From IMG/VR virus record IMGVR_UViG_3300020577_011595, positions 18,496-82,495 of that record: a stretch of 64,000 nt of DNA; one strand, 5' to 3'. Both the position numbers and the translations under genes were made by a program. The DNA is from a virus. Its lineage: Duplodnaviria; Caudoviricetes. Under the pieces are notes generated by a model that did not search any database, had not been told where the DNA came from, and was given only the letters and a program-made list of their open reading frames with translations. The number at the start of each line of letters is the position of its first letter. The first letter of the stretch is position 1. Below, one piece after another: positions 1 through 64,000 of the stretch.

Positions 1-308
1 ACCTTGCACACGACGCCGGCCAGCGTGCCGGTCTCGAGCGCACCCGCGAACTCGAAGCCCTCCTTCGAGAGCCCGTCGGGGATCGGGAGCACGGGGTAGC
101 CGGCGAGCGCGGCGCAGCCTGCGGCGAGCCCGATGAGCAGGCCCGCAAGCACGGGGTGCGCGGGCAGGGTGACGTAGTAGGCGCCCCGCCATCCGTGGTC
201 CCCGGCCTTCGCCTTGATCACGCGCTTGGCGATCTCGCCGAGGGTCCCGAGGGTGAGCGCGAGCACGATGATCGTCGGGCTCGCGAGAAGGTCCGTCCAG
301 ACTCCCAT
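1..308 (-). CDS. Holin-like membrane protein, truncated at the left edge
   Basis: Hand translation from ATG 308 (GAGGA upstream): MGVWTDLLASPTIIVLALTLGTLGEIAKRVIK...HPVLAGLLIGLAAGCAALAGYP. At least two hydrophobic segments, directly after the fibre gene. Absent from the ORF track because the stop lies outside the window. Confidence 0.6.
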   Translation of the reverse strand, partial: MGVWTDLLASPTIIVLALTLGTLGEIAKRVIKAKAGDHGWRGAYYVTLPAHPVLAGLLIGLAAGCAALAGYPVLPIPDGLSKEGFEFAGALETGTLAGVVCK

Positions 309-320
309 GCTGTCCTCCAC

Positions 321-2975
321 TCAGGGCACGTACGCGTTGACGAGGTTGAGGTCCTGGCCCGCCTCGTTGAACCCGCGACCGGCCGCGCCCGAGCCGTTCG
401 CGTCGATGTTCCCGCTCGGGCACACGTTGCCCATGATGAGGTGGTTGGCCGTGCTGAACCGGACGAAGACGTTGGGCCCTCCCGCGGTCAGCAGGCCCGT
501 GCAGTTGGTGACGCGGATGCGGATCGCGGCGACGAGGTCGGCGAAGTTGCCCGCGGTCGCAGTCGTCGTCGAGTGCTCGCAGTCGTCGATCGAGATCCCG
601 GTGGGGGTGCCCGCCGACTGGAACGCGTAGCCGCCGCAGTCGCGGAAGATGGTGCCGCGCATCCAGACTCCGGTCTGCGTCCCGGCGCCGTCGATGAAGA
701 TCGTGCGGGAGTTGGCCGAGTTGCTGGCCCAGCTCTCGAAGAGGGTCCCCTCGATCCTGACGTCCTGCACGTCGTCGAGGCGAAGCGCGCCGTACCCCGC
801 CGCCGGGGCGATGACCGCGCCGAAGCCGGCTTCCTGGCCGAGCAGGGTCCCTCCGCGGATCGTGAGCCGCGAGCAGTCGTCGAGGTTCAGCGCGCGGACG
901 CGCGTGACGCCCGCCGCCCAATCGGTGCCCTGGATGTTCCGCAGCTCGCCGAACGTCGAGCCGCCCGTGAGGATGACGCCGTCGAAGCGCCCCGAGCCGC
1001 CGCCCGCGGCGTTGCCGCAACCCACGAAGGCGAGCGAGTCGAGGAGGAAGTGATCCGTGTCGTCGAGGCGCACGCCGCCCGCGTCGAGCGACGTCGAGAG
1101 GGCGAACCGACAGTCCTCTACCCGCACGTGGGCCCCGTCCTCGACGCACACGGACCAGCCCGTGCCGTCCGTGGTGCCCGTGCCGCCGTCGACGGCGTGC
1201 GTGCCGTTGCTCGACGCGTCGTCGAACTGGCAGCCCGCGATGAGCCAGTCGAAGGGCGACGCACCGTTGTAGGTGCGGCCGTCGATCGCGTTCTCTTCGG
1301 TGCCGTGCGAGATCACGCAGTCGATGACGCGGAAGCGTCGCGCGCAGCGCGCGTCGATGAGGGCGACCGAGCCCGTGTAGACGGCGCTCGTGCGCCCCGT
1401 GATCGTGCAGTTGCGGATCTCGAAGCCGTTGACGCTGTCGATGCCCGGAACTCCGGCGCTCGCGGCGCGCAGCACGAGCTGGCAGCTCGTGAGCTGGCAG
1501 TGCTCGATCACGCCCATCTCGCGCTCGGTGGGACGCGAGCCCGTACCGTCGTCGTTGTAGAGCTGGATCCGCCCCTTGACGGTCGAATGCGAGATCCGGC
1601 TCGACCGCGCGTCCGCCGCGCGGATGGCGAAGCCCGCGTCGACGGCGGGCGTCGACTGCTCGATCGTGCACCCGATGATCTCGACCGCTCCCGTCGAGCT
1701 GAACATCCCGCGGCCGCCCGCGGTGGTGCCTGTCCAGAGCACCTCGAGCCCCTCGAGCGTGAGCCTCGACGAGGACGTCGACGAGACGCTCACTCCGTAC
1801 TCGCTCACTGCGAGCGCGGCACCGTCGATGGTGATCCGAGGCCGCCCGTAGACGCCCGGGTTGGCCTGTGCGTGGGTCGTGCCAGCTCGGATGGTCACGT
1901 GCAGCGGCTCGCCCGTGCCGCCCGCGAGGGTCTTGGGCCCCGAGAGCAGGTAGCCGTTGCCCGCGATGCCTCCGTGCACGACGATCGTGATCTTCTCGGC
2001 GCGGTTCGCAGCGGCGAGGCCCGCGACGTGCGCGAGGCACGAGTCGAGGCCCGTCGAGCCGTTGAAGTCGCCGAAGGTCGAGACGCCATCGCCGACGCTG
2101 TAGGTGATCGTGTCGACGGTGCGCAGGCTCTTGGTTGCGACGCCGAGCGCGTCGGCCGGGTCGTGCGCGGAGTAGACGCGGGAGAACCAGTCCCAGCGTG
2201 CGTCGTCGCTCGCGCCCTTGAGGTCTTGGATCTGCCGCGCGAGGGCGCGCAGCACGGGGTAGACCTCGTTGAGCCCGACCGAAGACGAGCCGCGAGCGGT
2301 CGATCGGCTGAAGTCCGCCATCCCGCCGGAGCCCGTCTGCGTCGTCTGCCGGTACGGGGTCGTGCCCTCGAACGCGAAGGTGCGCGCGTCCGTGATGTTC
2401 CCGCTGACGATGGTCGCGCCGCCCCACGCGACCGTGGCGAGCGTGATCCACTCCGAACTAGGCGCGCCAGAGAGCCGCAGCTCGATGGCGGGGAGCGCCC
2501 GGGTGTCCGTGGCCGCGATGAACTCGCTGTTCGCCCCGTCGTCCCAGAAGGCGCGGTTGTCGTTCGCCCCGTCGGTGTAGACGTGGCGCATCTCGACCGT
2601 GTACGTGCCCACCGGCTGCCCCGAGAAGTCGAGCGTGTAGCTCGCGTTGCCCTCGAGCGTTCCGTCCATCCCGTCGCCGCCGATGAGCTGCCCTGCGTCG
2701 TTGCGAGCGCCGAGGTTCTCCGCGCCGATCGCGAACGAGAGGGGGTTCGCGCCGCCCGGGTCGAGGCGGACGATCACGGTCGCGTCGGGAACGCTCTGCG
2801 CCTCGACCGCGAAGCCTCGGATGACGTAGTTGAGATAGTCGGGAGGGCTCGCGGGGTTGGGCCCGAGCAGGATCCCTCGAGCCGTCCGCCGGAACTCCCC
2901 GAGGACGAGGTAGCTGACGGCCGTGAGGTCGGGGAGGTCGACTCGCTCCTGGGGAGAGAACTTCGGGATCTGCAT
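321..2975 (-). CDS. Tail fibre/spike with parallel beta-helix region (possible depolymerase/receptor-binding protein)
   Basis: Start reset to ATG 2975 (MQIPKFSPQERVDLPDL). The C-terminal half has repeating I/V-x-x-C-x-I/F and G-x-x-I-x motifs typical of right-handed beta-helices. Lies downstream of the baseplate genes. Confidence 0.8.
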   Translation of the reverse strand: MQIPKFSPQERVDLPDLTAVSYLVLGEFRRTARGILLGPNPASPPDYLNYVIRGFAVEAQSVPDATVIVRLDPGGANPLSFAIGAENLGARNDAGQLIGGDGMDGTLEGNASYTLDFSGQPVGTYTVEMRHVYTDGANDNRAFWDDGANSEFIAATDTRALPAIELRLSGAPSSEWITLATVAWGGATIVSGNITDARTFAFEGTTPYRQTTQTGSGGMADFSRSTARGSSSVGLNEVYPVLRALARQIQDLKGASDDARWDWFSRVYSAHDPADALGVATKSLRTVDTITYSVGDGVSTFGDFNGSTGLDSCLAHVAGLAAANRAEKITIVVHGGIAGNGYLLSGPKTLAGGTGEPLHVTIRAGTTHAQANPGVYGRPRITIDGAALAVSEYGVSVSSTSSSRLTLEGLEVLWTGTTAGGRGMFSSTGAVEIIGCTIEQSTPAVDAGFAIRAADARSSRISHSTVKGRIQLYNDDGTGSRPTEREMGVIEHCQLTSCQLVLRAASAGVPGIDSVNGFEIRNCTITGRTSAVYTGSVALIDARCARRFRVIDCVISHGTEENAIDGRTYNGASPFDWLIAGCQFDDASSNGTHAVDGGTGTTDGTGWSVCVEDGAHVRVEDCRFALSTSLDAGGVRLDDTDHFLLDSLAFVGCGNAAGGGSGRFDGVILTGGSTFGELRNIQGTDWAAGVTRVRALNLDDCSRLTIRGGTLLGQEAGFGAVIAPAAGYGALRLDDVQDVRIEGTLFESWASNSANSRTIFIDGAGTQTGVWMRGTIFRDCGGYAFQSAGTPTGISIDDCEHSTTTATAGNFADLVAAIRIRVTNCTGLLTAGGPNVFVRFSTANHLIMGNVCPSGNIDANGSGAAGRGFNEAGQDLNLVNAYVP

Positions 2976-4060
2976 CAGAGCCTCGTTCCGAGCCGGACCT
3001 GAACGCCGGCCATGCGCACCTGGTCGAGAAGGCACCGCGCCGTGAAGAGCGGGTCCGAGAGGTAGGCCCAGCGGTCGGCCTGACCTACATCCTGCACCAC
3101 CGTCTCGTCGGCCGCGAGGTAGTGGGCCTCGACCGCGCCGTAGTCGACGATCACGGCGGTTCCTGCGGCCCCGGGCGACGTGCCCATGGTGATGGTCGGG
3201 CCGAGGAAGGTGCCGCCCGGGTTGAAGTAGTTGGTGAGGCCATCGCGGAAGCCCCGGCGGGTCAGCGGGGTGTCGGCGTAGACCCCGATCACGTGGTTGA
3301 CGTCGTAGTCCACGTCGACCGTGGCGAGCCCCGTCGTGAGCGCGGGCTCTCCCCCGTTCAGCACGAAGCGGCCGCGGATGTCGGTGGACAACTCGATGTC
3401 GATCTCGACGAAGACGACGAAGGGCTGCGACGTGGTGCGTTCACGGATCGTGAACGAGGTGTCGTTGCCGAAGAGCGCGGTGAGGGTCTCTTTGAACGCG
3501 TGCGCCGTGCTCTTCGGCAGGTAGGCGACCGCCTTGATCACGCGGCGGTACGCCTCGGCCGTGAGGCCGGGGCAACGGTGCATCCCGACGTTGCGGCCCA
3601 CGACGTCGAGGTCCGATCCGAGGGCCGTGCGCACGAAGAACCCGCGGCGTAGCACGTCGAGCGCGCTCGTGTTGGCTGCGAGGTCGAGCACGAGCGAGCC
3701 GGCCTTGTGGGCCTTCGCCGTGGTGTTCGACGCGCCGCGCGTGAGGGTCGTGAACTGGAAGGGGTAGCGGCTGCGCCGCGTGTCCGCGAGGATGACCTCG
3801 CCGTTGATCAGGAACCGCGCGTTGCCCGCCGTGCCGCCTGCCTCGTTGTCTTCCCACTCGCCGAAGCCGATCGTGGACTCCACGAGCGCGCCCGTGACGT
3901 CGTCGGCGGGGAGGTCCTCGGTGAGCCGGGTCATGGCGCGCCCCGCGATGCGGTCGTCCTCGCCCATGATCGCGTCGAGGACCGCGCGCAGCAGTCCTCG
4001 GGGCGTCGAGGGCGTCGAGGAGCCTACGGGATCTGCTTCATCGGCCGCGGTCGGCATCAC
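2975..4060 (-). CDS. Baseplate wedge protein (P2 gpI-like)
   Basis: GTG start overlapping the upstream TGA. Motif ALGSDLDVVGRNVGMHRCPGLTAEAYRRVIK resembles the LD..G...G..R..G.tDe.YR pattern of gpI-like proteins. Immediately upstream of the fibre. Confidence 0.6.
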   Translation of the reverse strand: MMPTAADEADPVGSSTPSTPRGLLRAVLDAIMGEDDRIAGRAMTRLTEDLPADDVTGALVESTIGFGEWEDNEAGGTAGNARFLINGEVILADTRRSRYPFQFTTLTRGASNTTAKAHKAGSLVLDLAANTSALDVLRRGFFVRTALGSDLDVVGRNVGMHRCPGLTAEAYRRVIKAVAYLPKSTAHAFKETLTALFGNDTSFTIRERTTSQPFVVFVEIDIELSTDIRGRFVLNGGEPALTTGLATVDVDYDVNHVIGVYADTPLTRRGFRDGLTNYFNPGGTFLGPTITMGTSPGAAGTAVIVDYGAVEAHYLAADETVVQDVGQADRWAYLSDPLFTARCLLDQVRMAGVQVRLGTRL

Positions 4061-4530
4061 CCACCTCGCAAGATCCGCGGGCCCGTGTCCCACTTCGGCG
4101 CGAACTTCGATCGAACCTCGAGCACCTTGCGGCGGTAGGCGAAGGCACGGGCTGCGACGACGTCCTCGAGCACGTTGCTGTCACCGCCGGATGTCGTGAC
4201 CCGCACGTGGTAGAGGCCCCGCTCGACGGCGGGGGTGCCCACGTAGCAGCGCGTGCGCTGGACGTCGTAGCGCGGGTCGAAGATGTAGCAGGGCGCCACC
4301 GCCGCGTAGGTCCCGGGCCCGCCGAGCACCAGCTCGACGACCATGGCCTCGTCGAAGTTGGTCCCGTGCACCACCAAGATCGACCCGCCCTCCTCGTCGA
4401 TGACCGCGGGAGAGACGAGGCTCGCCGTCGGGCCGGGCTCCGAGCGCACGGTCGAGATCGTCGGGGGCGGGAGGATCGTCCCCGTGCCCCACGGGCTGCC
4501 CGAGCCCCACGGTCCGATGCCCCACGTCAT
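4057..4530 (-). CDS. Small virion protein with IPT/TIG-like Ig fold
   Basis: Start MTWGIGPWGSGSPWG at 4530 (ATGA overlap). SPAVIDEEGGSILVVHGTNF...GLYHVRVTTSGG matches IPT/TIG style. Confidence 0.5.
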   Translation of the reverse strand: MTWGIGPWGSGSPWGTGTILPPPTISTVRSEPGPTASLVSPAVIDEEGGSILVVHGTNFDEAMVVELVLGGPGTYAAVAPCYIFDPRYDVQRTRCYVGTPAVERGLYHVRVTTSGGDSNVLEDVVAARAFAYRRKVLEVRSKFAPKWDTGPRILRGG

Positions 4531-4769
4531 ACGAGCCTCTCCCCGAGAAGGAGGTGCGTCGAGATCGCGCCGGACCAGTTGGGGGTGGTCGCGATGGCCG
4601 CGGGCGACGGGTTGATCTGCGTCTGCGAGTAGTAGCACCAGCGGCCACCGCCACCCGAGTCCCACACCTTCTGGTCGTAGTAGACGGCGTGGGGGCCGCC
4701 CAGGTCGGGCCAGGGGTTGAACGACTCGGTCGTGCCGAGATCAACGAGGTTGGTGGTCTTCGCTGCCAT
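4527..4769 (-). CDS. Hypothetical protein (80 aa), baseplate cassette
   Basis: Fills the gap between neighbours, has GAGGAG upstream and an ATGA overlap downstream, and has non-shadow amino-acid composition. Confidence 0.55.
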   Translation of the reverse strand: MAAKTTNLVDLGTTESFNPWPDLGGPHAVYYDQKVWDSGGGGRWCYYSQTQINPSPAAIATTPNWSGAISTHLLLGERLV

Positions 4770-4775
4770 GGCTCC

Positions 4776-5867
4776 TCACGTCGGGGTCGTCGCCCCGTCC
4801 CATCGTAGCCAGTAGCCGCCGGCCTGCGCCATCAGCGTGAGCGACTGCGCCGTGTCCCGGTTCGCCTGCGCACCGGACGCGGAGATCGCGCGGATGAAGC
4901 GGGACTCGCCCTTGATCTCTCCGATGGGAGAGATGTAGCCCCACGGCGTGTTCTGCGTGCCGGGGTTGCTGATCGCGGCCGCGCCGTACCACACGGGCTG
5001 GAGCAGATCGATGTCGGCACCGTCGTAGGGGTTCACGGTCCCGCCGTTGAGCAGGATGTCCTCCTGCGAGCCCGCGTAGGTGGGCCGGAGGATTCCGTAC
5101 CGCTGAGCCGCGTCGTCGCGGGGCGCGCTGCGAGATGGCCGTCCGAGCGGACCTCCGTTCGCCTGCGTGATCGTCGGAGAGCTGCCCACGCCCGCGTCGC
5201 CGTAGGAGTGAAAGGGCACGTAGTAGGACGCGAGCACGCTCGAGGCTGCGAACGGCGTCAGATAGCAGCCGGGCGACCAGAGGATGTAGGGGTCTGCATC
5301 GCCGGCTTGGGGGTTCTCGAGGCAGTCGTAGAAGAAGCCTCCCTGGATCACGCCTGACGAGTCACGCAGGTAGCAGGCGAAGGCCCAGCCCTCGTCCGCG
5401 TCGCCGATGATGTAGTCAGCGCGAGTGATCGTGGCGCCGCCGCCGAACGAGTGCCCGGTCATGCCCGAGCTTGGACGCCGCTCGCCCATCACCAGGAACG
5501 CGTCGGTGCCCGTGGGGGCCACGTCCGCCGCATGCGCGCCGTCGTCGGTACCCGTGAACGTGCCGCCGCGCGAGTAGCTCACGGACACGAGGTCGGTCGC
5601 GATGTTCCAGTCGCTGTGCTGCCAGAGCAACTGACGGCCATCGGGGGCCTCGATGAGCCACCACGCCCGGTGGTTGGTCACCGCGCCGGCCACGGGCTCG
5701 GTCGTGGTCGAGTACGTCGTGAGCACATCCCCGACGGCGGAGTAAGTGCCTCCCGAGCCGTCGCCCGAAGAGAGCACGGTCCAGCCCGCGGTCTTCAGCT
5801 TCTCCTTCAGCTCGTACAGTGCGCGCTGCGAGCCGTGCGAGTTGTTGCAACTGAACGTGAAGGCCAT
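4776..5867 (-). CDS. Putative tail/baseplate-associated protein, paralogue of 5878..6912
   Basis: 363 aa, aromatic/Gly-rich. Shares LKE.L..AGW.V..SG.GSGG.YSA.GD, KG.SR and WDG.T.PT with its neighbour. Confidence 0.65.
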   Translation of the reverse strand: MAFTFSCNNSHGSQRALYELKEKLKTAGWTVLSSGDGSGGTYSAVGDVLTTYSTTTEPVAGAVTNHRAWWLIEAPDGRQLLWQHSDWNIATDLVSVSYSRGGTFTGTDDGAHAADVAPTGTDAFLVMGERRPSSGMTGHSFGGGATITRADYIIGDADEGWAFACYLRDSSGVIQGGFFYDCLENPQAGDADPYILWSPGCYLTPFAASSVLASYYVPFHSYGDAGVGSSPTITQANGGPLGRPSRSAPRDDAAQRYGILRPTYAGSQEDILLNGGTVNPYDGADIDLLQPVWYGAAAISNPGTQNTPWGYISPIGEIKGESRFIRAISASGAQANRDTAQSLTLMAQAGGYWLRWDGATTPT

Positions 5868-5877
5868 CGGAGTCTCC

Positions 5878-6912
5878 TCAGAAGGTGGGAATCGTAGTGC
5901 CGTCCCAGGGGATGCTCACCATGCCGATCGCGAGACGAGTCCGATCCTGGTTGAGCCGCATGGCTCCGAGACGACGCTGGTTCTCCATGAAGAGCCTCGA
6001 CTTGCCCTTGAACCCGCGCTGCGTGGTGTGCGTCGCCCCTCCCCGCCAGTAGATGACCGGCAGCCCGGAGAACGCCTCGCCGTCGGCTCCCTCGCTCATG
6101 CGGTCGAGCGAGCGCGGGACCACCGTTCCGACCGCACCTTCCTGGCAGCCCCAGACGCAGATCGGATGCGTGGTGAAGGTCGCGCCGGTGAGGCCCTTCT
6201 TGTACCAGCCGCGCATGCAGCCGGAAGTCTGACTCGCCGTCCGCTCGCCGATGAGCCCCGACGACGTTTGGATCGCGAACTGGTAGCTGTCGTTCACGAA
6301 CTGCGTGCCGACCACCGCGGGGTCCGCGTCCGCTCCTTGCGTCTGCGTGAGCACGTCGAGGCACAAGACGGTCTCGTAGCCGGGGAAGCTGTAGTTGTTG
6401 TAGTCGATGCCCGATCGGCACCCGAAGAAGAACGAAAAGCCCTCGGTCGTGTCGCCCGCGACGATGTCCACCGCGCCGATGCCGGGCCCGCCCGAGTACG
6501 AAGGCACGCGCAAGAAGGCCGTCGTGCCCGCGGGGTCGTTGGTGAGCGCCTGCGAGTCGGTGGCCGTCGGGAGCGCCGTCGCGCTCGGGCTCCCGCCCGT
6601 GAACCCCGTGCCGTTGGACGAGTAGCGGATTCTCCAGTCGGAGTAGTCCGCGGTGACGAGCTTGAAGAGGAACGAACGCCTCGGGGACGCACCTGAGGGC
6701 TGACGAAGCTCGAACCACGCGTCGGCGAGGTCGAGCGTGCCCGCGTAGGGGCCTCCAGGAGCGTGCGCATCGCCCGCGGCTGAGTAGACGCCGCCGGAGC
6801 CCGTGCCCGAGCGCGCGACGCTCCAGCCGGCCGCCACGAGGGCCTCCTTCAGCATCCAGATCGCCTCGCCCGGCGTGGCGGGAAACTGGTTCGGTGTGAC
6901 AGTCCAGGCCAT
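5878..6912 (-). CDS. Putative tail/baseplate-associated protein, paralogue of 4776..5867
   Basis: Start reset to ATG 6912 (MAWTVTPNQF), overlapping the upstream TGA. Shared motifs as above. Confidence 0.65.
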   Translation of the reverse strand: MAWTVTPNQFPATPGEAIWMLKEALVAAGWSVARSGTGSGGVYSAAGDAHAPGGPYAGTLDLADAWFELRQPSGASPRRSFLFKLVTADYSDWRIRYSSNGTGFTGGSPSATALPTATDSQALTNDPAGTTAFLRVPSYSGGPGIGAVDIVAGDTTEGFSFFFGCRSGIDYNNYSFPGYETVLCLDVLTQTQGADADPAVVGTQFVNDSYQFAIQTSSGLIGERTASQTSGCMRGWYKKGLTGATFTTHPICVWGCQEGAVGTVVPRSLDRMSEGADGEAFSGLPVIYWRGGATHTTQRGFKGKSRLFMENQRRLGAMRLNQDRTRLAIGMVSIPWDGTTIPTF

Positions 6913-8942
6913 CAGATCGTCTCCCCGTAGACGCGCAGGTGCACGCCCTGGCACCGCGCGTCCTGCGCAGCCCCGCCCGCCGCGAGCGTGAACTCGTACC
7001 AGTCGCTCGCGGCGACCGTGTAGGCCGCCGTGATCGCCGTGTTGGCCGGCGCCCCGGTGGCCGTGAAGATCGCGACCTGGGTGCCCCCGGTGAAGCGCCG
7101 GATCCGCAGCTCGGCGGTGTCACCCCCTCCCGAGGTCGCACCGAGCATCGCGCGGCTGTCCCCCGAGATCACGCTGCCGTTCGAGAGCCAGATCATGCCT
7201 AGCGACAGCTCGGTCGTGCCCGTCTGCTCTCCGGTGAACGCGAGGTGATGCAGCTCCGGCGTGCGGGGCACGTCGACGTTCACGATCATCTCGGTCGTGC
7301 TGATAGCGTGCCCGAGGGCCTGCGTGAACGCGCTCGTCGCCGTAGGCAGGGTCGACGTGTACTGCCCCGCTGTGCCGCCGAGGTAGACCGTGCTGCCCGT
7401 CGTGAGGCCGGACAGCCCGCTCACGTAGCCCTGCATGAGCACGAGCGCGTAGACCGTCGCCCCGTCGCCGACGCCGCCGACGAGCACGACGCCGATCGCA
7501 GGCAGGCCGTTCACGTCACAGCTCGCCTTGCCGATCGTGGTCGCGCTCTGCGGCCGCACGACCTCGCCCGCGACCAGCGTCACGCCGTTCGCGATGAGGT
7601 ACTCGCGGATCGTCCCCTGGGCGTAGAGGCGCCCGCCCTTCGTGATCAGGGTCTCGCCCGCAGAGCCAGCTCGGTGCGCGAGATCCGCCACCGTCGAGCC
7701 GGCTGTGTTCGTACCCGGGCGCCAGAGGAGTCGCCCGAGGTTGTTCGTGTCGACGGGGTCCGAGCCGACGTTCGTCGTGTAGCCCTCGTGGCTCTTGATC
7801 GTGGTGCCGGTGCCCCCGCCCATGCGGATCGCGCTGTAGCCGATGATCGTGAGGGGGCTGCCGCTTTCGCCGATGTCCACGATGCCGAGCGAGCCGTCGA
7901 TCGTCAGGGCGTTGGCGCCGTTGATCTCCGACATGATCGGGTTCGCGTTCGTCGCGACCGAGATCACGACGCCCGCGCCCGTCCCGCTCGAGGTGTTGAC
8001 GAGCAGGCCGCGCCCTGCGCCCGTGGTGGCGATCAGGGCTGCGTCGCCCGAGCCGAGGTGCTGGATCGAGAGACCCTCGCCCGTCGCGTTCGCCCCCATG
8101 AGGATCGACGCGCCCGTGCCGGAGTCGCCGGCCGGCGTCGGGGCGCGCTCGATCTGAAGCGCGTGCATCGGGCTGCCCGCGCCGATGTTGGCCTCCAGCT
8201 TCAGCACGTAGGCATCGCCGGGCGAGCCGCTGCCCTGGGCGATGAGGATGCCGCCCGCGACGCTCTGTGTGATGTCGGTGCCCGCGTCGTAAGCATCTTG
8301 GAGAGTGCCTCCGCCCCCACCGCCGCCACCACCCGGGCCACTGACGATCGTGGTGCCGGACCGCATGAGGTATTCGCCATCGACGACAGCGCCCATCGTC
8401 AACGTCGTCGGGCCCGCGGTCTCTCGGAGGCCCCGGGCCTGGACCACCGTGACCGCCTGGGAACCAGTGCCCGGCCCCGCGGTCGCGTCGCCCGTGAGCT
8501 GGTTGATCCCGCTCGCCATGGACACGAGGGCGGCCCGCACAGCGCGGAGGATGGTCTCGACGGGGTTGCCCCAGCCCTGCGCGCCACGCTGCCCCGTCTC
8601 GCCCGCCGCGGGGATGTGCCACGCGTAGGGCGCCGCGAACGCCACGGACACGAACTGCTCGTCGGAGTCGACGAGCTGGGTGCGCCCGGCGTCGGAGAAC
8701 ACCTTGAGGCGCAGCAGGTAGGTGCCTGCGACGTCGGGGGTGAACTGCGGCGTGGCCGACGTCGTCGACGTCAGGCCGGTCGCGGAGCCCGGTGGCTTGT
8801 AGAGCAGCTCCCACTCCCAGCCCAGGATGCCCGTGTTGTCGAAGTTGCTCGCCGTGAAGGCGACGCCGAGAAACGCGTTCGCGCGCTCGATCGAGCCGGT
8901 GGTCGGCGAGACGCCGTCGTGGAGTACGATCAGGGCTGACAT
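6912..8942 (-). CDS. Multidomain virion protein (PKD/Ig-like N-terminus, Gly-rich linkers, DUF2190-like capsid-cement-type region)
   Basis: WEWELLYKPPGS...PQFTPDVAGTYLLRLKV is PKD-like. LVAGEVVR...AIGVVL...GYVSGLSGLTTGSTVYLG.TAG resembles DUF2190-type beta domains. Confidence 0.6.
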   Translation of the reverse strand: MSALIVLHDGVSPTTGSIERANAFLGVAFTASNFDNTGILGWEWELLYKPPGSATGLTSTTSATPQFTPDVAGTYLLRLKVFSDAGRTQLVDSDEQFVSVAFAAPYAWHIPAAGETGQRGAQGWGNPVETILRAVRAALVSMASGINQLTGDATAGPGTGSQAVTVVQARGLRETAGPTTLTMGAVVDGEYLMRSGTTIVSGPGGGGGGGGGTLQDAYDAGTDITQSVAGGILIAQGSGSPGDAYVLKLEANIGAGSPMHALQIERAPTPAGDSGTGASILMGANATGEGLSIQHLGSGDAALIATTGAGRGLLVNTSSGTGAGVVISVATNANPIMSEINGANALTIDGSLGIVDIGESGSPLTIIGYSAIRMGGGTGTTIKSHEGYTTNVGSDPVDTNNLGRLLWRPGTNTAGSTVADLAHRAGSAGETLITKGGRLYAQGTIREYLIANGVTLVAGEVVRPQSATTIGKASCDVNGLPAIGVVLVGGVGDGATVYALVLMQGYVSGLSGLTTGSTVYLGGTAGQYTSTLPTATSAFTQALGHAISTTEMIVNVDVPRTPELHHLAFTGEQTGTTELSLGMIWLSNGSVISGDSRAMLGATSGGGDTAELRIRRFTGGTQVAIFTATGAPANTAITAAYTVAASDWYEFTLAAGGAAQDARCQGVHLRVYGETI

Positions 8943-8952
8943 CGGGGCTCGC

Positions 8953-10362
8953 TCAGGTGAGGGTGATCGAAGCGGAGACGACGCGCGCGACCTGTGCGCG
9001 CAGGACGATCTGGTCGGCGGCGGGGGAGGAGCCCGTGAGGCTCGTCAAGCGGAAGTTGAACATGCCGGCCACACCCATCGCCCGCTCGATCAGCTCGGAG
9101 ACGATGACGTGCTCTCCGATGCCCAGGCCGTTGATGTAGTCCTGGATCGCGCTGCGGACGCCCTGGATGACGACGGCGGGGTCGTAGTCGTCGAGGACGC
9201 TGACCTGCGCGACGACGCTCTGATAGAGCGTCTGCGGGGCGAGGACCTGGATCTGGACGCCGTGTCCGCGCACGCCTGGAACGCGAGCATCGGTGGGGTC
9301 GCCCTCGATGACCCGCTGCGTCTCGGCGATCAGGCCCGTGTAGAAGCGATACTCCGCCCGCGCGGAGTCGGTCGCGCCGAGGCCCGTCGGCCAGCTCCCC
9401 ACGAGCAGCTCGATCTGACCCGTCGAGGGGTTCAGCTCGTAGTCGGTGCCACGCACCTGCGTCACGAAGCCAGAGCCCGAGTCGATCTCGAGGACGAAGC
9501 TCCCGTCATCGCGGATGGGGCGGTCGTTCGTGAAGAGGTCGACCTCGCCTCCCGTCGCCGAGACGACGAACGTGTCGGGGGCCCCGATGTAGGACGAGTC
9601 GTAGGTCTCGACCGCGCCCGTGCCGTCGTCGATGTAGAGCTGGAGCTGGCCCGACGGGATCACGGGCTCGAAGAGCTTGGCGAAGCGCACGCGCCGCCCG
9701 TCGCCGAGGATGACCGCGCGCGCGAAGCTCTCGACTGCCGCAGGCGTCGCGCGTGAGAGGCCGCGCACGAACGCCTTGATCCTCGCACGGAAGCTCGCAT
9801 CCGACTCCCGGTCGACCCCGGAGGTGACGTCGGCCGGGTTCGTGACTCCGGTGACTCCGGGGATGCGGGTCACGAGCGCGTTGATCTCTCCCGCGGCGAC
9901 GTTCGGGCGTGTGCCCGCGACCGTGGCGATCACGGGGATCGCCGCCGACGTCGTGTTGCCCGCGAGGATGGAGCCCGCCGCGGTCGTGCGGAACCGGATC
10001 TGCCCCTGCGCGTCGCTCGCCGCGAACTGCGAGCCCGCGGGGATCACGATGGCCCCCGTGGTGCCGGGGCGGCTGGCGACGATCGTCGACGTGGCGAAGA
10101 GCGCGGCCCGCCGGCTCACGAGCCCGGGGACGATCTCTTGCGCGCGCTCGTCGAGGTCACTGCCCTGCGCGTCGTCGATCGAGAAGAGCTTTCGCAGCCG
10201 GGCCATCTGGACGTACTGCTCCGCGTCCTCGTTCGCCGCGGCCGCGAGCACGTGGAACAGGGCGGAGTTGCGGAAGAGGCCCGCGAGCCGCGAGCGCGCG
10301 ACGGCGCGCGCCACCATCTCGCGGAGGATCTGCGTTCGGTTCCTGGGCTGAAAGAGGGGCAT
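8953..10362 (-). CDS. Baseplate J-like wedge protein (gpJ/gp6)
   Basis: Contains AVIATVAGTRPNVAAGEINALVT.IPGVTGVTNP...SGVDRESDASFRARIK and C-terminal YINGLGIGEHVIVSELI, both Baseplate_J hallmarks. Confidence 0.92.
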   Translation of the reverse strand: MPLFQPRNRTQILREMVARAVARSRLAGLFRNSALFHVLAAAANEDAEQYVQMARLRKLFSIDDAQGSDLDERAQEIVPGLVSRRAALFATSTIVASRPGTTGAIVIPAGSQFAASDAQGQIRFRTTAAGSILAGNTTSAAIPVIATVAGTRPNVAAGEINALVTRIPGVTGVTNPADVTSGVDRESDASFRARIKAFVRGLSRATPAAVESFARAVILGDGRRVRFAKLFEPVIPSGQLQLYIDDGTGAVETYDSSYIGAPDTFVVSATGGEVDLFTNDRPIRDDGSFVLEIDSGSGFVTQVRGTDYELNPSTGQIELLVGSWPTGLGATDSARAEYRFYTGLIAETQRVIEGDPTDARVPGVRGHGVQIQVLAPQTLYQSVVAQVSVLDDYDPAVVIQGVRSAIQDYINGLGIGEHVIVSELIERAMGVAGMFNFRLTSLTGSSPAADQIVLRAQVARVVSASITLT

Positions 10363-10365
10363 CTG

Positions 10366-12162
10366 TCACTCTCCGCTCGAAGCACGGCCGAAGGGGAGCA
10401 CCAGCGTGGCGCCCGGCCGCCGGCCGCGCACGACGGGCGTGACCTCCTGCGTCAGGACGTCCCCGTCCAGCACCACCCGGGACGACTCGATGCCCGTGAT
10501 CCGCGGGTCCGCGAGGATCCCCTCGCGGAGCACGATGGCGCTCAGCAGCACGTGCTGCGCTGTGCCCTTCACCCCGACGTTCCGGCGGATGCCGAGGTCG
10601 GGGATGAACTGCGTGGTGCCCAGCTCGGTGTTGATCGTGATCTCCGTGCCCTGCACGACGTTCGCGATGCCTCCCACCAGTTCGGCGTCGTAGCCCCCGC
10701 GGACCTCCTCGACCCGGAGGTCGAACAGCTCCCCGTGCTCGTGCGGCGTGAGCGCGAAGTCGACGCCGTAGAGGGCCTCCTCGGGCGTCAGGTAGTCCAC
10801 CGCGCCGCGACCCGCGCTACCGCTTCGTGGCGCCGCCGCGGGCACGAGGAGCCGGTCTCCCTCGCCCGCGAGGCCCGGGCCGCCGCCCGGGACGATGTAG
10901 GGCGCGAGGAGGTTGTTGATCAGGGCGACGGCCTCGGGAGTCGTGCCGTAGCGGCTGGCGATGCTGTCGAGCGTGTCGGTGCGCCGGACCTCGTGGATCT
11001 CGTAGCCCCGGCCCGAGGCGACATCGAGGCCCGCGAGCCGACCATCCGAGCCGAGCGCCGCGCGCGTCCGCGAGCCCACCGTTGCCCCGCCCGCGCCCGG
11101 GGCGGACCCGCCGCCCGAGGAGTCGACGTCCGAGGTTCGCACCCGGCGCTCGCCCTGGAACAGCTCGGCGATCTGCTCGGCGCCGACCTGCATGAAGCGG
11201 TCGTCGTAGAGGGCGATGCGGTCGATGGCCGCCTCGAGCCGTCGGATCGACCGCGCGTTCTCCGTGAGCACGCCGAAGTTGGAAGTCGCGACCGCGTCGA
11301 TGAGGTCGTCGCCCGCGCGCGTGAGCATGTCGGTCGTCGTCGCGACGAGCTGGAGGGGATAGTTGATCAGGCCCGCCGCCCCGCGCACGAAGTTGCCCAC
11401 GGCGTTCAGCACGCTCGCCGCCTGCACCATGACCGTCTGGATGTTCCCGACCTTGCGCTTGATCTCGCCGATGTTCGCCGTGACCTCCGCGAACGCGGCG
11501 CGCGCGTCGTTGAAGGCCTCGTTGATGTCGCGCACGGCGTTGTCGAACCCGTCGGTGGGCGCCGCGGTCCGGCGCAGGCCGCTCACGGTGGCTTCGGCCA
11601 CCGCAGTCATCGTGATCCGGTACTTGTAGTGGACCCTGCTCTGCGCATCGCGGGGCGTCTCGAACTGCCGCGGGACGACGACGAAGTGATCATCGTCGCG
11701 CAGCGCGTGGAAGATCAGCCGGATGTTGGGCGCCTTCGCGGGGTCCTTCTTGAGCGCGCTGTAGCGGCGGAACAGGTTGCGGAGCTTGTTGAAGTGCTCC
11801 GTCCCCGTCATCGCCTGGCCGGCGCCCTGGGCGCCCTGGAACCCGCGGGCCGTCTTGGGGGAGAGGCCGAAGGTCCCCTCGAGCCGGATCTCGCGCGTGA
11901 TGATGCCGGTCTCCTCGGCCACGACCTCGTCACCCTGCCCGGGGGTGAGATCGGCCTGGAACGGCTCGCCGAGGGTGTAGCTCGTCGGGTTCAGGACGAG
12001 GACGTGGACCTCGATCGGCGTGTTGGGCGAGGTGATGTCCAGCAGCTCGAACACGTAGCCCTGGCGGTAGCCCTCCCGCAGCTCCGAGATCGACGCCTCC
12101 GACCCGTCCGGGCCCCGGAGGGTGAATCGCTGCGCGTCGGGGCTGGCCGTCGGGGTGACCAT
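10366..12162 (-). CDS. Fused tube-initiator / LysM / gp25-like baseplate protein
   Basis: N-terminal EIRLEGTFG...FETPRDAQSRVHYKYRITMT (initiator-like), LysM HEVRRTDTLDSIASRYG, and C-terminal TELGTTQFIPDLGI...ILADPRITGIES (gp25/gpW-like). Confidence 0.75.
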   Translation of the reverse strand: MVTPTASPDAQRFTLRGPDGSEASISELREGYRQGYVFELLDITSPNTPIEVHVLVLNPTSYTLGEPFQADLTPGQGDEVVAEETGIITREIRLEGTFGLSPKTARGFQGAQGAGQAMTGTEHFNKLRNLFRRYSALKKDPAKAPNIRLIFHALRDDDHFVVVPRQFETPRDAQSRVHYKYRITMTAVAEATVSGLRRTAAPTDGFDNAVRDINEAFNDARAAFAEVTANIGEIKRKVGNIQTVMVQAASVLNAVGNFVRGAAGLINYPLQLVATTTDMLTRAGDDLIDAVATSNFGVLTENARSIRRLEAAIDRIALYDDRFMQVGAEQIAELFQGERRVRTSDVDSSGGGSAPGAGGATVGSRTRAALGSDGRLAGLDVASGRGYEIHEVRRTDTLDSIASRYGTTPEAVALINNLLAPYIVPGGGPGLAGEGDRLLVPAAAPRSGSAGRGAVDYLTPEEALYGVDFALTPHEHGELFDLRVEEVRGGYDAELVGGIANVVQGTEITINTELGTTQFIPDLGIRRNVGVKGTAQHVLLSAIVLREGILADPRITGIESSRVVLDGDVLTQEVTPVVRGRRPGATLVLPFGRASSGE

Positions 12163-12174
12163 GGGGTGAGCCTG

Positions 12175-13179
12175 TCAGCTCCGCTTGGTCTTGGCGAGAT
12201 CCGAGAGGAGCGTCTCGGCCATCGACGGCATGGTGGTCACGGGGGCGCCCGAGACGCCCGTGACATTGACGGTCGAGGGCCCGGGGAGCGTGACCAGGAA
12301 GGTGCCGGGGAGGTGGGTGTGCGCGTCGACGTAGGCCTTGACCTGGTCGTTCACGTAGCTGCGGAACGAGTCGCCGAGCACGAGCCGCTCGGTCGCGCCC
12401 TCGCCGAGGTCGATGCGGAGCTGCCCGCCGTCCTTCCACACCTCGAGCACGTCGTCGTCGTCGCCGAGCGCGACCGTGAACCGCTGCCCCTCCTTCACCC
12501 GGATGCGGACCTGGCCGTAGCCCGTGTCGGAGGCGTCCTCGGTCGCGCCGTCCTCGTAGGCGCCCACCGTGTCGATCAGGACGTCGCCCTGTTCGTTCAC
12601 TCGCAGCTCCGCGCCCTGGTGGTGGACGTAGAACTCCCCGCGACGCGGGTGTCCTCGGGTGCCCGCGTCGCCCTCTCGCCACCCGTCCCCCGTCTCGACG
12701 AGGCGGTTCGTCTGCTCGTGGGTGAGCGCGCCCACGATGAGCGGGTAGTCGATGCGACCCTCGATGAAGTCGAGGAGGACCTGGTCGCCGTCGACGTTCC
12801 CGAGCGGGGTGATCTCCCCGACGGGCGTCCCGCGCCGGCTATGCGTGCGCGAGAGGTTCAGCGGGTGCCCCTCCTCGACGACGTCCCTCGTGGTGCCCTT
12901 CGGGATCCAGAGCCCGTGCGCGTTGTTCACGCCGTGCGCGCGTTGAAGCACCTGTGCGCCGCGGATCACGATGCCGCTTCGGACGAGAAGCACGTCGCAT
13001 TCGACGCTCAGGCCGCGGATGTTGTCCTCGTCGCCGACGACGCGTGCCTCGAGAACGACCGCGCGGAAGGGCCTGTCCCTCGGGTCGAACCGCGGCACGT
13101 CGGCGCGCGGGCGCGCGTCGATCCCGCTCTGAATCACCGCCCCCGACTGCGTCTTCCGCGGCTCGTTCCGTGCGACCAT
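12175..13179 (-). CDS. Baseplate central spike (gp5/gpV-like)
   Basis: Start reset to ATG 13179. OB-fold motif GDQVLLDFIEGRIDYPLIVGAL and C-terminal AHTH metal-binding tip motif. Confidence 0.85.
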   Translation of the reverse strand: MVARNEPRKTQSGAVIQSGIDARPRADVPRFDPRDRPFRAVVLEARVVGDEDNIRGLSVECDVLLVRSGIVIRGAQVLQRAHGVNNAHGLWIPKGTTRDVVEEGHPLNLSRTHSRRGTPVGEITPLGNVDGDQVLLDFIEGRIDYPLIVGALTHEQTNRLVETGDGWREGDAGTRGHPRRGEFYVHHQGAELRVNEQGDVLIDTVGAYEDGATEDASDTGYGQVRIRVKEGQRFTVALGDDDDVLEVWKDGGQLRIDLGEGATERLVLGDSFRSYVNDQVKAYVDAHTHLPGTFLVTLPGPSTVNVTGVSGAPVTTMPSMAETLLSDLAKTKRS

Positions 13180-13180
13180 C

Positions 13181-15091
13181 TCACACCCCTGCGTTCTCGA
13201 GCCCTTCGATCGGGTCGATGTAGCCCGAGTCGTCGCCGATCGGGTCGCCGCGTTCCAGCGCGGTCCCGGTGAAGGAGTCCTCCGCTGCCGGCGGCGCGTT
13301 GCCACCCTCGTCGGTGTTGGGGACGACCAGCGGGTCGGTCATGCCACCTTCCTCGACCGCCGGGGAGTCGGGTGCGCGGTCGTCCGTGGTGCCGTCCCGC
13401 TCGGCTTCCAGCGTGCGCTGCTCGGGCGCGATGGTGAAGTCGTCCCCCTCGACTGCGACCACGTCCGCGCTCGTCGTGTAGCCCTCGACCTGCCCCGAGG
13501 GGAGGTTGAGATCGCAGTCCGCCGCGAGCTGGTCGAGGAACTCGTCGAGGTCGTCCTGTGGGGGCACGCCGCACCGCTCGCGCTCGCTCAGCCCGGGGCG
13601 GCTATAGGTCTCGTAGGCCGTGTCGAGAAGGTCCTCCCCCTCGAACTCCCCGCGCGTCAGGGTGAGCACCGTCGAGCCGCCGTGAGGGTAGGAGTAGCTG
13701 TCCGAGACGCCCTCGACGTAGTAGGTGACGACCTCGCCGTTCGCGCGCTCCTCGCGCACGCGCTCGCCGATGTGGATCTCGGGGAACATCCGCGTCGTCT
13801 CGATAGTGCCGCTCAGCTCCATCGGCGCCGTGACGTACCAGTCGTGCATCTTCTTGTTCCAGGCCGCGAGCAGGCGGAACCACTGGTCGAGGTCCGCCTG
13901 CGGCGTGTCCCGTCGAGCCGTGTAGACGGGGATGAAACGGGTGCTCTGCGTGAAGCGCCGAACGCCGTACCGCTGGATCGACTCGGTGCTGTAGATCGGG
14001 ATGTTGCCCGGCTGCCCGTAGGGCACGCCGCTCACGCCGCGCTGAAGGATCTCCGCGACGTTGAAGCCCTCGGTGCCGATGCCCTCGACCTGGATCAGCC
14101 AGTAGTTGAAGCGGTGAGCCGCGCCGCCCCGCGTCACCTGCCGCTTCCGCACGTCGCCGGGGCGTAGGACATGCGTGCGCAGCCCCTCCCACCGCGCACG
14201 CGCCGTCGTCCTGCCGTCCTCCGAGCGCGTCGGGAACGGGCGCTCGCGGAGGTAGACCTTCGGCACGAGGCTCGCGAGATCCCTGTCCCCAGCCCCCGCG
14301 GGGCGCCCGAGATCCACGAACAGCTCGTTCATGCAGGGGTTGCTCCACTCCTGCATCGCGTCCCAGAGCTTCCCAGCGTTCGACACGTAGTCGAGCTGCA
14401 CCAGCGATGTCGCGATGGCGACGCCCTGCTCGCGCTCCTGCATGGGCTCGATGCCTCGCACGCGGCCCGCGTCGAGCAGCAGGTCGTAGAACGAGCCGCG
14501 CCCGAGGCCGGGCGGGAGCATCCACTGCGACTCCGCCGTCCCCGAGTTGCCGACCCACTCCTCGAGCAGCACGCGCATGAAGTGCGCGGGGGTTCCTCGC
14601 AGCCGCTCCAACATGGAGCTGGTGAGGGCGCCCATCGATCGGAGCGCCTGCTGCGAGACGTGGAAGAGGTTGACCCACAGCTCGGTGCTCTCCAACACCT
14701 TCCCGAAGTCGCGACCGCGGATCGTGTAGGTCTCCTGCCGCACGCCCATGCCCGCGCGCGCGTCGTCGCCGCTCACGCCGTCGATGATCCCGAACACGCG
14801 GTCGATGATCTGCCCGTCGACCTGGACCTTGATCCGCACCCACACGCCCTCGGGGTCTCGCCAGATCCGCTCCGCGCTCCGGTGCATGGAGTGCGGGCGC
14901 TTGAAGGTCAGCGTCCACGAGCCGGACGCAGGGCCGAAGTGCTTGTCGTAGGAGAAGGCGACGACGTGCCCGAAGCGCGCGTCGAACTCGGTCGGATCGT
15001 CGATCGAGAGCCCGTTGTCCTCGTGCGTGTAGAACGCGAAGAGGATCCGCGTGTGCGTGCTCGAGGTGTAGGTGTTCCGCGTCTCGTGCAT
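13181..15091 (-). CDS. Baseplate hub protein (gp27/Mu gp44-like)
   Basis: Sits between tape measure and spike. Motifs FSYDK...SGSWTLTF and LWDAMQEWSNPCMNELFVD, and closing GTIETTRMFPEIHIGERV...YYVEGVSDSY...TVLTLTRG. Confidence 0.8.
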   Translation of the reverse strand: MHETRNTYTSSTHTRILFAFYTHEDNGLSIDDPTEFDARFGHVVAFSYDKHFGPASGSWTLTFKRPHSMHRSAERIWRDPEGVWVRIKVQVDGQIIDRVFGIIDGVSGDDARAGMGVRQETYTIRGRDFGKVLESTELWVNLFHVSQQALRSMGALTSSMLERLRGTPAHFMRVLLEEWVGNSGTAESQWMLPPGLGRGSFYDLLLDAGRVRGIEPMQEREQGVAIATSLVQLDYVSNAGKLWDAMQEWSNPCMNELFVDLGRPAGAGDRDLASLVPKVYLRERPFPTRSEDGRTTARARWEGLRTHVLRPGDVRKRQVTRGGAAHRFNYWLIQVEGIGTEGFNVAEILQRGVSGVPYGQPGNIPIYSTESIQRYGVRRFTQSTRFIPVYTARRDTPQADLDQWFRLLAAWNKKMHDWYVTAPMELSGTIETTRMFPEIHIGERVREERANGEVVTYYVEGVSDSYSYPHGGSTVLTLTRGEFEGEDLLDTAYETYSRPGLSERERCGVPPQDDLDEFLDQLAADCDLNLPSGQVEGYTTSADVVAVEGDDFTIAPEQRTLEAERDGTTDDRAPDSPAVEEGGMTDPLVVPNTDEGGNAPPAAEDSFTGTALERGDPIGDDSGYIDPIEGLENAGV

Positions 15092-16938
15092 CAGCCCACC
15101 ATGACCTCGCCGTCGGGGACGTTGCCCGAGCGATCGATCGCGTCGGCTGCGATGCCCGCGTCACGGGAGATCCTGCGCAACGCGTCGGCCGCAGAGGCGC
15201 GAGGCGAGGCACCAGGCCGCATACCCCGATCTTCCACCGGCAGGCTCTCCCGGGGCACGCTGGGCGCTCCTTCGGTGGCTTCATCGACGATCCGACGTAT
15301 CTCGCGACCGAACTCTCCGAGCACCTCGCCGGGGTTGGTGATCAGGTCGATCGGCGTCGGGCCACCGGACGACGCGCTGTAGGCCACACGCATCTGCTCA
15401 AGGATGACCGCGAAGGACCGCTGGAGCAGCGACAGGATCTCGCTGATTCCGCCTGCGATGGCAGGCAGCGTGGACGACACGAGGTTGGCTTCCATCCCGC
15501 GGATCTGGAGCGCGGTCCCCGCGACATCCCCGCCGATGCCGGCGCGCCGGTTCGCGTAGGCCGCCTCCGCGCCTGCGACCCCGAACCCGCCCATGAGCCC
15601 CTCCCGGCGCTGCCGAAGGAAGTCGAGCGAGGCCTGCGTGTCGACCTCGGACGAGAACGCGCTCGCGTCCCCGCTGAACGCTGCGCGGGCCTGGTCGATG
15701 GTGGGGGTGAACCCGAGGAATCGCGGCATGATCTGCCGCATCAGCTCGACGCCCGCGCCCTGGTCACCCCCCGACATCGACCGGATCTGCTGTAGGAGCT
15801 GGGGCATCACCTGCTCCGGGTTCTCCTGAAACATCCGCAGGGCGTCGTGGTAGCTCGGGCCCCCAGGGGTGCCGAAGCCCACCGCCGCGAGCCCCACCGC
15901 CGACGCCACGTCCATGCCGGGGGAGAAGGCCCGCATCGTGCTCGCCGCCGACGTGGTGGCGCGCGTCGCCCGCTCGCCGGACCACGCGCTGCCCAGCGCG
16001 GAGAAGCCCTGCATCATCCGCCCGAGCGATTCGTCCGAGAGGCTCGTGCCCTCGGTGCGGGCCTGCTCAAGGGCGCTCGCCATGGTCGAGAGGTACTGCC
16101 CGAGCCGGGCGTCGCGGATGCCTGCCACGAGGCCCGCGCTCACGGCCTGGAGCATCACGCGCCCGGCGCTCGAGCCTCCCCTCGTACCCGTGTTGGCGGC
16201 GCCCACGATGGCCGTGGGGTCCTGAATGCCGCCGAGGTGCTCGAGGGAGAGCGCCGTGCGGGCGCCCAGCTCGTCCAGCGCCCCGCCTCCCGACTGCGCA
16301 TAGCCCGCGGCCGCGCTGAAGGCCCTGCCACGGTCGAGACCGAACCGCGTGTAGTCCGCCCCCGCCCCTGCCAGGTCCCGCGAGCCCAGGGCCCCCAGGG
16401 AGCCGGCAATCTGCTGTTGCTGCGCCGCGAACTCCGCGTAGTACCGCTGGACGGCGTCGACGCCGGCCTGGAGGAAGCCGCCGACGATCGGGATGGTCGA
16501 GAAGGCCTGCCCGATGATCCCGTCACCACCTCCGCCCATGCGCGAGAAGAGGCCGCCAGCAGCCGCGCCCGCGTAGGACGAGGCCGCCATCGGTCCCGCG
16601 CCGCTCGGGCCCACACCGCGGCGCCTGGAGTCCTGGGCCAGCCGCCCGATGTTCGCCGAGAGGCCGGAGAGCGCGGTGAGGACATCCGCGTTCGAGCCGC
16701 GCCCGCCCCCGACGCCGCCACCGCTCGGCGGCGCCCCTCCGCGGCGGTCGGCCGCCTGCCCGAAGCGGTCCGTCGCAGAGGAGAGGGCCCCGATGTTCCG
16801 CGCGATGCGGTCGAGGCCCTTCTCGAAAGACGTGAGGGTGTCCTCGCTGAACGCGCGCTGGACCGACTGCTCGAGGCCCCGGATCTGGCGATCCTCTACG
16901 CGGTATTCGAGGACTGTCCGGTGTCTCTGCTCGGTCAT
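15091..16938 (-). CDS. Tape measure protein
   Basis: 615 aa, Ala/Gly/Gln-rich and helical. Follows the tail chaperone genes and precedes the hub. Confidence 0.75.
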   Translation of the reverse strand: MTEQRHRTVLEYRVEDRQIRGLEQSVQRAFSEDTLTSFEKGLDRIARNIGALSSATDRFGQAADRRGGAPPSGGGVGGGRGSNADVLTALSGLSANIGRLAQDSRRRGVGPSGAGPMAASSYAGAAAGGLFSRMGGGGDGIIGQAFSTIPIVGGFLQAGVDAVQRYYAEFAAQQQQIAGSLGALGSRDLAGAGADYTRFGLDRGRAFSAAAGYAQSGGGALDELGARTALSLEHLGGIQDPTAIVGAANTGTRGGSSAGRVMLQAVSAGLVAGIRDARLGQYLSTMASALEQARTEGTSLSDESLGRMMQGFSALGSAWSGERATRATTSAASTMRAFSPGMDVASAVGLAAVGFGTPGGPSYHDALRMFQENPEQVMPQLLQQIRSMSGGDQGAGVELMRQIMPRFLGFTPTIDQARAAFSGDASAFSSEVDTQASLDFLRQRREGLMGGFGVAGAEAAYANRRAGIGGDVAGTALQIRGMEANLVSSTLPAIAGGISEILSLLQRSFAVILEQMRVAYSASSGGPTPIDLITNPGEVLGEFGREIRRIVDEATEGAPSVPRESLPVEDRGMRPGASPRASAADALRRISRDAGIAADAIDRSGNVPDGEVMVG

Positions 16939-16945
16939 GGCGCGC

Positions 16946-17311
16946 TCAGCGTACGATCCTCAAGGGCTCCTTGCTCGGATCCGTCTCGGCCAGCTCGATC
17001 GCGTCCCACTCCGGGTCCCCGGTGAGGTGCGGCGTGTCCGCGAGCTGCTGGCTCTTGGTGTCGGTCAGGACCGAGCTGCGGACCGGGAGGCGCGCGCGCA
17101 GCTCGGGGGGCAGACGGGACCGCCAGGCGTCCTCAGACTTCGCGCTGCGGATGGCCTCGACGGCCGCGATCCCCCGGACATGCTCAAGGGCCTCCTTCGG
17201 GGTCACCCGCAAGAGTCTCTCGTCGTTGGGAGGGAGCTGGAACCTTTCGGCCCACAGCAGGCGGATCGTCTCCGACGGGTTGGCCGTCCCCGACTCGATC
17301 GCGTCCCGCAT
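16946..17311 (-). CDS. Tail assembly chaperone second frame (G-T-type extension)
   Basis: Contains LLWAERFQLPPNDERL (W...f.lpP.D.R motif of chaperone extensions). Overlaps 17184..17729 in the +1 frame, and the frame stays open upstream to the TTT-C site. Confidence 0.7.
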   Translation of the reverse strand: MRDAIESGTANPSETIRLLWAERFQLPPNDERLLRVTPKEALEHVRGIAAVEAIRSAKSEDAWRSRLPPELRARLPVRSSVLTDTKSQQLADTPHLTGDPEWDAIELAETDPSKEPLRIVR

Positions 17312-17729
17312 CTCCTCGATCGACCGGGCGCTCGCCGTGAAAGGCCGCCTCGTAGTCGAGGCACCTCCGGTAGAGGGTGAAGTAGGGCTCCGCCGAGTAG
17401 GCCTTCTCCGGCACGAACCAGGAGGGCTTGGGGGTCGAGTCGCCGAAGCGCAGCGTGACCTGGAGGTAGGCCAGGCAGTCCACCAGCGCCATGCCCGTCG
17501 GGTCGGCGATGGCGCCCTGCGGCAGCAGCAGCGCCTTCACGCGCGCGATCTGCATCTGGTCGCCGAGCGTGGGGACGCAGAACTCGAAGCGCCCGGCGTG
17601 GCGCTTCCCCCTGCGGTCGACCACGTCGATCTCGATGATCGTCGTGGCCGGGAGATCCTTCTTGGGCTCGTCGGCGACAGGCATCCCTGCCGCCATCCGA
17701 GCCGCCTCGTCGAGGCTCATGCGCGTCAT
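17184..17729 (-). CDS. Tail assembly chaperone
   Basis: Directly after the tube gene. Motif GRFEFCVPTLGDQMQIAR...AYLQVTL...PSWF...LYRRCLDYEAAF. Confidence 0.75.
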   Translation of the reverse strand: MTRMSLDEAARMAAGMPVADEPKKDLPATTIIEIDVVDRRGKRHAGRFEFCVPTLGDQMQIARVKALLLPQGAIADPTGMALVDCLAYLQVTLRFGDSTPKPSWFVPEKAYSAEPYFTLYRRCLDYEAAFHGERPVDRGDAGRDRVGDGQPVGDDPPAVGRKVPAPSQRRETLAGDPEGGP

Positions 17730-17773
17730 CGTCCTCTACCCTTCCTGCGCCCGAGGGAGCCGGGCGCGACGTC

Positions 17774-18208
17774 TCAGCCCAGCTCGCTCTCGTCGCGGAT
17801 GCGGATCGCGGCGAACTCCACGTCCGTGAGGACGATGGCCCGCGCGCCGATGCGCACGTTGTAGCGGGTCGCCTTCACGCGCTGGATGTTCGCCAGGACC
17901 GTGCCCGTCGTGGGGTCCTCGATGGTGGCGGTCATCTCGCCGCGCCGGAGGATCTGCTCGAGGGTCGGGAAGACGATGATCCCGTCCCGGTTCTTGAGCG
18001 GCTGCGTGATCACGCGCACGAGCTGCGACGAGAAGTTGACCCGGTAGGCCAGCTCCACGTGCTCGGCGACGTCGAACTGGTCGAGCGGCTCGATCGGCTC
18101 GACGGGGATCTCCTCCCCGAACGAGCACTCCATCGCCAGCGCGATCTTCGTGCCGTTGAGGGAGAGGCGCGTGCGCGCGCCGCTCTGAATCAGTCCGCGG
18201 TACTCCAT
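17774..18208 (-). CDS. Tail tube protein
   Basis: 144 aa immediately after the sheath. All-beta pattern (ECSFGEEIPVEPIEPLDQFDVAEHVELAY). Confidence 0.85.
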   Translation of the reverse strand: MEYRGLIQSGARTRLSLNGTKIALAMECSFGEEIPVEPIEPLDQFDVAEHVELAYRVNFSSQLVRVITQPLKNRDGIIVFPTLEQILRRGEMTATIEDPTTGTVLANIQRVKATRYNVRIGARAIVLTDVEFAAIRIRDESELG

Positions 18209-18225
18209 GGCCTTCTCCTCTCAGC

Positions 18226-20505
18226 TCAGGCGGTGGTGCTGTAGGGCACCAGGTGCACGACGATCGGCACGAAGTTGATCGGGTTCACAGGCGCGACCTC
18301 GACCGAGGTCGGGAACACGTCGCCGATCTGGTCGACGCGAAGGCTCTTCGCCTTCCACGCGACGATGACCTCGTCGGCCACGAGCCGGTCCAGCTCGTCC
18401 GCCGCGATGCCCTTGATCTGGCCGGCCGAGTTGGCGAGCGCGCGGTCGCCGATCTTCTCGTCGATCGCCGTGCGCAGGCGGTAGACGCAGTGGTCGAGCG
18501 ACTCGTTCGTCGACATCTCGGTGTAGGCCGCGATGCTCGACTGGAGGTGCGTCGTCACGGACCGCACCCAACGGATGCCGACCGTGTCCACCGACTCGGC
18601 GACCATCGCGCCCGAATCGATGAGCAGGTCGATGTCGTCCTCGACCGACCAGCTCGAATCGTTGCGGATGTCGAGCACGTTGAGGAGCTTGCGGGTCAGG
18701 GGCTCGGCGATGACAGAGCCCGCCTGCATGCCGGCAGCGACAGCCGCGAGCATGTAGGGCGGATACCACGTCGCCTCCCCGGTCAGCGGGTCGAACCGCT
18801 CCATCTCTTGCGAGATCGCGCTGATGTGCCGCGAGTTGATCGCGCGGATCTCGGACCGGAAGGTCGAGAGGGTCGCGCCCGCCCCGCCCGAGGTGCCGAT
18901 GCCCACGTAGCCGTTCGCCTCGGAGCGGAGCCGCCCCGCGCGGGCGCGCAGGTGCGAGAGCAGCAGCGAGTGCACCGCAGGGTCGCGCGTGAGCGGGACG
19001 ATGATGTTCACGCGCCGCTTCTGGAGGAGCGTGAAGGCCTCCTGCCACTGCGTGATCGTGGTCGTGCCCTCGGTGCCCCCCGAGAGGAAGACGGGGCTCG
19101 CGGTGTTCGCAGGCACGCGGGTCGCGCCCGTGGCACGCTCGGCCGTCACGAACTGCGAGTTGTCGTTGATCGCCTCGATGAACCGCTGGAGGTCGCCCGT
19201 GAACTCCACCGCGACAGAGAGGATGGACGCCGCGGACAGGTAGTCCGCGTTCGCCATGAGGAACTCCGTCGAGTCGGTCGCGAGCGCCGTGGCCGTGAAG
19301 CCGTCGAGGCTGTTGAGCTTGTCGACGACCCGCTGCACCGTCGGGAACGTCGAGTGCGCCGTCCGCGCGGCGTTCGTCGACACGGTGATCGCCCGCGCGC
19401 CGGCGACCTCGCCGAGCACCATCGCCGTGATGGAGCGGAAGGTGGAAGCGCCCGCGACGCCGCCGGAGCCCGCGGTCATGTCGAACCGCTCGAGGAGGAC
19501 CGCGCCCGCCGTCGAGGTGCCCACCATGATGACGTCGACCGCGGCGTTCGTGTCGATGGCGACGGTCAGGGTCGTGTCGGCGACGGGCGTGTTCGTGGTC
19601 AGCACGACGCCCCGCGTCAGCACGCCAGCCGCGAGGGTCGCGATGGTGTTGGGGGCCGTGTCGGAGACCGTCACGGTGCCCGCCGTCGCCGCGCTCTTCA
19701 CGACACCGAGGATCTTGGTCCAGTCGGTGCGCGTCGTGAGGACCGGGGTGGTGCCGGTCAGCGTCACAGTCTCGGTGCGGGGCGTGGTGCCCACGAGCCC
19801 GTAGACCGTCACGGTCTGCGTCGTGTCGGCGACGCTCGAGGAGACCACGCGGACCGCCGACGGGAAGCCGGCCGGAGCGGTCGCGGTCATCTCGGTCGTC
19901 AGGCCCGCCTCGGCCTTCGTGGCGGCGCAGGTGAAGTGCGTGCTCGTGATCACGCCGGTGATCGCCGAGTAGCCCTCGGTGCCCGGCGTGTAGAGCACGT
20001 CGAAGATGGGGTCGCCGCCGACGTCGTCGATCGTCTCGGTCGTGCCCTCGAAGATGATCGTGATGAGCTTGCCCTGCGTCGTGCCCGTGTCGACGTCGAT
20101 GTTGATCTGCTCGGTGAACTGGCCGTAGTCGACGCTGGTGAGATCGACCGAGGCGGCCGCGAGCGCGTCGGCGAGCTGCGCCGTCGACTGCTCGGCGGGG
20201 TTCACCTTGATCGGGACGATCTTCGATGCGCCGCCGCCCACCGCCTCGTCGAGGCTCGGCTCGAAGCAGAAGAGCGCGGCCGTGCGGAGGTCTCCGCTGC
20301 GGTACTGCGTCTGCGCGGTCTCCGGGCGCGTGAGGTCGTACTGCTCGTCGCACGTCAGGGGCACGCCACCCTCCGCCGTCCCGATGAGCGCGACGATGCC
20401 CACCGCCCCGGGGCTCGAGGCCTGGAGCGCCGAGGCATCGACCTTCGACACGGCCTGCGGCACGACGATGCGACGGCCGTTGAAGTAGATGGAGGTGGCT
20501 GCCAT
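18226..20505 (-). CDS. Tail sheath protein
   Basis: N-terminus IYFNGRRIVVPQAVSKVDAS, LSGGTEGT..W...F..L, and conserved C-terminus PVNPINFVPIVVHL. Contractile sheath of Twort-like type. Confidence 0.95.
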   Translation of the reverse strand: MAATSIYFNGRRIVVPQAVSKVDASALQASSPGAVGIVALIGTAEGGVPLTCDEQYDLTRPETAQTQYRSGDLRTAALFCFEPSLDEAVGGGASKIVPIKVNPAEQSTAQLADALAAASVDLTSVDYGQFTEQINIDVDTGTTQGKLITIIFEGTTETIDDVGGDPIFDVLYTPGTEGYSAITGVITSTHFTCAATKAEAGLTTEMTATAPAGFPSAVRVVSSSVADTTQTVTVYGLVGTTPRTETVTLTGTTPVLTTRTDWTKILGVVKSAATAGTVTVSDTAPNTIATLAAGVLTRGVVLTTNTPVADTTLTVAIDTNAAVDVIMVGTSTAGAVLLERFDMTAGSGGVAGASTFRSITAMVLGEVAGARAITVSTNAARTAHSTFPTVQRVVDKLNSLDGFTATALATDSTEFLMANADYLSAASILSVAVEFTGDLQRFIEAINDNSQFVTAERATGATRVPANTASPVFLSGGTEGTTTITQWQEAFTLLQKRRVNIIVPLTRDPAVHSLLLSHLRARAGRLRSEANGYVGIGTSGGAGATLSTFRSEIRAINSRHISAISQEMERFDPLTGEATWYPPYMLAAVAAGMQAGSVIAEPLTRKLLNVLDIRNDSSWSVEDDIDLLIDSGAMVAESVDTVGIRWVRSVTTHLQSSIAAYTEMSTNESLDHCVYRLRTAIDEKIGDRALANSAGQIKGIAADELDRLVADEVIVAWKAKSLRVDQIGDVFPTSVEVAPVNPINFVPIVVHLVPYSTTA

Positions 20506-20543
20506 GGTGGGGGTCTCCTCGGAACGTGGGTCGGGTCAGCGGT

Positions 20544-20807
20544 TCAGCGCGGGGCCGCCTGGAACGCGGCCAGCTCGGCCGCCCAGGCGCTCTTGGTGAG
20601 CTTGCGGGTGGGCCGCTTGCTGCGCTCTGTGTGCAGGAACGCCTCGACGACGGGGTTCCGCTTCGCACCCGAGAAGGCGCGCTCGGCCGTGAGCAGTACG
20701 TCCTTGCTCGGCAGCTCGGTCTGCTCGGCGCGGGGAGACGACGCGGAAGTCTCGAGGACCGCGGGCATGTCGTCGTCGGCCTTGGCTCTATCCTTCTTCG
20801 TCGTCAT
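20544..20807 (-). CDS. Small hypothetical protein upstream of the sheath
   Basis: Start reset to ATG 20807 (MTTKKDRAK). C-terminal helix LTKSAWAAELAAFQ. A small gene at this position is common in myophage tail modules. Confidence 0.6.
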   Translation of the reverse strand: MTTKKDRAKADDDMPAVLETSASSPRAEQTELPSKDVLLTAERAFSGAKRNPVVEAFLHTERSKRPTRKLTKSAWAAELAAFQAAPR

Positions 20808-21597
20808 CGCCAGCTCCAGGGGTGTAGGGTTCCACGCCACCGCGCAGGCCGTCCACTACGACATCCTCGCGGAACAGGCCAGTGACCCGCAGCTTGCGCC
20901 CGTCCCGGTAGGAGAGCACGCGGGGCACGGTCTCCATGACCTTGCACCGAACCGTCAGGACCCGGGCAAAGGCGTTCTCGGGGAGCACCATCTCCTCGGG
21001 GTTCAGCTCTCCGCCGCCGAACGAGGGCTCGATGAGCCCCGCGCCCGTGAGCGCCGCTCGAGCCCCGAAGAGGATCATCTTCGCCAGCCGGTAGAGGTAG
21101 GCGCACTGGTCGGGGTGCCCGGAGAGGATGTAGATCGAGAGGACCTGGGAGAAGAGACCACCCTCGTACTCCTGGTCCTCGCCGCCCGGCGCCAGCTCGT
21201 CCTGAAGCGTCTCGCCGACGAACTGCCCCAGGGGCACCTCGGCCTCCTCGTCGGACGACAGGGCGATCGACATCGAGGGCCACGTCCCGCCCACGCGGGG
21301 GAACCCGAGGTGGACCTCGGGCGGGTTCCGAGCGTAGTCGGCGACGAACTGCGCGACCTCGCCGTCGGCGACGGATGGCCCGAAGAGGTGCGTGAAGAAC
21401 CGGAGGCGCTCGCGCTCGTCGGTGCGCAGCCGCTCGATCTCGCCGCGGAGCACGGTCGCGATCAGCCGCTCGGGCATGCCGATCGACGTGCGGATCTCGG
21501 CGTACTGCGGGCCGCGGAAGAACTGCTCGTTGAAGCGGCGGTCGTCCGCCTGCGCGGTCCCGCCGAAGTTGCGCGCGCCCCTCGCCTTCCGGTTCAC
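20788..21597 (-). CDS. Tail terminator/completion protein
   Basis: Last neck gene before the sheath. Motifs EVHLGFPR...WPSMSIALSSDEE and SIYILSGHPDQCAYLYRLAKMILF. Confidence 0.7.
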   Translation of the reverse strand: MNRKARGARNFGGTAQADDRRFNEQFFRGPQYAEIRTSIGMPERLIATVLRGEIERLRTDERERLRFFTHLFGPSVADGEVAQFVADYARNPPEVHLGFPRVGGTWPSMSIALSSDEEAEVPLGQFVGETLQDELAPGGEDQEYEGGLFSQVLSIYILSGHPDQCAYLYRLAKMILFGARAALTGAGLIEPSFGGGELNPEEMVLPENAFARVLTVRCKVMETVPRVLSYRDGRKLRVTGLFREDVVVDGLRGGVEPYTPGAGDDDEEG

Positions 21598-22397
21598 GAC
21601 TTTGCTCCGGTGGCGTAGCCCGCCAGGTCGTGCGCGATCTTCTCCATCTTCGACTGCACCTTCTCGACGAGCCTACGCGCTCGGATTCCAGGGTGCACCC
21701 AATGCAGCCCCTCCGCCGAGGTGTGCTGCGAGATCGTGCGGAACGTCGTGTAGCCGGAGGTTTGATAGCGACCGGCGCGCGTGGGCTGCGCCTTGCGGAC
21801 CATGCTCATGTAGATCGACGTCGCGTGCCACGGCTTCTGGAGGCTCGACAGGATGCCCCGCGCGTCCTGGCCCATCTTGAGCCCGAGGTGGAGCCGCTCG
21901 CCCCACACGGTCGCGCGACCAGGCGCGCCGCCCATCGCTTCGCCGGGCCGGGAGATCGTGGGGGCGAGCTTCTTCGCCACGTCGTAGATCGGGCCGGGCA
22001 TCGGGGTGCCGACGTTCCGCCCGCCCGTGCCGGGGACGCCGTGCCGGAACGGGACCACGTTGTAGGGGCCGTTCTTGCCCTGCTTGACGTTGGGGCCCTT
22101 GAGCAACCACTGACGCAGGTCTCCGCCGGGCCAGCCCTGCTCGACCATGTTGGGGATCCGCCCCTCGAGCGCGATCTCGACCTTGTCGGCGCCGACGCCC
22201 ATGGCCGGCGCCGTGATGCCCGCGATGTAGTCCCGCGCCGTGCTCTTCAGCTCGGCCTGCGCGAGCTGCTTCCACGTCGCGCTCGCGGCCGCGCCGATGC
22301 CCCGCAGGATGCGCTCGCGGTCCTTCGTCGAAGGCAGGGACGCGAGGATCTGCGCGCGGGCACGCGAGAGGTCGACCGTGATGAGGCGCTCCGTCAC
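21594..22397 (-). CDS. Neck protein (HK97 gp10-like position)
   Basis: GTG start overlapping TGA 22394. Basic protein with NMVEQG, YNVVPFRHG, YTTFRTIS and WVHPG motifs seen in Twort-like neck genes. Confidence 0.7.
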   Translation of the reverse strand: MTERLITVDLSRARAQILASLPSTKDRERILRGIGAAASATWKQLAQAELKSTARDYIAGITAPAMGVGADKVEIALEGRIPNMVEQGWPGGDLRQWLLKGPNVKQGKNGPYNVVPFRHGVPGTGGRNVGTPMPGPIYDVAKKLAPTISRPGEAMGGAPGRATVWGERLHLGLKMGQDARGILSSLQKPWHATSIYMSMVRKAQPTRAGRYQTSGYTTFRTISQHTSAEGLHWVHPGIRARRLVEKVQSKMEKIAHDLAGYATGAKS

Positions 22398-23314
22398 AGG
22401 GGCACCTCGGGGCCGAACCCGGAGGGCCGCGCGAGCGGCTCGTCCATCGAGGGCAGCGCGTTCACGTCGGTCAGCCACATGAGCTGCGCCATCGCCTGCA
22501 CGGGCAGCGCCGTCGCGCGCGCGGGGATGGCCTTGCGCCCCACCACGTCGTCACGCGTGACGTGCATCCAGCTCGCCACCAGATAGATGGGGTGGAAGTC
22601 GTAGTGGATGCTCAGGAGCCCGCCCGTGGGCACCTCGCGGTCGCCCGCCGCCGTCCACCGGAGCCAGCCCTCGCGCGTGATGCGGAAGTGCGTGCCCTCC
22701 TCGAGCGGCACGAGCGTGCGACGACGCTCGCAGCGGTAGAGCAGTTTCGCGACCGAGACGATGCGGAAGCGCGCGGAGTCGCAGTCGTCCGGCAGCGTCG
22801 AGCGGCGACCGCGGCGGTTCCCCTTCGTCAGCAGCTCGTTGAAGGCGATCACGGCGTCGAGCATCTCGATGCTGTCGCGGTATCCGAGACGGTGCTTCGC
22901 GGCGGCCGTGACCTGCACCGCGCCCTGCTGGTAGATGCCGAACTTCTCGTAGACGCTCGTTCTCTTGTCGAACTGCGACATGAGGCACTGCACGTGGAGC
23001 GGGTCGACGTAGAGGTAGCCCCCACCGTCGCACTGCTCGCACGCGAGCTTCGCCTGGCTGGTCTCGGGCGACTGGCAGGGGCAGAGCATCGCCTTGCGCC
23101 ACGTGACGTGCTTGCCGTGCTGGAGCAGGACACGCTGGAACTCCTCCACCCGGAAGTCCGCGCGGAACTTCGTCGTCGGCAGCCCCTCGACCGACGTGTC
23201 CCGGTCCTTCACGGTCGCAGGCACGTCGACGCCCCGCGACGGCAGGCCCACGGGCTTCGCCGGCTTGATCGGAGGCTTGGGCTCCGCGAGCTGCGTCTTG
23301 ATCCTGTCGGTCAT
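22394..23314 (-). CDS. Head closure/neck protein with Cys cluster
   Basis: Start reset to ATG 23314. VTWRKAMLCPC...CEQCDGGGYLY is characteristic of SPO1/Twort-like neck proteins. Confidence 0.75.
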   Translation of the reverse strand: MTDRIKTQLAEPKPPIKPAKPVGLPSRGVDVPATVKDRDTSVEGLPTTKFRADFRVEEFQRVLLQHGKHVTWRKAMLCPCQSPETSQAKLACEQCDGGGYLYVDPLHVQCLMSQFDKRTSVYEKFGIYQQGAVQVTAAAKHRLGYRDSIEMLDAVIAFNELLTKGNRRGRRSTLPDDCDSARFRIVSVAKLLYRCERRRTLVPLEEGTHFRITREGWLRWTAAGDREVPTGGLLSIHYDFHPIYLVASWMHVTRDDVVGRKAIPARATALPVQAMAQLMWLTDVNALPSMDEPLARPSGFGPEVPL

Positions 23315-24405
23315 GCGGCCACGAAGCGGACGCCCTTGTAGTACCGGCGGAGAAGGGGGATCGCCTGCTTGATCTCCTTGAGGTACTGGATGATGCGTGC
23401 CCCGAAGCCGGCGTTGGTGGCCGAGGCGGTCGTGCCGATCGACTGCGAGAGACCGTCGAGCGACAGGGAGAGGTTCGCGATGCCGGCACCCGCGATGAGG
23501 TCGCCGAAGATGTTGAAGGGCCCGCACGCCGCGAGCTTGCCGATGATGTCGGCGATGTCCCTGGGGAGCTGGCCGCGACCGAAGCCCGCCGTGTACTCGA
23601 CGTGGAAGAGTTGCGGCAGGTAGGCCATGCCCGAGTAGATGGCGGGGAGGTAGGAGCCGCCCTGGCCGATCACGAACTCGCTCAGCGTGCCCGCGGTCGG
23701 GACGATCTGGAGCGTCCCCTTCACCTTGTCGAGTCGGATCCACTCCTCGGGGTACTCGACGATCGTCTGCCCGCTGGGGTACTGCACGCGGAAGGACTCG
23801 ACCGAGATCACGGGGTAGTTGTCGAGCTGGAGCAGCGAGAACGCGTTGTAGTCCTCGCGGTAGTAGTCGTGCGCTTCGGTGAACGACGTGGGCAGGATGG
23901 GGATGTCCAGCTCGTGCTCGATCGCGCGGATCGCCGAGATGATGTAGTGCTGGAAGACGTCGTCCGTCATCGGCACGCCAGCGTCGTTCGTGATGTCGAT
24001 GCCGAAGAAATACCGGGCCTTGAACTGCGCGACGGTGAGCAGCCCCAGCAGCGCGAGGCCCGCGCCTTCGATCTGCTCGCTCGGCTCGGTCAGCTCCGAG
24101 GTGCGGCTGTCGAGGTACCGCGTGCGGTAGAGGTAGTCGGGGCTCCCGTTGCGGTCGAGCACCGAGTAGGCGGTCCGGCCAGCCTCGAGCACGGGACGCT
24201 GCGCGGGCGCGGTGATCTCGGCCCACGTGAGGCCCTCGTCGGTGCTCCGCTCGAGGACGAGCCGGTCGTAGCCGTAGCGAACGACGTCCGCGATGGCCGC
24301 CTCGAAGACGGCCACGTCGATCACGGTCCCGCGCGCGCCCGCCGCGATGGCCGGAGCCGCCGCGTTCTCGACGGGGTCGATGAGCTGGTGTCGATCGTTC
24401 GCCAT
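23311..24405 (-). CDS. Head-tail adaptor protein with N-terminal extension
   Basis: HYIISAIRAIEHELDIPILP...LQLDNYPVISVE...EWIR and C-terminal SLSLDGLSQSIGTTASATN resemble Twort-like adaptor proteins. Confidence 0.75.
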   Translation of the reverse strand: MANDRHQLIDPVENAAAPAIAAGARGTVIDVAVFEAAIADVVRYGYDRLVLERSTDEGLTWAEITAPAQRPVLEAGRTAYSVLDRNGSPDYLYRTRYLDSRTSELTEPSEQIEGAGLALLGLLTVAQFKARYFFGIDITNDAGVPMTDDVFQHYIISAIRAIEHELDIPILPTSFTEAHDYYREDYNAFSLLQLDNYPVISVESFRVQYPSGQTIVEYPEEWIRLDKVKGTLQIVPTAGTLSEFVIGQGGSYLPAIYSGMAYLPQLFHVEYTAGFGRGQLPRDIADIIGKLAACGPFNIFGDLIAGAGIANLSLSLDGLSQSIGTTASATNAGFGARIIQYLKEIKQAIPLLRRYYKGVRFVAA

Positions 24406-24409
24406 GTCC

Positions 24410-24637
24410 TCACACCTTCACGGGCCGAAGACGGCCGGAAGAGCCTGGTCGCGCGAGGCCTGCGGTGATCGCCCGCGCCGTGCGCGACGCGGCGTCGAAG
24501 GCCGCATCCGAGAGCCTGCGCTCCTCACGCAGCCTGCGGAGGAGCTGCGTCGGCTCGCCTTCGACCACGGCCTCCGGTTCCGTCTCGTCGTCGAAGGCCT
24601 CGGTCTCGTCGGAGAGCTTCTTGGTGGCGATGCTCAT
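24410..24637 (-). CDS. Hypothetical protein (75 aa)
   Basis: ATG with GGAG upstream. Fills the gap and overlaps the upstream stop. Confidence 0.55.
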   Translation of the reverse strand: MSIATKKLSDETEAFDDETEPEAVVEGEPTQLLRRLREERRLSDAAFDAASRTARAITAGLARPGSSGRLRPVKV

Positions 24638-25083
24638 GCTGGTCTCCTAAGCACGTCGCGGAGGGTGCCCATCGCCTCCGTGATCTTGCCAACCGCCTCA
24701 CGAGTCGCCGCCATGTGATCCAGCGACTCCCGAAGGACCTCGCGGAGGTCCTCGTTCCGTCTCTCGTGCAACGCGTCGAACCGCTGCGCGTACCGCTGCG
24801 CCTCGACTGCGAGCTGCTCGCGCATCGCCGTCAGCTCTCGCTCGTGCTCGGCGCGCATCGCCGCGCGAGCTTCGCGCTCCGCGATGACCGCCTTGGTCCG
24901 CTCTTCGCGCTCGAGGAGCAGCGCCTTGGTGTGGGCCACTCGCTCGGTCTCGATCGCGGTCGTGCGCTCGTGCAGCCGCACCCACAACTCGCGCACGATG
25001 ATCCCGAGCCCCGCGTAGGTCGCGAGGATGACCACCACCGCCAGGCCGTGCCGTTCGAGGACGTCGCTCGCGAACTCCCACAA
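24634..25083 (-). CDS. Single-pass membrane protein with long coiled coil (holin/antiholin-like topology)
   Basis: TTG start with GGAGG. Transmembrane segment GLAVVVILATYAGLGIIVRELWV followed by an E/R/A-rich helix. Confidence 0.55.
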   Translation of the reverse strand: MWEFASDVLERHGLAVVVILATYAGLGIIVRELWVRLHERTTAIETERVAHTKALLLEREERTKAVIAEREARAAMRAEHERELTAMREQLAVEAQRYAQRFDALHERRNEDLREVLRESLDHMAATREAVGKITEAMGTLRDVLRRPA

Positions 25084-25095
25084 GGGAACCTCCCA

Positions 25096-25623
25096 TCACG
25101 AGATCGTGTACGTGAACTCGACAGCCATCGAGAACGAAGCGGGGTTGTTGGCGAAGGCCAGCGTGAAGTAGAGGCGGGCGTTGGCCCCGCTCGGGATGAC
25201 GAGCCCGTTCGCCATCAGCACGTCACCGGACGACGCGGGCAGCGTGTTGCCCACGCCCATCCCAGAGAGGCCGGCGAGGCTGGCGGTCGCGATCGGCAGG
25301 CTCATGTCGATCTGGTTGTTCCCGTTGAGCGAGCCCGCTGTCACGTCGAGAAGCCCGCTCACCCGGACGGTGTTGCCGATGCGCATGTAGCTGAACGCCG
25401 CGTCGGCCGCGGCGCTCAGATCGCCAGGGGTGATCGCCGCGACCGCCGGGGAGTAGGTGCCCGAGACGACGGCCGCGAGGGCGTCGTCGGCGCTCGCCAG
25501 GGCCGCCTGCACGTCGGCCCCAGCGACGACCGCGAAGCCGGAGTCGTCGACGGAGACGTCCCCCGCGGCGCTCGCGCCACCGCCCTCGGCGCCGCCCGGG
25601 AGGAAGAATCTCGCCAACGTCAT
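25096..25623 (-). CDS. Putative virion appendage/decoration protein
   Basis: Contains the ADVQAALA fibre-type motif and a C-terminal YMRIGNTVRVSG beta domain typical of fibre ends. Confidence 0.55.
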   Translation of the reverse strand: MTLARFFLPGGAEGGGASAAGDVSVDDSGFAVVAGADVQAALASADDALAAVVSGTYSPAVAAITPGDLSAAADAAFSYMRIGNTVRVSGLLDVTAGSLNGNNQIDMSLPIATASLAGLSGMGVGNTLPASSGDVLMANGLVIPSGANARLYFTLAFANNPASFSMAVEFTYTIS

Positions 25624-25633
25624 CCTGCCCTCC

Positions 25634-25990
25634 TCACACGCGCGGGACGCGCGAGATCGGGGTGACGATCATCGTGCCCGTGCCCGCGGCCATGATGGCC
25701 GCGATCTGGTCGTTGTGCCCCTTCCTGACGTTGATCTCGAACGCGGTGATCCCCCCGGTGCCGCCGAAGGGCGTCGAGGGGACAGCCGTGGTCGCCGTGG
25801 GGGGCACCGTGGCCGAGTAGGGGCCCACGCGGACCCATGCTCGGTTCGCCCCCGTGTCGAGGAACTGCACGAGGTAGCGGCCCGGCCGGAGCTGCACGGT
25901 CCGGGCCACCGCAACCGTGAGCGCCACCGAGGCGGACGGCCCGAGATCCGCGCCGTAGAAGTCGAGACGATCGTCGCCGATGGCACCCAT
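25634..25990 (-). CDS. Hypothetical (likely virion) protein, 118 aa
   Basis: Beta-rich, Thr/Ala/Val composition, within the head-completion block. Confidence 0.55.
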   Translation of the reverse strand: MGAIGDDRLDFYGADLGPSASVALTVAVARTVQLRPGRYLVQFLDTGANRAWVRVGPYSATVPPTATTAVPSTPFGGTGGITAFEINVRKGHNDQIAAIMAAGTGTMIVTPISRVPRV

Positions 25991-25993
25991 GGA

Positions 25994-26506
25994 TCAGTCC
26001 TCCTTGGCCTCTGCCGCCTCGAGCAGCTCGGCCTCGATCTTCTCCTTCAGCTCGGAGAGCTTCATCTCGGCGGTGAGGCCCTCGACACCGTGCAGCTCCG
26101 CGAACGCGAGCGCGTCCGCCTTGCTGCGGAGCGCGACGATCTCCTCCTTGAGCGCCGAAGCCTCGTCGACGGTCTCGGCGACGGTCTCGGCGACGGTCTC
26201 GGCGACCTTCTCGGCCTCGGGCGGGGCCGCAGGCGTGGGGGCGGCCCCGGGCGCGGCGGGCCGCAAGGGCGGCTTGGGAGCCGGCGCCGCGGCGGCGCCA
26301 GGCGTCGGGCCCGGTGCGGGGTCCTCGAGCGACGAGGCCTCGCGGAGCTGGCTCCACCCGGGCGTCGCGAGGAGGAAGTCGGCGTCCCGCTGCGGGATGT
26401 CGAAGATGCCGCGTTCGTCACCCTGCACGATGACGCGGTCGCCGTCCTTGCTCGTGAAGCGGAGCGTGATGCTCGCGCCCGCGAGGTTCTTGTTCTGGAT
26501 CTTCAT
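25994..26506 (-). CDS. Post-capsid protein with Pro/Ala linker and C-terminal HeH/LEM-like domain
   Basis: AAGG before ATG. C-terminal SKADALAFAELHGVEGLTAEMKLSELKEKIEA is helix-extension-helix-like. Confidence 0.65.
   Translation of the reverse strand: MKIQNKNLAGASITLRFTSKDGDRVIVQGDERGIFDIPQRDADFLLATPGWSQLREASSLEDPAPGPTPGAAAAPAPKPPLRPAAPGAAPTPAAPPEAEKVAETVAETVAETVDEASALKEEIVALRSKADALAFAELHGVEGLTAEMKLSELKEKIEAELLEAAEAKED
26167..26214. repeat. In-frame 12-bp tandem repeat (CGACGGTCTCGG)x3 plus one variant copy
   Basis: Read directly from the sequence. Encodes EKVA-ETVA-ETVA-ETV in the linker of 25994..26506. Confidence 0.9.
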
Positions 26507-26528
26507 CGAAGCCTTCCCTTTCGTCCTG

Positions 26529-26567
26529 AAAGAGAACGGGCGAGGGAGCTTGCGCCCACTCGCCCGT
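26529..26567 (-). terminator. Intrinsic terminator downstream of the major capsid gene
   Basis: Minus-strand hairpin ACGGGCGAG...GCAA...CTCGCCCGT (9-bp perfect outer stem) followed by TCTCTTT. Confidence 0.7.
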
Positions 26568-26621
26568 CCACACCGCCGCGCTCGCGAAGGCGCTCGCTGA
26601 GCCGGCTACCTCACGTCAGCC

Positions 26622-28037
26622 TCAGACGCCCAGCGAACCCGCCGCGCGACCGATGTTCTTCACCACGACGTTCTTGGTCGGGGTGTAGCACTTGACGGCG
26701 CCGTAGATGACCTGCGTCCAGCGGATCGACGTGTCGACCGCCGCGAGGGGGATGCGGGTCATCGGGAGGAGCTGCGACCACGAGAAGCTGCGGCTGTTCT
26801 GCATGAGCACGAAGCCCTTGCTGGTGCCGGGGATGTCCTCGTTGACGTCGGTGATGACCTGCGTGGCGCCCGAGCGGGCCACGCGCGTCATCAGCTTCGC
26901 CGTGCTCGCCGCACCGCCGAGCGTCGAGCGGAACACCTCGTAGAACGTGGTGTCGGGGCCCGCGTCGGAGACCGTGAAGGTCACGGCGTCGCCCGCCGCA
27001 ACGGCCACGCTGGCCGAGGTCACGGCCGCCGAGAGACCGCTCTTGTTGCCCGCCACCACCTTGTAGATGTAGGTGCCGGCGTCCGCCGTGCCGAACTGCG
27101 AGCTGGCGCTCGCACCGGCCGCCGGAGCGACCGTGATCGTCGGGGTGCCGGGGCGCTTGTCCGCGCGTCCGAGCGCAGCCGAGCGAGCCGCCTGGCCGGG
27201 CGTGATGAACACGTGGTCGTGCAGGTTGATCTTGCCGTGCTGGCCCTGGAACGCGGTGATCGTCGTGCCGAGGGTGCCGGGCGCGGGGGCGTACGCGAAC
27301 CGCTGGCGGTCGTACACCTGCTTCGCGAGGTCGGCGTAGGGGCCGGTCCCGAAGTAGGCGTCGGTGGCCTGCCCGTAGTTGTCGCGGATGGTGAGCAGCA
27401 TGTCGTTGAGGGCGTCCTCGGTGAGCACGCCGCCACGCAGGTCGATCACGTTGTCCGGCGCGCCGTCCTCGACGAGCTTGTAGAGGCCGTCCCACTGCTC
27501 GGGGATGAGCGTGGAGTCGCCGAAGAACAGGGCGTTCTCGAGGTTCCGCAGCAGCTCCATGGTCTTGTTCATCGTCTCGAGGGCGATGACGTTGCCGTGC
27601 GCCGCGCGGATCGTGTTCGCGACGTGCGTCACGCGACCCGTGATGCCCAGGAACTTGATCAGCACCGTGACGCGCTCGAAGGTGCTGTCCTGCTCGTCGG
27701 GCAGGCCGCCCTCGGAGAAGAACCCCTGGTTGAACGAGCGAGCGCCGCCCTCGCCGTAGGAGACGAGGCGGTTGAACTCCTCGACCGTGTTGCTCGCGGG
27801 CACCTTCGGGATGGACTTGAAGAGCTTGATCTCGTCCATCTCGTAGGTGAGGTTCTTGAGCGTCGCCTCCAGCGACTCGGTGCGGAGAGGGAAGCCCTCG
27901 CCCGCGGCCGTGCCGGGGTTGTTGACGTCGCTGCCTGCGCTGAGCGCCTTGTGCAGGTCGGCGATCTCCGTGGCCGAGGCTCCGATGCCTCCCGCGGCGC
28001 TCCCGTAGTCCTGCATCGAAACGAAGGGTCCGAGCAT
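26622..28037 (-). CDS. Major capsid protein (SPO1/Twort-like)
   Basis: Start ATG 28037 with AAAGGA. PLRTESLEATLKNLTY..EIKLFKSIPKVPASNTVEEFNR and LENALFFGDSTL match Herelleviridae-type MCPs, including the inserted TYIYKVVA Ig-like domain. Confidence 0.93.
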   Translation of the reverse strand: MLGPFVSMQDYGSAAGGIGASATEIADLHKALSAGSDVNNPGTAAGEGFPLRTESLEATLKNLTYEMDEIKLFKSIPKVPASNTVEEFNRLVSYGEGGARSFNQGFFSEGGLPDEQDSTFERVTVLIKFLGITGRVTHVANTIRAAHGNVIALETMNKTMELLRNLENALFFGDSTLIPEQWDGLYKLVEDGAPDNVIDLRGGVLTEDALNDMLLTIRDNYGQATDAYFGTGPYADLAKQVYDRQRFAYAPAPGTLGTTITAFQGQHGKINLHDHVFITPGQAARSAALGRADKRPGTPTITVAPAAGASASSQFGTADAGTYIYKVVAGNKSGLSAAVTSASVAVAAGDAVTFTVSDAGPDTTFYEVFRSTLGGAASTAKLMTRVARSGATQVITDVNEDIPGTSKGFVLMQNSRSFSWSQLLPMTRIPLAAVDTSIRWTQVIYGAVKCYTPTKNVVVKNIGRAAGSLGV

Positions 28038-28105
28038 GGTGCGTATCCTTTCTGGTGCCTGTTCCGTTCCGTGAGGATCGGGGTGAGTGCGTGGTGACGA
28101 CGTGA

Positions 28106-29101
28106 TCAGCGGTAGGAGAGGGCGGTCTGCGCCTCCCCCGGGTTGGTCGCGAGGAAGCGGTGGACGGCGTCGAGCGCCGAGGCCGGGAGGTGGCCGCCCG
28201 ACTCGTAGATCGAGGCGATGTCGGTCGCGCGCTGGCCCCCGATGGTGCCCCACCGCTCGCCCTTCTCGAGGCCCATGTAGCTGAGCGTGCTCACCACCTG
28301 GGACTTCGTGAGGGTCGGCGCCTGCCCGCGACCCGGACCGCCGGCCTCGCCGGGCATACCCTTGTGGAGCGGGCGCGCCGTGCCGGTCAGGCCGCGCTGC
28401 GGGCGGGGCGTGCTCTCCAGCATGCCCAGGCGCGCGCCCAGGGCCGCGATCACGGCCTGCTGGGACTTCACGAGCTGGCCGGTCGCGACCGCCGCGACCG
28501 TGATCTTGTGGAGCAGCGCGTCCGTCCGGTCGCTCCGCGCCTCCATCGACTTCGCGAGGCCGTCGAGCAGCTCGGCGTGCGCGGTCGCGAAGTCGGCCAT
28601 GAAGGGCGAGACGTCCATCGCGTCGGCGATCGACTGCTCGCCGCGCTCGTTCACGTAGTCGCGCAGGGCGTCGAGGGACTTGCCCATCTTGCCCTTGCCG
28701 CCCGTGGGGCGGACGCGCGGGTTGGGGGCCACGCCGCCCTCCGTCGAGGCCGGCTTGCCGAACTTGCCGGCCAGCTCGGGGACCTCTCCGTCGCCCTCGC
28801 CCTCGTCGCCGTCCGGCTCCTCCTCGTCCTCGCTCTGCTTGCCCCGCATGAACGCGGCGATGTCGCCCGCCCCGAAGCCGGCGTCGATGAGGCTCTGCGT
28901 CATCTTGCCGATCATCATCGAGTCGAGCCCGCCGACGTCGCCCTGCTCGGGGTAGCCGCCCGAGGTCGAGCCCCGCTCGTCGGTGTGCCCGCCGGTCTCG
29001 ACGGCCACGCCGCCGAGCGCCTTCGAGAGGTCCGCAGCGCGCACCAGCTCGTTGAGGGTCTCGTCGATCCCCTCGATCGTCGTCTCGTTGTCCTTCGCCA
29101 T
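28106..29101 (-). CDS. Scaffold-like protein between protease and capsid
   Basis: Start ATG 29101 (AAGGAG). Acidic patches and coiled coil, in the canonical position. Confidence 0.65.
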   Translation of the reverse strand: MAKDNETTIEGIDETLNELVRAADLSKALGGVAVETGGHTDERGSTSGGYPEQGDVGGLDSMMIGKMTQSLIDAGFGAGDIAAFMRGKQSEDEEEPDGDEGEGDGEVPELAGKFGKPASTEGGVAPNPRVRPTGGKGKMGKSLDALRDYVNERGEQSIADAMDVSPFMADFATAHAELLDGLAKSMEARSDRTDALLHKITVAAVATGQLVKSQQAVIAALGARLGMLESTPRPQRGLTGTARPLHKGMPGEAGGPGRGQAPTLTKSQVVSTLSYMGLEKGERWGTIGGQRATDIASIYESGGHLPASALDAVHRFLATNPGEAQTALSYR

Positions 29102-29112
29102 GGATCTCTCCT

Positions 29113-29862
29113 TCACTCCGGCGGCGCCGGATGGTGCTTGCATGCGTAGCTGGCGATGCGCTCGGCCATCGCCTTCGTGAGCTGGGGGTTGCGAGACATC
29201 AGGAAGAGCACCGCTTCGCTCTTCGTGAGCTTCTTGCGCTTCTTCTTGGGCTGCTCCGGCTCCGGGCGAGCCGGGGCAAGCCCCTCGAGCGCCTGCACCC
29301 GCATCGGCCCGGCGTCGCCGGGCGAGCCGCCCGCCGTGGAGCCGGACCCGACCGAGAGGCTCTTTGCCAGGGTCGAGAGGTTCGTGCGGTCGTTCACCGG
29401 GCAGCGGGTGATCGCGACCTCCCGAACGATGGCCTTGCGAACGCGCCGGGGGTCCGCGGGGTCGCGATCGATGATGGAGCCCTCGACCGAGAAGCCGAGG
29501 CGACGGGGCGCGCCCGACCGCTCCAGAGCGGTCGCCAGGTTCCAGATTTCGTCCGCGGGAGGGTGGCCCTTGAGCAGGTAGCCCTCGACGTACCAGCCGC
29601 GGCGACCGTCGGGGAGCGTGCGCAGCTCCGCGCGCTCGGGGTAGCCGACCGCCTTGCCCGTCTCCTTGAGGTGGTTGTCGTTGAAGAACCCGCTCTTGAG
29701 GAAGGGTGAGAAGTCGAGCCCTTCCTGCACGAGCACCTCGTGCTGCTTGTCGAGGTGGTCGGTCGACACGATGCCCGCGATGCGCCGCTCGCGACCGGGC
29801 TCCGCCGAGGCCTTCTCGAAGGTCTCGAACTCGAACTCGAAGTTGAACGGGGTGCCGTGCAT
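29113..29862 (-). CDS. Prohead maturation protease (HK97-like serine protease)
   Basis: IAGIVSTDHLDKQHEVLVQEGLDF...FNDNH (His), GWYVEGYL, and LGFSVEG (catalytic Ser). Confidence 0.9.
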   Translation of the reverse strand: MHGTPFNFEFEFETFEKASAEPGRERRIAGIVSTDHLDKQHEVLVQEGLDFSPFLKSGFFNDNHLKETGKAVGYPERAELRTLPDGRRGWYVEGYLLKGHPPADEIWNLATALERSGAPRRLGFSVEGSIIDRDPADPRRVRKAIVREVAITRCPVNDRTNLSTLAKSLSVGSGSTAGGSPGDAGPMRVQALEGLAPARPEPEQPKKKRKKLTKSEAVLFLMSRNPQLTKAMAERIASYACKHHPAPPE

Positions 29863-29873
29863 GGTGGGTCCCG

Positions 29874-29911
29874 AAACGAAGAAAGGCGGCGCCCCTTTCG
29901 GGGAACCGCCT
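29874..29911 (-). terminator. Terminator/attenuator hairpin just upstream of the protease start
   Basis: AGGCGG-TT-CCCC-GAAA-GGGG-CG-CCGCCT followed by TTCTTCGTTT, ending 11 nt before the ATG. Confidence 0.7.
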
Positions 29912-29971
29912 CTCTGCCGCGCACGCGCGGCTAGGCCACGAGGGGGATATGACCCGAGCTGGCTCCGTTCG

Positions 29972-30184
29972 TCAAGCGCGAGGCACAACGGGTCGGGGCG
30001 CCTCCGCCTTCCGGGGCTCCTGGGAAGGCACGAGCGTGCCGATGATCACGCCCCGCTTGCAGGTCGGACAGTTGACCTCGGCCTCCCCCGACTTGTGGAG
30101 CACGAGCATGCTCGTCGAGGCCTTGCGCTTGCCGCCCGCGCCGTCGCGAAACAAGGGCTGGCCGCAGTGAGGGCACGCGCTCAT
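29972..30184 (-). CDS. Small zinc-finger protein, Mu Com-like
   Basis: Start ATG 30184. CPHCGQPLFR...AEVNCPTCK follows the Com-family CxxC-LL/LF...E.kCP.C pattern. Confidence 0.6.
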   Translation of the reverse strand: MSACPHCGQPLFRDGAGGKRKASTSMLVLHKSGEAEVNCPTCKRGVIIGTLVPSQEPRKAEAPRPVVPRA

Positions 30185-32100
30185 CGGAGGCTCTTCTTCG
30201 CGGGCTCGCTCGTGCGGCCCGCGCGGAGCCACGCCTTGAACCGCTGGATGGGCCACGAGCGCACCGTTCCGAGCAGACGGGGTCCCTTCGCGTCGTAGTT
30301 GCGGAGGTAGGCCGCGCGCGCCTCGGCGATCGTGCGGAACCCGAGCATGACCTTGTGCTCGTCGAACCCGCCGCCCTCGAGCTTCTTCTGGTTCACGATG
30401 AACACGCGCTCCGAGTCGCGATGCGGCCCGACGAAGACGTCGATGTCCTCGCCGTCGGCGCCCTTGGTGCCCTCGATGAACCCGTAGGGGTGCACCATCG
30501 TGGTCTCACCGTGCTCGCGCTTCTGCGGGTCGTACCAGCGGCGGACCGATCCCTTCGGGTTCTCGATCGCGACGTCGAGGCCCTGCACCACGAGGCGGTC
30601 CTTCACGGGGAGGTTCTTGATCAGCGACGCCACGCCGATCGGTCTGAAGATCAGGGACTTCTTCGTCTCCCACGGGGGCAGCTCGAACCCGAGCTTCTCC
30701 TCCGCGTTCGTCTCCCACTCCGCCAGATCGCCTCGGATGGTCGGAGACTTCGACGTGCGAAGCGCCGTCTCACGCATCTTCACGAGCTTCGCCTTCGCCT
30801 CCTCGATCTTCCCTTCCTTGGCGAGCCGCTGCGCGACGGAGAACCCGCCATCCCAGAAGAGCTGGTCGCTGCTCCGCTTCTTCTCCTCGCCGGGCATCTT
30901 GACGCCGTGCTGCTGGTAGAGCGCGCGCAGCCGCATGATGTCCTCACGGCGCTCGTCGAAGATCCCCTCGCTCTTCGCGGGGGCCGCCTTGCCGATGTCG
31001 TAGAGCACCACCTTGCCGGCCTTGTCGAGGCCCACCTGCACGTCGTCGTTGAGCGCGTAGCCCTTCTCGTGCATCGCGAGCAGCGCCGTGCGCGCGTCAT
31101 CGAGCTGCGCCTGCGTGAGCTTGCTCGGGATCTCGACGTAGGGCTTGATCTGGAAGCCCTTGTCGCCGTGGTGGACGTACTCGCTCCGCAGCATGCCGGG
31201 CACGCCCGCGCTCGCGAGCTTGTTGCCGACCTCGACCTGCTTGCGCAGCATCTCGTTCGCGTCGCGCGGAGATCGGTGCCCCGGGTTGAACGGCTGGTAG
31301 GGGACGGTCGTCGAGACCTTCACGACCTTGTCGCCCACGCGGAACGCGATCCCGTCGTCGCCCTTGCCGAGCAGCTTCGCCTTGCCGGAGATCACGGCGT
31401 CGATGTCCGGCCGACCCGACGCTGGAAGGTCGACGCGGCCCTCGAGATCGTTCTGGAGGTGTCGGAACGACGCCGCGGGCATCTTGGTCCCGTAGCCGCG
31501 CTCCAGCCCTGCCGCGGATGACGCGATGCGCACCGAGCCGTCTGCGTCCTGCGCAGCGTGCACCTCGAGCGGGTGGGCCTTCTCGCTGCCTGCGATGGCG
31601 GGGTGGACCTCGATCACGTGCTTCCCCTCGATCTTCTGCGGCGGGGGAGGCGGCGCCTGGCGCGCGTCGAAGAGGCTCGCCTGCTGCGGCGCCCGGGGCG
31701 CCTGCTTGGGGGTGTGCGAGAGCAGGTCGAGCTGCTGCGGCTTCTTCGCGGGCTCGGGCCCCTTGGGCGCTTCGGGCGCCCGCCCGAAGCCCAGGGCGCT
31801 GGCGGTGTGGGGGTCGAGCTTGGAGGGGTCGAGCTTGACCTTGCCGGCCCGGTTGCAGGTCCGGCAAGGGGCGCTGCTCACGACCTCTCCGCCCCCCATG
31901 ATCATCTGCCGGCTGATCACGTGCCGGAGCCCATGGCACACCGAGCACGAGCCGCCCTGAGCCCCCGCCCCCTGCCTCTTGGCCGACGGGTCCTCGTACG
32001 GGATCGTGTGGGCGGCGTCCGCCCACTTCCCGCCGCGCGGACCGTAGAACAGCCCCTTCCGCAGTCGCCCCGCGGTGTGCACGCGCACCGGGCGCCTCAC
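30181..32100 (-). CDS. Polyvalent protein: GPRGG tag + Zn finger + protein-kinase-like domain + inorganic-pyrophosphatase-like (InPase) domain
   Basis: GTG start overlapping TGA 32097. Kinase motifs LLGKGDDGIAF, KVVKV and VVLYDIG. InPase motifs IENPKGS..YGFIEGTKGADGEDIDVFVG..DEHKVMLGF. Confidence 0.8.
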   Translation of the reverse strand: MRRPVRVHTAGRLRKGLFYGPRGGKWADAAHTIPYEDPSAKRQGAGAQGGSCSVCHGLRHVISRQMIMGGGEVVSSAPCRTCNRAGKVKLDPSKLDPHTASALGFGRAPEAPKGPEPAKKPQQLDLLSHTPKQAPRAPQQASLFDARQAPPPPPQKIEGKHVIEVHPAIAGSEKAHPLEVHAAQDADGSVRIASSAAGLERGYGTKMPAASFRHLQNDLEGRVDLPASGRPDIDAVISGKAKLLGKGDDGIAFRVGDKVVKVSTTVPYQPFNPGHRSPRDANEMLRKQVEVGNKLASAGVPGMLRSEYVHHGDKGFQIKPYVEIPSKLTQAQLDDARTALLAMHEKGYALNDDVQVGLDKAGKVVLYDIGKAAPAKSEGIFDERREDIMRLRALYQQHGVKMPGEEKKRSSDQLFWDGGFSVAQRLAKEGKIEEAKAKLVKMRETALRTSKSPTIRGDLAEWETNAEEKLGFELPPWETKKSLIFRPIGVASLIKNLPVKDRLVVQGLDVAIENPKGSVRRWYDPQKREHGETTMVHPYGFIEGTKGADGEDIDVFVGPHRDSERVFIVNQKKLEGGGFDEHKVMLGFRTIAEARAAYLRNYDAKGPRLLGTVRSWPIQRFKAWLRAGRTSEPAKKSLR

Positions 32101-32297
32101 GTGCGGGTCCTGTCGTGGAGCTGCGTCAGCGCCCGGTTGAGGCTCTCCTGCGTCGGCGCCGTCGTTGGCTTCTGCGCCTTCGGAGCGGCCGCGGGGCAGG
32201 GCTCGACCGCGGCTTGCGACGACGCGGCGCAAGCGCACTGCCGGCATGCCTCGGCGCGATAGTCCCATCGGTGCGTCCCGTGCGCGATCCTCATCAT
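32097..32297 (-). CDS. Small Cys-rich hypothetical protein (66 aa)
   Basis: ATGA overlap upstream and GTGA overlap downstream. Sequence HRWDYRAEACRQCAC. Confidence 0.5.
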   Translation of the reverse strand: MMRIAHGTHRWDYRAEACRQCACAASSQAAVEPCPAAAPKAQKPTTAPTQESLNRALTQLHDRTRT

Positions 32298-34042
32298 GGC
32301 GTCCTCGCACCCTCGTAGGCCCGGTGAACGAACGCGAACTGCCGAGGGAACCCAAGCATGAGCCTGTCCCGCTCGAAGAGGTACATCCGCGTCACCTCGG
32401 CTGCGTTCTCGATCGGGAGCTTCTTCGCGTACGGCGAGACCCAGCCCTCGCGCTGCGACACGGCCCACAGGCGGTCGTGCCACTTCCGCACCGGCTCCGG
32501 GCCGCCGAGCACCCGCATGAGGTAGACGTTCAGCGCGTGCCCCAGCTCGTGCCGGATGACGCGGGGCCACCGCTCGATCGGGAGCGCGGGGTTCACGCGG
32601 ATCTCGTTCGCCGTCCAATAGGCGTAGTCGTGCTCCTCGAGCGGGTTCTGCGCGCGCGGGTGGTCCGTCGTGATCAACGTGACCCCCGTGTCCTTGCGGA
32701 AGAGCCACGGCGGCGCCTCGGCGACGATGCTCTCGACGACCTGCCGCTGCATCGGGTCTCCGATGCGCACGACGACGCCCTGCTCGGGCACGACGGCCCG
32801 ATGCGTGAGGTGTGGGCCTTCGGCCTTGCGGAGCGCCTCGTGGGCGAGCGCGAGGCGGTCGCTCTTCCGCAGCATGACCTCGGGCATCATCTCGCCCGTC
32901 TCGGGATCGAAGGTCCAGCCCTCGGGGACCTCGACCAGCTCGCAGGCGCACCACGGGTGCACGGGGCCGACGGTGGGCTTCCACGCCGTGCGCTTCACGC
33001 CGACGTTCGTCCCGTTCGCCGTCAGCTCGGAGAGCCGGAACACCTTGGGAGGCGACCCCGGGCCCGCGGTGAGGTGGAGCCGGATGCAGTCGGGGCACGC
33101 GGTCGGCGACGGGAGCTTCGCCACGCGGATGTCCTTCGGGTTGCGGCCCTTCGCCATCCCGCGCGCGAGGCCTTCCTGCATCGCGAACTGCTGCTCGGTC
33201 GCCGCGAGCCGCTGCATGTCCCGGGACCAGTCCTCGGTCGCGTGCCCGATGTCGCTCGCCAGCTCACGCCACGCGCCCTGCCGATCGATCGAGTCTTCCA
33301 GCTCACGCTGGATGGTGCCCATGTACCTCCGCCGCTGCTCGGCGTCCGCGTCGAGCACGAGCGCGCCGATCTCCAGCGCGAGTCGATCGCCCATGCCGCG
33401 CACGTACTGCCCCGCGTGGTAGCGGGCGGCGCCCATCGCCTGCTTGTCGACCTCGGTGAGGCTCTCGCGCGTGCGGTCGAGGTGGGCGACGAAGTCGTCG
33501 ATGGTCTGGTCCTCGTGCGTGCGGCGGCCCTTGGGATCCGCCGTCGCGCGGCCGTACTGGTAGGCGTAGTCGAGCAAGCGCAGGGCCGGGGGCCCTGCCT
33601 TCCCCGCTTCTCCCGACGCGAAGATCGTCGAGAGGTCCGACGGCGTGATCCCCAGGCTCAAGAGCCGCTGTAGGTCCTCTCCGGGGATCGCGTCGGGGCC
33701 CAGCACACCGACCGCGAACGCCGCGTGATGATCGCGCACGATGGCCTTGAGCGCCTCGAGCTGCGCGGGCGTGAGCAGCGCGAGCTTCCGCTGTGCGGCA
33801 CTCGCGCGGGCGGAGTCGGGCGCCGAAGCGAAGCCCACCATGTCCGGCCACGAGACCTCGTCGACGAAGCCGTTGGACTTGCGGAGCTTGCCCCCGAGCA
33901 CCTCCTTCGCGATGTAGCGAAGCAGCTCCGCGAAGATCCGATCCACGAGCGCGTCGTAGGCCTTCCCCACGCGCTCGTGGAGCTGGCGCATCGCCCGGGA
34001 TCGGATCTTCTCCGGCTGGTGCTCGTGGTCGGGCGCGCGCAT
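32294..34042 (-). CDS. MuF/SPP1 gp7-like head morphogenesis protein with C-terminal zincin metallopeptidase
   Basis: MuF-type ACPDC...GPVHPWCACEL. C-terminal RHELGH...WVSPYA...ENAAE (HExxH plus distal Glu). Confidence 0.82.
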   Translation of the reverse strand: MRAPDHEHQPEKIRSRAMRQLHERVGKAYDALVDRIFAELLRYIAKEVLGGKLRKSNGFVDEVSWPDMVGFASAPDSARASAAQRKLALLTPAQLEALKAIVRDHHAAFAVGVLGPDAIPGEDLQRLLSLGITPSDLSTIFASGEAGKAGPPALRLLDYAYQYGRATADPKGRRTHEDQTIDDFVAHLDRTRESLTEVDKQAMGAARYHAGQYVRGMGDRLALEIGALVLDADAEQRRRYMGTIQRELEDSIDRQGAWRELASDIGHATEDWSRDMQRLAATEQQFAMQEGLARGMAKGRNPKDIRVAKLPSPTACPDCIRLHLTAGPGSPPKVFRLSELTANGTNVGVKRTAWKPTVGPVHPWCACELVEVPEGWTFDPETGEMMPEVMLRKSDRLALAHEALRKAEGPHLTHRAVVPEQGVVVRIGDPMQRQVVESIVAEAPPWLFRKDTGVTLITTDHPRAQNPLEEHDYAYWTANEIRVNPALPIERWPRVIRHELGHALNVYLMRVLGGPEPVRKWHDRLWAVSQREGWVSPYAKKLPIENAAEVTRMYLFERDRLMLGFPRQFAFVHRAYEGARTP

Positions 34043-34054
34043 GGCTCCGCCAGG

Positions 34055-34849
34055 CTAGCAGCCCGTCGGAGGATCGGTCACGAGGTCGCCGAGCACCGCG
34101 TAGGTGACGACGACGTCGTTCTCGTCGTCGAGGTTCTCCAGCGTGAGCGCCGAGCAGCTCAGGGACGCGAGCAGGAACGCGCGCACGTCCTCGGCGCCGT
34201 CCGAGCCGCTCGTGTCCGCGGGGACGAGCAGCGTGATCGGGGTCTGCCCCGCACCCGCGTCGGTGCCGTTCGTCGTGCCCGTCGAGAGGCCCAGCGCGGT
34301 GAGCACGCCCGCGTCGGTGTCCGTGTCGATCACGATGCTGGCCGCCAGCCCGGACGTCGGGCTCAGAAGCCGAAGCTGCGAGCCGCCGTTCGTTCGCGCG
34401 ATCGTCGTGGGCACACCGCCCGCGCCCGCGATGCCTGCGAGCGCGGCTGCCGCGTTGATCCGGTTGATCACGGCCGCGAGCGACTGGTCCGCGGAGGTGA
34501 ACGCCACGGTGACCGCGGTCCCCGTGATCTCCAGCACCAGCTCCTCGCCGCCCACGAACCCGGTGGGGTACGAGCCGCCGACTCCCGTGACGATCGCCTG
34601 CGTCGCGCTCGTGCCGCCGGGCGTGAGCCGGATCGGGCCGGTGGCCTCGAAGTAGACGATGCGCGCCGCGGACACGTCGCCGAAGGGCACCGCGAAGTTG
34701 GTCTCCGAGGCCTCGAGCGTGATCGTCCCGCCCTCGGCGTGCTCCAGGGTGTCGAGGAGCTGCTGGAGCGCGCCCTCGAACACGGGCTTGCTCAGGTTGT
34801 TCTCGCGCCCGACCTCCAGGGTCAGGTCCACGTTCACGCGTACGCCCAT
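34055..34849 (-). CDS. Putative virion structural protein
   Basis: Start ATG 34849. Thr/Gly/Ala beta-rich, with LAAVINRINAAA and LTALGLSTG repeats of the kind seen in sheath insertion domains. Confidence 0.55.
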   Translation of the reverse strand: MGVRVNVDLTLEVGRENNLSKPVFEGALQQLLDTLEHAEGGTITLEASETNFAVPFGDVSAARIVYFEATGPIRLTPGGTSATQAIVTGVGGSYPTGFVGGEELVLEITGTAVTVAFTSADQSLAAVINRINAAAALAGIAGAGGVPTTIARTNGGSQLRLLSPTSGLAASIVIDTDTDAGVLTALGLSTGTTNGTDAGAGQTPITLLVPADTSGSDGAEDVRAFLLASLSCSALTLENLDDENDVVVTYAVLGDLVTDPPTGC

Positions 34850-34851
34850 CG

Positions 34852-36591
34852 TCAGCCTCCTCCTCGCGGGAGCCAGAGATCGATCGCTGCGCGCCTGCCC
34901 TGGCTCTTCTCGAGGCGGTCGCGCTCCCATCGGAGGCTACGCTCCATCGGGCTGCCTGCGTGAAACGGGTGCGCGGGCTCGCCCTGCGACATCTCCGGCC
35001 CGGGCTCGTCGTCCGGCTCGTCGGGGGCCGCGTCCTCGTCGCCCTCGTTCTGCCCGTGCCCGGGGCCGAAGAGGTCGTCGAAGTGATTTTCCCCGTGCGC
35101 GTCGGAGCCGCCACCCATGCCCGCCGTGGCTTCCTGCGCCTGCTGCTGCTGCGCGGAGGCCCACTGAATCCAGTTGGAGTCGAGGATGACGTCGCCGAGC
35201 TGGCCCGGCAGCGGCTCCTCGTTCTCCTCGGCGCGGATCTCGTTGACCGTCTTGAAGGCCTTGACGCGCTCGATCCTCGCCTTCCGCTCTTGCTCCTCGG
35301 CCTTGCTATCGAAGCCCGTGAACGAGAACTCGAAGTCGGGGTTGATGTCCCAGACGATGTGCCGGTTGATCGTCTCGGCGATGTGGTCGAGCAGCGGCCG
35401 CAGCCCCTTGTCCTTGCTCTCCGTGACCTCTTCGGCGTTGGGGCGTGACTGGTTGAGGCTCGAGGACTGCCCGCTGTTGCCGAAGATGAAGTTGATCTCG
35501 ACGGGGTCCGCGCCGTACATCGCGCAGATCAGCTTCGTCACCCAGTCCATCCACTGCCCGTACTCCATCTCACGGTTGTTCGTGTGCATGGAGACCCACT
35601 GGAGGTCCTCGGCGTTCACGATGGGCGTCTTCCACGCGTTCGTGACGCCCGAGATCATCGAGTACCACATGCGCCGGAACGCGCGGAGCTGGCGGTCTGG
35701 GATCGCGCCCTTGATGTTGATCAGCCCCTTGATCGCCGAGCCCTGCGTGAAGAACCGGGTGTTGTACTCGAAGCCGAACAGCCACGCGGTCACGAGCCGG
35801 ATGATCTGCTCGATGGGCGAGAAGCCGAACCCGTTGACGCGCAGATCCGAGCGTGGGTTCTTCACGCTGAACGCCAGCTCGTCGGTGGTGAACTCCGAGA
35901 TCACGGTGTTCTCGTAGACCTGCACGTAGGCGACGCGCGAGCGGAGGTCCTCCGGCTCGAGGTGCTCGATGTCGCTCACCGCGGGGCGAATCGTCTCGCT
36001 CGGGAGCGCGATGAACCGCGAGGGCCGACCGGCGTAGTCGCGGATCTTCTCGAAGCACCACTGGTCGTAGGTGAGGATGTCGCGCACGCCCTTCTTCACG
36101 AAGGTGCGGAACGAGTCGCGGTCGGCGGGCTTCTCGCCGTCCAGAAGCACGGCGGTCGTTTCGAGGAACCGCTCGATGGCCTCGGCCTCGCGCTGCTCGG
36201 CAGGGCTCATGCCCTTCTTCTGGTCGCGTCGATCGCGCAGCACGACGCGGTAGCCGCGGTCGTACTGGCCCTGCTGCGGAACGCAGAAGGCCGCGGCCTG
36301 GTCGACGCGGAGCTGGATGATCGCCGCGATGACCGTGTTCGAGACGCTCATCTGCCGCAGCGTCTCGTAGGTGAGGGAGCTGGGGCGCTGGCGCCAGCCG
36401 CCCCAATCCATGACCGAGTAGGGGTCGTGGAACATCGCCCGAGGCTTCTCGGTCGCGGGCGAGAGCGCATCGGGCATCGCCATGCCGGCCTGCACGAGGG
36501 CAGCCTGCATGGCCTCGGGGGAGACGTCCTCGTCCCCCCCTTCGCCGAGCGCCTTCACGAGCGCGTGGCGCGCTCTGTCGAGCACCGTCAT
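34852..36591 (-). CDS. Portal protein (HK97-family, Twort-like)
   Basis: Start ATG 36591. Motifs GFGFSPIEQ...FEYNTRFFTQGSAIKGLINIKG, GVTNAWKTPIV, and YGADPVEINF. Confidence 0.93.
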   Translation of the reverse strand: MTVLDRARHALVKALGEGGDEDVSPEAMQAALVQAGMAMPDALSPATEKPRAMFHDPYSVMDWGGWRQRPSSLTYETLRQMSVSNTVIAAIIQLRVDQAAAFCVPQQGQYDRGYRVVLRDRRDQKKGMSPAEQREAEAIERFLETTAVLLDGEKPADRDSFRTFVKKGVRDILTYDQWCFEKIRDYAGRPSRFIALPSETIRPAVSDIEHLEPEDLRSRVAYVQVYENTVISEFTTDELAFSVKNPRSDLRVNGFGFSPIEQIIRLVTAWLFGFEYNTRFFTQGSAIKGLINIKGAIPDRQLRAFRRMWYSMISGVTNAWKTPIVNAEDLQWVSMHTNNREMEYGQWMDWVTKLICAMYGADPVEINFIFGNSGQSSSLNQSRPNAEEVTESKDKGLRPLLDHIAETINRHIVWDINPDFEFSFTGFDSKAEEQERKARIERVKAFKTVNEIRAEENEEPLPGQLGDVILDSNWIQWASAQQQQAQEATAGMGGGSDAHGENHFDDLFGPGHGQNEGDEDAAPDEPDDEPGPEMSQGEPAHPFHAGSPMERSLRWERDRLEKSQGRRAAIDLWLPRGGG

Positions 36592-36605
36592 CCGCGCTCC
36601 TTGGT

Positions 36606-38270
36606 TCAGCCGTGGGCGTTGGGCTTGCCGTGGCAGGTGCAGGGCAGCATCGGGTTCCACAGGTTCATCGCCTTGTGGATCTCGCGACCCGTGTGCACGG
36701 GGCACTCGGGGGCCGCGCGCGCGACCGGGTCGGCCATGCGGGCGGCGACTCCGCGGACTTCGGCGCCACGTCGCCCGCCCTCGATGAACGCGCGCGCGGG
36801 GTCCATCGCGTCGGACTTCACGAGGTGCGAGACGTCGTCGTGACGCACAGCGATCTTGCGGGCCGTCGGCGGCGCCAGTTCGGGCTGGAGGAAGGGCGCG
36901 ATCTCGTGCGAGCGCGAGAACGCGAAGTCGCCGATCGCCGCGGTCAGGGAGTGCGCGCCCATCGCCGAGTTGCCGTCGTCGCTGAAGGCCGAGTCGGCGC
37001 GGGGCTTGAAGATCCCTCGAGCGACGAGGATCGCCTCGATGCTCGCGCGCGTGACGTCGTACTTCTTCGCCGCGCGCATGAGGTTCTTGTTCCGCGGGAT
37101 CGTCTGGACCAGCTCCGACATCACGGCGCGGCTCATCTCGACGACCTGCTCACGCGCCTGGAGCTGCTGGTGCTCGGGCTCGCGAGACTCGTGCTCGTAG
37201 GCCTCCTCGACGAACGCGCAGAGGTAGTCGTAGAGGTACTCCTCGGGGAGGTCCTGGTCCCGGTCGCCCGGGTCACGGAAGGCGTACAGCCCCTTCGCCA
37301 GCACACGGCCCGCGGGGTCGCGGAGCACGGGCGCAGCGTCCCGGGCAGGGACCGCGCGACGAGAGGGTTGGGGGGCGGCACGCGATCCCTGCCCGAGACT
37401 CTTCTGAAAGCTCGAGGCGAGCGCCGCGAGGCTCTTCTGCGCCGCGGCGTCGTCCTCGCCGTAGGTGAACGGCTTGCTGCCCGCACCTCGGCCGCCGACG
37501 CTCGCCGACCCGGGGCGCTTCGACTTCGGGGGCTTCGGCGGAGCCGGGGGAGGTGCCGGCGGCCCGGCTTGGCCCGCCGACGGGTCCAGCTCGCCCATGA
37601 GGGCGCTCATGGCGGCCTCCCAATCGATCCACGCGCCCATCGCCGCATGCGGCTGCTGCTGCTGGTGCGCGGGCGGGGGAGCGTGGGGCGCCGCGGGCTT
37701 GGGAACCTGCGGAGCGTGGATCTGCTGGGCGTTCGCCTGCGGCGCCTGCACGGGCGGGCCCTGCGTCGGGTAGCCCTGCGGAGCCATCGGATGCCCCATC
37801 GAAGCGAGCATCGGCGCGAGCTGCGACGCGAAGGGCATCTGCCGCCCGCCCGCGGCCATCATCGCAGGGTGCGCCGCCGGAACCCCAGCGCCCGGCATGC
37901 CCATCGGGGGAGCCTGGCCCACCATCGGCGGCCCCTGGTGCCCCATCATCGGGGGGGCCGCCTGCCCGGCCATCGGAGGCGCTGCCGGACGTGCGGGCGG
38001 TCCCTGGGGCGGGCCATGCGGCGGAGGACCCTGCGGCGGGCCGCCTGCGCCCGCGGGCTTGCCGAAGCCCGTGGGCATGCCCTTCCACATGCTCGGCGTG
38101 CCGAACTCGTTGGCCTCGGCGGGGCTGGCGAGGCCCTTCGCCATGAACTCCGCGCCCCAATCGACGAACGCCCCTCCGTTGGGGTCGCCGACGTAGTTGG
38201 CGGGCGAGAAGGATCCCTCGGGCAGGGCGATGCCCGTCTTGGTCGTGTGCGTGGTCCGGGGCTGCGTCAT
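36606..38270 (-). CDS. Head-module protein with long Pro/Gln/Met/Gly low-complexity region
   Basis: GAGGAG upstream. About 150 aa of GPPQGPP/APPMMG/QAPQ composition followed by a helical domain (EEYLYDYLCAFVEEAYE). Confidence 0.7.
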   Translation of the reverse strand: MTQPRTTHTTKTGIALPEGSFSPANYVGDPNGGAFVDWGAEFMAKGLASPAEANEFGTPSMWKGMPTGFGKPAGAGGPPQGPPPHGPPQGPPARPAAPPMAGQAAPPMMGHQGPPMVGQAPPMGMPGAGVPAAHPAMMAAGGRQMPFASQLAPMLASMGHPMAPQGYPTQGPPVQAPQANAQQIHAPQVPKPAAPHAPPPAHQQQQPHAAMGAWIDWEAAMSALMGELDPSAGQAGPPAPPPAPPKPPKSKRPGSASVGGRGAGSKPFTYGEDDAAAQKSLAALASSFQKSLGQGSRAAPQPSRRAVPARDAAPVLRDPAGRVLAKGLYAFRDPGDRDQDLPEEYLYDYLCAFVEEAYEHESREPEHQQLQAREQVVEMSRAVMSELVQTIPRNKNLMRAAKKYDVTRASIEAILVARGIFKPRADSAFSDDGNSAMGAHSLTAAIGDFAFSRSHEIAPFLQPELAPPTARKIAVRHDDVSHLVKSDAMDPARAFIEGGRRGAEVRGVAARMADPVARAAPECPVHTGREIHKAMNLWNPMLPCTCHGKPNAHG

Positions 38271-38319
38271 CGGGAGATACTCCTCGGTGCGACTCTACCG
38301 CGAGAGTCGGGGCTCGTCA

Positions 38320-41300
38320 TCAGAACAGGGCGCGCTGGTTCGCGGGCGTCTTCTCGTCGGAGCGGCTCAGAGCTGCCGCGACCGTCTCGCGGAGCACCTC
38401 GCCCGGGCTCTTCGCCGGGCCGAACATGCTGCCCTGGCCCTCGGGATTCTGGCCTGCCCGGCGGACGTAGTCGCGCCAGACGGCGGCCTGCTGCTGCGGG
38501 CCCGGCTTGCGGACGAGCAGCTCGAGGAGCGCGCGGGCATTCTGGTTGTCGACGACGGGGTGCCTCCCGCCGAAGAGGTCGTCGAAGTAGTTGAACAGGC
38601 GGTCGAACGTCTTGGGCTCCATCTTCGGGTCGAGCGCGGGGATCGCCCCCGTCTCGACGCGGTGGTGCAGGTCGTTGTAGGCGGAGAGCGCGACGGCGAG
38701 GTCCCCGCCGACGTCGTAGCCCTTGCCGCCCGAGGTCTTGGCCTGGACCATGTAGGGCACCGCGGCCGCGATGTTCCCGACGATCTTCGGCCCCGTGTTC
38801 GAGAGGATGTCGGCGTCGCCGACGAGCCGGCCGACGAGGATGCGCTCGACGAGCACGCGCCCGTCCTCGTTGAGCAGCTTCGTGCCCTTCTTGAGGTACT
38901 GGTTCGCGTTGCGCTGGTCGATGATGCCTGCGCGCTGGAGCGCGTTCACGAACCGCTCCGAGCGGTTCGACGCGAGGAAGGCGGAGAGGGTCTCGTCCTC
39001 CTTCATGTCGTTGCCGAGCGCGGCGAGGGACTGCTCGTCGAGCTTGCGGCCCATCGCGACCTGCATCGTTCGCGGGTCCATCGCCTGCGTGAAGCTTTCG
39101 TTGAGCTGGCGCACGAGGAGCTTCTGGCTCGCGGTCGAGGTGTCCTCGGGCTCGATGACGCGCACGAGCACGGGATGCTCGAGGGCGTCGACGTCCTCGG
39201 GGCGAAGCCCGAACTCGTGAGCGTGCTCGGCGAGGTACGCCTTCAGCGCGGCGCCCTTCTCCCCGTGGTGCACGTAGGCATGCTGCATCGACATCGTCCG
39301 GCTGTTGCCGCCGAGCGCGATGAGCTTGCCGTCCTGCTCGATCACGACGGGCGGGCCGTTCACGGCGTCGGGGTTGGTGTTCGCCACGAACGCGGGGTTC
39401 AGGCTCATCGCGTTGCGGAGCACCTTGCCCTTCTCGGCCTCGTCCCGATGGTAGGCACGCTCCTGCACGCCTTCGGGGTAGTCCTCGCGCTTCTTGAAGC
39501 CCTTGAGCGGGTCGTGCGAGGCGACGAGGTCGGAGGCGTTGGCGAGCTTGTAGCGCGCGCGGATGGCCTTGGGCTGGCCCCCGTCCCCCGCCACGTAGAC
39601 CGCCGTCGAGCCGCCGTCGGTCTTCGGTGCGGGATGGGGAGCCGCAGCGGGGGCCGCTGCCATGGCGTTGCGGGCCTCGTCGGCGACCTTGTCCTTCAGC
39701 CCGGGGAACGCGCTCGTGAGCAGGTTGAGCTTCTGGATGGCGCTCGAGGCCAGCGCCTCGGCGAGCGCCCGCGCGCGGTCGTTGGTCGACCCGCTCTGCG
39801 CCTTCGCGAGCGCCTCGGAGAGCTTCGCCAGCTCGGCCTCCGCCCGCTTCGCGATCTCCGCGACGCGGTCCGCGAAGTCGTCGGTCTCCGCATCCGCCCC
39901 GCCCCGCAGCTCGACGACGGTGCCGACGTGACCGACCGTGACGCGCGCGCCCGCGGCGAGGTTCTCCGCGCCGCGAACGATCTCCGAGAAGCGCGTCGCG
40001 CTCGTGCGCTGCGTGAGCACGGACCCGATCGCGGCTGCCCGTGCCTCGGGCTCCCACCCGCGGCGCTCGAGGGCCGTGGCGAGGATGCTCTTCGCGCGGA
40101 AGGGGTTGACGCCCGCGCGGCCGAAGGCCTGCTGGAGCTTCGCGTAGACTTCGGGGACCCGCTTCTGGAGCTGCGCGAACCGCTCTTCGTCGGAGCCCTC
40201 CAGCTCGCCGAGCAGCGCCTTGGGGACGTGCCGGAGGACCGCGTTGACCGAGGCCTCGGCGCGCTTCTCCGCCCAATCGTGATAGCGGGTGCCGTACCCG
40301 CGGACGAGCAGGTTGGCCCACTCGTCGGGCTTGATCGCGCGGACGCGGCCGCCCATCTCGACGTGGACGGTCCCGTCCTTCTCGACCTCGTGGACCTTCG
40401 CGATGCCCTGCCCGTGCCCGAGCGAGACCTCCTCGCCGGCCTGGGCGTCGCGCGCGATGGCGCTCTCGGCGTAGTAGTAGCGCCACGGGCGCTTCGGGTT
40501 CCCGGTGGGCACGCGCCGGACGTACTTGTGGGACGCCGCGCCTGCGCCGGCCTTGTGCAACGCGTGGTAGAGCGCCGCGAGCGCGGCCTGGCTCTTCTCG
40601 GTCTCCTCGTCCTCGGCCTCGTCGTCCTCCTCGGGCTCCGGCTCGGCGCCCGGAGGCAACTGCACGGGCACGACAGGGAGCGGGCTGGCTCGACGCGCCC
40701 CCGGCGTTCCGGCGGGGTCGGCGACTCCAGGGGACGGACGCGGGCCCATCGGCGGGGCGGGCGCCAGGGCATCCTCGCGCGCATCGGGAGACCGCGGGAC
40801 GCGGCCTGCGTCGGCCTGCGCACGCGGGGGGTTGCCCTGAGGCATCCCAGGGCCGCCGGCTGCGAGCCGCGGGCGCTGGTGGTCCGCGACCACCAGCGGC
40901 GCGCGCTGGGCGATCTGCGGGCCGCCGACCATCGCCATCGTCCGCACCGCCGGGACGTAGAGGAGCGTGGGGTCGAGGCGCACGTTGCCCGTTCCGTGGA
41001 ACCCGTGCGCCCGGGTCGAGGCGTCTGCGTCGGCCTGCCTGCGGTTCACCTCGGCCTCTTCCTCCCGCTGCCGGTGGTCCGCGTCGCGGGGCTGGAAGTA
41101 GATGTCCTGATAGTCGGGGATGGATGCGCGCTGGCCGGGCGCCGCGCCATACGCGGGGCCGATCGACGGCTGCGGCTGGGGCTGCCCGCCGATCATCGCC
41201 TTGATCATGGTGGGGGTGATCGACCGCTCCATCGGGGCCTCCGCCTTCGGCTTGCGCGGGCGAGCCTGCGTCCGGGCTGCCGCGCGCTCGGGGCTGATCT

Positions 41301-43329
41301 CGACCTTCTCGGGCTGCTCGGGCTCGCCGAGCTGCTGCCGTAGCACGGCGGACCCACGGCGCCCCTTCTGCCTGCCCGCCCACCGCTCGGCGGCGTCGGA
41401 CGCGGCCCGCTCGGTCGCGTCCCTGCGTTGCTTCGCCTGCGAGAGGCTCTGGTCGTACGCCTCGCGGTCCGCCTGCCCGCGCGACGCCCGCGAGACGCGC
41501 TCCTCGGCCTCCCCAGCGCCCTGCCTGACCTCGGCGAGGGCCCGGTCGGTGTCGGACCGCGCAGCCTCGTCGAGCCGCCCCAGCGCCGCGTGCGCGGCTT
41601 CGACGTGCTGCTGCGCCTGGGGGTCGTGCCCGAACATGCGGTTGACGTCCTCGGGACTGCCCATCCCGAAGACGTCGAGCACACCGTCGTCGTCGCCGCC
41701 CTGGGGAGGCATCTGGTAGCCCCCGCCCCCGAGCGCGGCGGGGCCCACAGGGCCCTGGGGCGCGGGCTCCGCCTCTCGGGGCGCTGTCGGCTGCGCCGGG
41801 GCGCCAGGAGCCTCCGGGGCGCCGGGAGAGGGCGTCTGCCCCAGGGTGCGCGCGCTCGCCGTGACCGAGGCGAGCCCCTGCTTGCCGGAAGCGAGAGCGT
41901 CGGACGCGTAGGCCTCGAGCTGCTTGTTCTTCTTTTCGGCGGCCTCGAGCAGCGACCCGAGATCGGGCCCGAGGACCGACGCGGGGGCCGCGCTGCTGTT
42001 GAACGCGCGCCCGAACGCCTTGAGGTTCTCGACGATCTTCGAGTCGCCCTCGGCGGTCTTCGCGCCGGCCTGCCGCGCGCGGAGCCCGACGACGATGTGG
42101 TTCAGCGCCTCTTCGAGCTGGCCCGCGAGCTGGGGGTCGTGCTGGCGGATCGCCGCGACGACCTGCATGCCCTGCTGCCCGATCTCGTTCGCGCCGGGCA
42201 GGGGCTTGGGCTGCGCGCCGGCCGGCTGGGCCGGCGCCGGGGGCTTCTGCCCGGGCGGCTTGGGGGCCGCGCCCTGCGGCTGTCCCGACCCCTCGTGGTA
42301 GGGGATCGTGTGCTCGGGGTTGGCCCACCGACCGCCCTGCGGGCCCGTGAACAACTGCGCCTTGGCCAGGCCCTCGCGCACCGCCGCTTCCCGCTGGGCA
42401 GATAGTTTCTTCACGCGCTTCTCCAGGTGGTCGACCTCCGAGCGTAGGTCGTGCGCCGCTCGCTCGTCGACGCCGTTCTCGGCGAGCCGCTTCTGCCGCC
42501 ACGCGAACAGCGCGTCCTTGCGCGCCTCTTCGCGGCGGTACCTCTCGGGGGTCATCTCGCTCGCGGGTTGCTGCCAGGCGTGCACGTCGCCCATCGCCAC
42601 GCGCCGCATCCCGCGATCGAGCGCGCTCCGCTCCCAGCTCTCGGTGAGCGACGCGGAGTCGACGTCTACGAGGTCGGGCACCGTGAGGCGGTCGACGACG
42701 GCCTTGCCCTTCGTGTTCTTGGCCTCGAGCACCTCGAGCGCCGCGCGCTTCTGGCCCAGCTCGTGTGCCGCCTTGCCGAGAGCCTTCGCGGCGCGCTCCA
42801 GGGTGCCGAGCCTGGCAGCCTGCTCCGGGTCCTGCTTCTTCGCGCAGCCCGTGCCCATGATCACGTGACGCCCGTTCGTCAGCTCGACGGCGGCGTGCAC
42901 CTCGTGCTCTCTCGCGCACCGCGCGCACACGGCAAGCACGCCGCTACCCGGGATCGGGCGGCTGTACTCGACCCCGAGGTGCCCCTCGACCAGCTCGCGC
43001 TCGCGCGTGTCGCGGATGCCGACGATCCGCTTGATCTTCACGTGCTTCTCGGACTCGGAGAGCAGCGCCGGCCGCCCGTGCTCGGCCGGGTTCCAGTGGA
43101 TCGTGTGCTGCGGGTCCGCCCACAGCCCACCTTTCGGACCGATGAACGGGCCGCCGCTCATCTTCGCCATCATCGGCACCACGAGCCGGCGCTCGAGGTC
43201 GGCGTAGTAGTCGGGCCGTTCCTGAAGGTGGTTCGCGACCTTGCCGGCCTTCTCGCGCGCATCGCCGTGGCCCTTCTCGCGCTCGTAGGCGATGGCCGCT
43301 GCGATCTCGGTCGGCGTGGGTCGGTGCAT
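38320..43329 (-). CDS. Large polyvalent protein (1669 aa): DUF5661-like N-terminus, repeated tags, C-terminal DdrB/ParB-like domain
   Basis: Start reset to ATG 43329. EREKGH...ANHLQERPDYYADL is DUF5661-like. ARYKLANASDLVASHD...QERAY...NPDAVNGPPVV...LGGNSRTM is DdrB-ParB-like. Confidence 0.8.
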   Translation of the reverse strand: MHRPTPTEIAAAIAYEREKGHGDAREKAGKVANHLQERPDYYADLERRLVVPMMAKMSGGPFIGPKGGLWADPQHTIHWNPAEHGRPALLSESEKHVKIKRIVGIRDTRERELVEGHLGVEYSRPIPGSGVLAVCARCAREHEVHAAVELTNGRHVIMGTGCAKKQDPEQAARLGTLERAAKALGKAAHELGQKRAALEVLEAKNTKGKAVVDRLTVPDLVDVDSASLTESWERSALDRGMRRVAMGDVHAWQQPASEMTPERYRREEARKDALFAWRQKRLAENGVDERAAHDLRSEVDHLEKRVKKLSAQREAAVREGLAKAQLFTGPQGGRWANPEHTIPYHEGSGQPQGAAPKPPGQKPPAPAQPAGAQPKPLPGANEIGQQGMQVVAAIRQHDPQLAGQLEEALNHIVVGLRARQAGAKTAEGDSKIVENLKAFGRAFNSSAAPASVLGPDLGSLLEAAEKKNKQLEAYASDALASGKQGLASVTASARTLGQTPSPGAPEAPGAPAQPTAPREAEPAPQGPVGPAALGGGGYQMPPQGGDDDGVLDVFGMGSPEDVNRMFGHDPQAQQHVEAAHAALGRLDEAARSDTDRALAEVRQGAGEAEERVSRASRGQADREAYDQSLSQAKQRRDATERAASDAAERWAGRQKGRRGSAVLRQQLGEPEQPEKVEISPERAAARTQARPRKPKAEAPMERSITPTMIKAMIGGQPQPQPSIGPAYGAAPGQRASIPDYQDIYFQPRDADHRQREEEAEVNRRQADADASTRAHGFHGTGNVRLDPTLLYVPAVRTMAMVGGPQIAQRAPLVVADHQRPRLAAGGPGMPQGNPPRAQADAGRVPRSPDAREDALAPAPPMGPRPSPGVADPAGTPGARRASPLPVVPVQLPPGAEPEPEEDDEAEDEETEKSQAALAALYHALHKAGAGAASHKYVRRVPTGNPKRPWRYYYAESAIARDAQAGEEVSLGHGQGIAKVHEVEKDGTVHVEMGGRVRAIKPDEWANLLVRGYGTRYHDWAEKRAEASVNAVLRHVPKALLGELEGSDEERFAQLQKRVPEVYAKLQQAFGRAGVNPFRAKSILATALERRGWEPEARAAAIGSVLTQRTSATRFSEIVRGAENLAAGARVTVGHVGTVVELRGGADAETDDFADRVAEIAKRAEAELAKLSEALAKAQSGSTNDRARALAEALASSAIQKLNLLTSAFPGLKDKVADEARNAMAAAPAAAPHPAPKTDGGSTAVYVAGDGGQPKAIRARYKLANASDLVASHDPLKGFKKREDYPEGVQERAYHRDEAEKGKVLRNAMSLNPAFVANTNPDAVNGPPVVIEQDGKLIALGGNSRTMSMQHAYVHHGEKGAALKAYLAEHAHEFGLRPEDVDALEHPVLVRVIEPEDTSTASQKLLVRQLNESFTQAMDPRTMQVAMGRKLDEQSLAALGNDMKEDETLSAFLASNRSERFVNALQRAGIIDQRNANQYLKKGTKLLNEDGRVLVERILVGRLVGDADILSNTGPKIVGNIAAAVPYMVQAKTSGGKGYDVGGDLAVALSAYNDLHHRVETGAIPALDPKMEPKTFDRLFNYFDDLFGGRHPVVDNQNARALLELLVRKPGPQQQAAVWRDYVRRAGQNPEGQGSMFGPAKSPGEVLRETVAAALSRSDEKTPANQRALF

Positions 43330-43334
43330 GCGGG

Positions 43335-46300
43335 TCAGGCTCGGGGGATCGTCAGGCGGTTGCCGACGAGGTGCTGGTAGCGCGGGTCGACGAGGGGCCG
43401 GGAGAGCAGGTTGCGGAGGGCCTTGTGGAGCAGCTCGCTCTTGCCGAACGCCGCGAAGATGGCGTCGAAGTGCGGCGTCATCGCGTCGACCTCCGCGTCG
43501 CTCGGCCAGAGCTTGCTGACTGCGCTGCCCGCCATCGCGATGCCTGTGAGGTAGGTGTTCTCGCGGCCCTTCGCGTGCAGCTTGCGCTGCACGTACCTCT
43601 CGAACGTGCGGGCGAACACCTCGCACGTCGAACGCCAGTAGTCGGCCTTGCCCGCCGACATCCGCTTGTCGCGTACGTACTGGCGAGTCTCGGCGGCGAG
43701 CCTCTCACGGAACGCGCCCATCGCGTCCGACGTCATCAGCGCGCGCATGGCGCGGAACGTCGGATCGTCGTCGGCCTTCGTGTCCCGCACCAGGACGTCC
43801 TCCGAGACGAAGCGCGCTTCCTTCCGGCCTGCGTAGGTGCGCTGCGTGGCCTCGCCCGCCGCCTCGTAGATGAGGTTGTCGAACATGTGCCCCCACTCGT
43901 GCGCGAGCGCGCCCGCTCCCGAGTCGCGGGTCAGGTTGATCACACGCGCGGTGGGTTCGTAGTGCGCGGAGGCCGTGCCCTTGCCTCGCGCGCCGATCGC
44001 CATCGCGAGGCGCCCGTTGAACGAGGCCATGCCCGCCGGCAGCCCGAGCACGTCGGTGAGGTCCGCGAACGAGTCGACGACGCTCTTGAGGTGGTGCTCG
44101 CGTTCGCCGTCGGTGACGCTCTTGCCCCACTGCACGCCGCGCATCCCGTACTTCCCGCCCTTGCTCTTGTCGAGCAGGTCGAGGCCCTGCTTGACGCTGC
44201 GATACTCGGACGGCGGGCCCTTCCGCACCATCTTCGACGTGTTGTAGACCTTGGACAGATCCCACTCGTCCTCGGCCTTCGACTGCTTCGCGCCGAAGGC
44301 CTCGTTCATCGACTTGCCCTCGAGCATGCGCATCACGTGGTTGGCCATCGCCGCGTTGCGCTCTTCCGCCGTGGGGTACTTCGCGTTCAGGCGGCGCGCG
44401 AAGTCGTTGGCCTGCGCGAGCGGGGAGAGCGACCCGCGGCCGGCGATGGCGTTGTGGAAGTCGCGGATCGCTTCGGTAGCTGCCGAGGTGGGTCCGTACT
44501 CCTCACTCACCCGCTGATGGAGCACCGCCACGTCGCTCAAGAACGCGCGCACGGCACCCAGCGGGTTGTCCGCGTGGTCTTTGCTCTCGACGAATTTCGA
44601 GAGGAGGCCGCGCGCCTCGCTCCACGCGGCGTAGTAGGCCTCGCGCTGCTTCCGCAGATGCTCCTCGGCCGTGACGGCCTCGCCAGAGGGAGCACTGCGC
44701 GCGAGCAGCTTGACCCCGTCGTACTTCGTGGGCGCCGACCACGCGCCCTCCTCGCCCGTGCGATGGCGCGGGATCGTGGGGCGCTGCGGGAACTTCCGCA
44801 GCATGAGGTGGCCGAGCAGGACCTTGAGCGTCTGCGGGCCGTTGCCCTCCGCCGTGATCTTCTGCGCCACCGAGACGAACTCGACGGGCTCCTGGCGCTC
44901 CAGGAAGTCGCGAGTGAAGAGACGGTCCGCGTCGGCCGACGCAGAGGCATCGCGCGCGTTCTTCCACACGAGCGCCTTGTGCCGGGCGCTGCCGCCCACG
45001 TCCTCGCCGCGCTGCTCGACCGCGGACGAGCGATCGTTGACGAACTCCTCCGCCTCCTTCGCCTTCTTCGCAGTGGCCTCTGCGTCACCCCGGGGAGTGC
45101 CCTCGGGGGCTCTCGGGGCCACCGGGATCACGAGGCGCTCGGGCGGCTTGGCCGGGGCCTCGGCGGGCGGCGCCCACGGTGTCTCACGCTTCCCCGCGCC
45201 TTCGATCGATCGCACGGGCTCGATCGTGCGCTTCGCTCCCGTCGTCCACAGCTCGGCCGTGCCGTCTGCGCGGATGATCAGCTCGCGAAGGTTGCGCGAG
45301 CGGCCTTCGATGGGGGCGAGATACACGCGCCGCCCGTACTTGCCGCCCGAGACCTCCGTGTCGTCGATCTCGGCGCGGAACTTCATCCCGTTGACCGTGA
45401 CCGTCTGGCCCTTCGTGAAGCGCATCATGGGCGTCTGGGCCTTGACCCGATCACGGTCGGCCTTCGCCTTCTCAGCCTCCACGCGGAGTCGCTCGCGGAT
45501 GTCGTCCGTCCGCGCGCGTGTCGCGAGCTGCTGGTCCTCGGGGACCTTGTCCTTGTCGGTCCAGCCCCCGGGCGGCGGCTTGCCGAACTCGATCTCGGTC
45601 ACCCTCGGCTTCGCGGGCTCGGGCTTCGGAGCAGGGTCCGCCGGCTTCACGCCTCGAGCGCGGTCCATCGACTCGGCGAGATCCGCCTTCGTGCTGCCGG
45701 GGTTGAGCTTGTGCCACGCGCGGCGGAGGGACTCTTCGTCAGCCACCGGACCGTCGCCGGCTCCGTGCGCGAGCAGGTGAAGCACGCGCTCCGCCAGCTC
45801 GTTCGCGCGCTTCATGTCCTTCCGCGCCATCGCGTCGGTAGCCTGGGCGAGCAGCTCCTCACCCGAGACGGTGGGCGACGTCGTCGGCTTCTTGGGCTCG
45901 GCGGAGAGCAGCACGCCGCCGCCGTCGTTCACGGTCCGCACGATGCTGGAGAACGCGCTGAACGGCTGGGAGTCGGGCATGCGCTCCCAGCCGTCGGGGC
46001 TCTGCGCGCTGGGCTTCTGCTTCTCCCAGCCCATCTTGCCGTCCTTGGCCTTGCGCCAAGCGGCCGTGCCGTCCTTCGCCACGACCAGGCTGCCCACGGG
46101 GAGTGCGTTCACCTTCTCCATCGAGAGGGTGCCCGCGGGCGTGACCTTCGGCTTCGACGGGTTGATCGCCTCGTCGAGCCGGCGCTGGTCGAGCCGGGGC
46201 TTGACGCGCACGGGCTCATCGCTGTCCACGAGCTTCTCGTGCGCGCGCTTCGGCGTGACGACCTTCGGCTCGACCGGGATCGCGGGCGTCGGCCCCTTCT

Positions 46301-48821
46301 CGGGCGCGGGCGTGCGGAGACCCATCGCGTCGAGCGCGGGGCGCAGCTCTGCCGGGATCGACGAGCCGCCCATCAGCGGCTTCCCGTCGCGGCTGATGTA
46401 CGTGATCAGGTTGCCCACGGCCTTCGCGCGTCCCTCGCGGATCATCCGCACCGTCTGGAGGTCGCTGTGCAGGCTCTCCATGATGGAGTCGTACCGATCC
46501 CAGGGCTCGCGCTCCTCCGGCGTCATCTTGCGGCCCGAGTTGCGCTCGATGTGCGAACGCAGCCTCGCGATGTTGTCGCGTCCGTCGAGCACTGCCCGGG
46601 AGTCGCGGACGTTGTCGATCGCCGCGCTCGCGGCCTCGAGAGCAGAGAGCGCCTCGTGCTTGATCTCGGTGCTGTAGTCCCCGTGCTGGACGAGCAGCTT
46701 CGCGTCCGCGATGCGCGCCTTGTGCTGGTCGATGAACGTCTGCGCGAACTCGATCTGCTTCGGCGTGCCCGACCACGGCTTGCCCGTGGGAGCGGGCTCG
46801 GGCGCCGCGGGCGCGGCCGCTTCCTTCGCTGCCTCGGCGGTCTTCTTGTCGTGCTCCTCGAACTCGCTGAAGACGTCCCGCTCCTTCGCGAGCGAGCCCT
46901 GATGCCACTGCCTGTGCTTCAGGCGCGCGTCGGCGACCGCCTTCGCGTGCTTCGGCCAGAGCATCCCGGGGTCGAAGACCTGCCGCCCGTGCTCGGTCGT
47001 GGCGACCGAGCCGTCCTGGCCGACCGCGAGGTACTGGTTGCCGGGGAGGTAGACGCGGACGCCCTTGCCCTCCTTCGTCCAGACCTTCGCGCGCTCGACG
47101 CCGTGCTCACGAATGAGCGCAGCGAGCTTCTCGGCGTGCTCCAGCGCGCGGGCCTTCGTGCCCGCGGGACTCTTGAAACCGCCCTGCGGCTCACCCTGCG
47201 GGGCCGGCGTGTCGACGCCCGTGCTCGCCGCCACGTGGGACACGCCCGTGACCTCGAGCCCGTGCTCGGCGGGCTCGGGGCGCGCGCTGGTTGCTGCGGG
47301 GATTGCAGGCTTCGCGGCTTCGTGCTGCGCGGCGGCCGCCCGCAGCGGGGCCATCACGTTCTCCTCGAGCCACTGCCGCGCCTTGCCCGGCCCGATGCCC
47401 TCGAGCAGCGGGGGCATGCGCGCGAGCATGCCCTGGACGAGGTGCCCGTCGGCGCGCGCGAGCGCGTCGTCGGCTGCCCTCTTCGCCATCTCCGCCCACA
47501 CGGGGATGATCGCGGGCTCGACGTGGTGGTGCTCGTGTACCGGCTCCGACGGGCGAGAGGGCGGTGCAGGGGCCGCCTTCGGAGGCGCAGGTGCCGCCGG
47601 CTCGCCGAAGTCGAACCCGAGCTGGCCTCGCCGCTTCTCGGCGGCCTCCGCACCGCCCACGTGCTTCTCGCGGAGCCACGACTGGTATTCGTGCTCGTGA
47701 TAGAAGTAGCGCCAGGGGTTCTTGGGGTTTCCCGTCGGGATCCGCTTGAAATACTTGCCGCCGCGGGCGACGCCCTTCTCCAGGTTCTTCGCCTTCTCGT
47801 CCTCCCGCGCCCACCCCCAACGCTTGCCCGCGGGGCCCTCGTGGTCGTGGTGCAGATGGGCGTCCGCGTCCTTCACGTCCGCCCCGAAGGTGTGGGAGAA
47901 ACCGCGCGCAGCGTGGGTGACACCGCGGGCTCCTGCGTTCGTCGCGTCATGCCCTCCGCCGGTCGTGCCGAGGTGATGCAGCATCGCCTCGGCCTGGACG
48001 CGAGAGAACGTCGAGTGCGCCGACATCCCGCTGGGCTTGTGCGTGACGTGGTACTGCATCCCGCCGTAGCCCTTCTCGCGGTGCAGCGCGTAGTCCCCGA
48101 GCTGGATGCCCTCCCGCGTCTCCTTACCGTCGCGCGTCGCGATCTCGAAGGAGCCCTTCTTCGTCGGGACCTTGATCCGTTCCGCGCCCTCCCCGTGAGA
48201 CTCGGCGTAGCTGTAGATCCACCCCCCGCGCCCGTCAGGACGCCGGCTCAGGTACTTCCCGCCTCGTGCTTCTGCCTTCTCGAGGGGCACCACGAGGGTC
48301 ATGGACTTCGTCACGTTGCGTGCTCCCTGGAACCGGACCGTCGGGGTCTTCCCGTAGTCCGTCTGGTTGTTGCGCTTCCAGTATGCCGTGGCGCGTCGGG
48401 TGACCTCGTCGCGCGTGTCGGCCGGGACGTGGCGCATCGCGTCCCTCATGGTGCCCACGAGCCTCCCGCGGGCATGGATCAGGCGGGGCGTCTGGGTCTT
48501 CTGCGAGAAGCTGACGGGGCTGTCCTGCACGAGGCGCTGCACGCGCTGCTCGTCGGCAGGCTCGAGGCCCAGCCCGCGCGTCACGTCGTCGATGTCAACG
48601 ACGTGCGGCGTCGGCCGGGCGCGGGGGTCCTCGCCCTCGGCGTCCGTGCGCATCATCCGAGTCACCTCGGCCTGCATCGCGCCCGCTTCGCCGAGCCCGG
48701 ACGCCGCCAGCGCCCGGAGCTTGTGGCTCCCGTAGTGCGGGAAGCTTGCCGCGCCCGGGAGGTGTGCCTGGGACCGGGACGGCTCCTGGGCCTTCTCCAG
48801 AGGGTCGCGCTCGCGCTTCAT
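43335..48821 (-). CDS. Large polyvalent protein (1828 aa) with C-terminal zincin metallopeptidase and LPD1-like domain
   Basis: YGMRGVQWG...ER, LAMAIGARGKG..AHYEP, SGAGALAHEWGH, and YWRSTCEVFARTFERYV match LPD1/MPTase polyvalent modules. Confidence 0.85.
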   Translation of the reverse strand: MKRERDPLEKAQEPSRSQAHLPGAASFPHYGSHKLRALAASGLGEAGAMQAEVTRMMRTDAEGEDPRARPTPHVVDIDDVTRGLGLEPADEQRVQRLVQDSPVSFSQKTQTPRLIHARGRLVGTMRDAMRHVPADTRDEVTRRATAYWKRNNQTDYGKTPTVRFQGARNVTKSMTLVVPLEKAEARGGKYLSRRPDGRGGWIYSYAESHGEGAERIKVPTKKGSFEIATRDGKETREGIQLGDYALHREKGYGGMQYHVTHKPSGMSAHSTFSRVQAEAMLHHLGTTGGGHDATNAGARGVTHAARGFSHTFGADVKDADAHLHHDHEGPAGKRWGWAREDEKAKNLEKGVARGGKYFKRIPTGNPKNPWRYFYHEHEYQSWLREKHVGGAEAAEKRRGQLGFDFGEPAAPAPPKAAPAPPSRPSEPVHEHHHVEPAIIPVWAEMAKRAADDALARADGHLVQGMLARMPPLLEGIGPGKARQWLEENVMAPLRAAAAQHEAAKPAIPAATSARPEPAEHGLEVTGVSHVAASTGVDTPAPQGEPQGGFKSPAGTKARALEHAEKLAALIREHGVERAKVWTKEGKGVRVYLPGNQYLAVGQDGSVATTEHGRQVFDPGMLWPKHAKAVADARLKHRQWHQGSLAKERDVFSEFEEHDKKTAEAAKEAAAPAAPEPAPTGKPWSGTPKQIEFAQTFIDQHKARIADAKLLVQHGDYSTEIKHEALSALEAASAAIDNVRDSRAVLDGRDNIARLRSHIERNSGRKMTPEEREPWDRYDSIMESLHSDLQTVRMIREGRAKAVGNLITYISRDGKPLMGGSSIPAELRPALDAMGLRTPAPEKGPTPAIPVEPKVVTPKRAHEKLVDSDEPVRVKPRLDQRRLDEAINPSKPKVTPAGTLSMEKVNALPVGSLVVAKDGTAAWRKAKDGKMGWEKQKPSAQSPDGWERMPDSQPFSAFSSIVRTVNDGGGVLLSAEPKKPTTSPTVSGEELLAQATDAMARKDMKRANELAERVLHLLAHGAGDGPVADEESLRRAWHKLNPGSTKADLAESMDRARGVKPADPAPKPEPAKPRVTEIEFGKPPPGGWTDKDKVPEDQQLATRARTDDIRERLRVEAEKAKADRDRVKAQTPMMRFTKGQTVTVNGMKFRAEIDDTEVSGGKYGRRVYLAPIEGRSRNLRELIIRADGTAELWTTGAKRTIEPVRSIEGAGKRETPWAPPAEAPAKPPERLVIPVAPRAPEGTPRGDAEATAKKAKEAEEFVNDRSSAVEQRGEDVGGSARHKALVWKNARDASASADADRLFTRDFLERQEPVEFVSVAQKITAEGNGPQTLKVLLGHLMLRKFPQRPTIPRHRTGEEGAWSAPTKYDGVKLLARSAPSGEAVTAEEHLRKQREAYYAAWSEARGLLSKFVESKDHADNPLGAVRAFLSDVAVLHQRVSEEYGPTSAATEAIRDFHNAIAGRGSLSPLAQANDFARRLNAKYPTAEERNAAMANHVMRMLEGKSMNEAFGAKQSKAEDEWDLSKVYNTSKMVRKGPPSEYRSVKQGLDLLDKSKGGKYGMRGVQWGKSVTDGEREHHLKSVVDSFADLTDVLGLPAGMASFNGRLAMAIGARGKGTASAHYEPTARVINLTRDSGAGALAHEWGHMFDNLIYEAAGEATQRTYAGRKEARFVSEDVLVRDTKADDDPTFRAMRALMTSDAMGAFRERLAAETRQYVRDKRMSAGKADYWRSTCEVFARTFERYVQRKLHAKGRENTYLTGIAMAGSAVSKLWPSDAEVDAMTPHFDAIFAAFGKSELLHKALRNLLSRPLVDPRYQHLVGNRLTIPRA

Positions 48822-48951
48822 CGCTCCGCCTTTCGGGATAGTGCCGCGCGGCCCCCACCCTACCGCTCGACGTGCCTCTCGGGCTCCCTCCGAGAAGCGC
48901 CCGACCGCCTACCAGGGACGAGCTGGCAGGCGGCCACACCGGGCCTTGGGC

Positions 48952-49371
48952 TCAGCTCGACCCGCCCGTCGCGCGGAAGCCGATGCACTCGACGATCACG
49001 ACCTCGGCGTCCGGCGCGAGCTGCGTCGGGACGCCGATCGTGTAGGAGGTCGCGCTGACCTCCGTGATCGTCGGCGGGTTCGCGTTCGTCGCGACCGCCG
49101 TGGTCGTCGAGACGTGACGCGCGGTCCCGCCGTCGGGGAAGTAGCTGTCGTTCGTGCGCGGGGTCGCGCCCGCGGCGTTGACCACGCGGATGATGCCCGG
49201 CTTGAAGGGGCAGCCCGTGAGGGTGCCGCCCGCGCCGCCCGCGCCCGTGACGACGCCCATGAAGTGCTCCGTCATGTGCTTGCAGAGCGTGCGGGCGACG
49301 GCGTGGTTGTCCGGCAGGACGGGCTTGTCCGTGGGGGCGGGGATGACGTTGTCCTGGTAGCTGACGCGCAT
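48952..49371 (-). CDS. Putative virion (head decoration-like) protein
   Basis: Start ATG 49371 with GGAGGA. Thr/Gly-rich; contains GCPFKPGIIRVVN. Confidence 0.55.
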   Translation of the reverse strand: MRVSYQDNVIPAPTDKPVLPDNHAVARTLCKHMTEHFMGVVTGAGGAGGTLTGCPFKPGIIRVVNAAGATPRTNDSYFPDGGTARHVSTTTAVATNANPPTITEVSATSYTIGVPTQLAPDAEVVIVECIGFRATGGSS

Positions 49372-49449
49372 GGGGGGTTCCTCCGTGGTGGGCCGGCCAC
49401 GGCCCGTGGTTGCGGGGGTCATGCTGCCCGGAGCGGCCTCGCCCCGCAA

Positions 49450-51105
49450 CTACAAGAGGGAGCCCTCGTCGTCCTCGTCGTCGCCCAGCATGACGTCCTC
49501 CCAGCTCTCGCCGTCCTCCCCTCCACCCTCCAGCTCGGCGTCGGCCGCCCCGTCGGCGGAGTCGTCGCCGATGGCGAACGAGAAGCCGCCCGCCTTGCGG
49601 GCTTCGCTCGCGAGCCACCAGCCCATCACGGTGTCGTCGTGCTCTCCCGCGCCCTGGAGCTTCCCGTCGAGGAAGCCGAACGAGACGCACTCGCCGATCC
49701 AGACGTCGGTGACCTGCCGAGAGATCGCGTCGCCGCGCGGGATCGTGAGCTTGCCGTTCTCGAGGAGGATGCGGAGCCCGGGGATGCCCTTGTCGAGGGG
49801 GTACTTGTTCTGCGCGAGGGTCAGGAACTCCTTGACCGGGACGTCGGTGGTCCGCTTCATCTCGTCGGACCACACGCGCTGCGCCTGGTTGGACTCGATG
49901 AAGACGAGCGAGCACTCGTAGTACCGTGCCCACAGCTCGATCTCTTCGAGCTGGCGCTTGAAGGGCAGGCCCTTGCTCCGCCGGATGTCGACGATGAAGT
50001 GCTGCCCGTGGTCGTCAACGGCGATCACGAAGATCACGAAGTAGTCGGCGCCGACGTTCGCCGAGATCGCGATGTCGACGCCCATGTAGGTCGACCAGCC
50101 GCGAGCGCGGATGGCCTCGGGGGTCGGGCGGATCGATAGCGTGCGGTCGTACAGCGGCGGGAAGAGGTGCGAGGGGAAGATCGAGAGGTCGTCCGAGATC
50201 GGCTGGCAGAGGATCTCGCGCGTGAACGCGACCGAGCCGATCTCCCGCTTCTTCTTGCGGAGCGCGTCGAGGGACCAGCGCCATGGGAAGAGCGCCGCGT
50301 CGTTCCCCGTGTCCGGGTCCTTGATGATCCCCGGGTACTTGCGGAACGCGTAGATCGGGTTCTTGCGAAGGAAGCCCCACAGGTCGGCCTGGTGGAACGG
50401 CGTCCCCACCGCAACGATCTGCCCCTGCGGATGCACCATGTTCGCGATGGCGCTGTTGAAGTATTCGATGTGCTTGCGGCGGACGGTCTCCGAGAAGAGG
50501 TCCTCGTCGTTGAGCACGTCGTCGCAGACGATGTAGTGCGGGTGCCGCCCACGCATCTTCTTGCCGTAGCCGACGGCTCGGATGCGGGACCCGTTCGTGA
50601 GGCGGACGTCCTGGCGGTTCAGGCGCACCTTCGGGTCGCGCCGAAAGTCGTCCTCGGACGGCACGAGGTGCTTGAGGTGCGGGATGTCGACGAGCCCGCG
50701 GAGGTTGTTCCGCCCGTAGACGATGATGTCGAGGAACTCCATCGCCGACTCGAGGGTCGCGCTGAAGATGTAGACCTCGCACCCGGGGTGCATCCACGCG
50801 CGCCAGATCGGGTAGGCGTACGAGAAGAACGTCGACTTGCTGTGATCGCGCGCTGCGTTGATCGCGAGCCTCGGATGCTTCGCGACCAGCTCGCCCCATT
50901 GGTAGATGTGGGGGCCGATCTCGATGCCCAGGATCTCGCGAGCGAAGAACGTCAGCGAGCTGCGCAGCATCTCTCGGTAGAGGCGCTGCCAGTGCGGATC
51001 TCGCCCTGCGCTGTCCAGCGCGAGCTGGACGTGATTGCTCCGGTACTCCGCTTGGGGAGCCCGGCTGCCACGGGGGAGCGCCGCGGCCTGCCCGGCCATC
51101 ACCAC
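49450..51105 (-). CDS. terL: Terminase large subunit
   Basis: Walker A variant INAARDHSKST, MRGRHPHYIVCDD Walker B, VGTPFHQADLW coupling motif, and RNase H-like YMGVDIA...DYFV and HDDTV. Exact start uncertain. Confidence 0.93.
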   Translation of the reverse strand: MVMAGQAAALPRGSRAPQAEYRSNHVQLALDSAGRDPHWQRLYREMLRSSLTFFAREILGIEIGPHIYQWGELVAKHPRLAINAARDHSKSTFFSYAYPIWRAWMHPGCEVYIFSATLESAMEFLDIIVYGRNNLRGLVDIPHLKHLVPSEDDFRRDPKVRLNRQDVRLTNGSRIRAVGYGKKMRGRHPHYIVCDDVLNDEDLFSETVRRKHIEYFNSAIANMVHPQGQIVAVGTPFHQADLWGFLRKNPIYAFRKYPGIIKDPDTGNDAALFPWRWSLDALRKKKREIGSVAFTREILCQPISDDLSIFPSHLFPPLYDRTLSIRPTPEAIRARGWSTYMGVDIAISANVGADYFVIFVIAVDDHGQHFIVDIRRSKGLPFKRQLEEIELWARYYECSLVFIESNQAQRVWSDEMKRTTDVPVKEFLTLAQNKYPLDKGIPGLRILLENGKLTIPRGDAISRQVTDVWIGECVSFGFLDGKLQGAGEHDDTVMGWWLASEARKAGGFSFAIGDDSADGAADAELEGGGEDGESWEDVMLGDDEDDEGSLL

Positions 51106-51118
51106 GGATCAGAGAGGC

Positions 51119-51553
51119 TCAGACCGAGTCGGAGCCGGCCTGCACCGAGAACTGGCCCGCCGCGCCGCCCTGCCGGACGCTCGCCTTGCGGCCCGCCGCC
51201 TGCACCGTCTGGTTGAGGCGGGTCACCAGGAGGTTGATCGCCACCTTGTTCGCGTTCGCGAGCGTGATCAGCTCGTTCACGCGCGTGCGGAGGGTCGCCA
51301 TCTCGCCCGCGGCTGGCGGGTCGGTGAACGCGCCCAGCGCCGCGCCCGCGCTCGCGGCGGACACGAGCGGGTCGGTCAGGGTCGCGCCGACGGTCGTGGC
51401 GGCCGGCGGATCGACGACGAGGTCGCACGTCCCGTCCGCGTTCACGCGGGTGATCAGGCCCGGCCAGGGACCGGCGCCGAGCGCGGTGACCTCGGCGGCC
51501 GTGGGGGTGTAGGCGACCTCGCGGCCGCGGCGCAGACGAGAACGATCGGGCAT
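51119..51553 (-). CDS. Head-fibre-like small structural protein
   Basis: Start ATG 51553 (GGAGG). TLRTRVNELITLANANKVAINLLVTRL is a trimeric coiled-coil pattern of head fibres. Confidence 0.5.
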   Translation of the reverse strand: MPDRSRLRRGREVAYTPTAAEVTALGAGPWPGLITRVNADGTCDLVVDPPAATTVGATLTDPLVSAASAGAALGAFTDPPAAGEMATLRTRVNELITLANANKVAINLLVTRLNQTVQAAGRKASVRQGGAAGQFSVQAGSDSV

Positions 51554-51608
51554 GGGATCCTCCAGGGGGTGCCCGGAGAGCATACCCAGATCCGGCCGTC
51601 GTGCAGCA

Positions 51609-51794
51609 TCAGCGGTCGTCGAGGGTCAGATCGAACGCTTGGCCGGGCTCGGGCCGCTTCGCGAAGGCGACGCCCTTGGGGAGCGCGCGCCGCAGCTCGG
51701 AGGCCTGGCGGTCCGAGGTCACGAGGATCAGCACGGACTGCCCGCGCTCGACGGCGTCGCGGGCGCGGAGAACGATCTGCGGGGTGACGCTCAT
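51609..51794 (-). CDS. Hypothetical protein (61 aa)
   Basis: MSVTPQIVLRARDAVERGQSVLILV; last gene of the early cluster. Confidence 0.5.
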   Translation of the reverse strand: MSVTPQIVLRARDAVERGQSVLILVTSDRQASELRRALPKGVAFAKRPEPGQAFDLTLDDR

Positions 51795-51813
51795 CGGGCG
51801 AGCCGTAGCACGT

Positions 51814-52743
51814 TCACCGGACCAGGAGGGCCTTGATCCGCTCGAGGAGCTGGCGCGCCGTGCGCTCTTCGATCTTCCGCACGGCCGTGAGCACGGCCTC
51901 CCGCAGCGCGGGCGCCAGCGCGTTGAGCGAGTCGAGGGTCGGTAGGTCCTCGGGCCCGTCGGTGTCGTCGTACATGCCGCGGACACCCTCGACGAGCGCG
52001 AGGGTGATCTCGCGCGCGGCCCGGGCTTCCCCGTGGCGCTCCGTCTCGACGAGAAGCGCGGCGAGCTGGTTCTCGCCGTTGAGGGCCGCGATGTAGGCCG
52101 CCCCCAGCTCATGCTCGGCCCGAAGCGAGGTCAGCTCGCGGAGCACCGCGTCGACGTCGGCCTGCACCGCCTCGGGTGCGTTGGCGAGCCGAAGGCGGAT
52201 CGCGTGCTCGGTCTCGAGGTCCAGGCGCGCGCCCAGCTTCGGCAGGGCGGGCACGGCGTGGTCGAGGCCCTTCCGGGCGGCCCGTTCCTCGCCCGAGAGC
52301 AGCGCCTCGATGGCGAGCCGCACCGTGCTGGGACCCTCGTCGCCGAGCAGGTCGAGGCGCCAGAGCACGGCCCGGAAGAGCCGGCGCGCGGTGAGGACCT
52401 CGTCGGTGACCCCGCGGGCCCGGGCGTGCGCCTCGGCCACCGCCATGCGCAGCCGCTCGGCCTGCTCCGCCATCGCCTGTTGCTCGCGCCGCTCGACCTC
52501 GTGGCGCCGGGAGGCCTCCACGAGCTTCTGCCGGGCGTCCCGCAGCTCGGCGAGCACCTGCTCGTGGTGCTCCCACGAGACGCCGGGCGTGGGGACGGCG
52601 GGCGCCTCGGTTGAGAGGGCCGCCTCGGGTGCCGTGACCGGGACGCCGCCGCTGCCCCCGCACCGTTGGCAGATCGCCCAGCCCTGGCCGGTGGCAACCG
52701 AGCCCGTCCCCTTGCACTCGCCGCACTGCGTTCGTTCCGTCAT
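51814..52743 (-). CDS. Hypothetical protein with N-terminal DnaJ-type Zn finger and coiled coil
   Basis: CGECKGTG...CQRCGGSG (CxxCxGxG twice). ATGA overlap with the upstream gene. Confidence 0.7.
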   Translation of the reverse strand: MTERTQCGECKGTGSVATGQGWAICQRCGGSGGVPVTAPEAALSTEAPAVPTPGVSWEHHEQVLAELRDARQKLVEASRRHEVERREQQAMAEQAERLRMAVAEAHARARGVTDEVLTARRLFRAVLWRLDLLGDEGPSTVRLAIEALLSGEERAARKGLDHAVPALPKLGARLDLETEHAIRLRLANAPEAVQADVDAVLRELTSLRAEHELGAAYIAALNGENQLAALLVETERHGEARAAREITLALVEGVRGMYDDTDGPEDLPTLDSLNALAPALREAVLTAVRKIEERTARQLLERIKALLVR

Positions 52744-53195
52744 CGCCGCTGTCCTCCCTTGCGCCACGCAGCGGGACCGCTGCGTGCGTTGTAGCGGGTC
52801 ACGATCTCCGACATCGGCGCCTCCGGCAACGGGCCCACGATCAGGAAGGTGTGGAAGCGGCCGCGCGAACCCTCGGGGCGGTAGGACACGCGCAAGGCGG
52901 GCTCCGGTTTGCCCTCCGGCAACATCGGCACGACCATGTCCGGGCTCGTGCGGATCTCCCAGTTCGGAGCCTCGCGTTCCGCGCGTCTGCGATCGGCCTC
53001 TTCGGATCGCACGGCCGCGAGGTGATCGAGGATGCCGTGCGCGTGTTCGACGGAGATCCCCGAGAGGTGCAGGTTGACCGCCGTCTTTCGAGAGATCACG
53101 AGCGAGCGCACGTGAGGCTCTTCGTCGGCGCGCGCGAACAGCGCCACCACGCGTGGACTCTTCATCTCGGCTGCGAACCGATCCTTCGGGATCAT
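52740..53195 (-). CDS. Hypothetical protein (151 aa)
   Basis: ATGA overlaps at both ends. Start MIPKDRF with GGGGAGG upstream. Confidence 0.65.
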   Translation of the reverse strand: MIPKDRFAAEMKSPRVVALFARADEEPHVRSLVISRKTAVNLHLSGISVEHAHGILDHLAAVRSEEADRRRAEREAPNWEIRTSPDMVVPMLPEGKPEPALRVSYRPEGSRGRFHTFLIVGPLPEAPMSEIVTRYNARSGPAAWRKGGQRR

Positions 53196-53569
53196 CGCGA
53201 AGCCCTCCCCGCAGGCACGACCACGAGCGCGCGGAGCTTGCGGATCTCGGCCTCGATGCGCTCGTCGGCGGCCGCGAGCCGACGCATCTCTGAGGGCATC
53301 GTGACCTCGAGCTGTCCGTCCTCCTTCGATCGGCGGACCGAGTGCTTCACCCTGCGCGGGGCCTCGGACGTGCGCACGCCTCCCCGCGTCCTCGCGTTCG
53401 CGGGCGTCGTGAGGGCCTCCTCCATCGTCCACGCGCCCTCACGAACGGCGTTGAACCGCGAGTAGAGCGTGTTCTTGGACAGCCCCGTCTCCGCGGCCCA
53501 CCCGAGCACAGTCAGGCGCTTGCCCCCGTACTCGAACAGCTCTCCCGATCCGACCTTCGGTCCCGGCAT
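53192..53569 (-). CDS. HTH DNA-binding protein
   Basis: FEYGGKRLTVLGWAAETGLSKNTLYSRF...WTMEEALTTP resembles the HTH appended to phage HNH proteins. GGAGGT upstream of the start. Confidence 0.65.
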   Translation of the reverse strand: MPGPKVGSGELFEYGGKRLTVLGWAAETGLSKNTLYSRFNAVREGAWTMEEALTTPANARTRGGVRTSEAPRRVKHSVRRSKEDGQLEVTMPSEMRRLAAADERIEAEIRKLRALVVVPAGRASR

Positions 53570-53601
53570 CCCTACCTCCGTTGCGTTCTTAGCGGATAGC
53601 C

Positions 53602-53880
53602 CTACTCCAGGTCGACCGAGGCCTCGGTGCTGCACACGCACACGTACTCCTCCGGTGCGCCAGCCGGAAACCGGATCTCGATGCCGATCAGCCACGCATC
53701 AAGATCCGCGCAGCGGGCCTCACAGAAGGACCGTGCGGGCACGTCCTCCGACGGCGGGGGAGCGGACGAGATCGCGTCGCGGACCATGCTCACGACGACG
53801 GCGAGGACCGCCACGCAGAGCACCAGGAACGCGAGCCACGTCGCCTGCTCGATGGCGCTCGCCTGCTCGTGGCCGCTCAC
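53602..53880 (-). CDS. Small membrane protein with Cys-containing C-terminus
   Basis: Transmembrane segment WLAFLVLCVAVLAVVVSMV, then CEARC...YVCVC. Confidence 0.6.
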   Translation of the reverse strand: MSGHEQASAIEQATWLAFLVLCVAVLAVVVSMVRDAISSAPPPSEDVPARSFCEARCADLDAWLIGIEIRFPAGAPEEYVCVCSTEASVDLE

Positions 53881-54323
53881 GACCGCACCGCCGCGTGCAG
53901 GTCGTCACGGGCGCGCTGGACGCGCTCGGCGTAGGGCAAGAGGTCCGCGCAGCCCGGGCAGTCCTCGTCATCCTCGTCGGGCGTGTGGCGAGCCGTGCCC
54001 GCGCGTGCGTCGACGAGGGTGAGCACGGCCGTCCAGAAGCCCACGCGGCCCGCGGCGCCGAGCTGGCGGACGACGCCTCCCACGCGACGAGCTGCGAGCC
54101 GCGGGCGGCCCATCGTGAACACGTCGAGGGGCGTGACGTCGACGCCACCGTCCTCGGGGTACTCCGTGAACCACGCGTACCAGCCCGTCGGCCCGCCGGG
54201 GTAGGGCCCCATGCGCTGCACCGTGAGGGCGTGCGGGTCGGTCTCGAGGATGCACGCCGCGGTGTCCCGCACGACCTCCTCGATGACGGGGTCCACGATC
54301 TCGCGCTTGATCTTGCTCAGCAT
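53877..54323 (-). CDS. Hypothetical protein (148 aa)
   Basis: AGAGGA upstream. Contains a CPGC motif. GTGA overlap with the next gene. Confidence 0.65.
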   Translation of the reverse strand: MLSKIKREIVDPVIEEVVRDTAACILETDPHALTVQRMGPYPGGPTGWYAWFTEYPEDGGVDVTPLDVFTMGRPRLAARRVGGVVRQLGAAGRVGFWTAVLTLVDARAGTARHTPDEDDEDCPGCADLLPYAERVQRARDDLHAAVRS

Positions 54324-54325
54324 GG

Positions 54326-55450
54326 CTATCCTCTCTGCGTCATCACGACGTCAACCGACGTCGGCCAGGCTCGGGGCGCGGCGACGAGCCCGTGGGCACG
54401 AGCCGTCCGCAGGTACTCCCACATCTTCGAGGTGACCGTCGAGTGATGCCGCTGCATCCACTGCTCGTAGACCGCCGTGCAGTAGGCGGCCTCGACGACG
54501 TTGCTGTTGACGTTGCGGGCGCCGATCGTGGTCCGCACGATCCGGCCGAACGCTGAGCCCGCCGTGCCGCCCGGCGCGGGGATCGTGTGGGGCAGGAGCG
54601 CCGTGTAGGGCTCGCGCGGGGTGCTGACGTGCGCTCCGCCGCAGACCAGAAGGGACAGGGCCGCACGCGCCGCGTGGACCGAGACGGCGTTCCCGAGCCG
54701 TTCGTAGCGCGCGGTCTCGGTCCCCGCGGCCTTCGTCCAGCCGACGGGGAAGCCGAAGAGGCGCTCGACACCCTCGGGCGTCACGGACCGGACCTCGTCG
54801 GGGGTCACGAGCAGGGTGTAGGACCGGCTCTTCCGGGTGACGCTGGGCTGCGCGCAGAAGAGCGCCCCGCCTTGCTGGTTCGACACGCCGATGCCGTCGA
54901 CGGCGCAGGTCCACGAGACGCGCTGCTCGACCTCGGGGCGCGCCCATGGGCGACGGCGCGCGAGCACGAAGGTCCGCGGGCGCCGCATGAGCGAGCCGAA
55001 GCAACCCGCGTTGAGGTTCAGGACGTGGACGTGGTAGCCGCGCTGCTCGAGGGCGAGCTGGAGCGCCTGCATGTCCTCGGCGAAGCGCGCGGTCCCCAGG
55101 GAGTCGGCGTTCTCGAGGAGCAGGTACTCGGGGGACGCGTCGAAGACCTTGCCCAGGGCCGCCCAGACGACCGCGGACGGGCTGTCGGGGTCAAGGAGGC
55201 CCTGCCCGCCGGGCGTCGAGGCGGCCGCGGAGAGCCCCTGGCACGGGAAGCCGCCCATCACGAGGTCGACGCCCCGCACGTCGGCCTTCGTGGCGTCCTC
55301 GACGAGCTGGGCGTCGGGGAACTGCGCGCGGAGCACCGCCCGCCCCGTGGGGTCGATCTCGGCCGCGAGCACCGTGCGGATGCCCGCCTCGCGAGCTGCG
55401 AGGTCGAACCCACCGATGCCCGCGAAGAGGCTGGCGGCCGTCAGGCTCAC
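54326..55450 (-). CDS. dcm: DNA (cytosine-5) methyltransferase
   Basis: Motif I LFAGIGG, II EID, IV GGFPCQ, VI LENA, VIII RRPRTF, IX TPEGVERLFGFP, X RYERLGNAV. GTG start at 55450. Confidence 0.92.
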   Translation of the reverse strand: MSLTAASLFAGIGGFDLAAREAGIRTVLAAEIDPTGRAVLRAQFPDAQLVEDATKADVRGVDLVMGGFPCQGLSAAASTPGGQGLLDPDSPSAVVWAALGKVFDASPEYLLLENADSLGTARFAEDMQALQLALEQRGYHVHVLNLNAGCFGSLMRRPRTFVLARRRPWARPEVEQRVSWTCAVDGIGVSNQQGGALFCAQPSVTRKSRSYTLLVTPDEVRSVTPEGVERLFGFPVGWTKAAGTETARYERLGNAVSVHAARAALSLLVCGGAHVSTPREPYTALLPHTIPAPGGTAGSAFGRIVRTTIGARNVNSNVVEAAYCTAVYEQWMQRHHSTVTSKMWEYLRTARAHGLVAAPRAWPTSVDVVMTQRG

Positions 55451-55848
55451 GTCGGCTTCTCGGCGCGCAGGAGGGCGAGGTCCTCGTCGTGGATCCACAG
55501 GTTGCCCGCGCTGGGCCGCCCCGAGCGGAGCGAGAACTTCTCGGTGGCCCCGTCGCTCGGGCGAAGGAGGGTGACGTCCCGCTTCCCGATCTTCACGATC
55601 TTGCGGAACACGAGCAGGTGCTCTCGGGAGAACGCGCCCTTGGGCACCCACACGCGCACCTCGCCCGCAGCGAAGCGCGACGCAGTGTGCTCCGCGTAGA
55701 GCTTGGCGCGAGCCGCAGGGTCGCCCGTAGCCAGCGCGCCGAGCGCGGCGGCCTCCAGGTCGCTCGGAGCGGCCAGCCCTGCGACGGTACCGTCGGGCTT
55801 CGCGTAGAACGAGACGTCGACCGTGATCTTGGTGCGCAGTCGGATCAT
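55447..55848 (-). CDS. Hypothetical protein (133 aa)
   Basis: ATGA overlap with the upstream gene; MIRLRTKITVDVSFY. Confidence 0.6.
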   Translation of the reverse strand: MIRLRTKITVDVSFYAKPDGTVAGLAAPSDLEAAALGALATGDPAARAKLYAEHTASRFAAGEVRVWVPKGAFSREHLLVFRKIVKIGKRDVTLLRPSDGATEKFSLRSGRPSAGNLWIHDEDLALLRAEKPT

Positions 55849-56189
55849 GCCCCCACCTGTAGCGGATAGCTCTTGCTGACCTCGCTCCAGCGGCCCGAGC
55901 CCGACTCGTGCGAGGACCACAGCGGGCCGTCCGCCTTGACCTGCTCGGCCACCGCGAGCAGCGCCGGGACCGGGAGACCGGCGAGCAGCGCCGAGCCCAG
56001 GCAGCCCTCCAGCGCGCGGTCGACCGCCGACTCCAGGGAGGGCATGTGCCCGAAGTAGCAGCGGCCCGCGGCGAGCCGCCGGCTGCACCCCGGGTCGGCG
56101 TACATGATGCGGACCTCGACGCAGTCGATCTCCCGCATGCTGTCCACCGCCATCGTCTCGACCGTCAGGACCAGCGCGTTCGTGTTCAT
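55845..56189 (-). CDS. Hypothetical protein (114 aa), probably leaderless
   Basis: ATG lies 7 nt after the -10 element, with no Shine-Dalgarno sequence. Confidence 0.6.
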   Translation of the reverse strand: MNTNALVLTVETMAVDSMREIDCVEVRIMYADPGCSRRLAAGRCYFGHMPSLESAVDRALEGCLGSALLAGLPVPALLAVAEQVKADGPLWSSHESGSGRWSEVSKSYPLQVGA

Positions 56190-56196
56190 GGGGAGC

Positions 56197-56225
56197 ATTG
56201 TTATCCATCTTTCGGATAACGTCAA
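56197..56225 (-). promoter_or_regulatory. Sigma70-type promoter with internal palindromic operator (copy C)
   Basis: TTGACG-17 nt-AACAAT. The spacer holds GTTATCC-ATCTTTC-GGATAAC. Confidence 0.7.
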
Positions 56226-56620
56226 GCGCCCATCAGGTCGACCTTGCGGGAGGGCTCGTCGGGGGGCGGCTTGGGGCACCATTCGGGCGGAGGGCCCGAC
56301 GTGCCGGGCACCGCAGGGGCCCGCTTCAGCCCCAGGACGACGACGGCGGGCGCGCGGCCGTGGTAGCAGGCGAGGGAGCCGTCCGAGGGGCTCCGCCCGA
56401 GCAGCGTGCACCGCCCGCACGACTCGGGGCGCGTCGAGCTGGAGGCGTGCGCGGGCGGCAGGGCCTCGCCCTCGGCCTTGCGCTTGGCGCGGATGAGCGC
56501 CTTGCCCTCGGCGAGGCAGCGGCCGCACCACCACACGGGCACGGCGCCGTTGTGCCGGGAGACCGTCGCGACCTCCGACGGCCCCTTCTCCGCGCGGCAG
56601 ACGTCGCAGCGGTAGCTCAT
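56222..56620 (-). CDS. Cys-rich hypothetical protein (Zn-finger-like)
   Basis: CDVC...WWCGRC and CGRC...CYH...WC. ATGA overlap. Its stop codon lies inside the -35 hexamer of promoter copy C. Confidence 0.6.
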   Translation of the reverse strand: MSYRCDVCRAEKGPSEVATVSRHNGAVPVWWCGRCLAEGKALIRAKRKAEGEALPPAHASSSTRPESCGRCTLLGRSPSDGSLACYHGRAPAVVVLGLKRAPAVPGTSGPPPEWCPKPPPDEPSRKVDLMGA

Positions 56621-56994
56621 CGGTCGGTGTCCCGGACCTCGACCAGGACCGCGGCCCTCGCGGGCATCGGCGCCGAGATCAACCGCAGGGCGTCGGCGGG
56701 CTGAAGCGCGACCACGATGTGAGAGTCCTCGGACGCCGTGACCGACAACACCTCGCCGCGAGCCGCGATGGACGCGCGGGACCCCTCGAGCGCCGCGATC
56801 TCGTTGTCGAGATACCAGCGTGCCTTGCGGAGGTCGTCGAGAACCAACTCGCCGGGCTTCTTGCCCGCGCGGCACAGGTACTTCAGGGCGTTGCCGAGCG
56901 CGAACCCGAGGCCCCACGCACGGATGACCTTGATCGCTTCGTAGGGGTTCTCCGCGCCGCCGTAGTGGGCGGGACTGTTGACCTTCTCGTTCAT
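56617..56994 (-). CDS. DUF3310-family protein (T7 gp1.7-like nucleotide kinase family)
   Basis: VNSPAHY...EAIKVI...FALGNALKYLCRAGKK...DDLRKARWYL. Confidence 0.88.
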   Translation of the reverse strand: MNEKVNSPAHYGGAENPYEAIKVIRAWGLGFALGNALKYLCRAGKKPGELVLDDLRKARWYLDNEIAALEGSRASIAARGEVLSVTASEDSHIVVALQPADALRLISAPMPARAAVLVEVRDTDR

Positions 56995-57584
56995 GGCTTC
57001 TCCGGCAAGAGGATGGTGGTGTTCAGGCGTTCGCGAGAGACCCTGTTGAACTTCCGCGTGACCGCGGCCCCGAGATCGACCGCAGCTCGGGCGCACAGCA
57101 AGTCGAGGTAGATGACCGTGTCGGCGGCCTCCTCGGCGAGCGCGTCGACGAGGGGCCCGCGCTGCGGGATCTTGTGTCCGTTGCGCTGCTCGGTCTCGGC
57201 GCGGCGGAGGTTCTTGATCACGCCCGCCAGCTCGCCCAGCTCGCCCGCGACCGCCGTGCACCAGTCCGAGAGGGACCAATCGGCGATCGGGTGGTAGTGC
57301 GTCGAGCAGCGCCGCACGTTCGCGATCCGAAGCCGGTCGAACGTGAGCGGGGGCACCACGTCCTCGGCGGCCTGAAGCGCGTCGTCGCGCCCGATCTCAG
57401 CGCCCTCGAGCGCAGCACGCGCGTCGTCGGGTCGCCGGGCCTCGATCGACGACACCGCGCGCTCCACGAGGGCAACCGCGCGCATCCGATCCAGCGACAC
57501 CGTCGACGTCGAGGTGTCGCCCCCGCACGCCTCGGCGTACCGATTGATGGCCTCCCACAGCGCCACCTGCTCTTGCTTCGTCAT
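56991..57584 (-). CDS. MazG-like nucleotide pyrophosphohydrolase
   Basis: AVAGELGELAGVIK...LAEEAADTVIYLDLL...VTRKFN (ExxE..EExaD all-alpha NTP-PPase). Confidence 0.85.
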   Translation of the reverse strand: MTKQEQVALWEAINRYAEACGGDTSTSTVSLDRMRAVALVERAVSSIEARRPDDARAALEGAEIGRDDALQAAEDVVPPLTFDRLRIANVRRCSTHYHPIADWSLSDWCTAVAGELGELAGVIKNLRRAETEQRNGHKIPQRGPLVDALAEEAADTVIYLDLLCARAAVDLGAAVTRKFNRVSRERLNTTILLPEKP

Positions 57585-57796
57585 CGCAGCCTCCCCACCG
57601 CGCGCACCCACGCGCGCCACTGCTCTGCGGTCACGCGCATGACGCGCTCCCGCTCGCCCGCAGCGCGCACGCAAGGGCGCACCGTGACCTCGTAGCCCAT
57701 GGAGCCGTCGTCCTGCTCCATGCCTCCGCGGACCTCGATCTCGACGTCAGCCTCGCCGTCGCGCAGCACGGCGCGCTGCTCGTAGTAGCCGCTCAT
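57581..57796 (-). CDS. Hypothetical protein (71 aa)
   Basis: ATGA overlaps at both ends; GAGGT upstream. Confidence 0.6.
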   Translation of the reverse strand: MSGYYEQRAVLRDGEADVEIEVRGGMEQDDGSMGYEVTVRPCVRAAGERERVMRVTAEQWRAWVRAVGRLR

Positions 57797-58512
57797 CGCC
57801 CACCTCGCTCGATCTCGTCCGCGCGAGCGCCGATCATGCCCACGGCCGTGAACACACCCGCGCGCCGGTCGCCCGAAGCCATCGCCTCCGCGTGCTCGCG
57901 AAGACACGCCGCAGCCTCCCACAGCGCCTCGGCGCGCACGCGGCGGTCGTGCTCGGCTGCGAGGTCGGTGGGGAGCGCAGCGACGATGCGGCGTACCTCC
58001 TTGCGCGTGAGCCATTCGCGATCCACGGCGGCGATCGATCCGTCGGCCCGGAACGTTGCAGGGAGGCTCGCGATCACCTCCGCGAGCGCAGCGGCCAGCG
58101 TGTCGCGCTCGGCCTCGGCCGTCTCGGCGCGGAGGCTGGCGACTCCGAGCGCAGCGCGGTCGGCGTCATGCTGCACCGAGCAGTCGAGTCGCGCGTACTC
58201 GTCGCGCTCCGCCGTGAGCCGCTCGATCTCCGCTCGCAACGGTGCCGTCGCCTCCTCGACGACGCTCGCGCGGTACGCCTCGGCGGCCTGCGCGGCGTCG
58301 GCAAGGGCGGCGTCGAGGGCGCGGCACGCGACGCCGAGCGCGGGGCCCGGGCCGAACACCGCATCGCCCGCCACAGAGTAGAGCGCCTTCCTCGCCGCCT
58401 CCCACAGCGCCGCGAGCTGCGCCTCCAGTCTCGCGATCCTCCTGTCATCGGCGGCCGTCTCGCGGATCTCCCGCTCCCGTTCATCCATCACGCGTCTCCC
58501 GGCTTCGCTCAC
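57793..58512 (-). CDS. Coiled-coil hypothetical protein
   Basis: GTG start overlapping TGA 58509. Ala/Glu/Arg heptads, typical of phage early genes. Confidence 0.6.
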   Translation of the reverse strand: MSEAGRRVMDEREREIRETAADDRRIARLEAQLAALWEAARKALYSVAGDAVFGPGPALGVACRALDAALADAAQAAEAYRASVVEEATAPLRAEIERLTAERDEYARLDCSVQHDADRAALGVASLRAETAEAERDTLAAALAEVIASLPATFRADGSIAAVDREWLTRKEVRRIVAALPTDLAAEHDRRVRAEALWEAAACLREHAEAMASGDRRAGVFTAVGMIGARADEIERGGR

Positions 58513-58937
58513 GGCTGCCATCCCTTCGGCGGCTTCCACCCGTGGGCGCTCGCTGTCTTGGCCCACTCGGGCCAAGGGCGATCCTTGGTCCACTCCGACT
58601 TCGCCTGCTTCACGGCTGCGCGAGCCACGGCCAACAGCTCGCTGGCCAGGTTCCGCGTGCCCATCTCGTACGCGCACGTACCGAGGCTCACGTCCGCGCC
58701 TTTCGCGACCTGCGCGGTGTACCAAGCACGGGCTGCGCGCTCGACGAGCAAGTATTCGTAGTGCTCGTAGCCGTCCTTCGTACGGTTCTTCTTGGCCTTC
58801 TCGATCTCAGCGTCGGAAGGCGATCCTCGTGAGTGCTCCTGCCCGACGCCCGCGCCCTCGCCGTCTTCGGCATCCCACCACGCCACGCGGTAGACGTAGC
58901 GGTCCGCGAAGATACCGAGCCTCACCAGCCGCACCAT
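58509..58937 (-). CDS. Hypothetical protein (about 140 aa)
   Basis: YVYRVAWWD...RPWPEWAKTASAHGWKPPKGWQP. The start could also be GTG 58925. Confidence 0.6.
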   Translation of the reverse strand: MVRLVRLGIFADRYVYRVAWWDAEDGEGAGVGQEHSRGSPSDAEIEKAKKNRTKDGYEHYEYLLVERAARAWYTAQVAKGADVSLGTCAYEMGTRNLASELLAVARAAVKQAKSEWTKDRPWPEWAKTASAHGWKPPKGWQP

Positions 58938-59308
58938 GCGAGCACGCGACGCCACCAGGACCGGCGCACGGGCTCGGGCTCGGAGACCGTCAGGCTCTCG
59001 CTCGTGTCCGCGGAGGCGGGCACCGCGGGCTCGACGTTGCGGGCCTCGAGCGCGAGCACCATCGCGCCGTCCTCGCCGGGCGTCACGCGGAGCACCAGCT
59101 CGCCCGACGTGAGCTGCGCGCGCAGCCCGTCGACGTCCTCGCGGGTGAGCGTGACGCGGGGGCCGAGCTGGCGGAGCACCGCGGCCAACAGGATCCACCG
59201 CATGTTCGCCTCGGCCTCGACGCGCTGCCCGAGCTGCGTGAGCCGTCGGATCTCCTTCTCCATGAGCGGCACCGACATCGGCACGCGCTGTCCTCCTCGC
59301 TTCGTCAT
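58922..59308 (-). CDS. Hypothetical protein (128 aa)
   Basis: ATGA overlap upstream; AAGGGA Shine-Dalgarno-like sequence. Confidence 0.6.
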   Translation of the reverse strand: MTKRGGQRVPMSVPLMEKEIRRLTQLGQRVEAEANMRWILLAAVLRQLGPRVTLTREDVDGLRAQLTSGELVLRVTPGEDGAMVLALEARNVEPAVPASADTSESLTVSEPEPVRRSWWRRVLAWCGW

Positions 59309-59622
59309 CGTCGTCCCTTCTCCGCGTCGGCGCGGACCTTCTCCATGAGCCAGGCGTCGAACGCCTCGTGCGTGTGCCCGGCGCGCAGGGCGCCCTCGTG
59401 GTTGCGGAACCCGAGCCCTGCGGCCCACTCCGCCCAGCGGGCACGGATCCAGAGCGAGAACGCGAGAGGCCTCGGGAGACTACTCCCGCCGGCCTCGAGA
59501 ACGCGAGGGCAGTCCTCGCCAGGGGCCGCGGGCACGAAGCTCGCGGGGTCCTCGCCTCGCGAGGTCATCCACAGGGCCCAGCGCGGGTTGAGGCGCACCG
59601 GGCCGGGCGTTTGAAGCGGCAT
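59305..59622 (-). CDS. Hypothetical Trp-rich protein (105 aa)
   Basis: NPRWALW...FSLWIRARWAEW...FDAWL; GAGGGGG upstream. Confidence 0.6.
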   Translation of the reverse strand: MPLQTPGPVRLNPRWALWMTSRGEDPASFVPAAPGEDCPRVLEAGGSSLPRPLAFSLWIRARWAEWAAGLGFRNHEGALRAGHTHEAFDAWLMEKVRADAEKGRR

Positions 59623-59675
59623 AGCCCCCTCTTAGAGGATAGCTAACGGGTCATCACGCGGCGGATGTAGGACCC

Positions 59676-60830
59676 TCACTCGTCGTTCTCGCCGTCGGTG
59701 CCGCGCGAACGCGTACCCTCCAGCGCATCGGAAAGCACGTTGACGGCAAGGTTCGCGGCCGTGAGGTGGCGCCGGAGCACCTCGAGCTGGGGGCCGACGA
59801 TCGCCAGCTCGCGGGGCCGCAGCTCCGCGTGCACGCCCGACCACGCGAGGGTCAGGTCGCGCAGCCGCGCGGCGGTGTCCCCGACGAGGCAGTCCAGCTC
59901 GCCCACGTAGAACAGCCCGCCGGGGTACTCGGCGCGGAAGGCCTCGGAGTCGTCGTAGAGCACGCTCGGGATCGGCGGGAGCTTGGGAGCCGAGAGCTGC
60001 GCATCCCGCGCAGTCGACCGCAGGATCATGTCGACCCTGTCCGCGCAGACGCACTGCTCTCGTCCGCCCTCCGCGCGCCAGCGCGCCGCCAGGCGTTCGG
60101 CCGCCGAGGGCAGCCCGTCGCGCTGCGGCAGGTTGAGCAGCTCGCGCACGCCCTGCGCGCAGGCCCGAAGAGCGGCGCCCGCGCCCGCGGGATCCGTCTT
60201 CGCGAGCGCCGACGCACCTCGAGACCACTCGACTGCCGCCAGCTCCAGCCGCTCCTCGAGCGTCGAGCCGGGCGGCGGCCCCTGCCAGGAATCGGGCACG
60301 TAGCGCACGAGGGCCTCTCGGGGGCGCCGCGTGCGCAGGCCCACGGGGTTCCAGGATGCGAAGCCCTGGTTCTCCGACGCACGCACGACCACGACCTCTC
60401 CCGCGCCACCGATGGTCGCATCGTTCTCGGGCAGAAGGGCCTCGGCGGCCCGCATGAGGATCTCGTGGTCCCGTTCCGCGCTCGCCAGCTCGGCGCGCTG
60501 CTCGGGGGTGCCGCGGCGGAGGAAGCCGACGCGCGGGGCCATCGCCAGGGCCTCAGCGGCGTCCCGGGCGCGGAGCGAGGCGCCCCACAGGGCCGCGCCG
60601 AGCACCTCGAGCGCGGGAAGCCTGTCGGGGTTCTCCGCGGTCTCCCAACGGCCGGTGTCGAGGAAGCGGTAGCAGACGGTCCCGACGGCGCCGTCGTCGT
60701 AGTCGTGCGAGCTGGCAGACGTGAGCACGACGCAGCGGTGCAGGCCGTCGTCGACAGCCTCGACGACGAGGACCACCTCGTCGTCGAGGTCCACGAGCGT
60801 GTCGCCAGATGCGGGGAAGATGCGGGCCAT
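59676..60830 (-). CDS. Hypothetical protein (384 aa)
   Basis: AAGGAG upstream; first gene after promoter copy A. Confidence 0.7.
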   Translation of the reverse strand: MARIFPASGDTLVDLDDEVVLVVEAVDDGLHRCVVLTSASSHDYDDGAVGTVCYRFLDTGRWETAENPDRLPALEVLGAALWGASLRARDAAEALAMAPRVGFLRRGTPEQRAELASAERDHEILMRAAEALLPENDATIGGAGEVVVVRASENQGFASWNPVGLRTRRPREALVRYVPDSWQGPPPGSTLEERLELAAVEWSRGASALAKTDPAGAGAALRACAQGVRELLNLPQRDGLPSAAERLAARWRAEGGREQCVCADRVDMILRSTARDAQLSAPKLPPIPSVLYDDSEAFRAEYPGGLFYVGELDCLVGDTAARLRDLTLAWSGVHAELRPRELAIVGPQLEVLRRHLTAANLAVNVLSDALEGTRSRGTDGENDE

Positions 60831-60875
60831 GGGCAGGTCTCCTTGGGCAGGGGTTCAGACGGCGTTCGCGCGGGC

Positions 60876-60944
60876 CTAGTTATTATCCAGAAAGCGGATA
60901 GCGTCAACAACGTTATCCAACTTTCTGCTAACTATCTCACAACT
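60876..60944 (-). promoter_or_regulatory. Promoter with tandem palindromic operators (copy A of a 69-bp repeat)
   Basis: TTGACG at 60907-60902. Operators TTATCC-AGAAAGC-GGATAG (60883-60901) and TTATCC-AACTTTC-TGCTAA (60913-60931). Confidence 0.75.
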
Positions 60945-60965
60945 GCCCGAGAACCCTGGCTTTTT

Positions 60966-61256
60966 TCAGCGGGCTCGCTCGGCCGCTTCGGCGGCCCACT
61001 GCACCAGAAGGTCGTGGGCGATGCCGATCGACTGCGAGGCGCGCAGCGGGAGGCGGACCACCTCTTCGCGCGAGACGGGGGTGCAGCCGCCGGCCTCGTG
61101 GATGCACACGGCGTGCGTCCAGCGGCGGCGGAGGATGACGGCGCGGGCCTCCTCGAGCACGCACACGCTCCCCGCAACCGTGAGGCCTCCGGGGGCGGGC
61201 GCGTAGATGACCGAGAAGCCCCCGCCCATGTCGCGGATCTCGTAGGCGCCGCTCAC
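60966..61256 (-). CDS. Hypothetical protein (96 aa)
   Basis: GTGA overlap upstream; ends just before promoter copy A. Confidence 0.55.
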   Translation of the reverse strand: MSGAYEIRDMGGGFSVIYAPAPGGLTVAGSVCVLEEARAVILRRRWTHAVCIHEAGGCTPVSREEVVRLPLRASQSIGIAHDLLVQWAAEAAERAR

Positions 61257-61489
61257 GACGAGGCCTCGATGCGTGCGGTCTCCCGGGCTGCGACGGCCCG
61301 GAACGCGGCGCGGATGCTCTCGGCGCTCCGTCCCGGGAGGTGGGCCTGGTACATCGCGGCGCCGACGTCGGCCGCTTCGGGGGTCAGCTCGCGAGGGTAG
61401 GGGCCCATCGCGGCGGCCCAGCCCTCGGCGGCGGAGAGCACCGCGTTGTCGCGGCGGGAGAAGACCGCAGCTCGGCGAGGGCGGCTCAC
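61253..61489 (-). CDS. Hypothetical protein (78 aa)
   Basis: Chain of GTGA overlaps. Confidence 0.45.
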   Translation of the reverse strand: MSRPRRAAVFSRRDNAVLSAAEGWAAAMGPYPRELTPEAADVGAAMYQAHLPGRSAESIRAAFRAVAARETARIEASS

Positions 61490-61743
61490 GAGCCCAGCTC
61501 CGCGCACGTCACGAGGACGTCGGCGCCCGTCTCGGGGCAGGACTGGCACTCCCCGCCCTTCGGCAGGCAGAAGGCCCGGCGGCCGCGGGTGCCCGTGCGG
61601 TCCGCGCACCACACGCACTCGGCGCGCACCTCGAGCCCCGCGAGCGAGGGCATGAGGGCGGCCGCGAAGGCGACCGTGTGCGCCCCGTGGCCGAGCCGGC
61701 GCGCGTTGCCGACCAGCGCCTCGATGCGGTCCGCGGGGCTCAC
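61486..61743 (-). CDS. Cys-rich hypothetical protein (85 aa)
   Basis: GTGA overlap. Sequence CVWC...FC...CQSC...C. Confidence 0.5.
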   Translation of the reverse strand: MSPADRIEALVGNARRLGHGAHTVAFAAALMPSLAGLEVRAECVWCADRTGTRGRRAFCLPKGGECQSCPETGADVLVTCAELGS

Positions 61744-61955
61744 GAGCACACCTCGGCGAGCGAGCGCCCGTCCAGCTCGGCCTCGAGCTTGGCGCGGTAG
61801 AACTCCACGTCCCACTGCGTCCCGCAGCAGGTGCAACAGTAGGCCCGCTCGGAGCCGCGGGCGCCGTTGTCCTCGTGGGAGGCGCGCTCGCCACACTCGG
61901 GGCACTCGCGGCCGAGGGACACGCGGTTCAGGCGGAGGAGGTCTCGGATGCGCAT
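61740..61955 (-). CDS. Zn-ribbon protein (71 aa)
   Basis: CPECG...CTCCGTQW; GGAG upstream. Confidence 0.65.
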   Translation of the reverse strand: MRIRDLLRLNRVSLGRECPECGERASHEDNGARGSERAYCCTCCGTQWDVEFYRAKLEAELDGRSLAEVCS

Positions 61956-61984
61956 GGGGGTCTCCTGGGAGCTTGGGGTGGGGT

Positions 61985-62026
61985 GCCGTTACCGCGCGGG
62001 GCCCTTCGGCCGGGGGCGGTAACGGC
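61985..62026. other. Intergenic inverted repeat/hairpin
   Basis: GCCGTTACCGC (61985-61995) is the exact reverse complement of GCGGTAACGGC (62016-62026). No U tract. Confidence 0.8.
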
Positions 62027-62033
62027 GCGGGGA

Positions 62034-62369
62034 TCAGCGGACGTAGGCCTTCGGGAAGCGGCGGCGGCACTCGGGACCGACCGGCCACCAGCCCATGTCG
62101 CCCGCGGTGTCGATCTCCGACTCGGGCATCGCGACCGGGGCGAACCGGGCGCCGCCGTCGATGACGCGGACGAGCGGGGGGTTGCTCGCGTCGAGCACGG
62201 CCTTGCCGCAGAGAGCGCAGGGGGTCGAGCCGCCCGGGCAGCGGTCCGTGTTCTCCTGGTAGCGGCGGCCCGAGAAGGGCTCGGGAAGGGCCTTCCCGGT
62301 GACGGGGGTGTTGTCGCCCGAGGTTGCCTTCTCGAAGGGGAGGACCGTGTTGCGCGTCGTCGTCGTCAT
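62034..62369 (-). CDS. Zn-binding hypothetical protein (111 aa), probably leaderless
   Basis: CALCGK...GPEC. ATG lies 7 nt after the -10 position, with no Shine-Dalgarno sequence. Confidence 0.65.
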   Translation of the reverse strand: MTTTTRNTVLPFEKATSGDNTPVTGKALPEPFSGRRYQENTDRCPGGSTPCALCGKAVLDASNPPLVRVIDGGARFAPVAMPESEIDTAGDMGWWPVGPECRRRFPKAYVR

Positions 62370-62373
62370 GGGT

Positions 62374-62442
62374 CTAGTTATTATCCAGAAAGCGGATAAC
62401 GTCAAGCGCACTATCCAACTTTCTGCTAACTATCTCACAACT
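62374..62442 (-). promoter_or_regulatory. Promoter with tandem palindromic operators (copy B of a 69-bp repeat)
   Basis: TTGACG at 62405-62400. Perfect TTATCC-AGAAAGC-GGATAA (62381-62399) and CTATCC-AACTTTC-TGCTAA (62411-62429). Confidence 0.75.
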
Positions 62443-62460
62443 CCCCCAAACCATTGGGGC

Positions 62461-62520
62461 TTTCGGCGGTTAGTGAAAAGTTACCTAGAATCGAGATAAC
62501 TTCACGCTAACCGCCCGAAA
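62461..62520. repeat. 60-bp imperfect palindrome (26/27-nt arms, 7-nt loop)
   Basis: 22 of 26 left-arm positions pair with the right arm. Begins 7 nt after the stop of 62528..62749. Confidence 0.85.
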
Positions 62521-62527
62521 TCACTCG

Positions 62528-62749
62528 CTAAACGAGGTCTCCGCCCTTCTCGCGCTCGTCACGATGCCCGTACCGCTTGCGGAGCTGCGCGAGTGCCGCG
62601 GTCAGGTCGAGCGAGGCCCGGCGGACCGCGGCGCGCTTCCGCGAGCCCCCGACCGTGCAGGGCGCCGCCTTTTTGAGGGCTTCCGCGCGCGCCAGGAACC
62701 GCCGGGCCTCGGCCATCGCCGCCTCCAGCTCGCCCTTGTAGAACGACAT
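62528..62749 (-). CDS. Hypothetical protein (73 aa)
   Basis: GGAGGT upstream; basic and helical. Confidence 0.65.
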   Translation of the reverse strand: MSFYKGELEAAMAEARRFLARAEALKKAAPCTVGGSRKRAAVRRASLDLTAALAQLRKRYGHRDEREKGGDLV

Positions 62750-62766
62750 CTCTCACCTCCCCAGGG

Positions 62767-63231
62767 TCAACGGACCTTCGCTCGGAACCCGTCATCACAC
62801 GGCTCGGCGTGCCCGAGCCGTGTGAGCTTGTTCAGGAACCCGGCCGCCCGGTGCTGGGGCTCCCGGCCCTTGCCCGACGGCCAGAGGCGCTCGGCCAGGG
62901 CCTTCGGCGTAGCCGTCCCGAGGTCCCGCAGCGCCACCAGGGCTCGCCGCAGAAGGGGCGAGAGGTCCTCGGCGCCAGCTCCGCAGGTGCAGTCCTCGCC
63001 CATGTCGCAGGTCAGGGCGTGAACCACGGGCGGGCGGGTGGCGAGCCGGTAGGCCCCGTCGTCGAGCTGCTCGATCTTGCCCTCCTCGAGCAAGCGGCGG
63101 ACGGCGTTCGCGACCGTGCCGCGAGGCGCCCCCAGGGCCGTCGCGAGCCTCGTGGGGCCCGCCGCGCCCTCCCGACGCAGGGCCTCGAGCACGCGCGCGA
63201 AGGTCGTGGGCTTGGTCGGCCGAGGGATCAC
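62767..63231 (-). CDS. Tandem winged-HTH protein
   Basis: RVLEALRREGAAGPTRLATALGAPRGTVANAVRRLLEEGKIEQ and ALVALRDLGTATPKALAERLW...LNKLTRLGHAE, joined by a H..TC...C.C linker. The start could extend to GTG 63375. Confidence 0.75.
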   Translation of the reverse strand: MIPRPTKPTTFARVLEALRREGAAGPTRLATALGAPRGTVANAVRRLLEEGKIEQLDDGAYRLATRPPVVHALTCDMGEDCTCGAGAEDLSPLLRRALVALRDLGTATPKALAERLWPSGKGREPQHRAAGFLNKLTRLGHAEPCDDGFRAKVR

Positions 63232-63353
63232 GACCGGCCTCCGGCCAGCGCGCGGGCCTCGGTGGCCTGCCGGCGCCGTCGACGGGCCCGCTTGGCCTCG
63301 ACCCGGGCCATGGCGGCCTTGGGGTTGTTCCAGTCGCCCAGAGCCGTACGCAT
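63228..63353 (-). CDS. Possible 41-aa basic peptide
   Basis: MRTALGDWNNPKAAMARVEAKRARRRRRQ. Its stop forms a GTGA overlap with the wHTH start, but there is no clear Shine-Dalgarno sequence. Confidence 0.35.
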   Translation of the reverse strand: MRTALGDWNNPKAAMARVEAKRARRRRRQATEARALAGGRS

Positions 63354-63371
63354 TTGTTGCTCTGCACGAAC

Positions 63372-63803
63372 TCACTTCCCGACCGCCTCTCCGATGCGAC
63401 ACGCGAGGCACACTTCGCAGTCGGGCCCGCGCTCGTCCGCGTGGTGGTCGCACGGGCAATCGCACCCGTTTTCTTCGAGCAGCCTGCGAACCACACGGAG
63501 ACGCTCGTCCGCCTCCATCGAGTTGCGCTGATAGCTCTCGACAAGATTCGGGACGTTGTATTGCCCCTCTCCGGCGTCGTCGAACAGCTTGCGGAGGCGG
63601 TCGGCTTCGGCCACCTTCGCGGCCACATCGGGTGGGAGTGGCAGCCCAGCGATTAGCCGCATTTGACCGATTCCGCGCTCTAGCTCGTCAACTCGACGCA
63701 ACAGCTCCTTGAGCAGTCTGGCGGCGCGGGGAGCATGGATGCGTTTGTCGAACTCCCATTCAGAGGCCACCTGCCGAATTTCGTCGGTGCGCGACAGCGT
63801 CAT
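63372..63803 (-). CDS. Hypothetical protein (143 aa) with C-terminal Cys/His cluster
   Basis: GAGGAGG upstream. Coiled coil followed by CDCPCDHH...CEVCLAC. Confidence 0.65.
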   Translation of the reverse strand: MTLSRTDEIRQVASEWEFDKRIHAPRAARLLKELLRRVDELERGIGQMRLIAGLPLPPDVAAKVAEADRLRKLFDDAGEGQYNVPNLVESYQRNSMEADERLRVVRRLLEENGCDCPCDHHADERGPDCEVCLACRIGEAVGK

Positions 63804-64000
63804 CGGTCCCTCCTCAGCCCGAGAGCATCACCAACCGTGTGCTCACGCCCGGGCTGGTCAAAGCCTGCGGTCTTGCCTGCGATACGAGGGGGCGACTCAA
63901 GAGCCGACGCCAGCTCTTGGTATGCGTGCTCGGTCATGCTTTCCGCGACGCTGGACAGGCTGCGGCGCGCGGCTTCCACCATTCGCTCTGCCTCGCCAGC
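63800..64000 (-). CDS. Hypothetical protein, probably truncated at the right edge
   Basis: The frame of the 63800..63982 ORF stays open to the window end; ATGA overlap with the next gene. Confidence 0.5.
   Translation of the reverse strand, partial: AGEAERMVEAARRSLSSVAESMTEHAYQELASALESPPRIAGKTAGFDQPGREHTVGDALGLRRDR

Follow-up and report, generated by a model that had tools for sequence, protein, structure and literature searches.

The proteases of phages T4, phiKZ and SPN3US each cut at one short motif, which they cleave in the major capsid protein (MCP), the scaffold, the protease itself and ejection proteins (PMC5694885, PMC10052503). In T4, the (L/I)-x-E| code of gp21 acts on gp23, gp24, the scaffold protein gp22, gp67/68, internal proteins and Alt (PMC5694885). 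The T4 cargo proteins are small internal proteins, each of which has a single N-terminal targeting peptide that can be removed. The proteases gp175 of phiKZ and gp245 of SPN3US (MEROPS S80) cut at (S/A/G)-x-E| or A-x-E|. These Glu cleavages are proven by mass spectrometry, and nearly all of them remove an N-terminal propeptide.

Iyer, Burroughs, Anand, de Souza and Aravind (2017) described polyvalent proteins of phages and conjugative elements and assigned their processing mainly to embedded zincin metallopeptidases (PMC5512222). The embedded zincin-like metallopeptidase (MPTase) is present in about 36% of polyvalent proteins and hence is not obligatory, while assemblin-like peptidases are mentioned only as C-terminal fusions (PMC5512222).

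In the Herelleviridae phage SPO1, the head genes are ordered as gp3.1 (portal), gp3.2 (protease), gp3.3 (scaffold) and gp6.1 (MCP). Loessner and Scherer are said to have found in 1995 that the capsid protein of Listeria phage A511 is cleaved between Lys and Ser. Among the papers covered by our literature searches, none gives an L-x-K or Lys-type consensus for the SPO1, A511 or phage K-type proteases.

Shell Proteins of the Head Module

The window is a stretch of 64,000 nucleotides of viral DNA. With genes called on the minus strand by GC3, its head module consists of 12 proteins within positions 26622-48821. The MCP, scaffold, protease and portal and their matches to the motif L-x-K-[A/S/G] are as follows.

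26622..28037, minus strand: MCP, 471 aa (phrog_752, E=1e-90)
27945-27956, minus strand: candidate maturation cut LHK30|A31 of the MCP; L-x-K-A kept in 40/41 relatives
27813-27824, minus strand: LFKS72 of the MCP, a second motif match, probably structural
28106..29143, minus strand: scaffold-position protein, 345 aa (336 aa if the start is at 29116), named from its position
29018-29029, 28547-28558, 28463-28474, 28358-28369, 28301-28312 and 28259-28270, minus strand: six motif sites of the scaffold-position protein
29113..29862, minus strand: prohead (head-maturation) serine protease, 249 aa (phrog_1028, E=2e-48)
29359-29370, minus strand: candidate self-cleavage site LAK167|S of the protease, kept in 38/38 relatives
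29218-29229, minus strand: candidate self-cleavage site LTK214|S of the protease, from the motif
29170-29181, minus strand: candidate self-cleavage site LTK230|A (LTKA228) of the protease, from the motif; poorly conserved
29566-29577, minus strand: LLKG96, inside the catalytic domain of the protease; poorly conserved
34852..36591, minus strand: portal protein, 579 aa (phrog_12, E=2e-50; Pfam Phage_portal)
36550-36561, minus strand: candidate N-terminal trim LVK13|A of the portal, kept in 8/9 relatives
34903-34914, minus strand: candidate C-terminal trim LEK562|S of the portal, kept in 9/9 relatives

The MCP, portal and protease are 30-45% identical to those of Herelleviridae, and the only homologues of the protease are Herelleviridae prohead proteases (30-45% identity). 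The MCP shows 32-35% identity to SPO1-like MCPs, and it matches PDB 9vel (SPO1 gp6.1) with E=4e-55. The gene order, portal followed at a distance by protease, scaffold and MCP, is alike in SPO1 and SP-10. The scaffold-position protein has no family match in Pfam or PHROG; it is considered a scaffold because its gene lies between those for the protease and the MCP, as SPO1 gp3.3 does.

In contrast to Herelleviridae, the present lineage is uncultured and has genomes of about 100-113 kb with 60-70% GC; this phage is at 70% GC, versus about 30-40% in SPO1-like and Twort-like phages. It also has ~19 kb of polyvalent cargo genes inserted between the terminase and the protease. The phage is not assigned to Herelleviridae, and the comparison covers the head-module proteins.

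Enrichment of L-x-K-[A/S/G]

The head module (12 proteins, 7,381 aa) contains 33 L-x-K-[ASG] sites, whereas whole-protein shuffles yield 7.0 ± 2.5 (z=10.6). When residues are shuffled inside 30-residue blocks, the expectation is 7.5 ± 2.8 (z=9.2). Chance would thus account for ~7 of the 33. The original prediction had counted at least 30 sites in ~7,300 aa by eye, and every example that it named in the MCP, portal, protease, scaffold, 582-aa protein and giant proteins is present, including LSKA, LAKS, LHKG and LTKS in the scaffold, two LRKS and one LRKA in the 582-aa protein, and LEKA, LEKG, LAKA and LHKA in the giants. As it had also described, many sites are near termini: 13/33 are within 65 aa of one (6.5 expected, P=0.007).

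The enrichment is specific to this pattern. All 16 reverse, permuted and substituted control patterns, including L.R[ASG], L.E[ASG], [IVM].K[ASG], L.K[^ASG] and [^L].K[ASG], give |z|<=2.5 in the head module; L.E[ASG] shows no enrichment there (15 vs 10.5, z=1.4). When all 8,000 a-x-b-c patterns are scanned without bias, L.KS takes first place (12 vs 1.39, P=3e-8) and L.KA takes third, which rules out a cherry-picked pattern.

Lys accounts for 5.1% of the head module, about 1-2% of tail and baseplate proteins and 2.4% of the remainder of the genome. The ~2-fold excess in head proteins is what an artefact of composition or counting would draw on, and the original prediction had itself cautioned that head proteins are richer in Lys. 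Such an artefact is hardly conceivable, as z stays at 9-10 after global and local shuffles, the controls are flat, and the pattern both tops the unbiased scan and recurs in relatives. The enrichment thus withstands the correction for Lys and Leu content that had been proposed as its check.

In tail and baseplate proteins (8,819 aa), four sites (LTKG, LLKG, LTKS and LPKS) are found and 3.6 are expected. Earlier, only one had been counted in ~6,700 aa, and the motif had been called nearly absent from the tail. With our gene calls the sites there are indeed few, but this is due to the low Lys content of tail proteins and is not a depletion. Avoidance of the motif in the tail is ruled out by these numbers, and in three complete relatives the ratio of observed to expected sites outside the head module is also 0.75-1.2.

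Conservation of the Sites in Relatives

The enrichment is replicated in the head modules of the same three relatives, with 32/7.5, 32/8.5 and 24/8.1 observed/expected sites (3.0-4.3-fold). Retention of individual sites was scored over 42 related loci, with denominators differing per protein. The median retention is 0.86, compared with <=0.64 for controls. At retained sites P2 varies, while P3, P1 and P1' are fixed. This pattern of sequence conservation shows that the L-x-K-[ASG] sites are under selection. The poorly conserved matches are MCP 72, protease 96 and 228, site 391 of the 582-aa protein and site 321 of giant protein 2.

The site at K30|A in the MCP shows R, H, Q, K, M or A at P2 among relatives. 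The SPO1 and SP-10 MCPs have LNK|ALEAG in alignment with LHK|ALSAG of this phage, demonstrating that its capsid site is homologous to that of the SPO1 type; in SPO1 gp6.1 the Lys is K23. The P100 and 812 MCPs have K|S at the aligned position; these two phages lack the P3 Leu and the multi-site scaffold pattern. This position is reportedly also the one at which the A511 capsid protein is cut. The other match in the MCP, LFKS72, is unlikely to be a second cut, as relatives vary as LF[KR][ST] (for example, LFRS or LFKT).

The scaffold-position protein is a hot-spot of the motif, with 6 sites versus 0.42 expected. Of these, five are retained by 31-37 of 37 relatives, with a mean identity of 41%, and relatives' scaffolds have 7-9 sites versus about 0.5 expected. 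In the portal, protease, scaffold and MCP together, L-x-K-[AS] is found 11 times in SPO1 (1.8 expected), with five sites in the scaffold gp3.3, and 13 times in SP-10 (1.9 expected), and both of their portals also have N-terminal sites.

Predicted Structure of the Prohead Protease

Among 16 protease sequences with 51-81% identity, H64, S125 and L165/K167/S168 are invariant. By analogy, His64 and Ser125 are assigned as the catalytic dyad. In the AF2 model, a catalytic domain (residues 1-158, pLDDT 80-93) is followed by a disordered linker (159-205) and a C-terminal two-helix unit from residue 214. In the fold search with this model, only three chains of T4 gp21 (5jbl) were found at E<=1e-3, with probability 0.99-1.0, and herpesvirus proteases came next as weak matches. 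The protease is thus predicted to have the beta-barrel fold of T4 gp21 and assemblin. The invariant LAK|S is positioned at the start of the disordered linker, from which self-processing is predicted.

Smaller Head-Module Proteins

Other smaller proteins of the head module also contain the motif.

29972..30232, minus strand: small zinc-ribbon-like protein, 86 aa (weak zinc-ribbon Pfam matches only)
30089-30100, minus strand: LHK47|S of the zinc-ribbon-like protein, kept in 20/20 relatives, which differ at P2 and P1'
30181..32247, minus strand: cargo protein with C-terminal InPase, 688 aa (ambiguous start, 639-724 aa; Pfam InPase, E=6e-38)
32053-32064, 31360-31371 and 31018-31029, minus strand: sites of the InPase cargo protein, 3 vs 1.0 expected
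32294..34042, minus strand: 582-aa head-module protein with the motif HELGH at residue 498
33875-33886, 32861-32872 and 32822-32833, minus strand: sites of the 582-aa protein, 3 vs 0.46 expected
36606..38270, minus strand: 554-aa head-module protein of no known family, 2 sites vs 0.29 expected
37290-37301 and 36813-36824, minus strand: motif sites of the 554-aa protein

The 582-aa protein had been named MuF, for which there is no support, since neither Pfam nor PHROG gives a match to it even at E<=5. Retention among relatives is 8/12 for its site 53, 8/14 for site 404 and 1/15 for site 391. In the 554-aa protein, a homology module starts at residues 315-324; LAKG324 is kept in 3/4 homologous modules, and the fourth has MQKG.

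Giant Polyvalent Proteins

38320..43329, minus strand: giant polyvalent protein 2, 1669 aa, with ddrB-ParB (Pfam, E=5e-13, residues 1255-1392)
42769-42780, 42358-42369, 40549-40560, 39799-39810 and 38884-38895, minus strand: sites of giant protein 2, 5 vs 1.76 expected
43335..48821, minus strand: giant polyvalent protein 1, 1828 aa, with C-terminal LPD1 (Pfam, E=8e-16)
48789-48800, 48273-48284, 47772-47783, 44163-44174 and 43419-43430, minus strand: sites of giant protein 1, 5 vs 2.15 expected

The giant proteins resemble described polyvalent proteins in that LPD1 and ddrB-ParB, as well as InPase, are domains of the published catalogue and their genes neighbour head genes. Most of their length outside LPD1 and ddrB-ParB has no family match. 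We infer from gene position and domain families only that they are packaged in the head.

Together, the two giants have 10 sites versus 3.9 expected (P=0.007), and 75 sites versus 31 expected are found in giants over six genomes. No enrichment is seen in two relatives whose giants are 2,211-2,253 aa long (2 sites, 2.5 expected). As the peptide-pattern search gave one locus per giant, homologs were taken from the complete genomes of relatives. Retention of the giants' sites is 50%, compared with 5-27% for controls. Of 76 starts of homology modules, 24 are no more than 10 aa away from a site, versus 5.9 ± 2.3 expected; module ends do not coincide with sites.

Two conserved tags are observed, RGGKY..R.P.G..RYYY and GP[RK]GGKWAD..HTIP[YW]. 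In giant 1, RGGKY tags immediately follow K182, K349 and K1552, and PHROG modules begin at residues 1549-1558, at K1552|S. In giant 2, conserved tags are located behind K323 and K926. Two of two homologs retain K926, and likewise K1176, and the phrog_5143 match (1164-1482) is flanked by K1176 and K1481. The model of residues 900-1500 of giant 2 has a mean pLDDT of 54.6, too poor to place the sites in linkers. Roughly half of the giants' sites are in recurrent tags and are thus not fully independent events. Maturation of the giants as polyproteins inside the capsid, as had been predicted, is plausible, with a weaker signal than in the shell proteins: 10 vs 3.9 sites, 50% retention and the coincidence with module starts.

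Proposed Processing and Alternative Explanations

The phage's own prohead protease probably recognizes and cleaves L-x-K|[A/S/G], in head as well as cargo proteins. The position of the cut after Lys, and this protease as its agent, are what we infer from the sequence patterns above. After assembly of the procapsid, the protease would remove a 30-residue propeptide from the MCP and cut the scaffold at five or six sites, giving peptides of about 14-160 residues that could exit the shell. It would trim the portal at both ends and cleave itself in the linker behind its catalytic domain. Head-cargo proteins, including both giants, would be cut at junctions just upstream of the 30-residue tags and cargo domains. 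The original prediction had the protease cutting at all sites. Its core, a processing code, is strongly supported by the selection on the sites, the aligned MCP site and the gp21-fold enzyme. The claim for every site goes too far, as ~7/33 matches are due to chance, MCP 72 appears structural, and protease 96 and 228 and several giant sites are poorly conserved.

Such a code would work like that of T4 and phiKZ, yet it would belong to a different specificity class (P1 = Lys). The likeness to T4 gp21 includes the fold and the register of hydrophobic P3, free P2 and charged P1. As predicted here, it also includes one N-terminal MCP cut, scaffold shredding, self-processing of the protease and the cutting of packaged or ejected proteins. 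It differs in that P1 is Lys instead of Glu and P1' is limited to Ala, Ser or Gly. The putative cargo consists of polyvalent proteins of 1,700-1,800 residues with several internal sites, and the conserved tags come after the predicted cut, not before it. With phiKZ and SPN3US it would share one short motif in many head and ejection proteins, multi-site propeptides and C-terminal autocleavage of the protease; in contrast to these phages, cleavage here is only predicted, is after Lys and includes internal junctions. The Leu-x-Lys code is most likely a lysine version of the well-known T4-type code.

Two proteases may instead be at work. The prohead protease would then process the MCP, scaffold, portal and itself, and any processing of the giants would be due to an embedded zincin-like metallopeptidase, with the giants' motif matches being partly chance and partly tag residues. 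In giant 1, HEWGHMFD at residues 1641-1648 is an HExxH with Asp three residues downstream and fits the phage-type MPTase signature of Iyer et al., who attribute processing to the MPTase; the 582-aa protein has HELGH, and the enrichment in the giants alone is modest. However, no Pfam metallopeptidase model matches giant 1 even at E<=1, and giant 2 has no HExxH. The giants share the three-position motif of the shell proteins and retain it well above controls, and the sites coincide with module starts. These points make a separate protease for the giants unlikely. Unlike in the account of Iyer et al. (2017), the data here point to a prohead protease encoded separately from the giants, together with an explicit motif at the junctions.

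The conserved tags directly after the motif, and sites that match module starts but not ends, would also be expected if the motif had a binding or structural role, for instance in docking to the scaffold or the inside of the capsid, or as the beginning of a tag. We regard this as less probable still. Within the scaffold, portal, protease and MCP, most sites are not followed by a tag, free P2 with fixed P3, P1 and P1' is the pattern of protease subsites, and the MCP site lies where Herelleviridae capsid proteins have K|S or K|A. Moreover, the multi-site scaffold and the protease-linker pattern resemble T4 and SPN3US processing. Cleavage at these sites by a Lys-specific endopeptidase of the host has a precedent of another kind: the capsid and scaffold proteins of Staphylococcus phage 80alpha are reportedly cleaved by a host protease. 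It is very improbable here, as the phage encodes a conserved prohead protease with an intact dyad directly upstream of the scaffold and MCP genes, and the code is shared by low-GC Bacillus phages and this lineage of 70% GC, which must infect very different hosts.

If cleavage by the prohead protease at L-x-K|[A/S/G] is real, the mature ends of all head proteins become predictable from sequence, both here and in SPO1-like Bacillus phages. It would mean that gp21-fold proteases switched P1 from Glu to Lys while keeping the register of hydrophobic P3, and it would provide a testable mechanism for freeing single enzymes from giant polyvalent proteins. Cuts after Lys resemble tryptic cuts and are thus invisible to ordinary trypsin-based virion proteomics, which may explain why the papers searched describe no such code for Herelleviridae.

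Possible Composition of Cargo Modules

A cargo module may be composed of [L-x-K | A/S/G], one of the two ~30-residue tags and an enzyme domain. It is possible, although rather doubtful, that this arrangement is a loading grammar, in which tag-led fragments are held in the capsid or guided in ejection and enzymes are swapped by recombination at the junctions. If so, it would represent a natural plug-and-play packing of arbitrary proteins into the capsid, common to a broad range of diversified SPO1-type head modules, in hosts of high as well as low GC. Outside the giants, the InPase protein site at 32053-32064 is followed by the tag GPRGGKWAD..HTIPY. Domain shuffling among relatives is extensive.

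Enrichment of L-x-K-[ASG] in the head module

All genes in the window, which covers 64 kb of a viral IMG/VR contig 82.5 kb long (GC 70%), are carried on the minus strand. Complete relatives have genomes of 100-113 kb, with direct terminal repeats in three of five. The order along the minus strand is as follows.

Gene order from the large terminase to the tail genes
49450-51105, minus, large terminase, after the early genes
43335-48821, minus, giant 1 (1828 aa) with LPD1, next after the terminase
38320-43329, minus, giant 2 (1669 aa) with ddrB-ParB, next after giant 1
After giant 2, minus, 554-aa protein, then portal
34055-34849, minus, 264-aa protein, between the portal and a 582-aa protein
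After the 264-aa protein, minus, 582-aa protein, then InPase-bearing 688-aa protein
After the InPase protein, minus, 86-aa zinc-ribbon protein, then prohead protease (29113-29862)
Between protease and MCP, minus, scaffold-position protein
26622-28037, minus, major capsid protein (MCP)
Downstream of MCP, minus, neck, sheath, tube and baseplate genes

The motif occurs 33 times in 12 head-module proteins (7,381 aa), and all examples named in the original prediction are present. This enrichment is real and far beyond chance. Per-protein shuffling gives 7.0±2.5 sites (z=10.6). When residues are shuffled only inside 30-residue blocks, so that local composition is kept, for instance in Lys/Ala/Leu-rich helices, the figure is 7.5±2.8 (z=9.2); the signal thus survives composition correction. 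Controls altered at any one position are flat: L.K[^ASG] (18 versus 19 expected), [^L].K[ASG] (97 versus 96) and [IVM].K[ASG] (13 versus 12), with L.R[ASG] at 18 versus 11 and L.E[ASG] at 15 versus 10.5. The enrichment therefore requires all three positions jointly. Reversed and permuted arrangements stay within an absolute z of 2.5. A scan over the 8,000 possible a-x-b-c patterns puts L.KS at the top (12 versus 1.39, P=3e-8, passing Bonferroni correction) and L.KA third. As had been noted, many sites lie near termini, 13 of the 33 being within 65 residues of one (6.5 expected, P=0.007).

The motif had also been described as nearly absent from tail proteins. It is infrequent there (four sites), but 3.6 are expected, and the early genes have three versus 2.4 expected. 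Its scarcity outside the head module is thus explained by low Lys content, and avoidance in the tail is rejected.

Lys constitutes 5.1% of head-module proteins and 2.4% of the remaining proteome, about a twofold difference, and similarly in the relatives G001, G004 and G005. Several tail and baseplate proteins contain less than 1% Lys, for example 0.2% in a 615-aa protein at 15091-16938. The 264-aa protein (34055-34849; Lys 0.4%) has no motif site and matched no family; it is kept in 10 relatives at 44-55% identity.

Conservation of the sites

The comparison set was 42 related metagenomic loci (MCP identity 52-85%), with three relatives read as whole genomes. The head modules of these three contain 32, 32 and 24 sites (7.5, 8.5 and 8.1 expected), while the ratio of seen to expected is 0.75-1.2 in the remaining genome. 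The scaffold is a hot-spot in all six lineage genomes examined, the window included (6-9 sites versus ~0.5 expected).

Individual sites are well conserved (a slash marks the predicted cut). MCP LxK/A30 is kept in 40 of 41 relatives, with R, H, Q, K, M or A at P2. Although scaffold identity averages only 41%, five of this protein's six sites are each retained by 31-37 of 37 relatives. Protease LAK/S is kept in 38/38, zinc-ribbon LHK/S in 20/20, portal K13 in 8/9 and portal K562 in 9/9. Retention of the sites has a median of 0.86, whereas control tetrapeptides taken from these alignments reach 0.64 at most and usually lie near 0. The expectation that the protease cuts every match was too broad, as some matches are not sites. 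MCP LFKS72 varies as LF[KR][ST], protease LTKA228 is kept in only 2/38, and no conservation of the tail matches was found in the relatives' alignments. Protease LLKG96, inside the catalytic domain, is kept in 18/38.

Two start codons are ambiguous, those of the InPase protein and of giant 2. The InPase protein (30181-32391) may have 639, 688 or 724 aa, its first site being K15 or K64. The true scaffold start may also be 29116, not 29143, giving 336 aa and overlapping the protease stop by 4 nt.

A probable Lys-type prohead protease

The 249-aa protease matches phrog_1028. Its homologs among cultured phages are almost only from Herelleviridae-type myoviruses of Firmicutes (30-45% identity), and H64 and S125 are invariant among aligned relatives. 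In the AlphaFold model, built on a 16-sequence alignment, the catalytic domain (1-158) is confident, the linker (159-205) is disordered and opens with the invariant LAK/S, and a small C-terminal two-helix unit starts at LTK/S (212-215). A structure search with this model found T4 gp21 chains as the only significant matches; herpesvirus assemblins came next, weakly. Cleavage by T4 gp21, and likewise by the proteases of phiKZ and SPN3US, follows Glu in (L/I/A/S/G)-x-E; besides MCP, scaffold and ejection proteins, these enzymes process themselves, with self-cleavage at the C-terminus (PMC5694885; PMC10052503). The register is alike in the candidate code of the window phage, with Lys instead of Glu at P1.

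MCP, portal and protease show 30-45% identity to SPO1-like phages, whose head gene order matches that of the window. Portal, protease, scaffold and MCP together contain 13 sites in SP-10 (1.9 expected) and 11 in SPO1 (1.8 expected), five of the latter in scaffold gp3.3. Tail proteins of both are at expectation. The aligned MCP N-termini read IADLHK/ALSAG in the window, DALNK/ALEAG in SPO1, TNLNK/ALEAG in SP-10, EDALK/SFTTG in Listeria phage P100 and EDVVK/SFQTG in Staphylococcus phage 812. The A511 capsid protein is reportedly cut between Lys and Ser at the position aligned with window K30/A. P100 and 812h1 have K/S at the homologous position with Ala or Val at P3. Their scaffolds have no L-x-K-[ASG] site, indicating that the P3 preference diverged within Herelleviridae, although 2-4 L-x-K-[SG] sites remain in their proteases. 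Lys at P1 looks family-wide, while strict Leu at P3 and a many-site scaffold are shared by the window lineage only with the SPO1 branch.

The best explanation of the motif, probable overall, is a Lys-type prohead-protease code; at the sites in capsid protein, scaffold, portal and protease it is predicted with high confidence. A shared prohead-protease motif of the T4/phiKZ type is already well known. What is new here is the predicted switch of P1 to Lys and the putative extension to polyvalent-protein junctions. No published L-x-K consensus was found in the literature searched.

Giant polyvalent proteins

The giants had been proposed to be polyproteins, and the chance of true polyprotein processing is put at about even. 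Together they have 10 sites versus 3.9 expected (P=0.007), only about 2.5-fold. Head-block proteins of at least 640 aa from six genomes have 75 versus 31 expected, although these are homologous and not independent. Giant modules are extensively shuffled among relatives. When homologous modules are aligned, 50% of pairs retain the site (5-27% for controls), and M-x-K-[SG] stands at several positions where the motif is replaced. Of 76 homology-block starts, 24 lie no more than 10 residues from a site (5.9±2.3 expected by chance), while block ends do not coincide with sites (3/94). In giant 1, PHROG domain matches begin at residues 1549-1558, beside K1552/S. In giant 2, K1176 and K1481 mark the two ends of the ParB module match (1164-1482); the predicted fold of residues 900-1500 is too poor for placing sites in linkers.

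Most junction sites in the giants are directly followed by one of two conserved peptides of ~30 residues, RGGKY..R.P.G..RYYY and GP[RK]GGKWAD..HTIP[YW].

Stretches where tags directly follow candidate cut sites
47700-47783, 48190-48284 and 44080-44174, minus, giant 1
42270-42369 and 40450-40560, minus, giant 2
31960-32064, minus, InPase protein

Giants from five further genomes carry these tags too, and L-x-K-[ASG] stands before ~13 of 17 copies. The tags make some sites non-independent. They may serve in capsid retention, in ejection or as a protease exosite.

Head-module proteins of 2,211-2,253 aa in two relatives (L087/L088 in the G003 head region, 21487-28122; G004, 67420-74181) show no enrichment (2 versus 2.5 expected). 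The site at K19 that each of them has points to loss of just an N-terminal propeptide.

Giant 1 contains HEWGHMFD (residues 1641-1648, window 43884-43907), a zincin-like signature, and the 582-aa protein contains HELGH (residues 498-502, window 32537-32551); no Pfam model matches either. HEWGHMFD has Asp three residues past HExxH, as Iyer et al. describe for the phage-type zincin metallopeptidase, a signature they link to polyvalent-protein self-processing (PMC5512222). For giant 2, the start codon may be either ATG 43329 (1669 aa) or GTG 43626, which would give 1768 aa and an overlap with the giant 1 end.

Follow-up and report, generated by a model that had tools for sequence, protein, structure and literature searches.

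Polyvalent proteins with repeated lysine junctions and tags in the head module of an uncultured SPO1/Twort-like phage: candidate capsid cargo and prohead-protease substrates

Introduction

From sequence it is hard to tell which phage proteins the virion carries in its capsid and delivers first. In the window analysed here (the whole 64,000-nucleotide stretch of DNA), positions 29972–48821 raise the question of whether a phage may load a set of giant multidomain proteins into its capsid, cut them and eject them with its DNA. The original prediction read this region as an integrated effector system of that kind, joined by shared tags and a lysine-based “cleavage code”, and considered this combination to be undescribed.

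Results

The phage is an uncultured, SPO1/Twort-like relative of Herelleviridae. Its portal (34852–36591; all features given here lie on the minus strand) matches PF04860 (E 1.3e-21) and phrog_12 and is 37–41% identical to Herelleviridae portals, and its capsid protein (MCP, 26622–28037) matches phrog_752 (E 1.9e-90) and SPO1 Gp6.1 (E 4e-55). While shared core head genes in a common order, 125–170 kb genomes and Firmicutes hosts are the criteria of Herelleviridae, this phage has 70% GC and a genome of about 100 kb, of which the available 82.5 kb represent 83% (relatives have 100–108 kb). Three to four genes separate its portal and protease. In the cultured Herelleviridae phage CP-51 these two genes are adjacent, as had been expected for Twort-like phages.

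The head-module genes are arranged as TerL, g165, C, D, E, portal, G, H, I, a 70-aa gene, protease, scaffold and MCP. Gene calling was based on GC3, and values of about 0.9 or more back the reading frames. In agreement with the original prediction of five genes with over 5,000 aa, the genes C, D, E, H and I, which sum to 5,272 aa, flank the portal between the large terminase TerL (49450–51105; phrog_38, E 1.1e-60; weak Terminase_6C), the upstream edge of the locus, and the prohead protease (29113–29862). The small lysine-poor g165 (48952–49449), for which family searches returned no match, is kept beside TerL in relatives according to tblastn synteny. Immediately downstream of the portal, the acidic 264-aa protein G (34055–34849) is conserved; it has a single lysine and is probably not cargo. 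The portal N-terminus reads HALVK13↓ALGEGG (arrows mark the site after the lysine), and the L-x-K-A pattern is retained in many relatives.

This architecture recurs in metagenomic phage contigs. Among 42 related IMG/VR loci compared, the closer relatives keep the order TerL–g165–variable polyvalent region–E (C-terminal domain)–portal–G–H–(I)–protease wherever the contig covers it. The L051 locus has the same TerL-to-protease order, with a 73-aa gene in the position of the 70-aa one. The tblastn comparison demonstrated that the TerL-to-E region is strongly mosaic among close relatives; the E C-terminal domain, G and H are conserved core parts.

In silico data support the assignment of C, D, H and I to putative phage-type polyvalent proteins of the head module. 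Each chain combines at least two unrelated domains: a zincin, LPD1 and about 1500 aa of other modules in C, DdrB-ParB and others in D, a MuF-like domain and a zincin in H, and a Zn ribbon, a kinase fold and InPase in I. The hallmark domains of the phage subset of polyvalent proteins are present, and the genes lie between TerL and protease, flanking the portal.

C (43335–48821) is a polyvalent protein of 1828 aa (200 kDa, pI 9.4), the N-terminal ~200 aa of which are conserved in relatives; family searches gave no match for its middle ~1200 aa. Its zincin and LPD1 module (43422–44165) is matched by LPD1 (E 7.9e-16), NF041907 CLCA_X (E 4e-29) and phrog_616 (E 7.6e-36), with HEWGH at aa 1641 (43887–43901) within the CLCA_X-like zincin match. 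D (38320–43329) is a polyvalent protein of 1669 aa and 179 kDa; a longer, 1768-aa ORF start was rejected because it overlaps C and has low GC3. D carries a DdrB-like ParB domain (39154–39567; PF18763, E 6.4e-13; phrog_5143, phrog_2299) and a weak N-terminal DUF5661-like segment (43189–43284; PF18905, E 0.0027, under the Pfam cut-off). About 70% of the length of C and D is without enzymatic annotation.

E (36606–38270, 554 aa) has a P/Q/G/M-rich N-terminal half, and family and fold searches gave neither a match nor a lead. The predicted cut VLAK326↓GLY (37284–37304) sits where its C-terminal domain conserved in relatives starts (36609–37292). Having no recognised domain, E is grouped with the polyvalent proteins because of this junction-like site only, and its cargo status is uncertain.

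H (32294–34042, 582 aa) combines a MuF-like domain (32936–33316; CxxC...HPWCAC) with a C-terminal zincin (32297–32797; HELGH at aa 498, 32537–32551). The Pfam match of the former is weak (PF04233, E 0.23 over the whole profile), 5 of 19 homologues match this family (best E 3.6e-4), and the Cys/His signature C..C...HPxCxC is invariant. The zincin is assigned from a structure model, in which the C-terminal domain resembles the catalytic domains of zincins (Z 9.4, 7.7 and 7.3), and from homologue families (SprT-like match in 13/19, Peptidase_Mx1 in 10/19). The model shows disorder in the inter-domain linker (32822–32872; MLRK393↓S, ALRK406↓A), and K55, K393 and K406 all lie within segments of pLDDT <50.

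I (30181–32100, 639 aa, pI 9.7), the start codon of which is uncertain because there is no clear RBS, consists of a propeptide, tag 1, a Zn ribbon, a kinase and InPase. Its beta-domain and minimal protein-kinase fold (30901–31653; GKGDDG, VVK, LNDDVQ, DIG) were recognised with AF2 and Foldseek: residues 150–430 are mostly modelled at pLDDT >90, and at least 500 matches have E ≤ 1e-3, the matches listed being protein kinases or kinase domains. InPase (30226–30603) matches PF18823 at E 6.1e-38; the only “DarB-like” PHROG match was confined to the InPase region. The 70-aa Zn-ribbon-like ORF (29972–30184) carries LHK↓S. The predicted domain repertoire was therefore largely recovered, namely two HExxH zincins (in C and H), ParB-like, kinase-like and pyrophosphatase-like domains, and LPD1; only the DUF5661-like module stayed below threshold.

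A repeated junction is built into these proteins. All seven tag junctions follow the scheme Φ-x-K-[A/G/S/M], then 2–8 residues, then the tag, and six tags share the core (R/K/Q)GG(K/R/L)(W/Y). Tag 1 and tag 2 occur in three copies each, every copy after K-[A/G/M], confirming the shared tags noted originally. Tag 1 is found in D junction 1 (PMMAK↓MSGGPFIGP-KGGLW-ADPQHTIHW, 43093–43161), D junction 2 (GLAK323↓AQLFTGP-QGGRW-ANPEHTIPY, 42298–42366) and the N-terminal I junction (GRLRK15↓GLFYGP-RGGKW-ADAAHTIPY, 31996–32064), where it is modelled as a small beta meander (pLDDT 57–82). Tag 2 is found in C junction 1 (PLEK182↓AEA-RGGKY-LSRRPDGRGGWIYSY, 48207–48278), C junction 2 (NLEK349↓GVA-RGGKY-FKRIPTGNPKNPWRYFY, 47700–47777) and D junction 3 (ALHK926↓AGAGAASHKYVRRVPTGNPKRPWRYYY, 40471–40554). 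C junction 3 (LLDK1552↓S-KGGKY, 44148–44177) stands exactly at the start of the PHROG and NCBIfam zincin-module matches. The 82-kb proteome as a whole has six occurrences of the pentapeptide [RKQ]GG[KRL][WY], each of them in C, D or I and 2–8 residues past Φ-x-K-[AGSM]. The junctions coincide with independently defined boundaries: C K1552, E K326, H K55, K393 and K406, and the H linker of three relatives (L015, L016 and L021), which have a tag-1 junction inserted there to separate MuF from zincin.

The K-[A/S/G] dipeptide, initially proposed as the cleavage code, is at chance level in C, D, E and I, while the narrower L-x-K-[ASG] pattern is enriched. In the head module, L.K[ASG] was observed 33 times against 7.13 ± 2.65 expected (z ~10; 0 of 500 shuffles reached 33), and elsewhere 12 times against 10.45; the controls L.R[ASG], L.E[ASG] and L.K[not ASG] showed no enrichment. 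For individual genes the excess is modest in C (5 vs 2.3), D (5 vs 1.8) and I (3 vs 1.0), and L-x-K-[ASG] reaches 6 vs ~0.4 in the scaffold and 4 vs ~0.3 in the protease. C includes a 1,200-aa stretch without any L-type site, and cutting at some sites, such as K246 and K360 of I, is unlikely because they are inside the folded kinase. The putative code needs refining from K-[A/S/G] to Φ-x-K↓[G/A/S].

The same pattern is present in the proteins on which a prohead protease is expected to act. The protease of the locus is of the HK97 (S78-like)/Herelleviridae type (phrog_1028, E 2.9e-48) and 44% identical to that of CP-51; His64 and Ser125, invariant in the alignment, are probably the catalytic residues, and A-K167↓S-L-S (29353–29370) is invariant past the catalytic domain. 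The adjacent scaffold-like protein (28106–29116) carries six L-x-K-[ASG] sites. In MCP, the maturation site DLHK30↓ALSAG (27933–27959) was predicted from a site alignment with ALNK↓ALSAG of CP-51, ALNK↓ALEAG of SPO1 and VVK24↓S25 of phage 812. A later PDB deposit of the phage 812 MCP (439 aa) begins at S25 of the 463-aa protein and probably represents the mature form cut at this position, although we found no paper stating this. The HK97 protease cuts at K↓S. In silico comparison supports the view that the junction fits the specificity predicted for the prohead protease.

Beyond this genome, L-x-K-[GAS]-G-P-[YF]-I precedes tag 1 in nearly all of the related loci. A search of 1.84 billion proteins with the tag-1 junction profile retrieved 787 cluster representatives (493 at E ≤ 1e-10), with up to five copies per protein, ~300 aa apart. 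In the best 150 of these 787 proteins, K[GAS] stands directly upstream in 284 of 312 instances (91%; median spacing 303 aa), and 45 of the 312 are at the extreme N-terminus behind a short M...LxK propeptide, this extension being just 6–20 aa. At P3, two positions ahead of the lysine, 93% of 163 instances have a hydrophobic residue, and tag 2 has Φ-x-K-[GAS] upstream in 42 of 52. The effector- or toxin-type domains of tag-bearing proteins include Zeta toxin, RelA/SpoT, ART plus NUDIX, GNAT, SNF2-family and topoisomerase I; in many of these proteins Pfam recognises no zincin. Neither a Pfam family nor a match among the phage genomes on deposit was found for the junction-plus-tag cassette, and we came across no publication with the tag-1 motif strings.

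Discussion

We consider it fairly probable that the locus encodes polyvalent cargo cassettes, which are co-packaged, cut after lysine by the HK97-type prohead protease and ejected with DNA. The steps of packaging, cutting by this protease and ejection, like the function of the tags and any anti-defence role, are inferred. Each cassette opens with a brief amphipathic stretch, a propeptide or linker with Φ-x-K at its end, and continues with one small residue (G/A/S) and a ~20-residue tag in one of two forms, mostly with a common (R/K)GGK(W/Y) core. The precursors would co-assemble into the prohead, where the protease would cut them with the same specificity as for the capsid protein, the scaffold and itself, releasing modules of ~15–130 kDa with a tag at each new N-terminus. 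These modules would exit with DNA and go to work in the host at an early stage of infection; among them are zincins, InPase, a minimal kinase, the nuclease-like DdrB-ParB domain and numerous uncharacterised domains. More tentatively, and with a good deal less confidence, one can suggest that Φ-x-K↓[G/A/S] with a (R/K)GGK(W/Y) tag 2–8 residues on is a portable label, which would target whatever module lies downstream of it to the prohead, be cut by the protease and leave a tag to hold or guide the fragment for ejection. The originally predicted integrated effector system is in line with the polyvalent head-module proteins, the conserved protease-like junction and its recurrence in hundreds of metagenomic proteins, but not with the K-[A/S/G] code as first stated.

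It is rather unlikely that the polyvalent proteins are packaged while their junctions stay uncut by the prohead protease; the own zincins of C and H would then perform the processing, if any, before packaging or after injection, and Φ-x-K-[GAS] would belong to a folded tag or linker with another role (DNA binding, docking or oligomerisation). Zincin autoprocessing was proposed by Iyer et al. (2017; PMC5512222), citing P1 DdrB. The locus does hold two zincins and two tag forms, the tag is modelled as a small beta structure, and the lysine, being conserved as strongly as the tag core, could be a structural residue of a tag mini-domain. However, the MCP maturation site and the self-site of the protease, where zincins would not be expected to act, have Φ-x-K↓[AS] as well, and this pattern is enriched in the scaffold too. 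Moreover, many tag-bearing proteins are without a recognisable Pfam zincin, and the 6–20 aa M...LxK extension resembles a removable propeptide.

Still less probable is that these proteins are mainly assembly or structural components (an inner body or core scaffold, DNA-condensing proteins, portal accessories) or late non-virion enzymes encoded in the head operon, and not injected effectors. Their basic, lysine-rich character (pI 9.4 for C and 9.7 for I; 5.15% K in the head module vs 2.37% elsewhere) would suit such a role, as would the large part of C and D without enzymatic annotation, the low-complexity half of E, and the conservation of the E C-terminal domain, G and H, which resembles that of structural genes. 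Nevertheless, the high mosaicism of the TerL-E region in close relatives is expected of conflict genes, not of assembly parts; tag-bearing proteins hold effector- or toxin-type domains; and InPase, DdrB-ParB and MuF are, according to PMC5512222, domains of virion-delivered proteins. As for an origin of the tags and L-x-K-[ASG] sites from composition or chance in long low-complexity ORFs, it might be invoked because 70% GC gives many spurious ORFs and the bare K[ASG] dipeptide is at chance. This origin is extremely improbable and we regard it as refuted: GC3 supports the reading frames, the shuffle test gives z ~10 with clean controls, and the motif recurs in syntenic loci and in 787 protein clusters, with K[GAS] upstream in 284/312 instances.

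If the junction is validated, it would label such cargo at the sequence level across a large set of phages not yet cultured and mark module boundaries in giant “dark” polyproteins, pointing to candidate anti-defence and host-takeover enzymes. It could also offer a means of loading capsids with foreign proteins, following the example of the T4 CTS, and the polyvalent-protein model in this lineage would shift from zincin self-processing to processing by the head protease. Should the portable-label reading be true, the at least 787 protein clusters would amount to a catalogue, open to searching, of hundreds of injected phage effectors not known so far. SPO1-like capsids of ~100-kb phages may trade DNA capacity for protein cargo.

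Among the closest known systems are the phage-type polyvalent proteins (Iyer, Burroughs, Anand, de Souza, Aravind 2017; PMC5512222), large polypeptides whose genes neighbour virion genes in phages of the portal-terminase kind. Packaging, processing and injection were predicted for them, the processing being credited to their own zincins. The zincin MPTase, LPD1, DdrB-ParB, InPase, a kinase without the C-lobe and, as a weak match, MuF are shared with our locus. In contrast to the polyvalent proteins of that study, an LPD or Pfam family is assigned to only a minority of the modules here, and the passages of the paper that were searched describe no repeated junction motif, propeptide-plus-tag cassette or link to prohead-protease specificity. 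H resembles SPP1 gp7-type minor head proteins and the MuF polymorphic toxins in a putative MuF-like core with C..C...HPxCxC, a C-terminal effector-type domain and the vicinity of the portal, but differs from them in its weak Pfam match and in a C-terminal domain that is a zincin, set apart by lysine-site linkers.

Mechanistically, an analogy may be drawn with phage T4, whose internal proteins and Alt have an N-terminal capsid-targeting sequence (CTS) of ~10 aa that is removed by gp21 at L/I-x-E↓, the cargo being injected with DNA. A short propeptide and a simple cut motif with a hydrophobic residue two before the cut are common to both, whereas T4 has E before the cut and the gp21 protease, and our phage K and an HK97-type protease. 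Furthermore, T4 cargo is encoded by separate small genes, while here the cassettes are concatenated and the conserved tag would stay on the mature fragment. In the jumbo phages φKZ and SPN3US the protease is T4-like and needs glutamate before the cut; we know of no repeated junction in them, with cut site and tag, that would join unrelated effector modules into one chain. Many of their head-internal proteins, large ones included, are substrates of the prohead protease, which acts at a short motif, and are subsequently ejected (PMC10052503, PMC7411985 and PMC5694885).

The Dar proteins of P1 (DarA, DarB, DdrA, DdrB and Hdf) are virion-packaged and anti-restriction; the ParB-type domain is common to P1 DdrB and D, and DdrB is proteolytically processed (PMC5512222). 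Homologues of DarA, Hdf and DarB were not detected, the Dar set is reduced to the DdrB-ParB domain, and both the phage lineage and the gene location (in the head module here) differ. The combination that was originally taken as undescribed is new in part: the load-process-inject concept has been published (PMC5512222), while the specific design of the junction-plus-tag cassette is the new element of this system.

Results

The window covers the final 64 kb of a viral contig from IMG/VR, which is 82.5 kb long and has an estimated completeness of 83%; the GC content is 70%, nearly every gene lies on the minus strand, and no tRNA genes were found. Because spurious ORFs are plentiful at 70% GC, genes were called by third-position GC. 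The head module, read entirely from the minus strand, opens with TerL (49450-51105, 551 aa) and continues with g165 (48952-49449, 165 aa), C (43335-48821, 1828 aa), D (38320-43329, 1669 aa), E (36606-38270, 554 aa), the portal gene (34852-36591, 579 aa), G (34055-34849, 264 aa), H (32294-34042, 582 aa), I (30181-32100, 639 aa), a small ORF (29972-30184, 70 aa), the protease (29113-29862, 249 aa), a scaffold-like gene (28106-29116, 336 aa) and the major capsid protein (MCP; 26622-28037, 471 aa), downstream of which lie neck, tail-sheath and other tail genes. The 70-aa ORF between I and the protease carries two CxxC pairs and an LHK|S site (the vertical bar denotes a predicted cut), and the related locus L051 has a 73-aa gene at the same position.

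Portals of Bacillus and Lysinibacillus Herelleviridae share 37-41% identity with that of the window, and the MCP matches SPO1 Gp6.1 (E 4e-55). In the cultured Herelleviridae phage CP-51 the portal, protease, scaffold and MCP genes adjoin, and therefore the original prediction was correct in remarking that portal and protease are adjacent in Twort-like phages. The clade of the window has 3-4 extra genes between these two.

All-against-all comparison detected two short motifs in three copies each, in agreement with the shared tags proposed for this locus: tag 1, GPxGGxWADxxHTIx[YW], occurs twice in D and once in I, and tag 2, KYxxRxPxGx(2-5)WxYxY, has two copies in C and one in D. The tags mostly have one core in common, and each sits a few residues after an L-x-K-[ASG]-like site. 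The pentapeptide [RKQ]GG[KRL][WY] is found six times in the proteins of the whole genome, in all six cases in C, D or I and 2-8 residues downstream of Φ-x-K-[AGSM]. One of these six, K1552|S-KGGKY in C, which is absent from the original prediction, falls exactly at the start of the PHROG and NCBIfam zincin-module matches.

The K-[A/S/G] cleavage code needs to be refined to a longer form: the bare dipeptide occurs in C, D, E and I at chance frequency, with no enrichment, whereas L-x-K-[ASG] is strongly enriched, solely within the head module (33 observed versus 7.13 +/- 2.65 expected, with 0 of 500 shuffles reaching 33; 12 versus 10.45 in the rest of the genome). Three control motifs gave, in the head module and in the rest of the genome, respectively, 16 versus 11.06 and 39 versus 38.22 (L.R[ASG]), 15 versus 10.42 and 29 versus 28.39 (L.E[ASG]), and 18 versus 19.05 and 34 versus 28.66 (L.K[not ASG]). 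The scaffold has 6 sites versus 0.4 expected and the protease 4 versus 0.34. The putative cargo is basic and lysine-rich, lysine making up 5.15% of head-module proteins and 2.37% of all others on the whole contig; the pI is 9.4-9.7 for C and I, while G has a pI of 4.05 and one lysine, and g165 is lysine-poor.

Those junction sites that were checked are located in flexible linkers. In the model of I the propeptide is disordered, K55, K393 and K406 of H are in model segments with pLDDT below 50, and the region of E that is conserved in relatives begins at K326. In three related loci (L015, L016 and L021) the MuF and zincin domains of H are separated by an inserted, complete tag-1 junction. Some L.K[ASG] matches are located inside folded domains, for example K246 of I in the kinase glycine loop, and these are probably uncut.

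Evidence on the cutting enzyme comes from the capsid genes. The N-terminal ~30 residues of the MCP end in DLHK|ALSAG, which is conserved in relatives and aligned to ALNK|ALSAG of CP-51 and ALNK|ALEAG of SPO1. For the MCP of Staphylococcus phage 812, an older PDB entry contains 463 residues with V22-V23-K24-S25, and a later deposit of the same protein contains 439 residues, of which S25 is the first; we infer that the latter is the mature chain, cut after lysine. No paper stating the position of the Herelleviridae MCP cleavage site was found, PMC12282133 and PMC12886913 being silent on it. In the protease alignment His64 and Ser125 are invariant, as is A-K|S-L-S shortly after the catalytic domain, where a copy of the MCP N-arm follows; the sequence suggests an arrangement for self-cleavage and targeting, in which the N-arm copy may be a capsid-targeting mimic. 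In HK97 itself, cleavage of the capsid protein occurs at K|S. The junctions are likely to be cut by the prohead protease.

The N-arm copy reads SLSAGSAVSDPGTAPGEGFPLRTESLE in relatives (C-terminal copies at L015:6750-6860, L019:15083-15172 and L037:16655-16759) and is more degenerate in the window (29250-29370); the C-terminus of the CP-51 protease also resembles the MCP N-terminus. The portal N-terminus (36544-36564) reads MTVLDRARHALVK|ALGEGG, and its L-x-K-A pattern is retained in many relatives, so that the portal may itself undergo N-terminal trimming. In L036 (9689-10102) and L043 (5522-6013), and also in L038, L044 and L045, the portal gene is interrupted by a mini-intein-like in-frame insert of 138 aa or 164 aa whose last residues are ...HN.

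The C-terminal end of C combines a zincin module (HEWGH; CLCA_X-type zincin model E 4e-29, phrog_616 E 7.6e-36) with LPD1 (E 7.9e-16). In H, the C-terminal HELGH domain was aligned by structure (VIA-align) to M34-type zincin catalytic domains with Z scores of 9.4, 7.7 and 7.3; VIA-align was needed to show this match, as Foldseek with the whole H model gave weak zincin hits only (E ≥ 0.085). The full-length match of H to Phage_Mu_F is weak (E 0.23), 5 of 19 homologues match this family (best E 3.6e-4), and the C..C...HPxCxC signature is invariant. D has a DdrB-type ParB domain (E 6.4e-13) and an N-terminal DUF5661-like segment under the threshold (E 0.0027), and I ends in InPase (E 6.1e-38). 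The kinase-like region of I is part of a module family that has 69 homologues; the AF2 model is confident across residues 150-430 and by Foldseek has at least 500 PDB matches at E ≤ 1e-3, those listed being protein kinases or kinase domains. The modelled fold fits the C-lobe-less kinase reported for polyvalent proteins by Iyer et al. (PMC5512222). The two HExxH zincins and the kinase-like, pyrophosphatase-like and ParB-like domains of the original prediction are hence borne out; from its LPD1/DUF5661-like modules LPD1 is retained and DUF5661 stays below the threshold. Roughly 70% of C and D, like the whole of E, has no family match: ten modules cut out of C and D gave nothing in Pfam, PHROG and NCBIfam except DdrB-ParB, C and D sequences had no match in the PDB, and nothing usable on the C-terminal domain of E came from the ESM Atlas.

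The search for the same architecture in metagenomic phage contigs retrieved, with the portal, 42 related IMG/VR loci; among the closer relatives, as far as their contigs extend, synteny reveals a conserved frame of TerL, g165, the C N-terminus, the E C-terminal domain, portal, G, H and protease, around which the polyvalent region is highly mosaic, and the layout of L051 is the same as that of the window. Across the related loci L-x-K-[GAS]-G-P-[YF]-I precedes tag 1 in almost every case, and L-x-K-[GA] plus 3-6 residues precedes tag 2; a second unit, K-S|M-D-A-I-x-x-L-x-x-L-x-K|, is often found upstream.

A 46-residue tag-1 junction profile, compared with 1.84 billion representative proteins, matched 787 at E ≤ 1e-3, of which 493 reached E ≤ 1e-10, with at most five copies per single protein. 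The top 150 proteins yielded 312 instances; K[GAS] is directly upstream in 284 and Φ-x-K-[GAS] in 275, the median spacing of copies is 303 residues, and 45 are at the extreme N-terminus after a 6-20-residue M...L-x-K extension. Of 163 instances, 93% have a hydrophobic residue two positions ahead of the junction lysine, and tag 2 has Φ-x-K-[GAS] upstream in 42 of 52. The domains of tag carriers include InPase, LPD1, Zeta-toxin/AAA_33, RelA/SpoT, ART plus NUDIX, GNAT, MuF, SNF2-family, PAPS-reductase and topoisomerase I. No Pfam family spans either tag; in 50,697 deposited phage genomes, tblastn with peptides of both tags detected nothing at E ≤ 1-10 save one match at chance level, megablast of the locus against phages gave none, and none of five tag-1 motif strings occurs in a paper of the library searched. 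The distant tag carriers P0038 and P0036 are on short contigs with no head genes, and the gene for the kinase-module protein P0223 is not within a head module. The host search of genome contigs returned one 8-kb contig in a Gammaproteobacteria MAG, which is probably mis-binned.

Discussion

The observation behind the original prediction is confirmed and its motif refined, and the interpretation of the locus as a load-cleave-eject effector system is partly supported. We suggest that precursors would enter the prohead, where the amphipathic propeptide could act like the T4 CTS. MuF/gp7-type portal binding (PMC5512222) is one precedent for the incorporation of H. The protease would then cut behind the junction lysines, releasing modules 11-182, 183-349, 350-1552 and 1553-1800 from C, 55-323, 324-926 and 927-1176 from D, and 16-639 from I. 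The tag would be retained at every new N-terminus, where it may serve as an extended recognition element C-terminal to the cut, tether the module to DNA or to the inside of the capsid, or signal ejection.

Judged from contigs, the genomes of this phage (82.5 kb, 83% complete) and its relatives L019, L024, L027 and L031 are apparently ~100-108 kb. At ~100 kb, genomes of the clade would be small beside the 125-170 kb of Herelleviridae (PMC7414437), despite similar MCP and portal. Since this is well below Herelleviridae size, room may be left for protein, and we speculate that the smaller genome provides spare capsid volume for the cargo.

By the testable criteria of PMC5512222, C, D, H and I are phage-type polyvalent proteins, for which packaging, processing and injection were already predicted in that paper, with processing by their own zincins. 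In T4 (CTS and gp21) and φKZ/SPN3US, the prohead protease is known to cut head proteins that are injected. The new part appears to be the cassette grammar, in which a propeptide or linker ending in Φ-x-K is followed by a small residue and a conserved tag, and which is repeated ahead of unrelated modules and widespread in metagenomes. In CP-51, gp27, gp28 and gp30 (L047:1303-6775), upstream of the portal, have ΦΦDΦxK|[AG] in common at the N-terminus, next to which comes a hairpin-like segment, ...G..G.TFTR.QW, and gp28 (1086 aa) contains HESAH; cultured Herelleviridae may use a related, looser propeptide-plus-tag design.
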